Below, piece by piece: positions 1-64,000 of a stretch of 64,000 nt of DNA (position 1 is its first letter; each line of letters begins with the position of its first letter). Made by a program: the position numbers and the translations under genes. Below the pieces are notes generated by a model. That model saw only the letters and a program-made list of their open reading frames with translations, was not told the DNA's origin and searched no databases. The DNA comes from Asterias rubens (Eukaryota): NCBI RefSeq assembly GCF_902459465.1, contig NC_047067.1, forward strand, positions 7,750,001 through 7,814,000, given 5' to 3'.

Positions 1-504
1 TCACGAGTCAGTATATGTTCAGGCAGTTTGGAGGCAGCACTGCAGTATTACACAATAGGTGTTTATCTAAATCCTGAAGAGATTGTTTTGAAAAATTCAC
101 TTTTTTTGTTTGTCCAGAACAAGTAAAGACTACCTTTTTTATTATAGCCCTTTTAAACAAGTATCCAGTATTTAATGAAGAACCAAAAAGAAATATACAG
201 ATGGGGTATCAATTAGGGTTTGGCATGGATTGCAAGCAAGTTTGTAGTCATATATTATTGAAAATTTGAAAAATCTATATCAATCATGGTATCCAAGTTA
301 ATTTTCTTTTTAGGTTTATACAAGCCTTTATTTATTTTTCTTTGAGCAATCATGACTGTTGGCATCAATAACAGATTATCAGAACATTTTGAACATGGTA
401 TAAACTATCATTAATATGTATTTAAATTATGGCATACTGTAGGCCTAAGATCTTTGTTACTGAAGATGTTTGTAAACACTTTGAAAAATCTTTCACCAAC
501 TCAC

Positions 505-792
505 GTTTTGTCGCTATGATGGCCGATGCCTCGCATGGTTCGCTTGCACCGTATGAGTTCATTGCTGTCACTCGGAACTGGTAGTCCGCCTCTGGTTTTA
601 GTCCAACAATCGTGTGGAAGCAGTTGCGACTGGTGACGCAGCGAGCCCATGCCTCGGATTTGCCGTCTCGTTTCTCCACGACGTAACTGGTGATTGTGCT
701 GCCTCCATCGTGGAGAGGCGGTTGCCAGGAGAGACGGACCGTGTCAGAAGTCACGTCTAAGACCTCAAGATTTCGAGGAGGATCAGGATGTC
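505..792 (-). CDS. exon E83, Fn3
   Basis: 288 nt, phase 1-1, RHPDPPRNL...IATK, donor C|GTGAGT. Confidence 0.9.
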
Positions 793-3623
793 CTATAAGA
801 GATAAGAATAGTGAGGATTTTGGGTAAAGTTGAGTACAAAACATTATACAATAAATAAATGTATAAAGGCTGATTACATACAAGCCTCGGCTTATTACAT
901 GTAAGTCGGCCTCCATACTACAATGTATGCACTCTGTAATGCTGTCATGTGTTTATGACAGTATGGCTATAAATATAAATTGAATTTAATTGAATTTAAT
1001 TATTTGTCATGTTTGGTATTATAACATCCGTTGAAGTGGTTGAAGTCAAGTTCTGGTTCCTCCATTCCCAGAAACTCAAATTGAACACCAGGGCTCAATG
1101 TTACAAAGAGCTAAGATTGATCTTGACTACGAATCAATCTTAGTTTCCAAGCAAAGTTTGATTTCACAATACAAACCAATATGGGAATACTGACAACTCA
1201 CTCATCTTATGATGATTCGTAGTGCTTTGTGAAACTGTCCCCCTGGTCTGGCACAGTTTCTATGTCCTTGAAAATAAATCTCAAAGCTAACAGACATAGG
1301 TAGTCCATCAGATGTTTTAAGGAACCAGGAGGACTTGGAATAAAAGGACTGAATTTAAGTCAAGGAGTACGACTGAATTGCTGCGTTATGTCTCAATGAG
1401 TGAAACAATACTTACTCAAGATGTTGATGACAATACTCGCAGACTCGTGTCCGAGCTCATTGGTAGCGACGATCGTATACTTGCCAGCATCCTCCTTACT
1501 GATCTTATTAATGGACAGAGTAGTCTCCTTGTCCGTAGTCTTGATGTCCAGATCAGTGCGCGGCACGACGTCCACGCCATCTCGGTCCCAGGTGATGGTG
1601 GGTAGCGGTGTGCCTGTGTAGGCAATCCTTAGCTTTAGGTTCTCTCCCTGGAGACAGTCCAGAGGGACGCGGAGACGTGGCGGGACGTTGACTTTAGGAG
1701 CGACTGATCAGAGAAAGAGAGGGGCAGAGAATGTGAGACTCACATCTAGAATTGGGTGAGATTGCAAAACCTAAAAATAGTGTGACTTTGAGAGAAAATT
1801 GAAACTTGGGTAAATGTTTCTTTTACTTGCCGATTTGTTTCACTTTTTACAACAGTTTTAGATTTGTGTGTAGAAATCTGTAGAAGGCAAACCAGACACA
1901 TGTTGCACCAAAAAAGTTCATGAGTGCCAGAAAATAGTCATTATCCACGTGTTTTCATTCTTTGTTTTTCGTTTGCCCAATTATTTTTTTGTTTTTTTAA
2001 ATGAATTTCAAGCCTTAAAAATCTTGGTGGATTGAAATAACCCACCTTGTAGTTTGACGCTGGCCTTCTCTGTTTGTGAACCTCCTTTGTTCATAACCTT
2101 GACAGTGATATCCCCAGTATCCTCATCATACACATCACTGATGGTCAACGTGTGAATGTTACCAGTGGATCTGACTTTGTACTTCCTGCTGTCGAGAAGC
2201 TCACGTCCTAGACGGTACCAGTGGACCTGTGGGGTCGGGTACCCGGCGACTTCACACTCTAGGGTACCAGCCCTACCTTGGGTCACTGCGATGGACTTTG
2301 GCTCACGTACAAAGGTGGCTGGTATTGAGCCTGTAAATTAAATAATTTTCAGACCAAAATATAATAATAATATAATAATAAATGGTTTTTATATAGCTCT
2401 TTACACACCCAAAGGGCATCTCAAAGCGCTTGCAACAGTATTACCCCCTGGTCACTCTGGGCCATTTAACCACTTCTGCTAAGCAGAAGTTAGCGAAGCA
2501 ATACTTTGTGACTAGGCAGCTCTGCATATATTTGGGCCTAGTCTTTACCGAAAGTATTTAATAAATTTCAACTTTGAACATTTTATTGATTTTCAAGACT
2601 AAAACAAATTGGTCGGGTGAAAGTTAATCAACAGTTTACTTCAAAATCAGCATAACTTCACCCACCTCTGGGGTCCTTTACGACCACTCTCTGCGATGCT
2701 TCACTAGCCGGACTGAATCCAGCCTTATTCTCAGCAAGCACACGGAACTCATACTCAGAGTCTTCAATCAGATTGATCACTGTGTGGTTAGTTCCGGATA
2801 CGTCTTCCCGGTTGGCACGGAACCAGCGTGTGCTGGTGGTCTCACGCTTCTCAATGATGTAGCCGGTGATCGGGCTGTTTCCGTCAGACTTTGGTGGTTG
2901 CCATGACAGGAAGACTGAGCTACGTTGGATCTCGGATATGGTTGGCTTCCCTGGGGCTGTGGGAACATCTTTAAGGGACAAGATAAACATGAAATGCATG
3001 AGCGCAATATACATTTATTACAACTTAAAAATGATTCGTTACAGTGCGATGTATAAAACTTATTCGTACATCCGGCATGGCCATGTTTGCTTTGAAAGAA
3101 TGAAAGACATTAAAACAGATTAGCAACATACATTGGTTGCAAGCCACATGAGAACTAATTGTGGTAAAAACTAACAAAATGAGACAAAGAAAAAACTACA
3201 TGTTTAGTTTTCATTTCTTTGCAGCATCTGTTGGATCTATTGGTTAAGGACAAAATTTTCAAGACTAGGACTCAAACCCACACTCTGCTGATCAGAAACA
3301 CCAGAGCTTGAGCCATGGCACTCAACATAATAGACCGATCCACTAAGCTCCGCCCCATTGCGTATTGACCAATCACAACGCAACGAAGGTCCGACACTAA
3401 GGTCCAACATGCGTGCGCGTATCTTGGCGCGCGCGGCAGAGTTGTGCAGAAAGGCATTGGAGAGCCCCACGTGTTCTTGCTCACACGTGCGTCGTGGGCG
3501 GAGCCTACTGGATCGATCTATTACCAATAGTGTCCACTGTCTTTAAGGAAAAAGATTTTCAAGAATAGGACTCGAACCCACACTCTGCTGATCAGAAACA
3601 CCAGAGCTTGAGCCACGGCACTC

Positions 3624-3709
<86 letters not shown>

Positions 3710-6700
3710 GACATTTGTAAAGCGCCTAATACAAAAGCCTCTAAGCGCATAAAAGAAACAATAAAATAAAAAATTAGAGAAAGATACAAATAGGCAAATT
3801 ACAAAAAAGAAGCTTTAAACAATGAGTTTTCAACAGGGACTTAAAACATTGTAAAGTATTAGCTTGGCGAATATGCACAGGAAGACTATTCCAAAGAAAC
3901 GGTGTGGCGTAAGAAAAAGATCTGTGGCCATAAAAAATGGAAGAAGCTCTAGTAGCAGAAAGCAATGACTGTTGAGATGATCGTAAAGTCCGAGTAGGGG
4001 AATAATGATGAACAAGTTCAGATAAATAAGCAGGAGATTGACATGTTTGAGCCTTGAAAGTTAACAGAAGAATTTTGTAAACTGTTCGAAACTTAACTGG
4101 GAGCCAATACAATTGCATTAGTACAGGTGTAATATGGTGAGAACGAGGCAGACAAGAAACGAGGCGAGCAGCAGTGTTCTGTACACGTTGAATTTTAGCA
4201 AGATCTTTATCGGGGAGTCCATACAGAAGTGAATTGCAGAAATCAAGTCTAGTAGTGACGAAGGCATGAACAAGACGAAGAGTAGTTGCTTCATCCAGGT
4301 AGCGGCGAATTTGTGATATTTTCCTAATAGCCATGAGAGCTCCTTTGCAAACATTTTTCAATAAAATGTTCCTCCAATGGAAGGTAAATCACTCAACATA
4401 ATTGTCTTGTTGTTGCAGGGAGGGAATATCAACATACCGTATGGAGCCTTGGCTCTGACTGATTCTTGCCCAATCAGAGGTTCGCTGGCACCATGCTGAT
4501 TCTCTGCTGAGATACGGAACACGTATGAAGTCCCTTCAATGAGTGCTCCGACTGTGTGCTCAGTGCTTGATGTTACTGAGCCAGCATTCTGCCAAATGGT
4601 CCTGTAATTATAACATTGGAAAATAAACCTTTTATTGTTAATATATGGATTTCATTTCCAAATGATTGTTTTTGAGTTCAACACAATGCTACCAATATTA
4701 GTGAAAAGAAAATAAGATCCAAAGAGAGAGGTACATTTCATGTATTTTGAATTGTTGGAAATCTTAAATTGTGGAAACAAATGCAGTGAAAGAGTACATA
4801 AATGAGACAGAGAAGTATTTGGGGGAATCACATAAGGATGTGCCGACAAGATTTACCTTTCATTGGAGATATATTTTATTAAAAAATGTTTCTTTTGTCA
4901 GGCATAATATTTGGTCCTTGGAAAAAAGTAGGAAAACTCACAAGGGCAAACCTATATGTAAACAGGGTGTAGGCTCTAATGGTCAGGCATCATTAATCAC
5001 AATGTTACTGAGTTTTCGGAGGGAACAAAACATCAGAAAACAGACTGAAGTAGTAAGAATATCATGACTGATTTGTACTTCATTTGACTGACCTGTTGGG
5101 TTCTCTCATCTCAATGATGTAGCGTAGTATTGGACTTCCTCCGTCGTCAGCTGGTGGCTTCCAGGAGAGAGTGATGGACTTCTTAGTAACCTCCGCCGTG
5201 ACGACTGGACCAAGGGGTGGCCCTGGTTTGTCTGTAATAATAAACAATTTCCAGAATAGTTATAAGTCTGACAACTGCCAAAAGGGGTGAAAATGTGACT
5301 ATATTTTCACGTATGTACTATGACATGAGATGCAACCACAACTGAGTTGTATTCACTTCTTATAATTGAGTTTGGCCTACAGACTTTTATAGCTGCCAAT
5401 TACCAAACTAGCAATAAACCAAGGCTTCAATAATAATCCATCTTTTTACTATTTTTCCACACTCCGAAACAAACCCACCAGCAAATCTTTTAAACTATCT
5501 CAACTGATATTGGTATTGCTATACTACCTGGATGAAGGAGATTATTCAGAAATATATCTCAACTGAGTCAGCCGAATTCCTCTTCAACTTTCACCTTCTT
5601 ACCTTTTTACCTTCTTACAATTTACTCTTAACTTGACATTGTAAGTTAGGTATTGGTTGCAGCTGCTAGATGATGAATACAAGTGTGGTTTACTACAAAT
5701 ATTATCACTCTTACCAACGACCTTGACTTTAGCGGAAACTTTCTGCACTCCAAACTCGTTCTCTGCCTCCAGGATGTAGATACCGCTGTCCTCCCTCTCC
5801 GTCTCTCTGATGGTCAGATCAGCTTCTCCTCCAGAGGTGTCTACCCGGAATCGTCCCTTCGTAGTAATCTCCTCGTCTCCATCTTCCTTCTTCCACCTGA
5901 GGACTGGTTTCGGGGTGCCGGTGAAGGGGATATGGATGTGGAGACTGTTGCCAGCTTTGATGGTGATTTCTCTCATGCGCCGATCCAGGTCTAGTGATGG
6001 GAGTGCTGAACGGTGGGGGAAAGAGAATGAGTACAAATCATCAGCTCAGTGCTGTAAAGTCACTGTGTAACATTGTTATCAAAGAGGTTAAACGTAAAAA
6101 AACGTATTACTCTGAAAAAATAACTTAAAATCTATAAACAATGGGAGACTTTCAGTCGGTCCGTTTTAATAGTTCTTGCCAGTAGTGCGCATGCTCAGAC
6201 CAACATGCACAATTATGAGCATGTACACACCGTTCAGAGCTGCAAAAAAAAGTGTTATGTCTGCTGCCGCCACCGTCTCAAAGTCTCCCTTTACTTTGAA
6301 GACTTTTTGATAAATAAAGTCCATTTATTAGAAGCTCAAAAATATTTTATGGCAATTTATGAAATTCACACTAACTGGGCCCAATTTCATAGAGCTGCTT
6401 AGCACAAAAATTTGCTTAGCATGAAATGTCTGTCTTTATAAAAACAGGATTACCAACCAAATTTCCTATTGTTGCATGTTGCTTGTGACATTCCGCTGTT
6501 GTTTGCTTATCCTGAAAGTCACGTGGAAATTTGGTTGGCAATCCTGTTTTTATCAAGGCAAAAAATGTCATGCTAAGCAAATTCGTGTGCTTAGCAGCTC
6601 TATGAAACTGGGCCCTGGTACTAAGAGCCTTTTAAAACTTAGCTGACAAAAGACAGATCATCCAAAGCTTAACAATTTTCAATGGATAGTATTAAATACA

Positions 6701-9700
6701 TTAGTTTTAAAAAGGCTGTGTAAATCTTGCAATATTTTAAGTGGGTGATTTGGTTTCCTTCACATACAAAGCAATATACACAGATGAAGAAACCAAAGAC
6801 TGCTTTAATATTCAAATCTGCTTCAGACTTGCCGGCTTAGCGCTTAGTGTTTCTGAGTTCATGACTCCATATATAAAATGAACAGTTTTAAATATTTACA
6901 AATCTCTCTGACATAAATGCAAATTTATCTCAAAGAACTAACATTTCATCACAACAAAGACTATTAAATATGGTTATTTGAATTTCCTCGACTTACATTT
7001 GATGTGTAACTCAACGGATGCGCGGACCTTGCCGTTCTCATTCTGCGCTACGGCTGTGTACATGCCACTGTCGGTCTCTCTTGCCTCAAGAATGCTGAGT
7101 CGATGCAAACCATCCTTGTCAACGGTTATGTTGTACTTGCGGCCTGTGAACAATTCGTGTCCCTTACGCACCCTAGATTCAAACACGGAAAGTTTGAAAC
7201 TTTGTATGATTATACCATTTTCACTTTCACAAATTTATAACTATGTAACAATCCAAAAAAGGTTGTCCCCTGAGTTGTCCACAGCATGAAATTTGTATAT
7301 TTGATACCTCACCATGCAATGCCTCAAATCCCACATTTATAAGCATGCATTTCCTAACACAAAAATAAAAAGATAAACCGTATGAAACATATGTCATCTT
7401 TATCTTCCCAACATAAACATTCTTTATTCTTCACTTTACACGTTTTAGGAAAGCTGAAGTGTAAGAACAAACAAAATGATCGAAAACCCAACATAATTAT
7501 TTGAACAACCTAAAAGTCAAGAATACGGGTAAGAGGAGGCCAGTGCAACCCTTCAAACTACACAATGCTTTTGGCAAGTCAGTGCATTTATTATTATGTG
7601 ACTATATTAGGAAGGTAAACAGGCAGTAACTCAAGGTTAGCCCCATTGTTTTTGAAAAAAAAAGTAATTTCTAACTCAAATAATAAAAGCCTTCAGGTCC
7701 TTTATCAGGCATCTGAAAGCACACCAATTTGTGCCAAAAAGGGTGTTTTTTCTTTCATTATTCTCTTGCAACTTCGATGAACAATTGAGTTCAAATGTTC
7801 ACAGATTTGTTAATTTATGCGTATGTTGAGATACACCAAGTGAGAATACTGATCTTTGACAATTACCAAAAGGTGTCCAGAGCCTTTAAAATGCGATGGT
7901 CATGTTTGTGTTTTATAATACAACCAGCAACTTACCATACTACTTGTGGGGCTGGTGTGCCGGTCACTCTACAAGTGAAGTCTGCCCTGGTTTTGTCAGT
8001 GGCTAGTATGCTCTGGGGTTCTTGGGTGAATGTTGGTGCAACTCCAGCTAAAAGTCAAAATGAAATATAAGGTTTTTAGAAACTTTAACAAACAAATTGA
8101 GGTTCTTTTAGATGTGAGTGGTTTGGCAAAGTTTAACTGAAAGGAATTACTTCAACAAGCATTAAAACATTTTGTATTATAGGTCCAACCTCTGCTGTCC
8201 CTACTCGTTTAAAAAGTTTAAAAAATCTTTCCATTTTCAAAATGACATTTTGAAATAAAAAGCTGGTTTATAGAAAAACAGACTGATAGTCGCTGTTAAA
8301 ACTGTTGAAAAAATATATAATAAAGTTACATTTGGTGCAACTCCAGCTTAAAGTCCAAATTACATGTAAATATAAGGTTTTACAAACTTTAACAACTAAA
8401 TTGAGGTTCTTTTAGCTGTGAGTTTAACTGAAAGGAATTGGTTCATCAAGCATTCAACAAATTTTCATATATCTTTCATATCTTTAAAATGATAGTTCTT
8501 ACTGCTTTTGATTCCTACTCCTTTAAAAAAACTTCCATTTTCACAATGATATTTTGAAATATATAATTAAAAACTGTTTAAATCAAAGTAAAATTCTACT
8601 CACGGAGTACATCTCTTGCGACGAACCCTTCAGACACCTTACTGGGGTCGCTCTCCATCCCGGCAGAGTTCACCGCACACACCCTGAACACATACTCAGT
8701 GTCTTTGACCAAGTTGCCCACCAAGCAGGAGTTGCTGGGGACGGACGCCTTATCCGTCCAATCGTGTTGTCCCTTGATCCTACGCTCCACTGTGTAGTGC
8801 ATGATTGGCTGACCACCATCGGAGTATGGTACGGTCCAGTTGAGCTGGACGGATGTAGCGGTGACATCTTTGATTGTGGGAATACCGGGAGGGGAAGGTC
8901 GTCCTGATGGTAGTAAATAGTAACAAAAAATTAAAGACATCAATTTCTAGCGCATTTCAACTAACATCAATAGTGTTACACCAAACTAATTTCAAAGGAC
9001 CATCAAAAGAGTAGCCTCACATTTTGGAAAAACAAAATTAAAACCATTTCAGATTATTATTTATTTTTCCTAAGTTTAACAAAGAAACTGCAAGATTACA
9101 ACTTATTGTAAAAATCTGTCGGAGAATTACATATTCTGTGAAAGTTCTGCAAAGTACTTTGGCATTTTTAAAATCAGCTCAAAAATTTAAGAACACTTTA
9201 AAGAGTTCCTATTTTTGAAGTAAACTTCATCTTGTTGGAGCCACATTTTATTCTCTATTTCATTTAAATGAAAACAAATATAAGATGAAGAGAAGGATGG
9301 ACTACATAATTACTTCACAAGCCAACAGCCAAAGTCTGTACTCCATTTGAACAATAGGGTGACAGCCTATAGAAAGTGTCCCTTCTAAATTAAATTTACA
9401 ATGGAAATCAGGTCTCCATGTAGTTCATACTAATGTATGGCACCTTTTGGTTCTTTGCAAAAATAAAAATTCTTTGTTTTGAGTGGAATGTGACAAGATT
9501 ATTCTCAAACTTACTGGCAGGATCCTTGGCGACCCTAGGTGGATGAGTGGGTTCACTTGGCTTGCCCAACCCGATCTGGTTCTGAGCAATCACTCGGAAC
9601 TCATACTGGTACCCTTCAATCAGTCCCTTTATTGAGTAGGTTGTATCCGTCACCGGTTCCTTGTTGTCTCGCGTCCATAGCAGTCCGAAGTTCTCACGTT

Positions 9701-12700
9701 TCTCGATGATGTAGCCTGTGATTGGCCGGCCGCCGTTATGCTGCGGCTCCGTCCACGTCAGGGTCATGTGATCCCGGAAGATGTTATGGACTTCGGGTTT
9801 ACCTGGGGCACTCGGAACGGCTGCAGTGAATGGATGAAGGTTAAAAAATACGTAATGATAACTGGGCTTAGACTGAAATGTGCTCAAAAGATAAGTGTGT
9901 TGAGATTTCTTTCAGTTATGTTATTTTTATTGTTATAAAAGAGGACTCAAAATTACTACCAGATTATAGAGTTTGGATAAGAAGTTTGAGCAAAAAACTG
10001 CAGAAACAATATGCAGACAGTGTAAAGTTTGTGAAATTTGATTTAGTTGGTTAACACTAAAGAGACAATTGTGTTAAAGACGGGAGCACTTCAATAAAGA
10101 TAAGGAGAAACAGTTGCCTGTAAGTTTTATGCTTGCACCAAATGAAAAAAAAAATACTTTGACAATCAAGTATGAACTCCAAACCCATCTATTTTAAGAA
10201 GTTGTTTCACCTTCTGTCTATTTTGTATATAGTTTCCAGAAGTCAGCTGAGTTAGGGTTTTCTGCGCCAGGATTGTAACTTTGTGACAGACATGGCACAT
10301 TATAAGTCTCAATTTGTATTATTATTACTATTATTCTTGTACTTATAAAACTTAAGTCTTTGATTACGGACTCTAAGACTCACAATATAGGCTCTTGCAA
10401 ATGACTGCTTCTTTCCCTTCCAGAGGGCTTCCAACACCGTTGATGTTCTCAGCACTGACTCGGAACTCATACTCCATGTTCTCACTCAGTCCTTCCACAC
10501 TGTAGGATGTTGACGTAGCGTATGTAGTGACAACCATCCACAGCTTGCGTCCCTTCTCCCGTTTTTCAATGGTGTAGTATTCAATCTTGGAGCCACCATC
10601 TTCCTTTGGCGGTGACCAGGAGAGGTTGACTGAGAAGCGACCGATGTCAGAGATCTCAAGAGGTCCAGTGGGTGGGCCGGGAACATCTGGAAATTGAACG
10701 GTGTGAATAATAACAAGTTGAAAAAGCTGCTTCATCAGCAGCTACAGGATATTTCCCTATTTTCATTGTGTTTACCATTCAATAATTGATGATAAGCAAA
10801 GTGCAGAGATTTCATAATTGTATCTGATAGACTACCAAGTTTGATAGACTTGTTTTCATAGCAGAGCCAATTCATTTAGGCAGACAATAATTGTTAACCT
10901 TTCAAAAGCTCTTACCAAGGAAGCAAGGTCTAAAAACAATTTTTTTGTTTTTTTTAAACTTGATGGTGTTTGAGTTGACCCTCTTCTAAAAAGTGACACT
11001 TACAGGAATTATATTTGATTAAGTGACACTTACAGGAATGACATTTGATTCTTTGTTCATATGGTGTACGGTTAAATACATTTTTCAGGCTGTTTTAATG
11101 CAATTTTTCTGATTTTTCCAAAAGACAAACAAATCAGACTAAAGTATGAAGAATATCATGCCTGCACTTACCGACCACGATGACATGGATGTTAGCGGTG
11201 TGCTTGCCGGCTTCGTTACTGACGGTCAGTGAGTACTGTCCAGTGTCCGATCGAATGGTGCTCTTAATCACCAACTCCGTCCTCGTCTCCTGCTTCTCGA
11301 TCTTGGTACGAGTGTCTTCACTGATGCGTCGGTCGTGACGATACCACTCGGCGGTCGGGGTAGGGCATCCTGTGAAGGGTACGTAGAGGCGGAGGAGGTT
11401 GCCGGCTCGCACTGTGATCACATCCTTGAAGGCCGACAGGTCAATCTTGGGTTCAGCTGCAGATGATTGAAACAGAAAGAAAAAAACGGTTTGTTTGAGT
11501 AACAAGAACATCTATCTGTCCAACGGTATTCATTTCATCTGAATGCTTTTTTAAGCCCAAAGCACCCAATCCTAAGGCACTTTGACTTTTGAACCTCTTT
11601 AGGAGGAAACCCAAGTCCAGTGATCTTACAAAAATAATATAACATATTTGTATAGTGCCTACTGCAGGCCAGCCTCTACGCGCTTCAGAAAAAAAGTTTT
11701 AGATAGAGTTTATGTTTGAGCTACGACTGATAGTATTCTTGGAAGAGAAACGATTTAAGGTTAAAATTGAAAGAGTCAACAGAAGGAGAGCTTTTTATTC
11801 GGTATAATCTTATGTGTATAAGTTCTATAGAATAAGAGAGGGACACCTACATTTGACCTTGACCATTGCTTCTGTGTAGGTATCTCCGCATCGGCAGGAG
11901 TACTTCCCGATATCTCTGGGTCCCACATCTCGGATGACCAGAGCTCTGCGTTGACCTTCCCTGATGATGCTGTGTCTGTCAATGGCAAAGATCTGCACTC
12001 CATTCATGAACCATTTTACCTCTGCCTTGGCATTGGAGATCCGGCACTCTAGAGTCACTGTCTTGCCCACTTTGGAGGAGATGTCCGTTAAGGGCTCTGT
12101 GAATTCAGCCATTTCTGTTGAGAAAGAGAATTTAAATCCAGTATTGAAAGTGACCTAATATAGATAAGACTTAAGGCTATCCATGGTGGAAAATACTTAG
12201 TCGCTAAGGTTCATGGTGACACCATGTGAAAATCTCTATAATGAGTAATGGTGGCTCTGAGAAAAGGCGGGTTGTGCTGCTCAAATGAATAATTATAGTC
12301 TAAATAGACACTTGCATATGACATCACAGGCCCCCAAATATTGCGACCTCACTGAAGTCAGTGCAGAATACTGACCTACAATTAGCTAAGAGTTATGCAC
12401 AGTTTGTGTACCCAAGTGATGGCGGCCATTACAAGGGGTCTTTAGCTCAAAGTGACCAACAAAAGGTAGAAATTCATCCTAAATATTAACTGACCAAACA
12501 AAGGTAGAAGTTATACCTCACCTCTATTTTCAACTTAGAAGTATTTTCAAGAAAATAACGGTACAAAATATTAGTAATTTGTGTTTTGCCATGATCAGTG
12601 CCCAAACATAAAGTATCAGATATACATGTCTGTCACTTCTATATTCAACTTGAGAAGTATTTTCAAGCAAATAACAGTACAAAATATTAGTAAATATATT

Positions 12701-15700
12701 TTACAATGATCAGAGCTAATTAGAAGCCTTCCATAAATTGTTTCAGAAACAAAAACAAGTACCTATTGGGGTCTTGGCAGCAGCAGAAGTAGAGGGTCTG
12801 CTCATGGGGCCGATGCCTGCTTCATTCTCAGCGGCTACTTGGAACTCATACTCTCTACCCTTGATGAGACTGCTCACTGTGAAGTTAGACTCCTTCAGGA
12901 CCTTCCTGGTGGCTCGCATCCAGCGGATGCCGGAGGTCTCTTTCATCTCTAGGATGTAGCCGGTGATCTCTGAGCCTCCGTCGCTGCGAGGAGGTCTCCA
13001 GGAGATTGTCATGGAGGTATCTGTGATGCCCGAGACTTCAGGGGTACCTGGTGCTTCAGGAACATCTTAAAAGAACAAGAGTAGGACAGAAGGTTAAAAA
13101 AATTAATAAAAAACTGACAGCGAAAATCAAACTAGTTCAGAATAACTTGGAGATAAACCTTTTTCAATAGCTGCCCTTAAACTGTAGAACAATACTTTTC
13201 ACAGCTGCGTTTTTAGGAAATGTCTCAATCTAAAAATCTTAATTTCTGTACTGTTTTTGTACAGTGCTCTGGTCTCCTTTTTATAAGCACTTGATAAAAA
13301 ACTATTCTTTTTATTTTAAATCAAAACAGTTAACAGTATTTTTTACATGCGTCATCTCAGGGACGTGGTCAATCCCAATTTCTAAAATCTGCAACCAAGT
13401 AATCCTAGGTGCTCTATAAGAGCAAGCAATCATTTTAAGTAAAGCTCAGGATTTGAATTGAGAAAGGTCGCTGTCAAAGAAAATACTTCAACCCAGATCG
13501 GAGGCTCTAAAGCAGTTATACACTGCAATTTACAAGAACCGTTTAACAATTTTCTATCCTTGCTTACCGAATGGACTCTTAACGAGCACTGCATCAGTGC
13601 TGTCCAGCGGCTCACTCTGTCCGTACTTGTTCTCTGCTCGGACTCTGAACATATAGCTCTTGCCATCTATCAAGCCAGTCACCGTGTAGCGGATGCCTCT
13701 GACCGATCCCGACACACGGGACCACGTCAGGCGGTGATCAGCCTCACGTTTCTCCAGGATGTAGTTGGTGATGGGACTGCCTCCGTTGTCGATGGGTGGT
13801 TGCCAGGACAGTGTGACAGAGTCCTTGGTGATGTCGCTCATGTTGAGGGGGCCCTCAGGTGGGCTTGGCTTGTCTGATTGGGAAAAAATAATGCGAGACC
13901 GTTTTACAAAACGAAACACAGAGAAAAAACATCGAACGAAAAGTAAATAACCCAAATAAGTAAGCTATTTCCGTTAGCTAGTCACTAAAAAAAATGAGGG
14001 CAAACCCTGTCATATGTTTTCGTTCTGGAGGAGTAACTGCTTGTTATTTTTTCATAGGAGTTAACACTTACCAAGAACAGACACTCTGATGGTTGCACTA
14101 TCAGAGCCAGCTTTGTTGGTTGCCGTTACAACATACACTCCTCCATCTCCCTTCTCGATATTCTTAACGGTCAGACCGGTGCTGAAGTCGGACGTAGTCG
14201 TACGGACTCTCATGGCATCGGTCACCAAGTCTGACCCATCCCGGGTCCAGGTGACGGTGGGTGTGGGCTTGCCTCGGCAGGGTATGTCTAGATGCAGGAT
14301 GGACCCTGCACGCATGGTCACAGTGTCTCGATACATGTTGCCAAGCTCAAGTTTAGGGGCAGCTAGGGGCAGATGATTGAAATGTGAAATGAAGAAGAGA
14401 TAAGTTTAAGACAGCAAGGGTTTGGGTCGAGCTACATTACAACAAGTTAATGTAAACTCATGACTTTTGAAACTGGTCAGGAAATTGCTCATAAATGTCT
14501 GCATCAAGCAGACCTTTTTTCATTTTCCTCCTCATACCTGGTATGCACTCACTAAATCAATCAGAGAATCTGACTTGTTATGCACATTCAAGAAATGTAT
14601 CAAACAGTTTTAATACCCAATTTAACATGCTGCGTTCTTGTGGGGCTTTATATATGCCTTATATGTATGTATGTATGTATGTGAATACCTTTAATCAACT
14701 AAGATGTATAGACTTCAATACAATCCTGGTTATAGGAAATTTTTAAAATAACTGAATCAAACTTATGTGAATAATAATGTGTACTTGTGGATGATCCAAG
14801 ATGGACATTTATTGTCTTCTGTAAAGACCAGCAATTCAAACTGAGTAGAATTATCAGGCCAAAGTTTACAATGAAGAGACATATACCTGCTGGGCGTTCA
14901 ACCAATACAGGTCTTGGTGTCGCAGCAGCTTCTCCGACCCCAGCCTTGTTGACGGCGCTCACTCTGAACTCATACTCAGTACCCTGGATGAGCCTAGGTA
15001 CCTTGTAGGTCGTGTCGGTGACGGGGGCCATATTGACTCGACTCCATGTACTAGATTTGTCTCGCTTCTCAATGATGTAGCCAATGATCGGTGCACCGCC
15101 ATCGCTTGATGGAGTGGACCAGGTGAGAGAGACGGAATCGGCGTGGATGTTGGACACGGACAGGGGTCCGGGCTGGCCAGGAACTTCTATAATTTGAAAT
15201 CCCAAAGGAAAAAAATTGTTAAATGTTCTTTGGTCATTTCAGACAGTAGCGTATTTGATTTGGAATAAAACTTAAAATTGTTGCCAATCATTTTCCACTT
15301 TGTCAACTTTTTTCATTCTGCAACTGTTCTTCATTAAGAAAATGATTGGTAATTCAGAGAAAATCATTGAAAAATACTAATTTTGAAAACATCTGCCAGA
15401 CCCTCTATAAAACACAAATATTACATATAATGACCTAGGGGGTCAGACAAACTTTTCACCACTTGCATGCAGACTGCAGTAGTTCATTGGAGTAAACATA
15501 CCGCCACACGAGTACCTCAGTGAAATTTTACAAATTGTCCTAGATCCAGGTAATGGATGACACCATAATGATCTTCTATTTGTTAGTATTAGTGCTATTG
15601 ATCATTCCATGATTTGGCCAATTTAAATTTATTCAAGGCAGGCCTCTCGACGAAACAACAATTACTACAACTACTAAAAGTTGTATTATATCGTTACTGA

Positions 15701-18700
15701 CCATTTGTATTGTGTTGCCTACAGTTCTTTGTCAAGGACAGTTTAGTTTCCTCAGTGAGGGATTATAAAGTTGTATCTATCTATCTTTCTATCTATCTAC
15801 TAACCGTAATCTCCTTTGGGAATAACCTTCTCTCCTTCCAGAGGTTCGCTGACACCAGATTTATTCTCAGCTCGAACACGGAACTGGTACTCGCTCTCCT
15901 CCGTCAGGCCAGACACCCTGTGCATGGTCTCTGTCAACGCGGCCGACACCTTGGTCCATGCTCGCATGCTTGTCTCGCGCTTCTCCAGGATGTAACCGAT
16001 GATCTGGCTGCCTCCATCGTCAGAGGGAGGGCTCCAGGAGAGCGTGACGTCATTGCTGCCGAGACGAACAACCTGGGGAAGGTGAGTGAGAAGATAGAGA
16101 TGTATCACCCAATTAGTTTAAATAGTTTTATTAGTTTTATATTTCCCAATTTCTGTAATTGGCGGCTGGTCCGCTGTTGGTTTGGACAATAAATACAACT
16201 AGAAATAAAATACAATTGTCTTTCCTGGGTGTACAATACATACCATGTAGCACCAAAATACTTTTTGGCTTCATGGACCTTTCATAGAAAGGATGTTACA
16301 AAATCAAGCTGCAACAATGTAAGACCTTCAGCAACTACATGAAAGTAAAATCTTGGAGATTTGTCTTTGCAAACCTGCGCCCTTGAATACTGTTTTTTGT
16401 CAGAAACTGTGTGCTTTATAAGTGCTGTTTTATTATCATTATTAAACTGATATCTATTTTATTTTACCACTTCTGAACTGTGAACAGTAAAAGCTATCAT
16501 TCAGATAGTTTGTCCGATACTCTAAAAGAAAAACTAACAAGATTGTCAGAACTGATTTTGTACATATTTTTTGCATTGCCAACTACCCTTAACAGACTAG
16601 CCTACTCACTCCCTCAGACACTGTTAGTCTTTCAAAATGGCTCTTAAGAAAACCTGTTTCCTACATTGTAGCTGGTTTTCCCTTAACTTCAGTCTGCTTT
16701 CCTCTTTCTAGCAACTGATAACCGTCAAAGTTTGGGTGCTTTATAAATCCTGTTTATATAAATATAATTTTGTTGTTTTTAGAACCACTTTACCTGCAGA
16801 GGTCCTTCAGGCGGGGAAGGCCTGTCGACGACTTTGACCGTGACCGTCGCAGATGCTTCTCCCGATTTATTGGTCGCTGTGATGACATAACCACCGCTGT
16901 CTCCTCGTTCAGAGTTTCTGTTATTCAGGACGGAGCCAAACTCATTGGTCTCAATGCTGATCCTGAGGGATCTATCGACGACGTTGGTGTTGTGTGTCCA
17001 TTTGATGGTTGGTACTGGAGTGCCTTTGTAAGGTACCTCGACACGGAAGGAGGTACCAGCCCTCACTGTGATCACTCGCTGATACTTCAGATCCAATTCC
17101 AATTTGGGAGGTACTGTTTGAGAAAGCGTGATGAAAAGTTTGATTAAATTTGGTTCAACTTCTCAGAGTTGCATTACTGTTACTGGTTTAGCTCATTTTC
17201 CCCCTTTCTTTGTAGTGTTTCTGGTTGATTATATCTTTTGTCAGCTTTTGGTTCACTACGTCTGTCGTATTCAATCATGGTTTATTGTATACTTGATTTT
17301 TGTATTTTATGTATTTCAATAAATATATGCATTTTGAAATATTCTTATCTCTAAAAATTGTCTTAACTAGGCATATGGCTGCATAATGTTTTTACCAGTA
17401 AACCGTTTCAATTAAATCAAATTAAATTCCGTTCCTTTTTTTTGCTACAGTGAAAGATATCTCCACAATTGTTCCTTCACAAGTTCCTTTTTTATATTCA
17501 ACAAATGAATGATCCATGAGAATAGGTGTGACCACAAAGTTCCTATTGACCCCTTGCACGCGCGTCACACACGGCGACTGATGCCACGCTCAACATGTTG
17601 GTGGGCAGTTAGGTTTACGTGTATTAACGCCGCGTCGCCTAAAATGTGCACTTCACTGCATAACGCACAGCATAGAGTTATATATAAAAACGTACAGTGA
17701 AGTTGCCTATATACGGGCACATTCAAGATTTTTTCTGATGATGACGTCAGGTGAAATGGGTCATTTGGATTATTTAATAAACCCACCAACAAAGGTTTCT
17801 CAACTTACCTGGTGGGTTTTCAGCGATGGCACTGTGCGATGGCTCACTGGGGTTACCAGTTCCTGCCCGGTTCACTGCCGAGACTCTGAACTCATACTCT
17901 GCCCCACGCAGCAGTCTTCCAACCTGGAAAGATGATGATAAAATTCTTTTAAAAATAATAAAAATATGAGTATGTCAACAGTTGTGATTGTTCTACCTAA
18001 TGCTACCACTTCTTTTAAACTTTAACAAGACTCTTGTTAACTCTTTCAGTGCCCACTTTTTTTGTGTTTTGAACCAAAATGCTCAGCTTGTATAAATTTG
18101 TTCAAAATTGTGTATAAAATTAAAATTATTAAGTCTTTCTCTCCAAACAATATGTGTCTTGCTGCCCAAAGTCAAAAGCATTTCTTGAGAAATAATGCCC
18201 TCTAGTGATAACATTTTATATGAGTCAATGGTTTGATTTATTACACTTTTTGAGTTCATTCAACAGATTGTAAATATACAATAACTGCACTTTCAGAATA
18301 AAAAAAATAGATCGTATATGTACAACCTTTGCACTAAAAGAGTTAATACCAAGGTGATTTTCTAAATAGTAACAAGTTAACAATACAACAAACAATTATT
18401 AGAGTGATTTCTTGCAGTAAAATTTATTTTTGTTTTACTAATTTCTCAAAAACTACAGCACCTCAGCAGGTAATATTTTAAGTGAAGCTTTCAACCATCA
18501 ATATCTTGAAACGAGTCGAGTTTCATGCAATCTGTGAACGTTGTGTTTTGTGTCCTACAAAGAGTACCCAGACCCTTTAATAAATAAACATTATTACGAG
18601 TTGATAGCTCACCTTAAACGTGGTATCTGGAGTAGGTGTGAGGGTTGCTTTAACCCATCGAGGACTGGTAGTCTGTCTCATTTCTACAACATAGCCACTG

Positions 18701-21700
18701 ACCGGTGCCCCGCCATCATGAAGTGGAGGACTCCATGATAGAGACATTGAGTCAACGGTAATGTTCGACACATCTGGGGCATCGGGGGCATCCGGGACAA
18801 CTGCGGGAGGGAAGACGGATAAAAGAACTCTTTCAGACAAAAGCAATTCAACATTGAAATGAATGAGGAAAAGGAAGATAAAATGTATTCTGCAATGAAA
18901 ACAGACCTTAGTTATAGGGTGCGTTTTTGATGTCGTAACCAATAACTGTTTGGGTTGAATTTGCCATTGATTAACCACTGGCCAAAGACAGAAATAGTAA
19001 TTGGTGACAGCCATGAAAACGCACCATGAAAATGGAGGCATTTTGTTTTTTCACCAAATTGAAGTTGAAATGACAAATTAGCCAGATGTTGATTTTGTAT
19101 GATGCAAATCGGTATAGACAGCGCAAGTCTCATACAGACTGAAACATTATTTGGGAATCTTAGGGTTCCATTGCTTCAATATGTGAAGGAAATTACACTT
19201 CGATAGATCTCAGCATTTAAATACCTGTAAGACTTGAGGTCGATTTCACAAAGATATTCCTAGCCTTAGTACTAGTCATAGGACTCTTTCAAAGTCATTA
19301 AAAACTTAAGGCTAGTCCTAAAATAGGACGAGTAACTCGTCCCAATGCAAGATAAGACTACTCTTAACTCTTTGTCAAATCCACTCTTAAACAGTCTACT
19401 TACAAAGTTTGTTACAGCTTTAAGCCCGGTTCATACTTCCTGCGAATGCGAATCGAATTTGACGTCACAACCCTCCTTTCGCAGCGATATTCGCAAGTGA
19501 GTTGAGCAAAGTTGAATTGCTGCGAATTATTTGTTGCGAATGTGTGACGTCAACTTTCGTATCGCATTCGCATTTACAGGAAGTACGAACCGGGCTTTAC
19601 AAAGGTATTTCGTAGACCTATTCAAATGAACTCACCATATTGCCCTTTTGGTGTGATATCCTGGCCCTCTAGAGGTTCGCTGATACCGAACTGATTCTGC
19701 GCGGTAACCCTGAACTGATAACGCTTGTATTCCTTCAGTCCAGTCACTCTGTACGTCAGATCAGTGATGTTCTTATCAGTCACAGGCTTCCACTTGAAGT
19801 CAAGCTCTCCCTGCTTCTCCACGATGTAATTAAAGATGCGGCTACCTCCATCCTCCTGCGGCGGGCGCCAGGATAGTGTGACGGCATTCTCTGTCACGTC
19901 TGTTTGCTCCAAGGGGCCACGAGGCGGGCCAGGTTTGTCAAAGATCTTTATCTGAATGCTTGCGGAGTCGCTTCCGGCGTCGTTTTTGACTACCACGGTG
20001 TAGTTACCGGCGTCGGACCTCTCACAGTTCTTGATGATCATTGTGACGGCTCGGTCGCTCGTCTCAACCTTCATCCGGTGGGACGAGGGTAAAGAAGCGC
20101 CCTCTCTTGTCCAAGTTGTCCTCGGGATGGGAAAGCCAGTGTAGGGTACAACTGCTTTGATAGTGGTGCCAACCTTTGCTGTTATTGGCTCCGTGATTTC
20201 TCCAAGTTTGGGCAAGACTGAAATTAAAAAAGATTATTGAGAAAATTATAATGAAGTGTTACCTGTACTTCAACTTCTGCCTCAGTGTACTAAGTTCAAG
20301 AACTTTTGTCTCAAAAGAATCATCGGTACAAAAACAATTATCTGTATTCTACTTTTATTTTCAAAAGAAAATTTTGAGTATTTTGAGTGACCTTTCGAAA
20401 AAAGAAAAAACCCTCACCCGATGCTTCCTGGGCCTTCACTCTCACAGTTGGCTCGCTGGGAGTTCCCAAACCCATTCTGTTCTCGGCAACGATCCTGAAC
20501 TCGTACTCCCCTCCACGGGTGAGCCTAGTCACTCTGCAGGATGTCTCATCCGCTCCGATTACTGCCACCTTGCTCCAGTAGACACTGGTGCGATCTTTCT
20601 TCTCGATGACATAACCTGTTATTTCAGCGCCACCATTGAATGACGGCGGTAGCCATGAGAGACTGACCGAGTCTGATGTTGTGTCAGTGATCTGAGGTGT
20701 GCTAGGTGGTCCAGGAACATCTGGTAAAATGATTTGAATGTGTTGTTAACATTAATTGTATGTAGAGACATCTACAACAAAATAGAGCAGAGAAGTTCAA
20801 ACAACCTTAAAAAGCTTTATAAAAAAATCAAGCAGGGAATCAGCCACAACTGATGAAGTTGCCAGAAAAAGTTTGTATTTGTCTATTTTTGTAAGGACAT
20901 TTGGCCCCAGAGCCAGCATCTATACTGATGACTCCTACAATGCACAGGTCAGGTCACAGAAAATTCTGTCTTCAAATTTGAGATTAGTCATTTAATTTAT
21001 TTCAGTTACAATTAAAACTCTTTGCCAGCCATAATCATGACTAGAGCATGGCTAGTCCAAACGTTGAGACCAATGCCCCTTATTTTTGACCGCGCGAGGG
21101 CGCTATAAATAGTATGTTGATCACTTCCGGGGGTACACGCGATTCGCCCTGCACAAATTAATAGGCGTTCTGTCACTTTTGTTGCGCCGTAGTTTCAATT
21201 TGCTTTAGAGGTGGATTATAACGGCTCCTTTAAAAGTCTTATTGTCTGTGATGGATTAGATGTCTGTGGTTATAATGTGTTCCAATCTTTAAAAACTGTT
21301 TTGGGTATGAATGAATATACCCCCGGAAGTGATTGAGAGCGCCATCACGCGGTCAAAAATATGGCCCATTAAGAACTCACTCCGCGGTAGTGAAGTTAAT
21401 AATGAGAAGTCCCCTCGATCCACTAAAGCGAAAGTAGAAGTCCCGGCGGAATTCCCATAAACAGAAAGTCTAATCTGCACTATTTTTACTCTCAATCTAC
21501 TTTACAAACACGCTTCAGACTCACCATATTTACTCTTGATCAAGATGGACTCAGTCCCTTCCAGTGGCTCACTCTCACCGATCTTATTCACAGCGATTAT
21601 CCTGAACGCATACTCGGTACGCTCGATCAGATTGGTGATCGTGCAGGTGGTGTCGCTGATGCGTTGTGTCACACGAGCCCAGGAGGATCTCTTGGTGTCT

Positions 21701-24700
21701 CGTTTCTCTACGACGTAGTGAGTGATTCTGCTCCCTCCGTCTTCCGACGACGGATTCCAGGAGAGTGTTATACAGGTCTTGTCCATGTCACATGTTTCTA
21801 TTGGACCGCGAGGTGGGCCTGGACGATCAAGAACCTTTGAGGTGGGGTGAAATTCAAAGAAAATATTGTTATTTACCAAAGTCCTTAGATAGTTTTCTAA
21901 TCAGAAAGCAGTCAAGTCTAAAGTCTCAAGTCTGAAACTGATCAGATATTTTGAAAATTTAACCTAAGATTCTGCCTGTTGGAAATTTCTCATATCTGCA
22001 TCAGTCACCCCCTATTTTGTTGTTATAAATTTTGCAAAAACGAGTATACTCACTTGCACACGAATCATTGCGGTCTCGCTTCCAGCCGAATTGCTAACAG
22101 TGAGTTTGTACGCTCCTTCGTCTGCCTTTACGCAGTTCTTGGCAGTCAAGACGGTCTCACGATCTGTGGTCTCAATCTTAACCCTTGTAGAGGACACCAG
22201 TGTCACGCCATCTTTGTCCCATTTGACCGTTGGTTTTGGCTTGGCTTTGTAGGGCACGTCCAGATGGAATGTGGTACCGGCGCGGACGGTCAGTGTCTCA
22301 CGGTATTTGTTCAGATCAAGCTTTGGAGGTACTGTGAAGTAATTGAGATTCATAGTAAAAGTTATTTTAGACCCACTCCTACAAAATGACAGGAAAATAC
22401 TGCTTGAGAAATATTTTTGATGAGCAAAAAATTGAGTGGAGCACCAGCCACAACAATGCAAAATTCATGTAATTCTGGCTGAAACCTGTGCTTAGCAATT
22501 TTTTTTGTGCTTAAAGGCTTTATGAAACTGGGCCCAGGCCATTAACTTTGTTGTGAATTTGAACAGCTAAATCTATTTTCCCATCTTCGACTAACAGTCA
22601 ACTTCGGCGGATAAGCTAACATTTAAGTTCTCATTTCTTGCACATTTAGCCTTGTTCTGAATTGATTGAGTTTTTACCCCAAACTGATGCATAAAAACAC
22701 CAGATACAAAGTACATTGTAAGTTGTGTGACACAGGCAACAATTTCACATGTTAAATCACTTTTTTGTACATAAAAAAACCCTGTTTCGAAACTTTTGAT
22801 TGACTCTTACCAGCGACACCCTTAGTATCGGTAGCACCGCTAGGCTTGCCCGGTCCAGCTTCGTTGACGGCGCACACTCTGTACTGATACGCAGCACCCT
22901 CCGGAATATCTCTCACGACAAAAGTGCAACCGGAGATTGGTTCCTTGGTGATCGGGGTCCAGCGTGAGGTATAGCGATCGGAACGCTCAATGATGTAACC
23001 GGTGATCGGGTTACCTCCATCGCTACTCGGTGGAGTCCAAGAGAGGTTGAGTGTCGTTCTAGTCACATCTGAGATCTCGGGAGAACCTGGGGCACCAGGT
23101 GCGTCTGTTCAAAAGAAAAAACATCAGTAAAAATGTGTTGGGATTGAGTAATTTTTTGTGGGACAAAAACATGACTTGAACCTGCAACCCCACTACCTGT
23201 GCTCTATCAACTGGGCAATGTTACATCAATAAAACTCAGCCTCCTACTACAACGGCCGGGAGTACTTCTCTCGGAGAGTAGGGAGTCCCACGAGTGTGGA
23301 ACACTGACCCTAGACAAAAACTAGCTTTTCTACCACGGACGGGAGTACTGCTCCCGGAGGGAGTCCCACGGAGGTGAGACGCTAGTTAATTTATATATCG
23401 TAATTAATTAAATTAAGGAAGACACGGAGACACAACAATAATATATATACACTTGGAAAATAAGGTAAGGGGATGTATTCGATCCCCGAGAACCCTGAGT
23501 GCTACTCGCGCTCGGGTCTCAACAGAATTCAGAATATATATCTTAGCAAATCATGCAATAATTCTCAAGAATTCGGGGATAAGTGTAACAGAAAACACGT
23601 CTCGGGCTCTTCCAAAACGTCACTCGAAATGACTGAAACTCTACTAATGAACTGGTTGTAATCTTATAGGAATAAAGCGAACGTACAAGTACTCTAGCTA
23701 AAGCAAGAGGGTGGAAAAACTCACGTCTACCACGTACGGTCGCTAGAAAAAGAAGGACGTATTTGGCGGAGCTACTGCGTAGCATGCTGGGTGGGCGCGA
23801 GAGGGCGCCCTCTGGTTGTCAATTTTTCTAGCGAATTAGCCTGTCGGCTATGAAATATGCATAAGTAGTGGCTATTTGGGTAAGTGAATGAAATAGACTT
23901 AACATGTTCACAAATTAAACATACTTAAACTAGCGAACAACAATTTTGTCAATCCCCAAACAACTCCCTTTACAGAAACATTGAACCCAAACCCCCCTTA
24001 TTATTTGGTTCCTCCCAAATTACAAAAGCTTTAAATCACATTTTATCTGTAGACCTTAACCAGAATTTTCTCACAAGCCATCATTCGGAATATTCAGTAA
24101 CCTACCACAAATCTAAGAACTTACCATATGGAGCCTTGGCAAACACTGGTTTACAGGGCTCGCTCGGCGGTCCCACTCCGGCCTTATTCTCAGCGCTCAC
24201 TCTAAACTCATACTGACTACCCTCTCGCAAACTGGTCACTGTGTACTCAAGTTCGTGGCTCGAGTGAGAGGTGACTCGGCTCCATTTGAAGCCAAATGCT
24301 TCTCGCTTCTCGAGGTGGTAGCTGGTGATCTTACTCCCTCCATCTGAGAGTGGAGGGGACCATGAGAGTGAGACCGAGGACCTTGAGGTGTCGGTGACGA
24401 TAGGTGCGGCAGGCTTGTCAGGAGTATCTGTCATTTTTGAGAACACACACAATATACATACATTCAGTCGACCCTTCTACTGCCTTACCATTCAATATAA
24501 CGTGCTTTTGAATGACAGAAAGACTATGCCAGACTGCAAGATGATATCAAGTAGTAAATGTTATTTACCCATATACTATCATTTGTAATTTTTAATGGCA
24601 AATTAAAGAAAGTATGAGGGTGAATCATATTATTCTTTAACAATCCTCTGGTTTTCTAAAACATTGATTATGTGAAAATGTATATCAATTGTAAAATTAT

Positions 24701-27700
24701 TAATATGGTAACAGTTTTGATACATGCTTGGTATGTTTTACTAAAAATTGCTAAAGTATATTCAAATTTCTTATATGTGTAATGAAGATAAAGAAAGATT
24801 AAGGATGCAGTTCAATGTGCCTTTTTTTCTTGTATTATTATACATCCCCCCCCCTAAAATATATATATATATATATAAGTAGAGGTTTCATAGTAAACTG
24901 GTAAAAAAGAGAGATGTTATTGTTGTTTTTAATAATAAACCAGAGCAGTAACAGTAATAGATAATGGATAAAACGTCAAGAACATACCATAGGGCGGCTT
25001 TGCCATCCTAGTCTGCGAAGAGTCACTTGGTTCTCCGAATCCAGCCTTATTCTCAGCCAAGATCCTAAACTGGTACTCAGACTTCTCCACCAGATCACGT
25101 ACTGTGTAAGATGTCTCTTTGATGCTTAACTGATTCACTGGTACCCACCGTAAGGCTAGCTTCTCTTTCTTCTGGATGACGTAACCGATGACGCTGGAGC
25201 CTCCGTCGGACTGAGGAGGAGACCACTCCAAATGCATGGAAGTGGCTGTGACGTCGGTGATGGTTGGCGCACCGGGTGGGCCGGGAACATCTGAAGATTA
25301 AAACACAAATAATTATTGAATAATATAAACGTTTTTAGTAATACTAACTAGTTCTGATAAAGCGCATTTCACAATAACTTCTCAATCCGCTTTACATTGG
25401 TGCACTGGTCATTGGACCGATAACAGCTCCCTGGGGAGTATACAGCCCTGAGCTGCCGTGGCGCTCCAGTGGCTTTTTTATACACAATATCAACCTCTAC
25501 CCTCGCAGGTACCGATTTACACCCCGGGGTGAAGAGAAGCAATCAAAGTAAAGATTTTGCTCAAGGACACAAGTGTCATGACTGGGATTCGAACCCACAC
25601 TCCGATAAATTAACCCTCAGAACTTGCATTTGATTCTCTTTTCCTCTAGGCCATGATACCCTTTAGATATTTGTTTCTACCATCACAGAGCAATTCCTAA
25701 AAAGATATACTTCTTAAAAGGACCTACTTCATAAGTACTTGGACTTCTCAACAAATGTTGTGAACAGTGCACTGGTATGTTAGCTTCCAAAGACTTTTGA
25801 CTTTTCTCACCGTAGGGCGGTTTGGCAACTGTTGGTTTACTAGCTGAGCTCGGCTTTCCATTGCCAGCTTTATTGATGGCGATCACACGGAACTGGTACT
25901 CATTCCCTTCACGTAGGCCTCCGATGGTTCCAGAAGTTCCAGTGAACTTGTCGACCTGCGTCCAGCGAGTGCTGAATGGCTCCTGCTTCTCAATGATGTA
26001 GCCTGTGATTGGACTACCACCGTCGGAGGACGGAGGCGACCAGGAGAGTGTCATGGAGTTACCAGTGACATCTGTGACTGTCGGGGAGGTGGGAACACCA
26101 GGCACTCCTGTTGTGATAAGATGGGACAAACAAAAGTTAACTTGGTCAGTTTGTATGAGTTTTTCTTTAAAATGGCTGTAGAGCAACAGCAAGTGAAACT
26201 ACCATCAATGAGATTTATATAAATAAAAGTTTCTTGTGTGGCTGAAGTTGATGCTTAACAATGGGTATCTTTGATTAATTACAAAATCAAAGCTTCTTGA
26301 AGCTGGGTTCAAGTGCACTGTATCAAACAAACAAATAGAAAAGCCCTAGGGAAAATGTAATGAAAAAGAGATAACTTATAGGGAATGAGACACAAAACAA
26401 TTGAGATGTAATTCCGACAACAAAATAAGAACAATTGAAAAATAAGATGAGCACCACAACTTGGCGAAAGAAACTCACCAAATGGAGGTCTGATTACAGT
26501 TGGCCTTGTGGGTTCGCTCGCCTTTCCTACACCAGCCTTATTCTCAGCGTACACTCTGAACTCATACTCGAGTCCTTCCTTCAAGTCGGGCACGGCCATC
26601 TCAGTTTCTGTCACCGAGTAACGGTTAACTCTTGACCAGCGTGTGCTGTACTGTTCCTTCTTTTCAATGATGTAGCCTGTGATTACTGCTCCTCCATCGG
26701 ATCCAGGTGGGCTCCACGTCAATGTAGCAGAGTTAGAAGTGGTTTCCTTCACAGTGACATCTTCTGGAGAGTCTGGGACATCTGGGGGTAAAGGAGGGTT
26801 TGCTTTGTCATTTCATATTCTCAACAACCATATTCATACACATAGCTCTGTTACATCATACAATTAGAGCCCAGTGGTATAGAACATTAAGAGAAAGTAC
26901 AATTTAGGTAAATTTGAGATCGGGATCTGGACAAATATTCTCAAGGCTCTAATTAGAGCCAAACGAGAAGAGAAGATGATGAAGAAATTTCATGTCTTTT
27001 TTTAGATGTGGGAGGAAAACCCGCGAGAATTATTCCAGGGAAAGCCCACGCAGTCAAGTAGGGACTGAAAACCCAAGCCACATGGTGCTCCCCAGTGGGA
27101 TTCAAACCAGGGTCCCAGAGGTGGAAGGTGAGGCAAGAGATCATTCAGTTTAATTTTAAATTCACAAATATTTTATCTTTGTAACAAATACCCACAAAAG
27201 AAGTGAACATATATTTTCCCAAGACTACTACAGAAACCCAAATACTCACTGTATGGAGGCTTGGCAGTGGATGGCTCAGATGCTTCACTCGGTTTCCCAA
27301 CGCCTGCCCGGTTCTCAGCGCTCACTCGGAACTCATACTCATTTCCGAACTTGAGTTCTGTGGCTCTGAAGGTGGTCTCTGTAACTGTGAACCGGTTTAT
27401 TTTCTGCCAACGTGTGCCGAAGCGTTCTTTCCTCTCGATGGTGTAACCGATGATCTTGTTACCCCCATCAGAGAGTGGAGGAGTCCAAATGACAGTCATT
27501 TCTGTAGTGTCGGCTTTGGTGACCTCAGGTTTACCTGGGGCTTCAGGAACGTCTAATGGGAATAAAGGGAGGGGATAAATGTCATAAGGTCTTTTCACAT
27601 TATCATGCTTCAACCTGTGCCGAAAGCTACATGGTTCCAATACAGATTGACATCCTAAAATTTCAACACTTTTCAAATTCCCTCTGTCCAACATAGACAT

Positions 27701-30700
27701 ATTTTCTAGTGTAAAAAGGCCAAATCACATCAATCTCCACATAATAAACTTGGGTCACTGACATTGCCAGCCAAAATTGACAAGGTTTATAAATATTTAT
27801 CTATATTCCTCAGTCCTATAAAATCACTCCTACGAACTTAAGGAATATTGTTGTTCTGTACTTAATAGGACATCTTCAGGTCCCTCTGAACCACCATCCT
27901 GCAGGCTGTAGCTTTAGTTTAATAACAAATAAATGTAAAATGTAGAGGCTTAATGTGACAGAGAAGTGGCCTATAATAGTACTGAACTTGCAGTTGTTTG
28001 CATTGTAGTATTTTGTAGTCGCTGGGAAGCAACTGTGATTTTCTTCTTTCTCTCGCTAGATTTTATGCCATACCTCTAGGATTCATCTTAAGATGTGTTG
28101 CCAGTATAAAACTTGTTTTGTGACATCCCACTTTTTTTTGTAATTAAGAGTGATTCACAGTTAAGATAAATGTTCAGCTCATTTTAAAATTGAGCCCAGG
28201 CAATCTAGAAATACAAGAGCAAGTGTACAAACCGTATGGAGCTCTTGCCACTCGAGCAGCCGATGGTTCGCTAGCTCTGCCAACACCGGCCTTGTTCTCA
28301 GCACTGACTCTAAACTCATACTTTTTGTCTTCAGTCAAATCTCGGACAGTGTAGGTGGTGTCTCTGACCGCCTCTCTGTGCGTCTTGACCCAGCGACTGG
28401 TGCTGAGGTCGTGTCTCTCGATGATGTAGCCTGTGATTGGGCTTCCTCCATCGCTAACGGGCGCGGTCCAGGACAGGGTCATTGATGACTCTGTGGATTC
28501 TAGGATGGTGGGAGAGCTTGGCGCATCTGGAACATCTGAGAATTGGGTTAAATGTGAAGGTTAATTTATGACCAGGGGTCAATTTCATCAAGGTGCTTTA
28601 ACAGAAAATACAAAAAAAAAAATTTAAAACACCAGTCACAGATGGTACAAAATTTTGGCTGGTAACTGTATTCTGGTAACAACATATTGTTGTTTGAAGT
28701 TACTTTTTTGTTTTCGCACCTCTATAAAATTGGGCACTTAATACACTTAACTAAATTAGCACTCCTTTTTTTTTGGGGGGGGGGGTTAACAAATGACAGC
28801 AAAAACTGCTTTGAACAATCACTTATGAGAAGTTTTGTTTAGACTGATATTGTGCAAGTTTTTAAGTTAAATAGGTAAAAGGGATTTTAGATTTACTTTT
28901 GAAGTTACATATTCAAAAATTTCTTTAACATTCCGTTACTTTAGTGCTGGGTCTTTATGTCCAAATGCTTACCATAGGGAGCCTTTGCAGTGAACCGGTT
29001 ACATTGGTCGCTTGGTTTACCGACCCCAGCCTTGTTGACTGCACAGATACGGAACTCGTAGTCATTGCCTTCAGACAGGCCACGTACAGGATGGGAAGTT
29101 GCATCAGCATTTACCTAATTAAGCAAAACAAAAAACTTTCTTTTACTCAGTTAGCAAGAACAAATCAAACATTGACACTAATATAAGGGAATGTCGAAGG
29201 TTAACAACTAAATTCTGTAATATTTTGTGATTACATTTATGATTAATGGTAGCTATAACAAAAAATGAGAGTGAAATGATGAAGCACAAACAAGTTTTAA
29301 CATGTGATGATGAGAACAAGGTACTTGTTTTTAACCTCCCTGCCTGGTCCCGCATGCATTTGCCTGGTATCCCTTAAAATAAATATGCCACACGAATGAG
29401 CACTTTTGAGGGTCCACTGAACCCATTTCAAGTGTAACATAAGATTGGGTAGACTTTTCAGATATCTTTTCAAGAATCAACTTACCTCATCAAGCTTTGT
29501 CCAACGAGTCGCAAACTTATCTTTCCTCTCAATGACATAACCTGTAACTTCAGCTCCACCATCATTGCTGGGGGCTGACCAACTCAAGAGGGCGCTGTTA
29601 GCTGTGATGTCAGATACGTCGGGCGCATCAGGGGAGCCGGGAACATCTATGAGGGAATTAAAATGTGTACAATGAATACCATTGAATAGACAAACTAGAA
29701 TTATTCTAATTATTTACAAGTCACCACCAAGGACGTAAATGGTTTGTTTCAAAACGACCTTGTGGTTGAAGATGGCACAAGATTCAACCAATTTCTATTC
29801 TTTGAAAGGCAAGGACATGTCCTCAACTGACCAAGTAACCAATTTATTCAGCACATTATCACATGTTCATTTTTCGAAACAAACAAAATCTGTGTTAATT
29901 TTCTTTCCCAGTGGAAAAGAATATGTTGAAAATCAGCACAAAGCCTTGCTATATGGAAATGATAAAACTGGACATTGATATTTTAAAAACTCAAATGGCG
30001 CATGAAAATGATTTACCCCTGTCATCAGGCCTTACATATTTCCTTCAACCATCACAGCTCCTTCTGAAGGATGCAACTTTTGCTCCAAGAACCAACTCTA
30101 CTCTTACAGGTACCAATTTACCTCATAGGAGAAGCATTCATAATTAAACAAGTGTGTTGCTCAAGGACTGTGTCATCACAAGTGTCATGACTGGGATTCT
30201 GACTACATCCCAATATACACTAGACTAATTGATAAGCCATGACATGCCACATCTGGCCCTTTCAGTTTCTTTTAGAAACCCATGCTTCATCAAGAGATCT
30301 ATCACAGGCAATCACAAAGACGACCATACAAAGTGTTGTACTCACCATAAGGGGGTTTGGCAACAGCTTGCTCTGACGGCTCACTAAACTTCCCAACTCC
30401 TGCCTTATTCTCAGCTGCCACTCTAAAGACGTACTTGCTTCCCTCCGAGAGGCGAGTGACCGTGTGAGTGGTCTCAAAGATGGACGTATTCACCTTCGTC
30501 CATCGTGTTGCAAAGTCTTGTCTCATCTCAATGATGTAGCTGGTGATGGGACTGCCGTTATCAGAGAGGGGCGGAGACCATGATAGGACCATGGAGGTGG
30601 AATTGATGTTGGAGGTCTGTGGCACGCCTGGAGCATCTGGTGCATCTGAAAGAATCAAAATACAAAACATGAGTGAGTCATTACAATAAATTAGTCTAAT

Positions 30701-33700
30701 TTAAAACTTTATACTTCCCTACTTCGAACTAGTTGTCGAACAAGGTATTTCCAGTTGTTTTCACTGGTTTGGAAACATTCATATCTGACGATGGTTCTGG
30801 CTTATATTTTTTTGTATTTTGATGACGTATGAGCATGCACGCAGTTGCAACAAGTATGAATTGGCCTTGAGAGTGATGCGCATCAAGCAAGGGATCAGTA
30901 AGTGTCATTTAACAAAGTCTTATTTGCCAGTTTTCTGCTGGTTATATTTCTATGACCTACAGAAGCCCGGTTCATACTTCCTGCGAATGTGAATGCGATA
31001 CGAATGTTGACGTCACAAATTCACAACGAAAATCGAGCTGAGTCGTGCTCAACTCACTTGCGATTATCGCTGCGAAAGGAGGGCTGTGACGTCAAATTCA
31101 CTTCAAATTCGCTTCGCATTTGCATTCGCAGGAAGTATAAACCGGGCTTAAGGGTACCTACCATAAGGAGCCTTAGCAAGTTGAGCTGGCGATGCTGTAC
31201 CTGGCTTCCCAGTGCCTGCCTTATTCTCCGCTATGATCCTGAACTCATACTCTGACCCCTCCCTGAGGTTGGACACTGTAAACGAGGTATCCGTGATCGG
31301 GACTCTGTTGACGACGCTCCAACTCATCTTGCTGGTGTCCCGACGTTCAACGATGTAGCCTGTGATGGGGCTGCCACCATCTGATGTGGGAGGAGACCAG
31401 TGAAGAATCATGGAGTTGGCATTGATGTCAGTGACGTCTGGTTGGCTTGGGGCACCAGGGATATCTAAGAGAAGGAATTAATTAATGGCACAATAAGTTA
31501 CTTCAATTGGAATTGAACATCTCAAGTGAAGAATTTTTTTCATAGGGTAAAGTGACATTGGGAGCCAAAATAGGGCAGAAAAACAGTGAAGTAGCCCTTG
31601 TTAATAAATGGACATTTTCAAATTCAATGATAGATATTTAGCTCTTCTTCATTAAGTGCAGGCCACTTGGTCTGAAGAAAGTGGTCTACCTTTTGGGTTG
31701 CACAGAATAATCTATTCATAATTAATCTCATAGCTTGTCACTTCTCTGAGGAAATATGAAGAGATTTTAACATTTACTTCCTGAGTTATTCCTGCTTTCT
31801 TACAAAGTCAATATTCATAGAAGCATCCAACGATAGAACTTTCCAAACTATGAAGGTCGTGGGTTCGAATCTCACCTGAGTAATATGCCTGTGATTTTTT
31901 CACAGAACTCGGGAAAGTTCTGAGTATACAATGCTAACAAACATCGGTGTATATGGGTAAAAACCCAAAATTAATATTATGAAAATGTTTTGAAAAAGAA
32001 AATTGAAAAAGTGTACATTTTGACTCCCAAATCATTGACATTTGACACTTACTATAAGGAGGTTTAGCAACGGTTGGTCTTGTAGCCTCACTGTATTTCC
32101 CAGGTCCAGCCTTGTTCTGAGCCACTACTCTAAACTCGTACTCCATCCCTTCTGACAAACCGCTCACTGTGAATGAAGTATCTGGAACCTCTCGCTTAGT
32201 GACAGGGGTCCAATGGGTGCTGAAACGATCTTGTTTCTCTACGACGTAGCCCGTGATTGGACTACCCCCGTCTGATTCGGGCTCGGTCCATGAAAGACGC
32301 ATTGAGGATGAGGTTATATCTGATAGGTTAGGGACACCTGGAGCATCAGGAGCATCTTGGATGGTGATAAAGAGTAAACTAAATTAATTCCCAGTTCCGT
32401 ATAAAAATTAAATGAAAAATGCAGGATTCAAGCTTCCTTCTTCCAACCAAGCGAATTGACTACATTTTTTTACTGCAAGTGGTGGCTTTCAATTAAAAAT
32501 GTCCTTGTGTTACAGTTAAAGTTTTATCTTCTTTAAACTCAGTTCAGTCCCCACATGCCCTCACATGGTAAAAAAAAGTGCACATCGGCAGGCCCAATGG
32601 TTATGACATTTGCTTGAAAATTTCCTCCATCAGAAAATTATCTCCGCAGTTTAAAGATTAAAACAAATGTACATATGCAAAACTCTTACTGAGGTATTAA
32701 AACACACACAAATATTTTAAATTAGGAAATTTGAAGTAGATTTACCATAAGGTGCCTTTGCTCTGGTAGTGTCCGAAGCTGGGCTTGGTGCCCCGACTCC
32801 TGCTTTGTTCACAGCACACACTCTGAACTCATAGTCAGTTCCCTCAGTCAGACCTGTCACCCGATAGGTCAGATCATCCACTGGTTCCCTGGTGATCAGT
32901 GTCCAGCGTAGGCTCCTGGCATCCTTCCTCTCGATGTGGTAACCGGTTACCATAGACCCACCATCTGAGCTGGGCTCTGACCAGCTCAATGTCATGGTTG
33001 ATTCGGTCACTTTGGATATCTGGGGAGCTCTAGGAGCACCTGGAACATCTGTCGGAGAATCGGTGGGAATATTGTTCATAAATGCCTTTATGCTTTACTC
33101 AAGCAGTGCTCTGTGCCGATTAAATTGGCAAACAATTGAAATGTGTACTTGTAGGGCTGATTAAATTTTACATTTGTGATGGTAACAATACGCCACATGA
33201 CCTTTAAAATCACCTCTGAAAAATTGAAAGTTTTGACAAAAAATAAATATCGGAAAGTCAGTTTTGAATTTGCTAAGCAGAATTTCCTGCTTGTCAGCTG
33301 GTATGAAATTGGTCCTTGATACTTAGTGGATTTTGTTTAGTAGCTCATTTAATTCTGTATTATCATTCTCATTGATTTGTGTGGATTTCTAGGGCAGTGC
33401 CTAGACAAAGGCCTGCATATTGAGGACACAATTTCATGCAATCTGCAACCTACCATAAGGTGCCTTTGCAACTCTCGGCTCCGTAGGCTCACTTGGCTTT
33501 CCTTCGCCTCCCTTGTTCTCTGCCACCACCCTGAACTGGTACTCCTCGCCTTCTTTCAATCCTGATACCTTAAAGGTAGTGTCTAGTGTGGGTTCTCGGT
33601 TGACTCTGGTCCAGCGAAGCCCGAACCGATCCTTCTTTTCTATGAAGTAGCCAGTGATGGGACTGCCACCGTCGGTTGAAGGTGGGGACCAAGAGAGTGT

Positions 33701-36700
33701 CATGGAATCCGGGGTTACGTCAGTAACCTTAGGAATGGTGGGTGCTGAAGGAGATTCTGTGTTGTAGTGAAAGCAAATGGAATAAGATACAGTTGGTGTC
33801 AGCATCATTATTGACACTCAAAGGAATTTCATTTTCCGGGAAACCTTTTCGGAATTCTGCAAACTCTTTTAAGCATTGATACCCAAAACCATTAATCTCT
33901 GTACTTATGAACTGCCCCCATGGTTGACTTGATAATGCTGTATTAAATTAATCAGGAAAGAACATTCATTTATTTCGGAGGATTAAAGGACCAGGTTAAG
34001 GGATGAAAAAAACTCACCATAGGGTGGCTTAGCCTTAACAGCTTTCGACGGTTCGCTCGGTTGGCCAACTCCGGCTTTGTTCTCAGCACTGACTCTGAAC
34101 TCATAATCTACCCCTTCCTTCAGATCAGTAGCAGTGAAAGTTGTCTCTAGGATGTTGTACTTATTGACACGGGTCCAGCGGGAGCTGAACCTATCGCGCT
34201 TCTCAACGACGTACGTCAGGATTGGACTGCCACCATCTGAGAGAGGCTCGGCCCATGTGAGTACCATGGATGAGGATGTGACGTCTGATATGACTGGAGT
34301 ACTGGGTGCACCAGGCACACCTACACAAAGATAACAAAATATGTATCGTTTCAATACATAAGAACTTGTAAAATGCAATGGGAGACTTTCTGGGACGATA
34401 GAGGGCAGTAGACTTACCGGGTAAATCCATTGTTCTCAGAATTATGTGCATGTTCAGAACTACGTAAACAATGGAAATTTACCCGGTATGTCTGCTGCCA
34501 CCTAGCGTTGGAAAGTCTCCTATTACAAATCATTTAAAACAACTTGATTTTCTGTCTATTTTAACATGCTTGCTGATGTCATTAAAAATTGCAGACTTGG
34601 TGACCCAGGTATAAATACAGCAAGTAAAAGTTTCTAAAACGAATGTAAAAGGGAATTACAAGTCTTTCAAAACAACATTTTAAAACAAGTATTATTGAAA
34701 AGTTATGACGAAATTTAAAGTTAAAAAATTTCACCATATGGTCATAAAAATATAAGCGCCAGTGAAGTTAATAACAAGAATTCCCCTTAATCCACTAGTA
34801 GTTCCAGCAGAGTTTCTACCTAGGTAGCTAATGAGCAGGAGAGTTCTTTTGAGAACTGAGAAGTCTCCCAAATCCTGAAAAATCTAAGTCTTGGTAGTAG
34901 AGAAGACTCTCGAACTCAACAAATTCTACTCTGCGGCAATAGAAAAGTTCTCATGATAACATATTCCACCCAGCAAGAAGATATACAAATGGTGCAAACC
35001 AAATATACATTGATATTAACTCACCATATGGCGATTTGGCTACTCTGCTCTCCGACACATCACTCGGTGGTCCCACACCGGCCTTATTCTCAGCTGATAC
35101 TCGGAACTCATACTCGGTCCCCTCAATCAGATCTACCACGGTGAACTCCGTCTCAGAGATTCTGTCTCGCGTAACTCGCATCCATCGGGTGGAGAACTTG
35201 TCCTTGCGTTCCAGGACGTAGTTGGTGATTGGACTTCTGCCATCTGAGTCTGGTGGTGACCAGGCAAGGGTCATTCTGGTGCTGTCTACTTGGGTGATGC
35301 GTGGCTTGGACGGAGCACCAGGGGTGTCTGAAATTAGATGATAATATTGCATCAAAATTAATTCTCATGTGATTTAATACAATAATAAACAAAATTTTGA
35401 TTGGGGGGGGGGGAGATGGAAGTTGCCAATATAAAGGCAATAATAAAATGTATATGTTGTCCCTGAAAAGAGCCATTAATGTGGTCTCGACGTTTCAAAC
35501 AGTATTCTCTGCTCGTCTTCGGGAGAGCCATTCCTCCCTTAAGAAAAATTACACATGGTTGTGCATACAAGCCTATGGTTACTTCATGTTACGCACACTG
35601 TGCCAAGCTTTATTGTACATCAGTATTATTATAATTCAGCCTGCCGCCTGCGACAAGCAGATTTGAATAAACCAGTAAAAATAAAGTTGCTCACCATATG
35701 GAGGTTTAGCTTTCTTGGCTGCTGACTCCTCACTCGGTTTACTTGCTCCTGCAGCATTCTCAGCACTGACTCTGTACATGTACTCATTCCCTTCATGTAA
35801 GTTGCTCACTGTGTAGCTGAGATCTTTCACTGTGTACTTGTTGACGCGGAACCATCGCCGTGTGCTGGTGTCACATCTCTCGATGATGTAGCCTGTGATC
35901 GGGCTGCCTCCGTCGGTTGAAGGAGCTGTCCAAGACACTGTCATCGACGTGGACTGGACGTTGGAAATATCGGGAGTACCGGGTTGGCTTGGGACATCTA
36001 AAAAGATAAAAAGTTATGTGTTGCTTAAAAATAGGAATAAACCATTACCAGTTTTATCTCAAGTTATTATTAATTGAAAAAATAAAAAATATAAACTTTT
36101 TGTTGTTTGTGTTTTTTGATAATCATTATACCTACCAGTTTTGAATATCTATTTTGGTTAAACAAATTTTTGTTTTTTACAGTTTTTGTTGAAATCGTTT
36201 GACTTATTTTAAAGTTGGCTTTAGACACTTGATGCTCATTCCATGTATTGGTGCACAAAATAAGTTGTGACTTGCAGCATTTTAGTTTTAAAAAAAAAGT
36301 AAAAAGTTTAATTGTTAAAATATTTAACACAGAATCCGTTAACACAGATTTTGCAGTAGGTATTCATTTATTACAATGGCGAGGTTTTAAACCGCGATCG
36401 TACTGTGTTAATGCACCCAGGAATTGCACATCCCCCAGGAGTGCTAAAATGCCTAGGAGTGTTAAGAACTGTCATCAGACCCAGGCATTTATCACTTACC
36501 ATACTGTGCCTTTGCAGTGTACGCCTGGGATGTCTGGCTTGGTTTGCCCGCTCCGGCCTTGTTCTCAGCACTCACTCTGAACTCATAAGTGTTACCCTCC
36601 TTCAGTGACGAAACCTCGAAGGACGTCGCTGTGACCTCCTTAGAGTTAACTCTCCTCCAGTAGGTGGAGAATTGCTCCTTGGTCTCAATGATGTAAGTGA

Positions 36701-39700
36701 TGATGGGGCTTCCTCCATCAGAGCGAGGGGCGGTCCAGTCGATTGTCATTGATGTTGAATTGATGTCGGCAGCAGTGGGCTGACCGGGTGCTTCGGGCAC
36801 ATCTGTAGAATTGAAAGATCAAGTAAAAAATCAAGAACTTGAAACCAAAAAAACAAAAAAATTACAGTCGGCTCTCGTTTTAAAGAGCACTATTATGAGA
36901 GGTTCTGCTTATATAAAGAGTACATTCTGAAGTCCCAAATCCCATTTCTGCTTTGTATTTCTGTGTAATGCGGTCCGCTTATAAAATTCTGTTCTAAAGA
37001 GGTACTTTGGCAAGTCTCAACGATCTTGTTAAAATAAGAGTCGACTGTATCTTTGCAATATAGTTGCCCTAAAACATAAAACAGTCTACATGTATATCAT
37101 CCACATGTAGAAACCGCTTAGAAGACAAAAAACAGTTTCCAATGACATATTTGAAAGTGACTGCATTGAGTTTGGATAAAGAGAGGTACATTCGCCAATG
37201 ATTGCCTGATATAAAAAAATCAAAAATAAATACATGCAGTATAAAATATTTCATTCTTACCATAGGGTGGTCTCACAACCACTTTGTCAGTTGCGTCACT
37301 TGATTTCCCCAGCCCGGCCTTATTCTCAGCTGTCACTCTGAACTGTAGCTCCTCCCCTTCTTTCAGTCCAGTCACATTGAAGTTTGTGTCAGGAGTACGC
37401 CCCACTTGGGTCCAGCGAATGCTAAATGGTTCTTTCTTCTCAATGATGTAATTTGTGATTTTATCTCCGCCATCGTCTCTGGGTTTGCTCCATGAGAGAT
37501 TGACGGAGCGTGTCGTTTGGTCGGTTACTTCAGGGACACTTGGTGCATCTGGTGCAACTATTGGAAAATAAAAACATGTGAAACTTTTTTTTTATATGGA
37601 TACACCAACAATTTGTTTTTAAGCTTTGAAAATGCCAAAATAAATAAATGTACTAAAATATATTATTTATCAATATAAACCACAATTATATATTATTTAG
37701 AAAAATTTTTGTTTCTCAAACCAATAAAAACACTACGGTCAGAGAAAGGAACTGTTATCCATATTTTCCAAATTATGTGAAGAACTTGTTCTCTGCTAAG
37801 CAGAAAAAAGGTGATTTCTATGTATCAGAATTAATTTCTGACAATTCTGTATCCAAGGTTTAGAGCTCAAAAGATGAGACAAATTCCATTCACCTGACAC
37901 CTTTTAAAATTTGTTTTCATCTATAGAGTGCAAATATCTGTTGTTAAAGTTATTGAAATACAAATACAAATTCAAAAGCTGTGAGGCTACAATTTGTAAC
38001 AGATTCCACCCTTACAACATACCATATGGTGGTTTTGTAACAACAACGTCCGAAGGCACACTGGGCTCTCCAGTTCCAGCCTTGTTAACGGCGCTGACTC
38101 GGAACTCATATTCCCTGCTTTCAGCCAAGTCTCGTACAGTGAAAGATGTATCGCTGACCTCATATTGATTGCACTTGGACCATCGGCCTATACCACCTTC
38201 TTGCTTCTCAATGATGTAACCGGTGATTGGGCTCCCGCCGTCAGACGGAGCTGACCAGGAAATGGAGGCAGATGTGGTCGTCGAGTTGGCAATGTCTGGT
38301 TTGCGTGGGGCATCCGGTACTCCTACAGCAAATTGGCAACACATTAGTTTGTAGGATTTGAAACTTTGCATGGTGGAAATACGATACATATAAAAAGTTT
38401 GCGGTAACACCATGTAATGATTATCTCTAAATGAGTTGGGGTGGTTCTGAAAAGGACCAATGGTTTCAACTCGCATTTCGATCAGTATGTGCTTTGATCG
38501 TCTTCAGGAGAAAGCTGGACTCTGATACATAAGTTTGTAAGAGAAATTTGTATGAGCGATCGCCTAACATCACAAGGCCTAGGACGGCCAGTTCAAGGCG
38601 AGGGCTACATTGAACTGATTTTGGCTATCAACCCAAATCAACTGCCACCAGGGGCATGTTGCAATGTACTCCTGGGTTGAAACAGGGTTACCCCATTCAC
38701 AGTCTGTAAGGATCTAGGCATGGGTATCAACAATAGGAGCCCGGCTGGTACAGCAGAATGCACTACCTTCCCAACTTTTAATGAAGCAATTATTTGAGTT
38801 AATGCCTTGCTCAAGGGCACAAGTGTCATGACTGGGATTGGAACCCACACTCTGCTGCTGAAAACACCAGAACTTGAGTCTGTCGAACTAGACAGCTCAG
38901 CCACAACAAGCCAAATTAGCCACAGTTAGCCAAATTGCAGTTGCATAAATGTTGTTTTTCCAAAAGACATGATTTTCACTTAAGCAGCAGGAAGCAAAAT
39001 GAAATGTTTGTAAGAGTTAAGTTTTTTTACCATATGGTTTCTTGGGCGTGACCGTTGAAGATGGTTCACTTGGTTGACCCAATCCAGCCTTGTTTTCGGC
39101 TGCCACTCTGAACACGTATCCAGTACCCTCTCTCAGTTTTGTTGCAGTAAACTCAGTGTCTGAAATGCGTTCTCTGGTCACCTGATTGAGAATGACAAGA
39201 AAGAATTGATACATTATTTTTTACTACAGTTGTCAAGGGGGTGGGAAGGACACCCAGTTGGGAAGAGGAGATGGGAAAGGAAACCCAGTGGTGTAAAGGA
39301 GAGGGGGAATGAAAACCAGTAGGGTAGGGGAGTGGGTAGATGAGTGGGGTAGAGGATAGGGGAAAGGAATCCCACTGGGGTACAGGAGTGGGGAAAGGAA
39401 ACCCAGTTGGGTACAGGAAAGGGGAAAGGAAACCCAGTTGGGTACAGGACAGGGGAAGTTAGACCCAGTGGGGTAGAGGATAGGGGAAAGGAAATCCACG
39501 GGGATACAAAAGTGGGAAGTCAAATCTTAGACCGTCAAAAGGATAACCGATCTTTGAGAATTCATACCTGGGTCCACCTAGAACTGAATTCCTCTTTCAT
39601 CTCTACGATGTAGCCCATAATTTTGGCCCCTCCGTCTGAGGTAGGTGGTTTCCATGACAATGTCACCGAGTGCTCTTGAATGTTGTCTGCCGTTGGCCTA

Positions 39701-42700
39701 CTAGGCGCATCAGGCACATCTTTGAAGAAAGAAAAGCAATGTGAAAATCTCCATGTTAAACAAAAAAAGATATGGTGTGTGTATTTGATAATTTTACACA
39801 ACAAGCAACATATTGGTACAGAGAGTTACATGTACAGCGAGTAAATATTCATGGTAGTGTTTGTTGGTTCTAAGGGAGTGATTTTATTTGTTGCTTGTCA
39901 TTAAGGAAACAACTATGTAGCACTTGGGGGAAAATGGCAGGATAGTAGAAAAGAGCAAAGGCAACAAATTTTTAAGGGTGTCGTGGCATATCAAAGAACA
40001 AATAAAACAGACTTCTAAAACAAAATATATATTTGCACTCTTGACTGAATCAATTTTCCCAACCTTAAAAACAAAAATAGACAAAAGAGTCTCACCATAG
40101 GCGTCCTTTGCAACAAAGCTCTTGGATGGTCTACTAGGTTCGCTCAATCCAGCCTTATTCTCAGCCAAGACTCTAAACTCATACTCCTTGCCTGCAGAGA
40201 GCTTGGTGACTTTGTGCTCCACGTCTTGCGGCTTGGCAACAACGCTCCAACGAGAGGAGAACTGCTCTTTCATCTCCAAGATGTAGCCGGTGATCTTGCT
40301 TCCGCCATCTGATGTTGGGGGCTGCCATGAGAGTATGGCTGATGTCTTGGTGACATCGGATACCTCTGGAGGGCTGGGTGACTCTGGGGTTTCTTTAAAT
40401 TTGAAAAATAAAACAGCAATACTTTGGATATCTAATACATCAAATTCATACGTGTTCTAATAAAATGACATTTGAAAGTTTAAAACATAATGACTCAATA
40501 TTTGTATTTGAAACAAACACAGAATTTTTTGTAAATTAAAAAACCTTTCTTTTGACAAGGTACATGTATGAGAACTGCCCATCAATCTTTCTCACAGGCT
40601 TTTACGAGAAAATATGAATTCCTTCTGACATTACATTTTCAACCTTTAAAATATCTTGAAAATAATCCTACTCCTCAAAAGAACCTCTAAGTACTGTTCT
40701 CGTCTCGTTGACCAAGGACCTTTTGGCTAATCGGATTGTAATTGTTATTCTCTGTCTCAATACAAACCCATGTCTTTAGGGACTGCCTACAAGCTCCGTT
40801 TCTAAAATGGATCCCTCTGCATTGTCATATTTGTTTTCACCAAGTTCTTGATATATCCTCATTGTAAAGTTGTATGTCTTTAAACTGATCGCTCTTGAAG
40901 GATAATGGCCTTTTTTTATACTGTGGAAAACAAATGAACCTTGATATTGTAAAATGTGTTGGTTGTTTTTTTAGGCATTGATGACTTGGTAATGTAAAGT
41001 GCGTTGAGACGTTATTGTGAAATGCGCTACATACGAACTTACCATAAGGTGGTTTGATCAGCACTGGTTTAGTATGGTCACTTGGTTTCCCTTGGCCAAC
41101 CTTATTCTCAGCAATGACTCTAAACTCATACTGCGATTTCAGCGTCAAGTCTGACACATCAAGTACAGTCTCTCGTACAGCCGCTCTATTGACTCTGACC
41201 CAACGATCCTTGTTAACATCTCTCTTCTCTACGTAATATCCGGTGACTTTGCTGCCTCCGTCAACCTGTGGCGGAGACCAGTGTAGAGTTACTGAGTTCT
41301 CACGTATGTTGGAGACCTCTGGCGTACTCGGGGCATCCGGTGCCTTGATCTGGTAGGACGAGATGTTACTGGGTTTGCTGAGGCCGGCTTTGTTCTCGGC
41401 AAGAATTCTGAAGTCACACTCTTGGCCGTCCGATAATCCAGTGATGTTGAAGTTTGTGTCTTGGACTAGGGTTGTGTTGACACGGCTCCAGCGAGGTGAA
41501 AACTTATCCTTCTTCTCGATGATGTAACCTAAGAGGTCCGTTCCGCCGTCTGATTCAGGAGCGGACCAGCTGAGGTTGACTGATGTTGGTTTAATGTCTG
41601 ATACTTCTGGTGTTCCTGGTGCTTCAGATACATCTAAAGACACAAGAGTAGATTAAACATTCATTCATAAATACCTAAGACAGTTTATCAATTCTGATTG
41701 GTCAAGAGGGCATCACGAGGGGCTGTTTGAACGAATGATATAACACCAGTAAAAAGTGTTGAAACATGGGCGTGACACGCGAGCTTGCACCTGTGCTTAT
41801 AAGACAGTTTCTTCATTCCTATTGGTCGAGAGCAACGGCTGGAACAGTTGTGCCACATCACAGCAATCTCCTTATAAGGAGTTGTTTACCCGACGGCCTT
41901 ACCATTTCATAGCTGGAGGGCTGTTGTGTTGAAAGAAATCATTGAACAATATAATTTTTGCATTTATTTTACTTTTTGACCAAAAAGTGCTGATGTTTTT
42001 TGACCGAAAATGTATTTATGAGTGGGAATCAAACATTGATTCCCTTACTGAAAGCTACCAGTTAAGTACTTTCCCAAGTACTGTGAAAAAAAATAGGAAA
42101 GACACTGCTCTAGATATGCAATTGTCGAGGGTTTGAATCCAACCCCAGTAACATACCTGTTATTTTTTTCACAGAACTCCGGAAAGCTTACACACATCGG
42201 CGAATAAGTTTAAAAGCAAAATTAATATGTAAGATTTCATGTTTTCTTCTAGTAGTGAGCTTACAACAGATTGTGCGCCTTTAGAAAGTCCAAGCTGGAC
42301 AGTACTTTTGTAAACATGTAATGACATAAATTACACGGTTTACATGTGATGGATAACAGATTCAGATAAATAAAATCCATTAAGAAACATCTGATAATTG
42401 CATAACGATGTGTGTACAATTGACTCACCATATGGTGGCTTGGCCACTTTGTATCCAGAGGACTCGCTCGGCTTGCCGACTCCAGCCTTGTTCTCAGCGG
42501 CCACCCTGAACTCGTACTCAGACCCTTGCTTCAACCCGCTGACGATAAACTCCACATCTTGGGTGCTGTAGTCGTTGACTCTTGACCAACGAGAGCTGAA
42601 GCGGTCTTTCTTCTCGATGAGGTATCCGGTAACTGGACTACCTCCGTCGGATGAGGGCACAGACCAGTTGAGAGTCATCGAGGAAGCGGTGATGTTTGAG

Positions 42701-45700
42701 ATGGATGGTTGCCCTGGTGCATCAGGTTTGTCTGGTGGATATAAGGACAACACTTTGATGAGATTGTGAAACTAACAATCAAAATTCTTGAATGTTGGCA
42801 CATCCCAGGGACTCGAACAAAAAATTAAAAAACAAACACTTTTTGAGAGCAATTTGTTGCATTTTTGTCACCAATTAATAATAAATAATAATTATAGTGG
42901 AATCTTATAGTGTTCATATCCCTCACTCAGTGACGCTCAAGGTGCTTCAACATTCAGTATTTTCCTGCAAGATTGGGAGGACTACTACTTTGATGAGATT
43001 GAAAACTTTGTAAGTCAAAAAATCAACATTCTTGAATAAAACATGTTGGAACATCCCCACGACTCAACAAATAATTTAAAACCAAGAAAAAATTCAGAGA
43101 AAATTTTGTTGCATTTTTGTCATCAAATAGATCATCTAAATCTAACATTGATGTTAACCATGTCATTTCTGGAACTATTTCAAACACCTTACACCAAAAT
43201 TTAACAATCGAATTGTCAAAAAAGAGCGGCATAAATAAGTTTGATTGCTATGATTTTCACTACAACTTGGTCAGAACTTGACTTTCCCTTACCATATGGT
43301 AGTTTGGCAATGGTCGTCTTGGAGGGCTGACTAGGCTCACCGACCCCAGCCTTGTTCTCAGCGCTCACTCTGAAATCATATTCATTTCCTTCAGTCAGGC
43401 CAGTCACATTGTAGGTCAGCTCGGTAACAGTCTCCCTGGTAACCCTGGTCCAACGAGTGCTCATTCTGTCACGTCTCTCCACTATGTAACCGGTAATCGG
43501 ACTTCCGTTGTCCGAGGCGGGTGGAGTCCATGTTAGGGTCATAGAAGTTGCGATGACGTTGGACAGGGATGGTGTACCTGGGGCAGATGGAATGCCTACA
43601 GCAAAAAAAATACGTAAACAATTTTTTAAAAAGTTATTTGAACAAACCCGTACAGTTTTTTGTGTGAATGACCTATGACTACAAACCTTTTTTTCAAGCA
43701 AAAAAAAAAGGCCTTAATTTTTTAAGGATTCTCCACAAGGCCTATTGTTTTAAAAGCTCATTTGAGCTAAAATTTGTAACATTTTATAGGAAACAAGCAT
43801 AGGGCTTAGTTTGAGGATCTCATACCCAGCTCATCCACCATTTAATAGTCTTTGCAACTTGTAGTCTTGAGGGATTTGATATCTTGAAAACATTGATATA
43901 TACTGATTCGAGAGGAAGGCTTACCATAGGGATGCTTCGCTACGACTGTTGCTGTAGGAAGGCTGGGCTTTCCAGCTCCAGCCTTGTTCTCTGCTGATAC
44001 ACGGAACTGGTACTCATTACCTTCAGTCAAGCTGGTAACCTACAAAAAGTTCATAAAAAATATAGCTCAAACAAAAATATAACAACTAATGTCACAGCTT
44101 TAACAGAAAGAAAGTTTTTTTTTAATAAAAAAAAAACACAAAAAGAAGAAAATACAAAAACAAAAAGAAACAGCAGTTTAAGAATAAATGCATGTAGTGA
44201 CTCAATGACACTTAAAACCTAGCCCACCCTTCTCAGACCACCCCTCTCCTTTCAATTCCACTGGTTTTCTTTTCCCTCCATTTATTTGACTATTTTCTGT
44301 TAGAAAGTAATTTTGAATACGAAGAGAAATATTCCCAAATTTAAAAGACTGATGTTGTACCTTGTATATCAGATTGGTGACTGACTCCCTATTGACCTGG
44401 CTCCATCGGCTCGCAAACTGCTCTTTCTTCTCGATGATGTAGTTTGTGATTGGACTTCCACCATCACTAGAGGGTGCTGTCCAGCTGAGATTGAGGGATG
44501 TGGCTGTAATGTCTGAGACATCAGGAGTTCCTGGAATGCCTGGAACATCTGGATGGAGAAACAGTTTGTACAAATACTTATATCTTACAGATGTTAAATT
44601 TTCATTGAAATAAAGAATATTAATTTTGGTTTTACAGAACTCAGGAAAATACTGAATATACAGTGCTTACAAACATTGATGTAAGGGTAAAACCAAAACT
44701 AGTTTACTTATATTTTATCCTCATTAAATCTCATACACAAAAGGGTGCAGCATGACAAATGGTGAGGAGAGGTTTCAAAAAAATTGCCTTCACTTTCATA
44801 ATTTCTACAAAGATTGCTATTGTCTATTAGGATATTGAAGACTTTTTTAAAAGAATCAAAAAGTCAAGAGTTTATTAAAGACACTTGACACTATTGGTAA
44901 TTGTCAAAGACTAGCCTTCACAAAGACCACCCTTGTCACACGAAGTTGTGTGCTTTCAGATGCTTGATTTAGAGACCTCAAATTCTAAATCTGAGGTCTC
45001 GAAATCAAATTCGTGAAAAATTACTTCTTTCTCGAAAACTACATTACCTTAGAGGGAGCCAATTCTCACAATGTTTTATACTATCAACCTCTCCCCATTA
45101 CTCATTACCAAGAAAAGTTTTATGCTAATAATTATTTTGAGTAATTACCAATAGTGTCCACTGCCTTTAAATATGGATAACCAATAAAGAATACTCAAAA
45201 TCCATGGTGACAATATACACAAAACGTAAATGAAATAATCTGCAAGCCACACCTATATTTACCGTTTACATAATTTGTTAACTACAAGACTCACCGTAGG
45301 GTTGCTTGGCAACCTTCTTCTGAGATGGCTCGCTGAACTTCCCAAGCCCTGCCTTGTTCTCAGCGGCAACGTGGAATTCATACTCCGTCCCTTCTCGAAG
45401 GTCGCTGACCTTGAAGGTGGTTTCCGTCACTGCGTATCTGTTGACCTTGGTCCACTTTGTGATGAATTTGTCGCGTTTCTCCACAGTGTAGCCAGTAATC
45501 GGGCTGCCACCATCGTTGTCTGGTGGGGACCAGTCGAGAGTCATTGAGGTGCTAGATATGTCCGAGAGTGTTGGGGCATCTGGTGCATCTGGAACATCTG
45601 TAAAAAAATTAACGAATAAACCCAAATAAGTTAACGCTGAGTTTCACTATAAAATATAATCACAAGTTTTTAAGTCAATATTGCAGGGTTTTGTTGTGTT

Positions 45701-48700
45701 ACAAAATAAGAAAAACAAAACATAAAAGTGTGTTGTAACTACAATTTTAACTACAGGGAACTTTTTATGTGTATTTTTTATATCAAGTAATAAGCCTTTG
45801 GGAAACTGACTGGATTTCAAATAATTTTTGTTTTCTTTGTAAAAAAACTTTTAAAGGGGAAAAGCAACGTCAAGGCTGTCAGTGGTTGTTTCAAAACTGA
45901 TGAATTGATTTATTTCGCTGTCAACTGTATAATTATCTTACCATAGGCTGGTTTTATGATCCTTGGCTCTGAAGGTTCTGATGGCTGACCAGCACCTGCC
46001 TTGTTCTCCGCAATTACCCTGAAATGGTACTCCTCGCCCGCTTTCAGGTCTCTCGCGACATACTTGGTCTCAGTTACAGACTCGTCTCGGTTGACCACTG
46101 TCCACCGAATTGAGAATCTGTCTTTCTTCTCGATGAGGTAGGTCTTGATTGGACTGCCTCCATCAGATGGTGGAGCAGACCATGAGAGGTTGGCAGAGTT
46201 AGCTGTGGTACTGTTTACCTTTGGCTTTCCTGGAGCATCAGGGACATCTAGGAAAGACAAATAAAGATTTGTAAAATAGGTTTCACTTGTATCCCAACAT
46301 GTACGTTACAAGCAAAAAGTAAACTATGAACAAATTACATGCAAACTTACATCTATAGAGATAAACCAAATATTTTTGGTAATTATAATTTCTGCTAATT
46401 AATATTTGATCTCAGCAGAATGAGGACTAAACAGGGCCCAATTTCATAAAGCCTAGAGGCACAAATTAATAAGCACAGACAAAATATTGCTTAATAGAAG
46501 AAACTGGTTACCAGCCATAAGTCCGCAACTGTGACTGGTGCCATACCATTTTTTGCTTAGCATAGATATTTACTAAGCAGTATGTTTGCTTAACAGCTTT
46601 GTGAAATTGGGCACAGGTCTTTTTATGCATCGATGTAAAACTTAATTGAGAATTTATATGTTAAATGGTAATTGGGAGGCTGATAGCTGGGCTCTAAAAA
46701 CAAGTCATTTTCTTTGCTAGTTCCAAGTAACAGTTTAAAAAAGTGGATGGTATTTGTGTTAAACTCTACTAAGTTCATTTGAATTTGTGATGTTTTATAC
46801 TTTCAGGGTCACTACAATTAGTTTGAAACTTTTGGTAATGAAATGCTGAAACTGGAATGAAAGTATCCGATGTTGAGTGTTAAGAGATAAAGATTGACTG
46901 CATTACATTAAATCTAGAACCTTTTTGTAAAGAAACGATGGAAATTGTTTTTGTTTATCTTTAGTTCTATCATAAGGAGGTTTGGCAACAATGGATCTAG
47001 AGGACTGACTAGGTTTAATCCATTAATCTAAACTCATACTCATTGGAATGAACTAAGTATACATTGTCTGTAGATTATGATCAAACAAATACATTTAACT
47101 TTAACTCAATTTTAACTGATTTTTTTAAATATTATTTTCTTTAACTTTATTTAGTCTTACCATATGGAGGTTTGGCAACAATTGGTCTGGATGACTGACT
47201 AGGTTTACCAGCTCCAGCTTTGTTCTCAGCAGTTACTCTAAACTCATACTCATCGCCTTCTTTCAGATTTTCCACGGTGAAGCTTGTGTTGGTCAACGAT
47301 GTTGGGTTGACTCTTGTCCAGCGAGTACCAAACTTTTCCTTTCGTTCAATGATGTAAGATGTGATCGGAGAGCCGTTGTCAGACTCTGGAGGAGTCCAGG
47401 AAAGAGTTGCGCTGGTAGCTGTGATGTCGGAGACGGTAGGAGCTCCTGGGCTACTTGGAACATCTGAATGAAAGGAAAATTAATATTCCTCAAATTAAGA
47501 GTTCTGATTGTTGTTATGGAAGTTGACTGAATATCCCGAATGTTCTTGTAGACAAAAAGACAAGCCACAATGTGGGCTTAGGGTATGTCAGGGCACAATC
47601 AAGAGCTCAAATAAGTCATTAATAGAACTGTCAAGTAGCTCACTGGATTTTTAAAATAAAATCTACTGTACATGTACTTTTGTATTTTTATCCAAATTAG
47701 TTTCCCTTGTTGTTTATAAATTAATCCAAATCAGAAGCAGAAACGTTCAGGGCTACGACCGAAAAAATTGTCCGTACTTTGGTAATTATTGTTAATGTTA
47801 CAACACAACTCAGCTAGCCTGAAGTTTCTCAACACGAAACAAGTCTTGCTATTGTTAACTTCCCTGCATTAAATAACTAGTTTTGTAGCTAATATTATTA
47901 CCATATGGGCGTTTGGCAACAACAGGAGAACACGGTTCACTGGGCTGTCCAGGTCCTGCCTTATTCTCTGCAATCACTCTGAACTGGTACTCCGAGTTCT
48001 CCTTTACATCGGTAACCTTCAGTGTAGTCTCTGTCACTCTATCTCTCGTGACGCGTACCCATCTCGTGCTGAAGGCATCTTTGCGTTCAACGATGTAGCC
48101 GAGGAGTTTGCTTCCGCCGTCCGAGGGAGGAGGGGTCCACGTTAAAGTGATGGAACGTTCAGACACATCGGAGGTCTTGGGAGAGCCAGGGGCATCTGGA
48201 ACATCTGTTTAAAGTAAATGCAAACATTAAGTCAAGTACATGTAAGTGTTGTCTGAAGCTTTGCAAGGTGTGGATGAATCGGAAGAAACCATAAATAAAC
48301 AGTAAACTTGCGGGTACAACCATGTGTAAATCTCTTTTGTGGGAGTGTTGGCTCTGAAAAGAGCCGGTGTGGTCTCGACGTTTCGAACAGTATACTCTGC
48401 TTGTCTTCGTGAGTATTCCCTTCAACAGGCGACCACACCAACTTTTTTCAGAGACAACCCTCCAACAAAAGAGATTTACACATGGTTGTACCTGCAACTT
48501 TACTAATTATTTATAGTTTCTTCCTGTTAATTAAAGTCTATAGAAATAAGTCACATCTTATAAACATCAAGACTCCTTTTTCAAAACTATTCCCTGAATA
48601 ATAATGGTTACCATAAGGTTCCTTGGCGATAGTTGGTGGAGTTGCTGGGCTGAATTTCCCCACGCCTGCTTTGTTCTCTGCTGCAACTCTGAACTCATAC

Positions 48701-51700
48701 TCGGTACCCTCTTTTAATCCTGTCACAGTGAAGGAGGTGTCATCAGTGCTACCAACAGCTGTCCATTTGGAGCTGAAGGGTTCCTTCTTCTCGATGATGT
48801 AGCTCTTAATTTTAGCTCCTCCGTCTTCTTCAGGAGGAGTCCAAGAGAGGGTCATGGAGCGGGCTGTAACGTCACTGATGGTTGGCTTGCTGGGTGACTC
48901 AGGAGTGTCTGTTTAAAAAAAAAGGAACATTTTGTCAAAGTGATGGAGAAAGGGACCTTACAGTATTTAGTGAAACAAAAGATAAGGATTACTCAAGTGT
49001 AACACAAATATCAGAAAAAAATGCTACAGATATTTTCACTTACCATATGGGAGTTTGGCCACAACCACATCTGATGGTTCACTGGCTGGACCTGTTCCCG
49101 CCTTGTTTTCAGCACTCACTCTAAACTTGTACGTGCTCTTAGCTGTCAACTCCGTAACCTTGAGAGTTGTTTCCTTTACAACAATCCTATTCACCTTCAC
49201 CCAACGTTCCTTTGAGACATCACACTTCTCAACGATGTAACCAAGGATCTTACTTCCTCCATCAGATGTAGGTGCTCTCCAGGTCAGTACAAGAGACTTA
49301 TCAGTGACATCTGAAACGTCTGGCTTACCAGGAGCATCAGGTGGTGACACCTTCAGGTAGGCGGGGTTGCTTGGCTTGCTCTGCCCAGCCTTGTTTTCTG
49401 CCGTCACTCTAAACTCATACTCAGTTCCCTCTTGGAGACTGGTGACGTTAAAGGTGGTTTCCCGCACTGAGGAGATGTTGACCTTAGCCCAGCGTGAGCT
49501 GAACTTATCTTTCTTCTCAATGATGTAGTTTGTGATAGGTGCGCCACCATCACTCTTAGGGGCTGCCCATGTGAGAGTCACAGAAGTTGGCTTGACGTTG
49601 GAAATATCTGGAGTTCCTGGTACGTCTGGAACATCTGTAATTGTGATTTATTTCAAACAGATTTTACTTTAAATTGAAATTGTCTGCAACAGATTTCAAC
49701 AAGTCTAACTACCAATAGAAGTCAAATATTGTTTTAAATAAACTTTGAATTAAATGCAGTATAAACCTAAAATACCCAGCTGAACTGTAAGCAAATACAA
49801 CAATTGTGACAACTGAAACCATCCGAAGTTAAATACCCTCACTAAATATCACAGTTAATATTTTTAGTTAAAAAATAGCACTTGTAGCAACAGATAGTGC
49901 ATGTCTCATGCATATTCAAACATTTTTTCGCTTTGCTCACACGAATATTGCTTAAGTGCATGAAGAAAACAAATCCCCGCACTGCAACAAGTCCAAATTT
50001 TTGAATATGAGTGAGACCTACATTAAGATTTTTCCTTGGATTATCTATTACGTCATTATAAAGCACTTACCATAAGGCTCTTTGGCAACTGTTGGTAACG
50101 TTGCCTCGCTGAAGCTACCCACGCCAGCCTTGTTTTCAGCAGCAACCCTGAACTCATACTCCTGACCTTCTTTCAGACCTTTCACTTTGTAAGAAGTGTC
50201 TGAAGTCTTTGCCACTTGGACCCACTTGCCAAAGGGCTCTTTCTTCTCGATGATGTACTCCGTAACAGGGCTTCCACCGTCTGATCTTGGAGCCTCCCAA
50301 GAGAGTGTCATGAATTTTGAGGTGATGTCACTGACAACTGGGGTGCTTGGAGATTTGGGGACATCTGATTAGAAAAGAAGTTGATGAAATGTTTATTAGG
50401 GTTTTTTTAAGAGAAAGATATTATCTCGGCAAATGTATGAGATTATTTTGGTGGTTTTTCCAGAGAAGAGCTTATTTTTTAAATATTAAATCACTAATTA
50501 AACTGTAACAAGTTACAAACAAATACAATCAACCGAAAGTTAAATTGGGTAACTGTTAAAATAAATTGGTTACAAAAGCATAAAAGAACGCATTACAAAA
50601 TTATCTCAAGAAGAATATATACTTACCATAGGGTAGTTTAGCAATAGCAGACTCTGATGGTTCGCTAGCTGGCCCCGTCCCAGCCTTGTTCTCAGCACTC
50701 ACTCTAAACTTGTATTCAGTCTTGGCAGTTAGATCTTCAACTCTGAAAGTAGTGTCCTTGGTAACGCTTCTGTTAACCTTCACCCATCTGTCCGTTGACG
50801 TGTCGCATTTCTCGATGTAGTAGCCGAGGATACGGCTTCCACCATCAGACTCAGGGATGCTCCAGCTCAAGGTGATGGCCTTATCAGTGATGTCGCTCAA
50901 GTCTGGTTTCCCAGGAGCACTTGGAGGAGTGATCTTAAGAGTAGCCGGGTTACTAGGTTTACCCAGTCCAGCTTTGTTCTGTGCTGTTACTCTAAACTCA
51001 TACTCTTCTCCCTCTTGCAGCCCGGAAACTGTGAATGTTGTCTCTTGGATTGTGGAGACGTTGACTTTGCTCCATCGAGAGCTGAACTTGTCTTTCTTCT
51101 CTATGGTGTACCCTGTGATGGGAGATCCTCCATCGTTAGCAGGAGCCTCCCATGTTAGTTTCACAGACGAAGGCTTCACATCGGAGATTTCAGGTGTGCC
51201 GGGGGCATCAGGAACAACTGCATCAAAAACAATGTTTCAAAATATACTGTCATTTATTTTTTATTAAATTTGTTTTGTGTTCGCTGTTTTGGTTGGTGTA
51301 TTATCTCAGTTTCTTATTCTGTTTTTTTCCCCAAGGTTTTTAAAAGAACACAACTAGTCGAATTTGATGTATATTAAAAATGATATAAAATGGTTGGTCA
51401 AAATATACCTTAATTATTTTTGTAAATCTTTAATAGATCAACTATAGTAAATTCTTATTTACACTCACCATATGGTTCTTTAGCTTCTGTTGGCACAGTG
51501 GCCTCACTGAAGCTACCCCTCCCAGCTTTGTTCTCTGCTGCCACCCTGAACTCATATTTCTGGCCTTCTTTAAGGCCGGTCACTTTGTAAGAAGAGTCAT
51601 CAGTCTTGGCAACTTGAGACCATTTACCGTATGGCTCTTTCTTCTCGATGATGTAGTCTGTCACTGAGCTGCCGCCGTCAGAGCTCGGGGCACTCCAAGT

Positions 51701-54700
51701 TAGGGTCATTGAAGAGGCTGTGATGTCACTGATTGAGGGTCTGCTTGGTGATAGCGGAATATCTGTGGGAAAGATTAGGAAAGTATGTTTCACATTCTGT
51801 TTAAAAAATGAGGGAACAGTTTATGTTTAAGTTTAAGATAAAGAAAATCATTCAAAAATGTTGTCTAGTGAATTACCATTAAACTTTAAAAGAGTCCTAC
51901 AGAGGACTATTTTTAACGATCATCTCCTACTTCAAATTCTTCATTGAAAGAGTCTTTAAAATAAAATGTAATACAAACACACCATAGGGCAATTTAGCTT
52001 CTATGACATCTGATGGTTCACTAGTCGGCCCAGTTCCAGCCTTGTTCTCAGCGCTGACTCTGAACTGGTACCTTGACTTCACAGTCAACTCCTCAACACG
52101 AAGTGTAGTCTCCTTTACGAGGCTCCTGTTCACTCTGGTCCATCTGTCTCGCGACACGTCACACTTCTCAATGACGTAGCCCAGAATCTTACTTCCACCA
52201 TCCGATTCAGGAACACTCCAGCTCACCGTTGATGACTTGTCGGTGACATTGGAGACATCTGGTTTACCCGGGGCGCTTGGCGGATTAATCTTGATCAAAG
52301 CTGGATTACTCGGTTTGCCTACTCCTGCCTTGTTCTCAGCGCTCACTCTGAACTCATACTCGGTACCTTCCGTGAGATTCATCACATTGACGTTGGTGTC
52401 TGTTATCGAGGAGATGTTGACCTTTGTCCAGCGGGAACTGAACTGGTCTTTCTTCTCCACGATATAACCTGTGATTGGAGATCCACCATCAGCCTCCGGA
52501 GGTTGCCAGGTGAGGGTCAATGATGTCGGTTTTGTATTTGATATATCTGGAGTTCCAGGTGCATCTGGGACATCTGAAGATAGTAGAGATTAAATATAAT
52601 CATTAAAGCTCGCTATCACAATCAGAATAGATTTGATGATCGCATTCGAAAAATTTGAAATGAGATTGTTCAGTAACTAAGAAAAGCACCTAGGAAAACT
52701 GATCATGATTTGTTTTTACAAGGCATACAAATCTTGCTTATGCCAAGTCTCTCTAAAATTACAAGAACATCTTGAGGTACAAACATTATAAAAAGTGAAC
52801 CTGATTACCACTAGCACTCATGAAAGAGTTATCCCATTTATTTTTGTGTTTTCAGAATCTGTTTGCTAACATGCTGCACTTACCATACGGCAGCTTGGCT
52901 ACTTTAGATTCAGTTGGCTCACTGGGCTTTCCTACACCAGCTTTGTTCTCAGCGCTGACTCTAAACTGATACTCTGATCCCTCCTTCAACCCGGTTACTT
53001 TGTATTCCAAGGAGGAGGTTTTGGTGACCTCTGACCATCGAGAAGAGAATGGTTCCTTCTTCTCCAAGACGTAGTTTGTTATTGGAGATCCTCCATCAAA
53101 GTCAGGAGCAGACCAAGTTAGTGTCATTTCCGTTTTGTCAACCGAAGTTATTTTAGGCTTGTTAGGCGCATCAGGTACATCTGTTATTAATAAGTAAAAG
53201 ATATAAAGGATAAATCTATGAAGTAAGCGGTGTTGTGAATATATGTGTCACTTTACAGGATAGGAAATAAAGGACCAGTCACTTTAAGTGCCATAATGAA
53301 ACAAGAGGTTTATGCTCTCACCATATGGAAGTTTAGCAACAACCCTCTTGGATGGCTGACTCGGTTCTCCAACTCCAGCTTTGTTCTCAGCTGAAACACG
53401 GAACTCATACTCCACATCCTTAGTGAGATCCTTGACTTCGAACGACGTATCCTTGATGGTGCCTCTAGTAACCTTCACCCAACGATCCTTTGCTGTGTCT
53501 CTCCTCTCCAAGATGTATCCCGTTATTTGACTGTCACCAGTGCTCTCAGGAGGTGACCAAGTCACAAACGCAGCCTTGTCGTCGATCTTCTCAACCACCG
53601 GAGCATCTGGCGCCCCTGGTGGTTGGATCTTCAAGGTGACAGAGTCACTTGGCTTACCAACGCCAGCTTTGTTTTCAGCCGACACTTGGAATTCATAATC
53701 TGTACCTTCCTGGAGTCCAGTAACCTTGAAGGTGGTCTCTTGGATGGAGGAGATGGTGACCTTACTCCAGCGATTGCTGAGTCTATCTTTCTTCTCGATG
53801 ATGTAACCTGTGATTGGAGATCCACCATCACTTTCAGGTACAGTCCACGAGAGGGAAAGTGTTGTTGGTTTGGCATCAGATATGGCTAGATTGGTTGGAG
53901 ATGCTGGCACATCTGTAAGTGAGATAAAAAAGTTTGTAAATAAAAGTTTACCGAACTGTCAATTATTCAAAATAACACCAGTAATCAAATGATAAGCTTC
54001 TTCAATTTGAAGATTCAGACATACTCCATGTTGAATAGTTATAATAAACTATATAAACTTGAGTTTCTATAAGCCTTACCATTTACCTATATTATTATTA
54101 CATGTATCTGTAGACTTACCATACGGCAGCTTGGCTACTTTAGATTCAGTTGGCTCACTGGGCTTTCCTACACCAGCTTTGTTCTCAGCGCTGACTCTAA
54201 ACTGATACTCTGATCCCTCCTTCAACCCGGTTACTTTGTATTCCAAGGAGGAGGTTTTGGTGACCTCTGACCATCGAGAAGAGAATGGTTCCTTCTTCTC
54301 CAAGACGTAGTTTGTTATTGGAGATCCTCCATCAAAGTCAGGAGCAGACCAAGTTAGTGTCATTTCCGTTTTGTCAACTGAAGTTATTTTAGGCTTGTTA
54401 GGTGCATCAGGTACATCTGTTATATAACAAGCAAAAGAAATGTTAAGGAAATGGAAAAATATATGAAAGATTGAACAGAAGATAAACAGCATTGTAAACT
54501 TGTCTGGGCTTTTTGTAAGAAAATGAAGTACGTGGTATTGTGAATATTTGTAACTTTACAGGATAGCAAACTTTGAGTAACATAATGAAAAAGAAGTGAT
54601 GTATGTCTGACCATAAGGAAGTTTAGCAACAACCCTCTTCGATGGCTGACTCGGTTCTCCAATACCAGCTTTGTTCTCAGCAGAAACACGGCACTCATAC

Positions 54701-57700
54701 TCCACATCCTTAGTGAGATCCTTGACTTCGAACGATGTCTCCTTGATGGTTCCTCTAGTCACCTTCACCCAACGGTCCTTTGCTGTGTCTCTCTTCTCCA
54801 AGATGTATCCCGTTATTGGACTGCCACCAGTGCTCTCCGGTGGTGACCAAGTCACAAAGGCAGCCTTATCGTCGATCTTCTCCACCAGCGGAGCATCTGG
54901 CGCTCCTGGTGGTTGGATTTTCAGAGCCACTGTCTGGCTTGGTTTGCTTGGGCCTGCCTTGTTGATAGCAGTTATGTGGAATGAAGACTCGGCGCCTTCC
55001 TTGAGAGACTTGACTTTGTAGGATAACTCTTTGATGGGCTCAGAAGTGATTTGATTCCACCTTGGGGAGAAGGCATCCTTTTGGTTTACATTGTAGCCGA
55101 TGATTGGAGAGCCACCATCAGAGAATGGAACACTCCAGGTAAGCTCAATGGATGTTGGTGAAAGCTGAGTAAGTTTGACATCCTCAGGTGGTGCTGGAAC
55201 ATCTGTTTGAAAAAAAAAGATGAAAAAAAACCATAAGTCACCAGTCCAGAGTTCTATGCTTGCAATTACAGGTGCAAAATCTCAGGTTCTAAACTTAAAA
55301 GGGTAAAAGAGAAGCAACACAGCACATTCATACACATGTATATCCACATGAGGTCGGAACAAACCCCAGTTCAATTGATTTCATTATAAAATCTACAAAT
55401 CATGTTTTACCATAAGGCACTTTGGCAGTAAGAGGCGTTGATGGTTCCGATGGTTTTCCAATGCCAGCCAAATTCTCAGCACTGACTCTGAACTGATACT
55501 CTGATGCTGTCTTCAAACCAGTGACAGTGCTCTCAACCTCTACCATCTTGGTCTCCAGGACCCTTGTCCAGGTTCGTGCAAAGCTCTCGCGTTGCTCAAT
55601 GATGTAGGAGGTAATGGCACTGCCTCCGTCTGATCGAGGAGGAGTCCATTTGAGGAGGATAGAGGTCCCTGAGACGTTTGTTGGTTCTGGCTTTCCTGGT
55701 GCATCTGGGACATCTATCAAATTGTTTAAATAAAATAAAAATTGTTTTAATACATTATAATCACAAATACAGTGATGATAATTGTTTGATATTAGCCATT
55801 CAACAACTTTTCATAAGGCATTACAATCAACAATAATATTTTCAAAATGTCCACACCAAAAGTACGACAAAGATGAAAATGGACGATGAATAACTTCACA
55901 AATTGGATAAAGGATGAAAGCAATTAGTATTTGATAAGAATGAAGCCTTTTTGTAAAAATGTTTAATTAATGAGGCATGGTTTTCTTTGTTTCACACTAA
56001 ATTTTTTGTTAGGAAAAAACCCCTGGAGAGTCACCTTTTTGGTGCCAAAGAGAAAAGCAAATGAATTAATGAATTAAAAATAAAACCTATTTACCATATG
56101 GGGGTTTAGCTTCAGTAGCATCTGTAGGTGTGCTTGGTTTCCCTGTCCCTGCCTTGTTCTGAGCGCTGACCCTGAACTCATACTTTGACCCTTTGGTCAA
56201 ACCAGTGACCCTGAATGTCAATTCAGTGATGGCATCTGATGATGTCTTGACCCAGCGTTTACTTGTGATATCCCGTTTCTCTAGAATGTAACCCGTAACA
56301 GGGCTACCACCATCCGACTCCGGAGAAGACCAGGATATGGTCATAGAGTCAGCTGTGATGTCAGAGATGGTGGTCTGCTCTGGGGCTCCTGGGACATCTT
56401 AAAACAGAAGAAAACAAGATTTGTTAAGAATATTGGCTCCTTTATAATAAAACAAATGAGAAAGTTCTTTGTCCCAAAAAATACAAAAAAACGGCTGCAA
56501 TCTCTGGGCCTCCTGTGCCATCTTAAAACAGAAGAAAACAAGTTTTTTAACCTATGTTGGCTCCTTTACAATAATGCAAATTTAAAATGTTTTCAAATTT
56601 GAAAAGCTGCATTAAGAAAAACACTAATTGAATGGATTGACTTCTATCAGATTGGTACAAAAACGCTTGAAGAAAGTTTTAGCTCAGACTGTTGAAACAT
56701 TTTCAAAAACGTCAAAACAAACTAAAAACAAAGTTTCTGTCTTTCTAGTCTGCTCACCATATTTAGATTTGGCGATCCATGCTTTGGAGACATCACTTGG
56801 CTTCCCAAGTCCAGCCTTGTTCTCGGCGGTGACCCTAAACTCGTACTGAGTTCCCTCATTCAGGTCCTTCACCTTGAAGGTGGTTTCTGTGATGCTTTCT
56901 CGGGAGACCTTGACCCAGCGTGTTGAGCTGGTGTCTCTCATCTCAAGAATGTAACCAGTGATTGGGCTGCCGCCATCAGACTCTGGGGGTGACCATGTGA
57001 CTGTCATGTGACTAACATCGACATCTGTGACTGTGGGCGCTGATGGTCTTTCAGGAACATCTAATGACAGACATCAAGTATGATGGGTGGTTTATTCAAA
57101 TATAAAAAAGAACACGATTTATTTTGTTTTTGGAGGGGGTTGAGCAAATTGTGTTACTGTTTTGAATGTCAGTTCCTCTCAACTGAGAAAATATGTTTAC
57201 GTTGTTGGTCAAGTTTTATGGTAAAAAAAAGAAAAAACACTTAAAGATTCAAGAGGAATTTTGTGCATGTTCACATTGAGCTAGTTAGATTAGAGCACTC
57301 TAAACAGCAAGGGTGGTTTATGTGGGTCTTCACATTTTAGCTTCTTGATTTTGACATTCTTAAAATGGAAACAATTCACTAAAGGATTGGTAGATTGATG
57401 ACTCGGATTTAATAAGTGAGCTACCCGAATGAAATGAATTGCTTTTTTTCTTCAAATATTACCAAAGTTGTACTTTATCTTTAATAAATTATTTAAGGTT
57501 TGGTTGAATAAAGAAATAATTACTCAAGCTGGATTTTACCACCAGAAACGTGCCATGGCTCTACCAACTGAGCCAGAGACATTATTTAGACGACTTACCA
57601 TAAGGATGCTTAGCAGTCACAAAGGAGCAAGCATCGCCTGGCTGACCGGTTCCCCGTATATTCTCAGCAGTAACTCTAAACTGGTAGTCCTCGCCTTCTT

Positions 57701-60700
57701 TCAGGTTGGACACTTTAAAGGTAGTCTCTGTAACAGGCTCTTTGGTGACTTTGGACCAGCGTGAGCTGAATTTGTCCTTGCGTTCGATGGTGTAGCCTGT
57801 GATAGGAGTGCCGCCATCTGACTTGGGAGGAGACCAGGACAGGGTCATGGAGCTGGCTGTTGTGTCAGATACAGTAGGAGCGCTTGGAGAACTGGGAACA
57901 TCTGATAAAGAGTTAGTGATAAAAGTTTCAATAAAAAAGCTAAACAAAATTTATTGTAAGAAAAATTAAGCAAAATTTGAAAAGGTAGAAATTCAATTTG
58001 CTGAGATGGCGTTTGAAAGATAATTTAATAGCGTCAAAGTTATAACCTCTATAATATAATACATCTATTATATAAAAATAATTCTTTCTTATCAACTTCA
58101 TTAATATGGAATTAATTTGTAATGCAAGATTATTTTAATGATCTTTATATTTGTTCAGTAGTGGGTTCAGTAAAGACAAGAGGACATGGTGTACCATATA
58201 TATATATTTTTTTGAAGAGTCTGTCCTCTGGTTGTTTAAAGTATTACAGTTATTACTAAACATTGAATTCACAGAGTAGAAAATAAAATAAAACAGAAAA
58301 CAATAAATCATAAAACAAAGTTTTACACTAATGTAAACAATAAACTCTTATAGGAGGAGACAGATGTGGTTCATGTTCAGCTGTACTTCATTCATTTACA
58401 AAAACAATGTTTTAGTTCTCATTCACAGGTTCCCATTCCAACTCCCTATAATGACTCCTTTTAGAGTGCCAAAAGTTGTTTGGATGAAAAGTTGTTATAA
58501 AAGTACTTACCGAAGGGTGACTTAGCAACTGTTGGTCTAGAGGAATCACTTGGCGTTCCTGGCCCTGCCTTATTGACACCAATCACTCTGAACTGATACT
58601 CGTTCCCTTCTTTCAATCCGTCCAAATCACAACAGGTCTCTGAAGCAGACACCTGGGTCACCTTGGTCCAACGGGGACTGAATCGATCTTTCTTCTCGAT
58701 GATGTAATCAGTGACATCATCCCCGCCGTCAGATTTTGGTGCAGTCCAGGTAAGTTTCATGGATGATTCAGTCACATCGGAGATTGTTGGGATGCTTGGG
58801 CTATCTGGTTCATCTTTATATTGAAAAGAGAGGCAAATTTATGAATAATAGCTAAAAAGGTTACTCATCATTTTTGTCTTGTATTTTGCGGGTTTACTTA
58901 AACTCTCAACTGAATAATGAAGTTCCAACAAACGACTTGTAACTTTGTATGAATTGTTATAAAAAATTGTATTGTGTAATTTCATGTATGGTGTAAGTTT
59001 GTGTTTTTTTCCATTGACCTGTACATGAAACATGCCTACTGGAAGCCAAGGCTCTGTGACCTTTTGACAAACATGTAATGTTACAGGTTTCATGGTCTAT
59101 GATATTAAAAAAAAAAAACAGCTGCATTCTTACCAAAGGGTAACTTTGCCTTTATAACAACAGACGGTGCACTGGGTTCCCCAACGCCAGCTTTGTTCTC
59201 AGCGCTGACTCTGAACTCATACTCTTTCCCTTCGATCAGATCAGTGGCTGTAAAGATGGTATCCATCAGGGGTTTCTTGTGTGCTTTTACCCATCTGTCT
59301 CTGCCGACATCTCTTCTCTCTACGATGTAGCCGGTGATCTCAGCTCCTCCATCATTCTCTGGTGGGCTCCATGTAACCTTGATGGTTGTGTTATCGATGT
59401 TTGAAACATCGGGGCTATTTGGAGCTTCTGGAACATCTGGAATTTTAAATCGAAATTTAAATCATTTATTAATATGACAAGTGTGTGAAATCTGTTCCAA
59501 GCATCCTACCAAGTACCCACAAAAAACAAAAACCTAGTAGTAGCGTTTCTAAAAATGAACAAAATTGACATTGTTTTCACATCAAGAAAGTACTTCAACC
59601 AACTTTAAATCAATACAGTTTATTTGAAATGACAGTAAGAAATGTTACGGGGTTCATAACGACTTAGACTCAAAAGAAAGAGACAATGACTCCCTGGCTT
59701 ATTTTGGTCATGTTCAGTCCAAGTACATGAGTGGCATTATACATTATAAGTTGTCACTAGTTGGCGGTATAGAAAAGATGAGTGGTATACTCCCAACAAG
59801 AACCACCATTGCCATTAATACTTACCGTATGGTGGTTTTGCCTTCTGAGGCCCAGCAGCCTCACTTGACTCGCCCAAACCAGCGATATTCTCAGCGCTTA
59901 CACGGAACATGTAGCTGGTTCCTTCCACAAGGTCGGGAACGGTGAAACTCATTTCAGTGATCAAATCTTCCTTGTGGGCTTTGACCCAACGTTTTCGGTC
60001 TGCTTCACATTTTTCAACAACGTAGCCGAGTATGTCTGCTCCGCCATTGTCTGTTGGTGCGGTCCATGTTAGCGTCATGTGGGTGCTGTCAATGTCAGAT
60101 ATCTCAGGGATACCTGGTGCGCCAGGAGCATCTGTTGAAGAAAATAAAGCGTTTTTTTTATTTACCTATTCTTTACAGTCTGTTCTAGTCCAAACAAAGG
60201 TAAACGTTTATGGCACTGGTCAAAGTTTTTTAAAATCTAATTTGATATAATGAAGCAATATTATTGAAGAAAAAGTAAAATTATATAATCTTCTTTTTTA
60301 GTTGTACCCAGGACTTATTCTACCTTCATAAAAATAATTCAAAAATTATTTATTTTGCCCATATTCTCAAGCCCCCATTGCAACCCCCCTCTTGTAGCTC
60401 TATCTCCCGATCTTACATACCATATGGTGGTTTAGCAACTGCCTTATCCGAGGCTGGACTTGGCTTGCCAACACCAGCCTTGTTCTCCGCAGACACTCTG
60501 AACTCATACTCTGTTCCCTCCTTGAGGTCAACAACTGTGTACACAGTCTCAGTGATTGAGGTCTCCTTCACCTTCAACCACCTGGAGCTGAAGCGATCTT
60601 TCTTCTCAATGACGTATCCTGTGATGGGACTGCCACCGTCTGATGATGGAGCTGCCCAGGTTAGCGTCATTGATGTACTGTCAATCTCAATGATCTCTGG

Positions 60701-63700
60701 CTTACTGGGTGACCCAGGTACATCTGTAAGAAAATTTTAACAAATTTTCATTAAATATCAAGAATGTTTAGTCTTACACAATTATAAATAAGAAATATAC
60801 TCATTTATGGAAAAGAGTAATGATGACAGAAGGTCTAAAACTATGTTCAAAATTTTAATCTAAGGAGTCAACTCTGAATTCCGATTAAAGTCTGGATTTT
60901 CTCATCTCTATTTGAAACGTAGAAACTCTTCTTTGGCCTGATGTTACTTAAGTATGCAAAATCTAAGTCTTGTTTAATGACCCCTTGCAGTCAAAAAAGT
61001 CAACAACGCAAAGTGCCCCTCTATCAATTCCATCCTTTTTGGAGGTCAATTCCTTTGTGCACATTTTGACACCTATAATAGGTGACACCAATGTGCTTAA
61101 AGAAGTAGTACTAAAAGAAGATTCATTCCAATTAACTTTAAACACTTTAAAGGGGATGAAAAACAAAGTTTTTCACAAAGGTAAACAGTTTGAACTCACC
61201 ATAAGGTGGTTTAGTAATCCTTGGCTTGGATGGTTCACTGAATGGACTATTTCCAGCCTTGTTGACTGCAGCCACACGGAACTCATACTCCTTGCCTTCA
61301 ATCAGATCTTTCACGGTCAGTTCAGTCTCACTAACTGTGTCTCTAACAGCCTTTGTCCATCTTGTGGAAGACGTCTCTTTTCTTTCAACGATGTAGCCAG
61401 TGACTGGACTACCACCATCAGATTTTGGAGGTGACCACGAGATGGTAATCTGGGTTCTGTCAACAGCTGTGACTTCAGGCTTGCTTGGCGCTTCAGGTAC
61501 GTCTTAAATATCAAATAAATTTTTGTTAAATTGGTCATGACCAAAATCAGAGTAGTTGCATTGTCAATTTGGGTAGTAGAAAGTGTCTGGGGTAATTCAT
61601 ACATTGTAAGCAGTGGTGTTGACCAACGAAACAGGGAAACAGGGGTGATTTTGAGTGCATCCACACACTACTATTTTTTAAATTATTTTTTGTGGGGGGG
61701 GGTACCTCTTTTCACAAAGACTATTAATGATCTTCAAGTTAATGAATACGAAAGAAAATTGCACATTGCTGATACGACATTTTGATTTTGTGACACTCAC
61801 CATAAAGAGGTTTGGTGATCTTTGGCTCAGATGGTTCACTGAATGGACCCGTCCCAGCCTTGTTGACTGCCGCCACACGGAACTCATACTCCTTGCCTTC
61901 AATCAGATCTCTCACAGTCAGTGTTGTCTTAGTGACCGAATCTTTTACAGCCTTTGTCCATCTCGTTGAAGAGGTTTCCTTCTTTTCAATAACATAGCCT
62001 GATACTGGATTTCCACCATCAGATTCAGGTGGTGACCAGGAGATTGTAATATTAGTTCTGTCAACACCTGTGATATCAGGCTTACCTGGGGCACCAGGAA
62101 CATCTGAGAGTGGAAGCCAAACCAGAAAATTTGTGTAAATTGTCTTTAAAGTTAAAGCATTTGATAAGAATTGATTAGATTTGATACAAACAAAATAGCA
62201 AAAGTGAAAAAAATTATAAACAAACTGACCATATGGTGGTTTGGTGACTCTAGGTTCAGATGGTTCACTGAATGGACCTGTTCCAGCCTTGTTGATTGCA
62301 GCCACATGGAACACATACTCTTTGCCTTCAATTAAATCGTTGACGACAAGAGAAGTCTCTGTGACCGAGTCCCTGTGAGCCTTTGCCCATCTTGTTGAGG
62401 TAGTCTCTTTCTTCTCAATGATGTAGCCTTTTATTGGACTGCCTCCATCTGATTCTGGGGCTGACCATGATATGGTGATCTGGGTTCTGTCAACAGCTGT
62501 TACTTCAGGCTTGCCAGGAGCGTTAGGCACATCTAGAAATTACAAAAAGATGTTGAAATGTGACTGAACTTGAAGTTTAAACATATGATTAAAAGACTGT
62601 AATAATTGAATGTTACAGGTAGGAAAAGAGGATGTTACTACACATAAGGACTTACCATAAGGAGGTTTGGTAATTCTAGGCTCAGATGGTTCACTGAATG
62701 GACCTGTCCCAGCCTTGTTGACTGCAGCCACACGGAACTCATACTCCTTGCCTTCAATCAGATCTTTCACTGTCAGTGTTGTGTCAGAAACTGAGTCTCT
62801 AACTGCCTTTGTCCATCTCGTGGAAGACGTCTCTTTCTTCTCAATGATGTAACCAGTTACTGGGCTACCACCGTCCGACTCAGGGGGAGACCATGAAATG
62901 GTTATCTGTTTACTATCAACAGCTGAGACTTCAGGCTTGCTTGGTGCTTTGGGAACATCTGGTTTAAGTTAAGTAAAAAATGTATAATAATTAGAAACAA
63001 TCTTTAAAAACAATTAGTATGATTATAGTCAATCGCCACAAAACAATTTCTAAGATGTATATATGCAACATATTTAAACTCACCATATGGAGGTTTGGTT
63101 ATTGTAGGCTCAGATGGTTCACTGAATGGACCTGTTCCGGCTTTGTTTACAGCAGCTACACGGAACTCATACTTGCTGCCCTCGATCAGATCTCTCACAG
63201 TCAATGTAGTCTCACTGACTGAATCTTTGACAGCTTTTGTCCATCTTGTTGAGGTAGTCTCTTTCTTTTCAATGAGGTAGCCTTTAATTGGACTGCCACC
63301 ATCGGACTTAGGTGGAGTCCATGAGATAGTGATCTGGGTTCGATCGATGGCTGTGACTTCTGGTTTGCCTGGTGCCTCAGGAACATCTGGAAGTTAAAGG
63401 ATAAAAATTATTTTTAAAATCATGATACAATATGAAATTCCTTAACTTGAATTTTTAGAAGCTTTAAGATAAACAAATTAACAAATAAATAACCAAGACC
63501 ATCAGAATCTTTTAAAACAGATATTCACTATTAAATAAGGTGTAACAAGTACCGTATGGAGGTTTGGCAATTCTTGGCTCAGATGGTTCACTGAATGGAC
63601 CTGTTCCTGCCTTGTTGATTGCAGCCACATGGAACTCATACTCCTTGCCCTCAATCAAATCCTTTACAACAAGAGAAGTCTCTGTAACCGAGTCTCTGTA

Positions 63701-64000
63701 AGCTTTTGCCCATCTTGTTGAGGTGGTCTCTTTCTTTTCAATGATGTAGCCAGTAATTGGACTGCCACCATCGGACTCAGGAGGTGACCATGATAGGGTG
63801 ATCTGTTTGCTGTCAACAGCTGTCACATCAGGCTTTCCAGGGGCTTCAGGAACATCTTTAAGAAAAAAGAAGAACATTCAAGATGGATAAGTGTATCTAT
63901 AAAGGCTTTTCCCATAAAACAACACTCATTACAAAGGAGTTACAACAATTGTAAAAATACAAGACTTAAAGGATTAGCTCACCATATGGTGGTTTAGTGA
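505..64000 (-). CDS. Giant titin/twitchin-family muscle protein gene (partial; 83 exons, 73 complete Fn3 + 10 Ig domains; open at both window edges)
   Basis: Exons joined at GT-AG sites give one uninterrupted frame of about 8,270 aa. It has titin-type intracellular Fn3 motifs (P..P....V......L.W.PP..DGGS.I.GY.(I/V)EK(K/R)....W......Y.V..L.EG..YEFRV.AEN.AG...PS) and I-set Ig motifs (G.P.P...W......D.G.Y...A.N..G). Family call is from motif recognition; orthology to vertebrate TTN is not established. Confidence 0.95.
1088..1246. mobile_element. MITE, CCAGGG...TTTCACAAAG-type ends
   Basis: Imperfect inverted termini ccagggctcaatgttacaaagagcta / tagtgctttgtgaaactgtccccctgg; related to elements at 6375 and 19236. 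Confidence 0.5.
1416..1703 (-). CDS. exon E82, Ig
   Basis: 288 nt, phase 1-1, VAPKVNV...INIL. Confidence 0.9.
2046..2330 (-). CDS. exon E81, Ig
   Basis: 285 nt, phase 1-1, GSIPATFV...VKLQ. Confidence 0.9.
2358..2470 (-). mobile_element. SINE/LINE 3' tail fragment with (TTA)n end
   Basis: Minus strand reads aagcgctttgagatgccctttgggtgtgtaaagagctatataaaaaccatttattattatt, similar to the tails at 25340 and at the L2 3' end. Confidence 0.5.
2666..2968 (-). CDS. exon E80, Fn3
   Basis: 303 nt, phase 1-1, DVPTAPGKP...VKDPR. Confidence 0.9.
3243..3625 (-). repeat. Two direct copies (3243-3325, 3543-3625) of an ~83-bp tRNA-SINE head fragment
   Basis: ttaagga..ttttcaaga.taggactc(a/g)aacccacactctgctgatcagaaacaccagagcttgagcca(t/c)ggcactcaa occurs twice; reverse complement carries a B-box-like GGGTTCGAGTCC; homologous to SINE heads at 25560-25655 and 38810-38903. 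Confidence 0.8.
3330..3521. mobile_element. MITE, 192 bp, ~26-bp TIR
   Basis: ATAGACCGATCCACTAAGCTCCGCCC versus reverse complement of right end ATAGATCGATCCAGTAGGCTCCGCCC (23/26); 2-bp TSD TA (or AT, ambiguous because the ends are palindromic). Confidence 0.85.
3626..4389 (-). mobile_element. 5'-truncated L2/CR1-group LINE (RT C-terminal region, 3' UTR, (TTA)n tail)
   Basis: ORF 3774-4361 has the L2-type motifs LVHAFVTTRLDFCNSLL, HITPVL..L.WLPV, RSFSYA.P.LWNSLP and LKTH; tail = (TAA)n at 3626-3705 on +; flanked by CACTCAA at 3619-3625 and 4390-4396. Confidence 0.9.
4438..4601 (-). CDS. exon E79, Fn3 C-terminal part
   Basis: 164 nt, phase 2-1, RTIWQNAG...AKAPY; with E78 totals 303 nt; missed by the ORF track. 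Confidence 0.88.
5093..5231 (-). CDS. exon E78, Fn3 N-terminal part
   Basis: 139 nt, phase 1-2, DKPGPPLGP...REPN; missed by the ORF track. Confidence 0.88.
5715..6005 (-). CDS. exon E77, Ig
   Basis: 291 nt, phase 1-1, SLPSLDL...VKVV. Confidence 0.9.
6141..6292. mobile_element. MITE, A(T/A)GGGAGACTTT TIR family
   Basis: atgggagacttt ... aaagtctcccttt; second copy at 34377-34524 shares the TIR and tatgtctgctgcc. Confidence 0.65.
6375..6618. mobile_element. Foldback MITE, ~48-bp TIR (GGGCCCAATTTCATAGAGCTGCT...)
   Basis: Left gggcccaatttcatagagctgcttagcacaaaaatttgcttagcatga matches the reverse complement of 6568-6615; extra internal inverted repeat aaacaggattaccaaccaaatttcc / ggaaatttggttggcaatcctgtttt. 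Confidence 0.85.
6997..7172 (-). CDS. exon E76, Ig C-terminal part
   Basis: 176 nt, phase 2-1, (W)VRKGHEL...LHIK. Confidence 0.88.
7936..8047 (-). CDS. exon E75, Ig N-terminal part
   Basis: 112 nt, phase 1-2, PGVAPTFTQ...FTCRVTGTPAPQVV(W); missed by the ORF track. Confidence 0.88.
8033..8580. repeat. Local tandem duplication, ~299-bp offset, including the E75 acceptor
   Basis: ttggtgcaactccagct.aaagtc.aaat...tataaggtttt...aaactttaacaa...aaattgaggttcttttag at 8033 and 8332; similarity continues with indels to about 8290/8580. Confidence 0.8.
8604..8903 (-). CDS. exon E74, Fn3
   Basis: 300 nt, phase 1-1, RRPSPPGIP...ARDVL. Confidence 0.9.
9515..9820 (-). CDS. exon E73, Fn3
   Basis: 306 nt, phase 1-1, SVPSAPGKP...AKDPA. 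Confidence 0.9.
10384..10686 (-). CDS. exon E72, Fn3
   Basis: 303 nt, phase 1-1, DVPGPPTGP...CKSLY. Confidence 0.9.
10991..11050. repeat. 30-bp tandem duplication
   Basis: aagtgacacttacaggaat(ta/ga)(t/c)atttgatt twice. Confidence 0.8.
11172..11456 (-). CDS. exon E71, Ig
   Basis: 285 nt, phase 1-1, SEPKIDL...VIVV. Confidence 0.88.
11851..12114 (-). CDS. exon E70, Ig (short, divergent type)
   Basis: 264 nt, phase 1-1, EMAEFTEP...KYSCRCG...VKVK. Confidence 0.88.
12303..12443. mobile_element. Degenerate MITE of the ATAGAC/ATTGACC-end family
   Basis: atagacacttgca... left end and ...tacaaggggtcttt right end; resembles the ends at 17544. Confidence 0.4.
12522..12716. repeat. Local direct duplication, ~115-bp offset
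   Basis: ttcaactt(g)agaagtattttcaag.aaataac.gtacaaaatattagtaa...atgatcag.gc occurs twice. Confidence 0.75.
12763..13065 (-). CDS. exon E69, Fn3
   Basis: 303 nt, phase 1-1, DVPEAPGTP...AKTPI. Confidence 0.9.
13568..13873 (-). CDS. exon E68, Fn3
   Basis: 306 nt, phase 1-1, DKPSPPEGP...VKSPF. Confidence 0.9.
14072..14362 (-). CDS. exon E67, Ig
   Basis: 291 nt, phase 1-1, AAPKLEL...VSVL. Confidence 0.9.
14887..15186 (-). CDS. exon E66, Fn3
   Basis: 300 nt, phase 1-1, EVPGQPGP...VERPA. Confidence 0.9.
15805..16072 (-). CDS. exon E65, Fn3 (lacks first residues, which are in E64)
   Basis: 268 nt, phase 0-1, VVRLGSN...PKGDY. Confidence 0.88.
16794..17113 (-). CDS. exon E64, Ig plus start of Fn3
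   Basis: 320 nt, phase 1-0, VPPKLEL...VVDRPSPPEGPLQ. Confidence 0.88.
17544..17766. mobile_element. GC-rich MITE-like element
   Basis: Imperfect inverted ends attgaccccttgcacgcgcgtca / tgacgtcaggtgaaatgggtcatt; CpG-rich interior in an AT-rich intron. Confidence 0.45.
17809..17923 (-). CDS. exon E63, Fn3 C-terminal part
   Basis: 115 nt, phase 0-1, VGRLLRG...AENPP; with E62 totals 303 nt; missed by the ORF track. Confidence 0.88.
18613..18800 (-). CDS. exon E62, Fn3 N-terminal part
   Basis: 188 nt, phase 1-0, VVPDAPDAP...TTFK. Confidence 0.88.
19236..19386. mobile_element. MITE, GAGGTCGATTTCACAAAGA ends
   Basis: gaggtcgatttcacaaaga ... tctttgtcaaatccactc imperfect TIR. Confidence 0.6.
19423..19596. 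mobile_element. PIF/Harbinger-type MITE
   Basis: TIR AGCCCGGTTCATACTTCCTG / CAGGAAGTACGAACCGGGCT; TTA on both flanks (3-bp TTA/TAA TSD is typical of PIF/Harbinger). Confidence 0.85.
19636..20217 (-). CDS. exon E61, Ig + Fn3
   Basis: 582 nt, phase 1-1, VLPKLGE...PKGQY. Confidence 0.9.
20418..20720 (-). CDS. exon E60, Fn3
   Basis: 303 nt, phase 1-1, DVPGPPSTP...AQEAS. Confidence 0.9.
21072..21370. mobile_element. MITE with bipartite inverted ends
   Basis: atttttgaccgcg...gcgct and atcacttccgggggta on the left are mirrored by tacccccggaagtgat...agcgccatcacgcggtcaaaaat on the right. Confidence 0.75.
21525..21834 (-). CDS. exon E59, last Ig residues + Fn3
   Basis: 310 nt, phase 0-1, VLDRPGPP...IKSKY. 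Confidence 0.88.
22054..22331 (-). CDS. exon E58, Ig (first Ig after the poly-Fn3 array)
   Basis: 278 nt, phase 1-0, VPPKLDL...IRVQ. Confidence 0.88.
22811..23104 (-). CDS. exon E57, Fn3 (last of the poly-Fn3 array)
   Basis: 294 nt, phase 1-1, DAPGAPGSP...TKGVA. Confidence 0.9.
24125..24427 (-). CDS. exon E56, Fn3
   Basis: 303 nt, phase 1-1, DTPDKPAAP...AKAPY. Confidence 0.9.
24988..25290 (-). CDS. exon E55, Fn3
   Basis: 303 nt, phase 1-1, DVPGPPGAP...AKPPY. Confidence 0.9.
25340..25655 (-). mobile_element. Near full-length tRNA-derived SINE
   Basis: Minus strand: A-box-like TGGCCTAGAGG, B-box GGGTTCGAATCCC, body gacacttgtgtccttgagcaa, tail aatgtaaagcggattgagaagttattgtgaaatgcgc. Confidence 0.75.
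25811..26107 (-). CDS. exon E54, Fn3
   Basis: 297 nt, phase 1-1, GVPGVPTSP...AKPPY. Confidence 0.9.
26479..26781 (-). CDS. exon E53, Fn3
   Basis: 303 nt, phase 1-1, (N)VPDSPEDV...IRPPF. Confidence 0.9.
26955..27140 (-). mobile_element. tRNA-derived SINE, second family
   Basis: Minus strand: GGTTTGAATCCC B-box-like, then gcgtgggctttccctgg...gggttttcctcccacatct, a core common in aquatic-animal SINEs. Confidence 0.6.
27250..27552 (-). CDS. exon E52, Fn3
   Basis: 303 nt, phase 1-1, DVPEAPGKP...AKPPY. Confidence 0.9.
28233..28535 (-). CDS. exon E51, Fn3
   Basis: 303 nt, phase 1-1, DVPDAPSSP...ARAPY; weak donor GTTTGT. Confidence 0.88.
28572..28737. mobile_element. MITE, CCAGGGGTCAATTTCAT family (degenerate)
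   Basis: ccaggggtcaatttcat ... tataaaattgggcac; related to 6375 and 46432. Confidence 0.55.
28973..29114 (-). CDS. exon E50, Fn3 C-terminal part
   Basis: 142 nt, phase 0-1, VNADATSH...AKAPY; with E49 totals 303 nt; missed by the ORF track. Confidence 0.88.
29486..29646 (-). CDS. exon E49, Fn3 N-terminal part
   Basis: 161 nt, phase 1-0, DVPGSPDAP...WTKLDE; missed by the ORF track. Confidence 0.88.
30100..30245 (-). mobile_element. Degenerate SINE fragment, same family as 25340
   Basis: caggtaccaattta...tgttgctcaagga...caagtgtcatgactgggatt shared with 25507-25590. Confidence 0.6.
30346..30645 (-). CDS. exon E48, Fn3
   Basis: 300 nt, phase 1-1, DAPDAPGVP...AKPPY. Confidence 0.9.
30964..31148. 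mobile_element. PIF/Harbinger-type MITE, second copy, opposite orientation to 19423
   Basis: Same TIR AGCCCGGTTCATACTTCCTG; interior is the reverse complement of the 19423 copy; ends 13 bp from the E47 donor. Confidence 0.85.
31162..31464 (-). CDS. exon E47, Fn3
   Basis: 303 nt, phase 1-1, (N)IPGAPSQP...AKAPY. Confidence 0.9.
31820..31980 (+). mobile_element. tRNA-derived SINE, third family (further fragments at ~42105-42230 and ~44635-44710)
   Basis: gtcgtgggttcgaatctcacc B-box, then tttttcacagaactcgggaaag...acatcgg...aaaattaatat, repeated at the other two loci. Confidence 0.65.
32053..32355 (-). CDS. exon E46, Fn3
   Basis: 303 nt, phase 1-1, DAPDAPGVP...AKPPY. Confidence 0.9.
32746..33048 (-). 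CDS. exon E45, Fn3
   Basis: 303 nt, phase 1-1, DVPGAPRAP...AKAPY. Confidence 0.9.
33454..33756 (-). CDS. exon E44, Fn3
   Basis: 303 nt, phase 1-1, ESPSAPTIP...AKAPY. Confidence 0.9.
34018..34320 (-). CDS. exon E43, Fn3
   Basis: 303 nt, phase 1-1, GVPGAPSTP...AKPPY. Confidence 0.9.
34377..34524. mobile_element. Foldback MITE, AATGGGAGACTTTC TIR
   Basis: aatgggagactttc / gaaagtctcctatt plus internal inverted repeat taccgggtaaat.ccattgtt / aacaatggaaatttacccggta. Confidence 0.8.
35025..35327 (-). CDS. exon E42, Fn3
   Basis: 303 nt, phase 1-1, DTPGAPSKP...AKSPY. Confidence 0.9.
35483..35529 (-). ncRNA. Minimal hammerhead-ribozyme-like motif (Penelope-like element terminal repeat), variant core
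   Basis: Minus strand GGCUCUC CCGAAGA C GAGCAG AGAAUA CUGUUU GAA ACGU C GAGACC; matches the CUGANGA-stemII-GAAA-UH layout except U4 to C. Confidence 0.45.
35695..35997 (-). CDS. exon E41, Fn3
   Basis: 303 nt, phase 1-1, DVPSQPGTP...AKPPY. Confidence 0.9.
36500..36802 (-). CDS. exon E40, Fn3
   Basis: 303 nt, phase 1-1, DVPEAPGQP...AKAQY. Confidence 0.9.
36865..37047. mobile_element. Tc1/mariner-pogo-type MITE
   Basis: TA|CAGTCGGCTCTCGTTTTAA ... TTAAAATAAGAGTCGACTG|TA; TIR about 19 bp with TA TSD. Confidence 0.8.
37261..37557 (-). CDS. exon E39, Fn3
   Basis: 297 nt, phase 1-1, VAPDAPSVP...VRPPY. Confidence 0.9.
38023..38322 (-). CDS. exon E38, Fn3
   Basis: 300 nt, phase 1-1, GVPDAPRKP...TKPPY. 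Confidence 0.9.
38400..38530 (-). mobile_element. Penelope-type terminal-repeat fragment with degenerate hammerhead motif (38462-38514)
   Basis: Minus strand CUC CUGAAGA C GAUCA aagcacauac UGAUC GAAA ugc GAG; flank accatgtaa...gtggttctgaaaagg is shared with 48320-48365 and 12220-12285. Confidence 0.45.
38640..38903 (-). mobile_element. tRNA-derived SINE
   Basis: Minus strand: TGGCTGAGCTG A-box-like, GGGTTCCAATCCC B-box-like, gacacttgtgcccttgagcaaggcattaac core. Confidence 0.7.
39031..39181 (-). CDS. exon E37, Fn3 C-terminal part
   Basis: 151 nt, phase 0-1, VTRERIS...PKKPY; with E36 totals 303 nt. Confidence 0.88.
39237..39508 (+). repeat. G-rich minisatellite, ~31-bp unit, 8-9 degenerate copies
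   Basis: Consensus GGGGAAAGGAAACCCAGTTGGGTACAGGA(N)1-2; units start at 39390, 39421, 39452 and 39483. Confidence 0.85.
39568..39719 (-). CDS. exon E36, Fn3 N-terminal part
   Basis: 152 nt, phase 1-0, DVPDAPSRP...SRWTQ. Confidence 0.88.
40096..40392 (-). CDS. exon E35, short Fn3
   Basis: 297 nt, phase 1-1, ETPESPSPP...AKDAY. Confidence 0.9.
41043..41633 (-). CDS. exon E34, double Fn3
   Basis: 591 nt, phase 1-1, DVSEAPGTP...IKPPY. Confidence 0.9.
41656..42035. mobile_element. Unclassified interspersed element (probable non-autonomous DNA transposon)
   Basis: Weak inverted ends ttcattcataaatac / gtatttatgagtgggaa; GC-richer interior with two gattggtc/attggtc motifs. Confidence 0.35.
42429..42731 (-). 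CDS. exon E33, Fn3
   Basis: 303 nt, phase 1-1, DKPDAPGQP...AKPPY. Confidence 0.9.
42754..43128. repeat. Local direct duplication (~125-140 bp) split by a SINE-tail fragment
   Basis: tttgatgagattg.gaa...attcttgaat...tgttgg.acatccc...gactc.aacaa...tttgttgcatttttgtca at 42754 and 42989; (AAT)n-tailed fragment at ~42880-42985 lies between. Confidence 0.7.
43293..43595 (-). CDS. exon E32, Fn3
   Basis: 303 nt, phase 1-1, GIPSAPGTP...AKLPY. Confidence 0.9.
43925..44039 (-). CDS. exon E31, Fn3 C-terminal part
   Basis: 115 nt, phase 0-1, VTSLTEG...AKHPY; with E30 totals 303 nt. Confidence 0.88.
44361..44548 (-). CDS. exon E30, Fn3 N-terminal part
   Basis: 188 nt, phase 1-0, DVPGIPGTP...NLIYK. Confidence 0.88.
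44879..45166. mobile_element. Kolobok-type MITE, 288 bp
   Basis: TTAA|AGACACTTGACACTATTGGTAATT ... AATTACCAATAGTGTCCACTGCCT|TTAA; TTAA TSD with RR ends. An isolated right end of the same family is at 3522-3546. Confidence 0.8.
45295..45597 (-). CDS. exon E29, Fn3
   Basis: 303 nt, phase 1-1, DVPDAPDAP...AKQPY. Confidence 0.9.
45942..46247 (-). CDS. exon E28, Fn3
   Basis: 306 nt, phase 1-1, DVPDAPGKP...IKPAY. Confidence 0.9.
46432..46616. mobile_element. MITE, CAGGGCCCAATTTCATA family
   Basis: cagggcccaatttcataaagc ... gctttgtgaaattgggcacag; partial right ends also at ~22486-22538 and ~33265-33316. Confidence 0.7.
46971..47042 (-). pseudogene. Dead partial copy of the 3' end of exon E27
   Basis: cataaggaggtttggcaacaatggatctagaggactgactaggttta...tctaaactcatactca matches 47161-47253 with an internal deletion; the donor reads G|ATAG instead of G|GTAAG. 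Confidence 0.8.
47161..47463 (-). CDS. exon E27, Fn3
   Basis: 303 nt, phase 1-1, DVPSSPGAP...AKPPY; coding frame missed by the ORF track. Confidence 0.9.
47902..48204 (-). CDS. exon E26, Fn3
   Basis: 303 nt, phase 1-1, DVPDAPGSP...AKRPY. Confidence 0.9.
48282..48523. mobile_element. Foldback element with ~95-bp inverted arms around a hammerhead-like core
   Basis: Left arm gaagaaaccataaataaacagtaaacttgcgggtacaaccatgtgtaaatctcttttgt... pairs with right arm ...acaaaagagatttacacatggttgtacctgcaactttactaattatttatagtttcttc; core at 48371-48415. Confidence 0.8.
48612..48908 (-). CDS. exon E25, short Fn3
   Basis: 297 nt, phase 1-1, DTPESPSKP...AKEPY. Confidence 0.9.
49044..49634 (-). CDS. exon E24, double Fn3
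   Basis: 591 nt, phase 1-1, DVPDVPGTP...AKLPY. Confidence 0.9.
50071..50364 (-). CDS. exon E23, short Fn3
   Basis: 294 nt, phase 1-1, DVPKSPSTP...AKEPY. Confidence 0.9.
50627..51217 (-). CDS. exon E22, double Fn3
   Basis: 591 nt, phase 1-1, VVPDAPGTP...AKLPY. Confidence 0.9.
51469..51762 (-). CDS. exon E21, short Fn3
   Basis: 294 nt, phase 1-1, DIPLSPSRP...AKEPY. Confidence 0.9.
51983..52573 (-). CDS. exon E20, double Fn3
   Basis: 591 nt, phase 1-1, DVPDAPGTP...AKLPY; donor GTGTGT. Confidence 0.88.
52884..53180 (-). CDS. exon E19, short Fn3 (protein-identical to E17)
   Basis: 297 nt, phase 1-1, DVPDAPNKP...AKLPY. Confidence 0.9.
53322..53912 (-). CDS. exon E18, double Fn3
   Basis: 591 nt, phase 1-1, DVPASPTNL...AKLPY. 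Confidence 0.9.
54120..54416 (-). CDS. exon E17, short Fn3
   Basis: 297 nt, phase 1-1, DVPDAPNKP...AKLPY. Confidence 0.9.
54612..55202 (-). CDS. exon E16, double Fn3
   Basis: 591 nt, phase 1-1, DVPAPPEDV...AKLPY; the ORF track shows only the second domain. Confidence 0.9.
55411..55713 (-). CDS. exon E15, Fn3
   Basis: 303 nt, phase 1-1, DVPDAPGKP...AKVPY. Confidence 0.9.
56095..56397 (-). CDS. exon E14, Fn3
   Basis: 303 nt, phase 1-1, DVPGAPEQT...AKPPY. Confidence 0.9.
56379..56581. repeat. ~80-bp direct duplication containing the E14 acceptor
   Basis: tctggg(g/c)ctcctg.g.catcttaaaacagaagaaaacaag.ttt.ttaa...ttggctccttta.aataa..caaat at 56379 and 56503. Confidence 0.8.
56758..57060 (-). CDS. 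exon E13, Fn3
   Basis: 303 nt, phase 1-1, DVPERPSAP...AKSKY. Confidence 0.9.
57530..57575 (-). mobile_element. tRNA-like SINE head fragment (a similar one is at ~23172-23218)
   Basis: Minus strand TGGCTCAGTTGGTAGAGC A-box; no complete cloverleaf. Confidence 0.45.
57599..57901 (-). CDS. exon E12, Fn3
   Basis: 303 nt, phase 1-1, DVPSSPSAP...AKHPY. Confidence 0.9.
58511..58813 (-). CDS. exon E11, Fn3
   Basis: 303 nt, phase 1-1, DEPDSPSIP...AKSPF. Confidence 0.9.
59134..59436 (-). CDS. exon E10, Fn3
   Basis: 303 nt, phase 1-1, DVPEAPNSP...AKLPF; missed by the ORF track. Confidence 0.9.
59826..60131 (-). CDS. exon E9, Fn3
   Basis: 306 nt, phase 1-1, DAPGAPGIP...AKPPY. Confidence 0.9.
60421..60723 (-). 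CDS. exon E8, Fn3
   Basis: 303 nt, phase 1-1, DVPGSPSKP...AKPPY. Confidence 0.9.
61200..61502 (-). CDS. exon E7, Fn3
   Basis: 303 nt, phase 1-1, DVPEAPSKP...TKPPY; coding frame missed by the ORF track. Confidence 0.9.
61801..62103 (-). CDS. exon E6, Fn3
   Basis: 303 nt, phase 1-1, DVPGAPGKP...TKPLY. Confidence 0.9.
62230..62532 (-). CDS. exon E5, Fn3
   Basis: 303 nt, phase 1-1, DVPNAPGKP...TKPPY; the ORF track reads through the 126-nt E5/E6 intron. Confidence 0.88.
62656..62958 (-). CDS. exon E4, Fn3
   Basis: 303 nt, phase 1-1, DVPKAPSKP...TKPPY. Confidence 0.9.
63084..63386 (-). CDS. exon E3, Fn3
   Basis: 303 nt, phase 1-1, DVPEAPGKP...TKPPY. Confidence 0.9.
63553..63855 (-). CDS. exon E2, Fn3
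   Basis: 303 nt, phase 1-1, DVPEAPGKP...AKPPY. Confidence 0.9.
63983..64000 (-). CDS. exon E1 (3' end only), Fn3
   Basis: ...ACT AAA CCA CCA TAT G|GTGAG (TKPPY), same ending as neighbouring exons; cut by the window edge. Confidence 0.8.

What the first reader, a model, noticed from the sequence alone, without database searches (positions are those of the whole stretch)
22811..64000. At least 59 consecutive Fn3 domains with no Ig: a poly-Fn3 filament in a titin-family protein
Seen: exons E2-E57 splice in frame into 17,724 nt (5,908 aa) of 59 complete titin-type Fn3 domains, plus part of a 60th at the window edge. None of the intervening exons encodes an Ig, and I found no Ig-coding sequence in these introns. 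Established: vertebrate titin A-band super-repeats (7- and 11-domain) and twitchin/projectin (Fn-Fn-Ig) break Fn3 runs with an Ig every 2-3 domains; the longest titin run I recall is about six at the I/A junction. Inference: this is an unusual giant-sarcomere-protein architecture in which the presumed myosin-binding region became pure Fn3 by exon amplification, and the array continues past 64000. I cannot tell whether it is already in databases as an unremarked titin-like model.
Basis: partly seen in the sequence, partly recalled or inferred. Interest (0 to 1): 0.9.

Follow-up and report, generated by a model that had tools for sequence, protein, structure and literature searches.

The report
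Sea-star titin with 59+ consecutive Fn3 domains
A sea star's version of the giant muscle protein titin really does contain at least 59 fibronectin-type domains in a row with no immunoglobulin domain between them; the stretch is expressed and conserved, and it sits unremarked in gene predictions for related animals.

Summary
On the minus strand, 56 GT-AG, phase-1 exons (22811-63855) splice into 17,718 nt (5,906 aa, no stop). They encode 59 complete Fn3 domains packed end to end, and a 60th is cut by the window edge. No Ig-coding sequence was found between them on either strand.

- **Expression:** spliced RNA contigs join the six tested exon junctions exactly as predicted. They also link the last Fn3 to the first Ig exon.
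- **Conservation:** another sea star, Patiria miniata, has the same exon structure. F7-F59 have one-to-one counterparts there, and dN/dS over F20-F59 is 0.08.
- **Family:** downstream lies (Ig-Fn-Fn)x4 and the FFF-II-FF-II-F cassette that precedes the kinase in twitchin/titin. A tree of that cassette groups the gene with amphioxus and fish titin, apart from echinoderm "twitchin".

The architecture is not unique. Fragmentary public models show long Ig-free runs:
- Patiria: 25+, 13 and 40 Fn3.
- Saccoglossus: 19, 31, 19 and 18 Fn3.
- Molluscs: 36-43 Fn3.

I found no paper describing this. Two other notes of this scan already cover parts of this same stretch.

Verdict: a real, new variant of the titin family, shared by echinoderms and an acorn worm. 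Thick-filament binding is inferred, not shown.

The parts
63983..64000 (-). 3' end of a 60th Fn3 exon, cut by the window edge ('..TKPPYG' followed by a gt donor)
   Evidence: Translation of the window edge.
22811..63855 (-). Ig-free Fn3 array: 56 exons, 59 Fn3 domains (F1-F59), 17,718 nt spliced, 5,906 aa, about 642 kDa, pI 5.5
   Evidence: HMM scan; splice model; domains abut with no linker; mass and pI.
61200..63855 (-). F1-F6: block of similar units (78-88% aa identity, about 80% nt identity), four of the five introns within the block only 123-166 nt. The intron at 62104-62229 stays in frame with no stop.
   Evidence: The same unit type forms at least 19 nearly identical copies in Patiria P0288.
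48612..55202 (-). F15-F29: three-domain super-repeat, [591-nt two-domain exon + 294-297-nt one-domain exon] x5. A sixth, displaced copy lies at 40096-41633.
   Evidence: Exon table; identity at lag 3 is 70% against 48% at lags 1-2; same layout in Patiria.
52884..54416 (-). Exons 54120-54416 and 52884-53180 (F17 and F20) are 99.3% identical in DNA while their flanking introns are 42-53% identical: gene conversion limited to the exon
22052..22331 (-). First Ig (I-set) exon after the array, spliced directly to the last Fn3 exon
   Evidence: Pfam I-set E 2e-17. The 22331|22811 joint appears in three RNA runs.
12761..22331 (-). (Ig-Fn-Fn) x4, the twitchin/projectin-type repeat. Domains with a counterpart in Saccoglossus titin-like P0004 run collinear with it; P0004 ends before the Fn3 at 12761.
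506..12088 (-). Ig + Ig-FFF-II-FF-II-F: the pre-kinase cassette of titin/twitchin, with one extra Ig at 11843-12088. The kinase would lie beyond position 1.
   Evidence: cassette tree.

Best explanation
This is the central segment of the sea-star counterpart of chordate titin.

Inferred layout of the whole protein:
- An N-terminal spring of Ig domains and PEVK-like sequence, seen in a Patiria model on the same contig.
- An uninterrupted rod of about 60-80 Fn3 domains.
- Four Ig-Fn-Fn repeats.
- The Ig-Ig-Fn cassette that precedes the kinase in titin and twitchin.

Shown:
- The array grew by duplication of single phase-1 exons and of a three-domain block.
- Part of it is kept uniform by gene conversion.
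- Every domain compared with Patiria (F20-F59) is under strong purifying selection.
- The array is spliced consecutively in RNA.

Inferred: by its position in the protein, its close similarity to titin A-band Fn3 domains, and its linker-free proline-rich joints, the array most likely lies along the myosin (thick) filament as a stiff scaffold. Unlike chordate titin it lacks the Ig-punctuated 7- and 11-domain periodicity.
For: Architecture and expression:
- 59 Fn3, no Ig, and an open 5,906-aa splice model.
- RNA contigs of three runs join 22331|22811, 23104|24125, 24427|24988, 25290|25811, 26104|26479 and 26781|27250, all GT..AG on the minus strand. One 4,040-nt contig spans the Ig exon plus six Fn3 exons. 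Another, of 4,202 nt, has a further about 2.8 kb beyond the laid stretch that was not checked.
- RNA runs also hold 17-23% of the sampled words of 40000-46000, where exons are 36% of the bases.

Conservation:
- Patiria titin-like P0151 (Pfam: 40 fn3 + 1 I-set) aligns collinearly with F20-F59 at 80.5% identity.
- The Patiria locus has the same two-domain and split exons.
- F7-F59 have one-to-one counterparts.
- dN 0.115, dS 1.47, ratio 0.08; 0.04-0.14 in the 37 of 40 domains where dS could be estimated.

Family:
- The downstream domains run collinear with Saccoglossus titin-like P0004.
- The last Fn3 best matches the Fn3 just before the kinase in twitchins.
- In the cassette tree the window groups with amphioxus titin-like and Tetraodon titin (100/99). 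An AU test rejects grouping it with echinoderm twitchins (p 0.0002).

Function (indirect):
- The closest solved chains are titin C-zone segments in cardiac thick-filament cryo-EM entries 8q6t and 8g4l (E 1e-150).
- Patiria P0288 has PEVK-like spacers between Ig pairs upstream of 25 Fn3.
- Saccoglossus and Diadema array units are as similar to the window's units (48-50% mean) as the window's units are to each other.
Against: - No protein-level, tissue or localisation data exist; thick-filament binding is inferred from position and homology only.
- The kinase and the N-terminal part lie outside the window.
- In the cassette tree the window, amphioxus and fish rows are the longest branches in their clade, so long-branch attraction is possible. 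The AU group was also chosen after seeing the tree.
- RNA junctions were tested over only 6 kb, and phase-1 symmetric exons can be skipped without breaking the frame.
- Sea-star muscle is mostly not cross-striated (my recollection), so a vertebrate-like A-band role may not transfer.
Confidence: 0.6

Rival explanations
1. The array is an extensible or spacing element, not a thick-filament-bound rod. On this reading it is a chain of Fn3 domains that straightens or unfolds under load, or simply sets a distance, as tandem-Ig segments do in the titin I-band.
For: - The units outside F15-F29 show no super-repeat that could match a filament periodicity; identity is flat at 50-52% for lags 1-12 in F30-F59.
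- Array length varies among lineages: at least 78 in Patiria and up to 87 in Saccoglossus if its models are one gene. A tuned spring or spacer would be expected to vary like this.
- The array directly follows the Ig/PEVK-like part in Patiria P0288.
Against: - The nearest solved relatives are titin A-band Fn3 domains that lie on the myosin filament.
- Joints are linker-free and proline-rich, as in titin's A-band.
- A separate PEVK-like spring already exists upstream.
- Uniform purifying selection fits either model.
Confidence: 0.25
2. Most array exons are cassette exons, so mature proteins carry far fewer than 59 consecutive Fn3.
For: All exons are phase 1-1 and multiples of 3, so any can be skipped in frame. 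Only about 6 kb was checked against RNA. Titin's I-band exons behave this way in vertebrates (established knowledge).
Against: - No skipping joint was seen between Fn3 exons among the best-supported joints (29 others were not shown). Every adjacent pair tested is joined in two to four runs.
- The Patiria RefSeq model P0151 includes all 40 domains.
- Each domain where the ratio could be estimated has dN/dS of 0.04-0.14.
Confidence: 0.1
3. The run is an assembly or annotation artefact, such as collapsed or mis-joined repeats or a separate Fn3-only gene.
For: The Patiria and Saccoglossus models are fragmented, and one is flagged partial. The F1-F6 type block is repetitive.
Against: - Units average only 50% identity, so they are unique sequence.
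- An independent assembly of another species has the same 53 domains in the same order with the same exon structure.
- RNA contigs join the array to the Ig exon.
Confidence: 0.02

Closest known systems
Chordate titin/connectin A-band segment (D-zone 7-domain and C-zone 11-domain super-repeats)
   Same: - Same Fn3 type: best PDB matches are titin C-zone chains 8q6t and 8g4l.
- Same position between an Ig/PEVK-like spring and the FFF-II-FF-II-F pre-kinase cassette.
- The cassette groups with amphioxus and fish titin.
- One domain per phase-1 exon.
   Different: - No Ig for at least 59 domains, whereas amphioxus, Ciona and fish titin models examined here have an Ig every 2-3 Fn3 (longest run 3-7).
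- No 7- or 11-domain periodicity; only a local three-domain repeat.
Twitchin (UNC-22) / projectin, and the echinoderm 'twitchin' genes of about 5,000 aa
   Same: The 3' part of the window has the Ig-Fn-Fn repeat and the same pre-kinase cassette.
   Different: - Echinoderm twitchins (S. purpuratus, Lytechinus, Diadema, Apostichopus, crinoids) read I12-FFFIFFIFFIFFFIFFIFFFIIFFIIF-kinase, with no long Fn3 run.
- They are not the best match of the window's domains and form a separate clade.
Unremarked public models: Patiria miniata titin-like (P0151, P0288), Saccoglossus kowalevskii titin-like (P0159, P0152, P0158, P0004), Diadema setosum twitchin-like (P0194)
   Same: - Same gene family and the same array-type Fn3.
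- Patiria: 80% identical with the same exons.
- Saccoglossus and Diadema units are 48-50% identical on average to the window's units, the same as within the window.
- The Ig-run to Fn3 array to Ig-Fn-Fn order is shared.
   Different: - They are fragments of one gene split by automatic annotation, and none is described in the literature I could search.
- Between sea star and acorn worm the individual units have no one-to-one counterparts.
Other long Fn3 runs in titin/twitchin-like models: Ptychodera flava twitchin-like (15 Fn3), molluscs (Plakobranchus 41, Pinctada 43, Haliotis 38, Elysia 36), annelids and Lingula (13-14)
   Same: These are Ig-free Fn3 runs inside Ig/Fn3 giant proteins. Elysia and the Ptychodera locus also carry the kinase.
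   Different: - Their units are no closer to the window's units (35-41% mean) than ordinary twitchin or titin Fn3 are.
- The Ptychodera cassette falls in the twitchin clade.
- They are probably independent expansions.
Extracellular Fn3 polymers (tenascin-X, usherin, fibronectin), recalled from memory
   Same: Long uninterrupted Fn3 runs.
   Different: The window's array is spliced to I-set domains and a pre-kinase cassette of an intracellular muscle protein. Its best matches are titin, MyBP-C and myomesin rather than matrix proteins.

Membership tests
Titin/twitchin family of giant Ig-Fn3 muscle proteins | Tandem I-set Ig and muscle-type Fn3 domains, about 100 aa each, joined without long linkers | tested here: met
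   Pfam fn3 and I-set; own HMMs; best PDB matches are titin, MyBP-C, myomesin and twitchin.
Titin/twitchin family of giant Ig-Fn3 muscle proteins | Conserved FFF-II-FF-II-F cassette immediately before the kinase | tested here: met
   Present at 506-10687. The last Fn3 best matches the Fn3 directly before the kinase motif in five twitchin-like proteins with a kinase motif (only the Limulus one is named).
Titin/twitchin family of giant Ig-Fn3 muscle proteins | Autoinhibited Ser/Thr kinase domain near the C-terminus | not testable with these tools
   It would lie beyond position 1 of the window. The 5,079-aa Patiria model downstream of P0151 runs off the fetched locus and could not be retrieved.
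Titin/twitchin family of giant Ig-Fn3 muscle proteins | Fn3 runs interrupted by an Ig every 2-3 domains (Fn-Fn-Ig, or 7- and 11-domain super-repeats) | tested here: not met
   Not met over 22811-64000: 59 Fn3 and no Ig. Met only in 12761-22331, as (Ig-Fn-Fn)x4.
Chordate titin (orthology) | Groups with chordate titin rather than twitchin in phylogeny | tested here: met
   Pre-kinase cassette, 26 taxa, LG+C20: window + (amphioxus + Tetraodon titin) 100/99; AU p 0.0002 against the alternative. Caveats: long branches, and only one region analysed. A shorter II-F tree gave no resolution.
Chordate titin (orthology) | N-terminal elastic part with tandem Ig and PEVK-like sequence in the same protein | tested here: inconclusive
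   Outside the window. Patiria P0288, on the same contig as P0151, has five spacers of about 268-392 aa plus one of 90 aa, all rich in E, V, P and K, between Ig groups, then 7 Ig and 25 Fn3.
Chordate titin (orthology) | Sarcomeric location spanning I-band to M-band, bound to thick filaments in the A-band | not testable with these tools
   Needs microscopy and biochemistry.
Extracellular Fn3 matrix proteins (tenascin/usherin type) | Fn3 run combined with EGF, laminin or fibrinogen domains and a secretion signal | tested here: not met
   The array is spliced to I-set domains and the pre-kinase cassette. Pfam finds only fn3-type families and I-set in P0151. A signal peptide could not be examined because the N-terminus is outside the window.

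The most novel reading that the evidence does not exclude
The titin of the last common ancestor of echinoderms and hemichordates, and perhaps of all deuterostomes, had an Ig-free Fn3 polymer as its thick-filament segment. On this reading the Ig-punctuated 7- and 11-domain super-repeats of chordate titin are a later invention. Array length (about 60-90 units, roughly 4 nm each) would then act as a freely adjustable ruler or coat for the long, non-vertebrate-type thick filaments of these animals, so unit number should track thick-filament length between species and muscles.
Probability: 0.2. Interest if true: 0.75.

Novelty: new variant of a known kind. Interest (0 to 1): 0.55.

Why it matters
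Ideas about how titin measures and organises the thick filament rest on the vertebrate 7- and 11-domain Ig/Fn3 super-repeats. Here a member of the titin clade, in the sister group of chordates, replaces that pattern with a uniform Fn3 rod of 60-80 or more units. The rod is conserved, expressed and under selection.

This gives a natural experiment on whether the Ig positions and the super-repeat are needed for thick-filament association. It also gives an outgroup for dating the origin of the super-repeats. On the practical side, it shows that current annotations cut this gene into three or more 'titin-like' pieces, so ortholog counts for titin in echinoderms and hemichordates are unreliable. 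Finally, long Fn3 runs appear to have arisen several times in this family (sea stars and acorn worm, Ptychodera twitchin, molluscs), which suggests a recurrent functional demand.

Tried and rejected
- **Tandem repeats:** Tandem Repeats Finder on 48000-64000 found nothing at score 200 or above. The units are too diverged at DNA level, so the repeat structure had to be read from protein identities.
- **RNA families:** Rfam on the whole window gave no match, so the intronic high-depth RNA signals are not known RNA families.
- **Short tree:** a tree of only the last Ig-Ig-Fn (286 columns), meant to place the mollusc poly-Fn3 proteins, gave no resolution. My kinase-motif filter also dropped 15 of 29 taxa. 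I draw nothing from it.
- **Patiria P0288:** its genomic position could not be looked up because it is over 5,000 aa.
- **Unit orthology:** one-to-one matching of array units between sea star and hemichordates was looked for and not found.
- **Hidden periodicity:** no 7- or 11-domain periodicity was found in F30-F59.
- **Literature:** five searches and two papers (PMC12198301, PMC5888912) gave no description of such arrays. PMC5888912 only counts titin orthologues in ambulacrarians.
- **Not attempted:** structure prediction, because Pfam and PDB sequence matches already settle the fold.
Full report
**1. What is there**

The window has no N and 40.5% G+C. Most long open frames are on the minus strand, so the gene runs from 64000 towards 1. 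Pfam finds fn3 in sample frames from 22755-63877, and I-set or I-set+fn3 in sample frames from 2011-22464.

I built an Fn3 profile from 43 window exons and an Ig profile from the window's 10 Ig domains. I searched every stop-to-stop frame of at least 20 aa on both strands.
- Between 22811 and 63855 there are 59 complete Fn3 domains (E 1e-34 to 1e-48).
- No Ig hit there is better than E 0.07, and the four weak ones fall inside Fn3 exons.
- Downstream, in transcript order, the pattern is I-FF-I-FF-I-FF-I-FF-II-FFF-II-FF-II-F.

**2. Gene model**

- Every exon has an ag acceptor and a gt donor in phase 1: the G of '..PPYG' is split, and after splicing it gives Asp of 'DVPDAP'.
- Three domains are split by an extra intron, and the best-scoring splice choice is unambiguous.
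- The model has 56 exons, 17,718 nt and 5,906 aa with no stop.
- Domains abut with zero to minus-three residues between profile envelopes.
- The window's first bases encode the end of a 60th domain.
- The array is about 642 kDa, acidic (pI 5.5) and almost free of cysteine. Its consensus is the titin-type Fn3 signature, with invariant W23, P26, Y37, W49, N81 and G84.

**3. Internal structure**

- Mean pairwise identity is 50%.
- F1-F6 are 78-88% identical to one another.
- F15-F29 form a three-domain repeat: identity is 70% at lag 3 against 48% at lags 1-2. It is built from a 591-nt two-domain exon plus a 294-297-nt exon, five times, with a sixth displaced copy.
- F30-F59 show no periodicity up to lag 12.
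- Exons F17 and F20 are 99.3% identical in DNA, while their introns are 42-53% identical.
- These points agree with two other notes of this scan on the same stretch.

**4. Expression**

RNA-type runs hold 17-28% of the sampled words of two 6-kb stretches in which exons make up about 35%. I laid four of them on 22001-28000.
- Spliced contigs join 22331|22811, 23104|24125, 24427|24988, 25290|25811, 26104|26479 and 26781|27250.
- All joints are GT..AG on the minus strand, and all are exactly my predicted junctions.
- One run matches the window almost perfectly. Two others differ by 1-5%, so they come from a close relative or a divergent population.
- A 4,040-nt contig contains the first Ig exon plus six Fn3 exons, and more on both sides.
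- A 4,202-nt contig has a further about 2.8 kb beyond the laid stretch, which was not checked.
- No joint that skips an Fn3 exon was among the best-supported joints; 29 others were not shown.
- So the array is transcribed, spliced consecutively where tested, and is part of the same transcript as the Ig-Fn-Fn region.

**5. Relatives**

An exhaustive profile search with one two-domain exon, followed by local domain mapping, name look-ups and two word-index searches (mapped) gave the following.

| Protein | Species and name | Domain order |
|---|---|---|
| P0151 | Patiria miniata 'titin-like' | 40 Fn3 + 1 Ig (Pfam) |
| P0288 | Patiria miniata 'titin-like, partial' | Ig groups separated by E/V/P/K-rich spacers, then 7 Ig, then 25 Fn3 |
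| P0159 | Saccoglossus kowalevskii 'titin-like' | 27 Ig + 19 Fn3 |
| P0152 | Saccoglossus kowalevskii 'titin-like' | 31 Fn3 |
| P0158 | Saccoglossus kowalevskii 'titin-like' | 19 Fn3 |
| P0004 | Saccoglossus kowalevskii 'titin-like' | 18 Fn3 + IFFIFFIFFIF |
| P0194 | Diadema setosum 'twitchin-like' | 6 Ig + 12 Fn3; the locus shows at least 27 Fn3 in a row |

The four Saccoglossus accessions are nearly consecutive. If they are one gene, the run would be 87 Fn3; I could not verify this.

Chordate titins (amphioxus, Ciona, fishes) and arthropod and nematode twitchins have runs of 2-3. The exceptions are six in one fish titin fragment and seven in two other models.

**6. Orthology and selection**

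- P0151 aligns with array residues 1927-5906 at 80.5% identity, essentially without gaps. The window is therefore from another sea-star species; earlier notes of this scan also call the genome a sea star.
- The Patiria locus has the same two-domain exons and the same three split domains. Automatic annotation cuts the gene there into models of 1,287, 4,098 and 5,079 aa.
- F7-F59 each have a single best counterpart in Patiria, in order.
- Over 3,979 aligned codons dN = 0.115 and dS = 1.47, a ratio of 0.08. The ratio is 0.04-0.14 in the 37 of 40 domains where dS could be estimated.
- Upstream, Patiria P0288 carries at least 19 copies of the F3-like unit at 89-99% identity. The sea-star array is therefore probably close to 80 units.
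- Between sea star and acorn worm no unit-to-unit correspondence remains. Even so, Saccoglossus and Diadema units are as similar to the window's units (48-50% on average) as the window's units are to each other. Ptychodera, mollusc, annelid and brachiopod array units are only as similar as ordinary twitchin or titin Fn3, at 35-41%.

**7. Which family member**

- The window's downstream domains that have a counterpart in Saccoglossus P0004 match it best and in collinear order; echinoderm twitchins are not the best matches.
- Echinoderm twitchins have a conventional layout with no long Fn3 run.
- The last Fn3 matches the one right before the kinase in five twitchin-like proteins (only the Limulus one is named).
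- A maximum-likelihood tree of the ten-domain pre-kinase cassette (26 taxa, site-heterogeneous model) places the window with amphioxus titin-like and Tetraodon titin (100/99).
- The sister clade is Ptychodera P0020 plus echinoderm twitchins (100/99). An AU test rejects a single ambulacrarian clade (p 0.0002).
- Caveats: these three rows are the longest branches of the clade, and the test group was chosen after seeing the tree.
- Ptychodera's own 15-Fn3 run belongs to the twitchin-clade gene, which does carry a kinase motif. Its run is therefore probably an independent expansion.
- Several molluscs also have 36-43 consecutive Fn3 in 'titin' models. Elysia's ends in II-F-kinase.

**8. How it probably works**

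Shown:
- A conserved, expressed, selected, linker-free rod of Fn3 domains.
- In the window it lies immediately upstream of Ig-Fn-Fn repeats and a pre-kinase cassette.
- In the Patiria relative a model on the same contig carries an Ig/PEVK-like part upstream of Fn3 units of the same type; its adjacency to the array is not shown.

Inferred: it lies along the thick filament like titin's A-band part.
- Its closest solved relatives are titin C-zone chains seen on the cardiac myosin filament (8q6t, 8g4l; E 1e-150).
- Its place in the protein is the same as titin's A-band segment.

The lack of Ig and of a long-range super-repeat suggests a uniform coat rather than a patterned ruler. The main rival is an extensible or spacing role. 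Nothing here measures binding, mechanics or location.

**9. Novelty**

The sequences are public but fragmented, and are named only 'titin-like' or 'twitchin-like'. Five full-text searches and two relevant papers gave no description of Ig-free Fn3 arrays in this family.
- Hanashima et al. 2025, PMC12198301, uses Saccoglossus and sea-urchin sequences only in SEC14 and kinase trees.
- Inoue and Satoh 2018, PMC5888912, only counts titin orthologues.

I rate it a new variant of a known kind. It is still a real and unremarked feature of the sister group of chordates.

Noticed in passing
window 25424-25602 (intron); also 27000-27100 and 22401-22600: Very high summed depth in all four RNA runs (4,000-35,000 against about 5-40 on exons), with many contigs carrying loose ends. 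This looks like a highly expressed or highly repeated short element, SINE-like. There is no Rfam match.
   Followed up: partly
window 23236-23885 (intron between the last two Fn3 exons): Unspliced contigs of about 1.1 kb in three RNA runs cover this intronic stretch at depth equal to or above the exons, and continue into sequence not in the window. This is a repeat copy or an independent transcript.
   Followed up: no
window 62104-62229: This 126-nt intron between F4 and F5 has no in-frame stop (open frame 61742-62539). Retaining it would insert 42 residues without breaking the protein.
   Followed up: no
window 3777-4388 and 3524-3814 (minus strand, intron): A 204-aa open frame with no Pfam match. 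From memory it resembles the C-terminal part of a non-LTR retrotransposon protein. Next to it a trinucleotide repeat reads as a long poly-Leu run. Unverified.
   Followed up: no
window 11843-12088: An extra Ig domain stands before the FFF of the pre-kinase cassette (II-FFF instead of I-FFF in twitchins and titins). Its best matches are Ig domains from the N-terminal Ig runs of Diadema P0194 and Saccoglossus P0159.
   Followed up: no
P0288 (Patiria miniata titin-like, partial), residues 101-2651: Five spacers of about 268-392 aa plus one of 90 aa, all rich in E, V, P and K, alternate with Ig groups. Four of them start almost identically, and three of those are 268 aa. This is a PEVK-like spring built from a recently repeated Ig-Ig-spacer unit.
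   Followed up: partly
L002 (Ptychodera flava), about 51197-68500: The twitchin-clade gene of this acorn worm has its own run of exactly 15 similar Fn3 between the Ig run and the Ig-Fn-Fn part. RefSeq splits the gene into P0012 and P0020.
   Followed up: partly
P0286, P0309, P0321, P0354 (Plakobranchus, Pinctada, Haliotis, Elysia): Mollusc 'titin' models carry 36-43 consecutive Fn3 after (FFF-II) repeats. In Elysia the run is followed by FFFF-II-F, a kinase-sized gap of 368 aa (motif not checked) and nine Ig. Their relation to the ambulacrarian array is unresolved.
   Followed up: partly
L001 (Patiria miniata): One giant gene is annotated as at least three adjacent 'titin-like' models (1,287, 4,098 and 5,079 aa), with a fourth (P0288, 6,123 aa, partial) on the same contig. 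Published counts of titin genes in echinoderms may be affected.
   Followed up: partly
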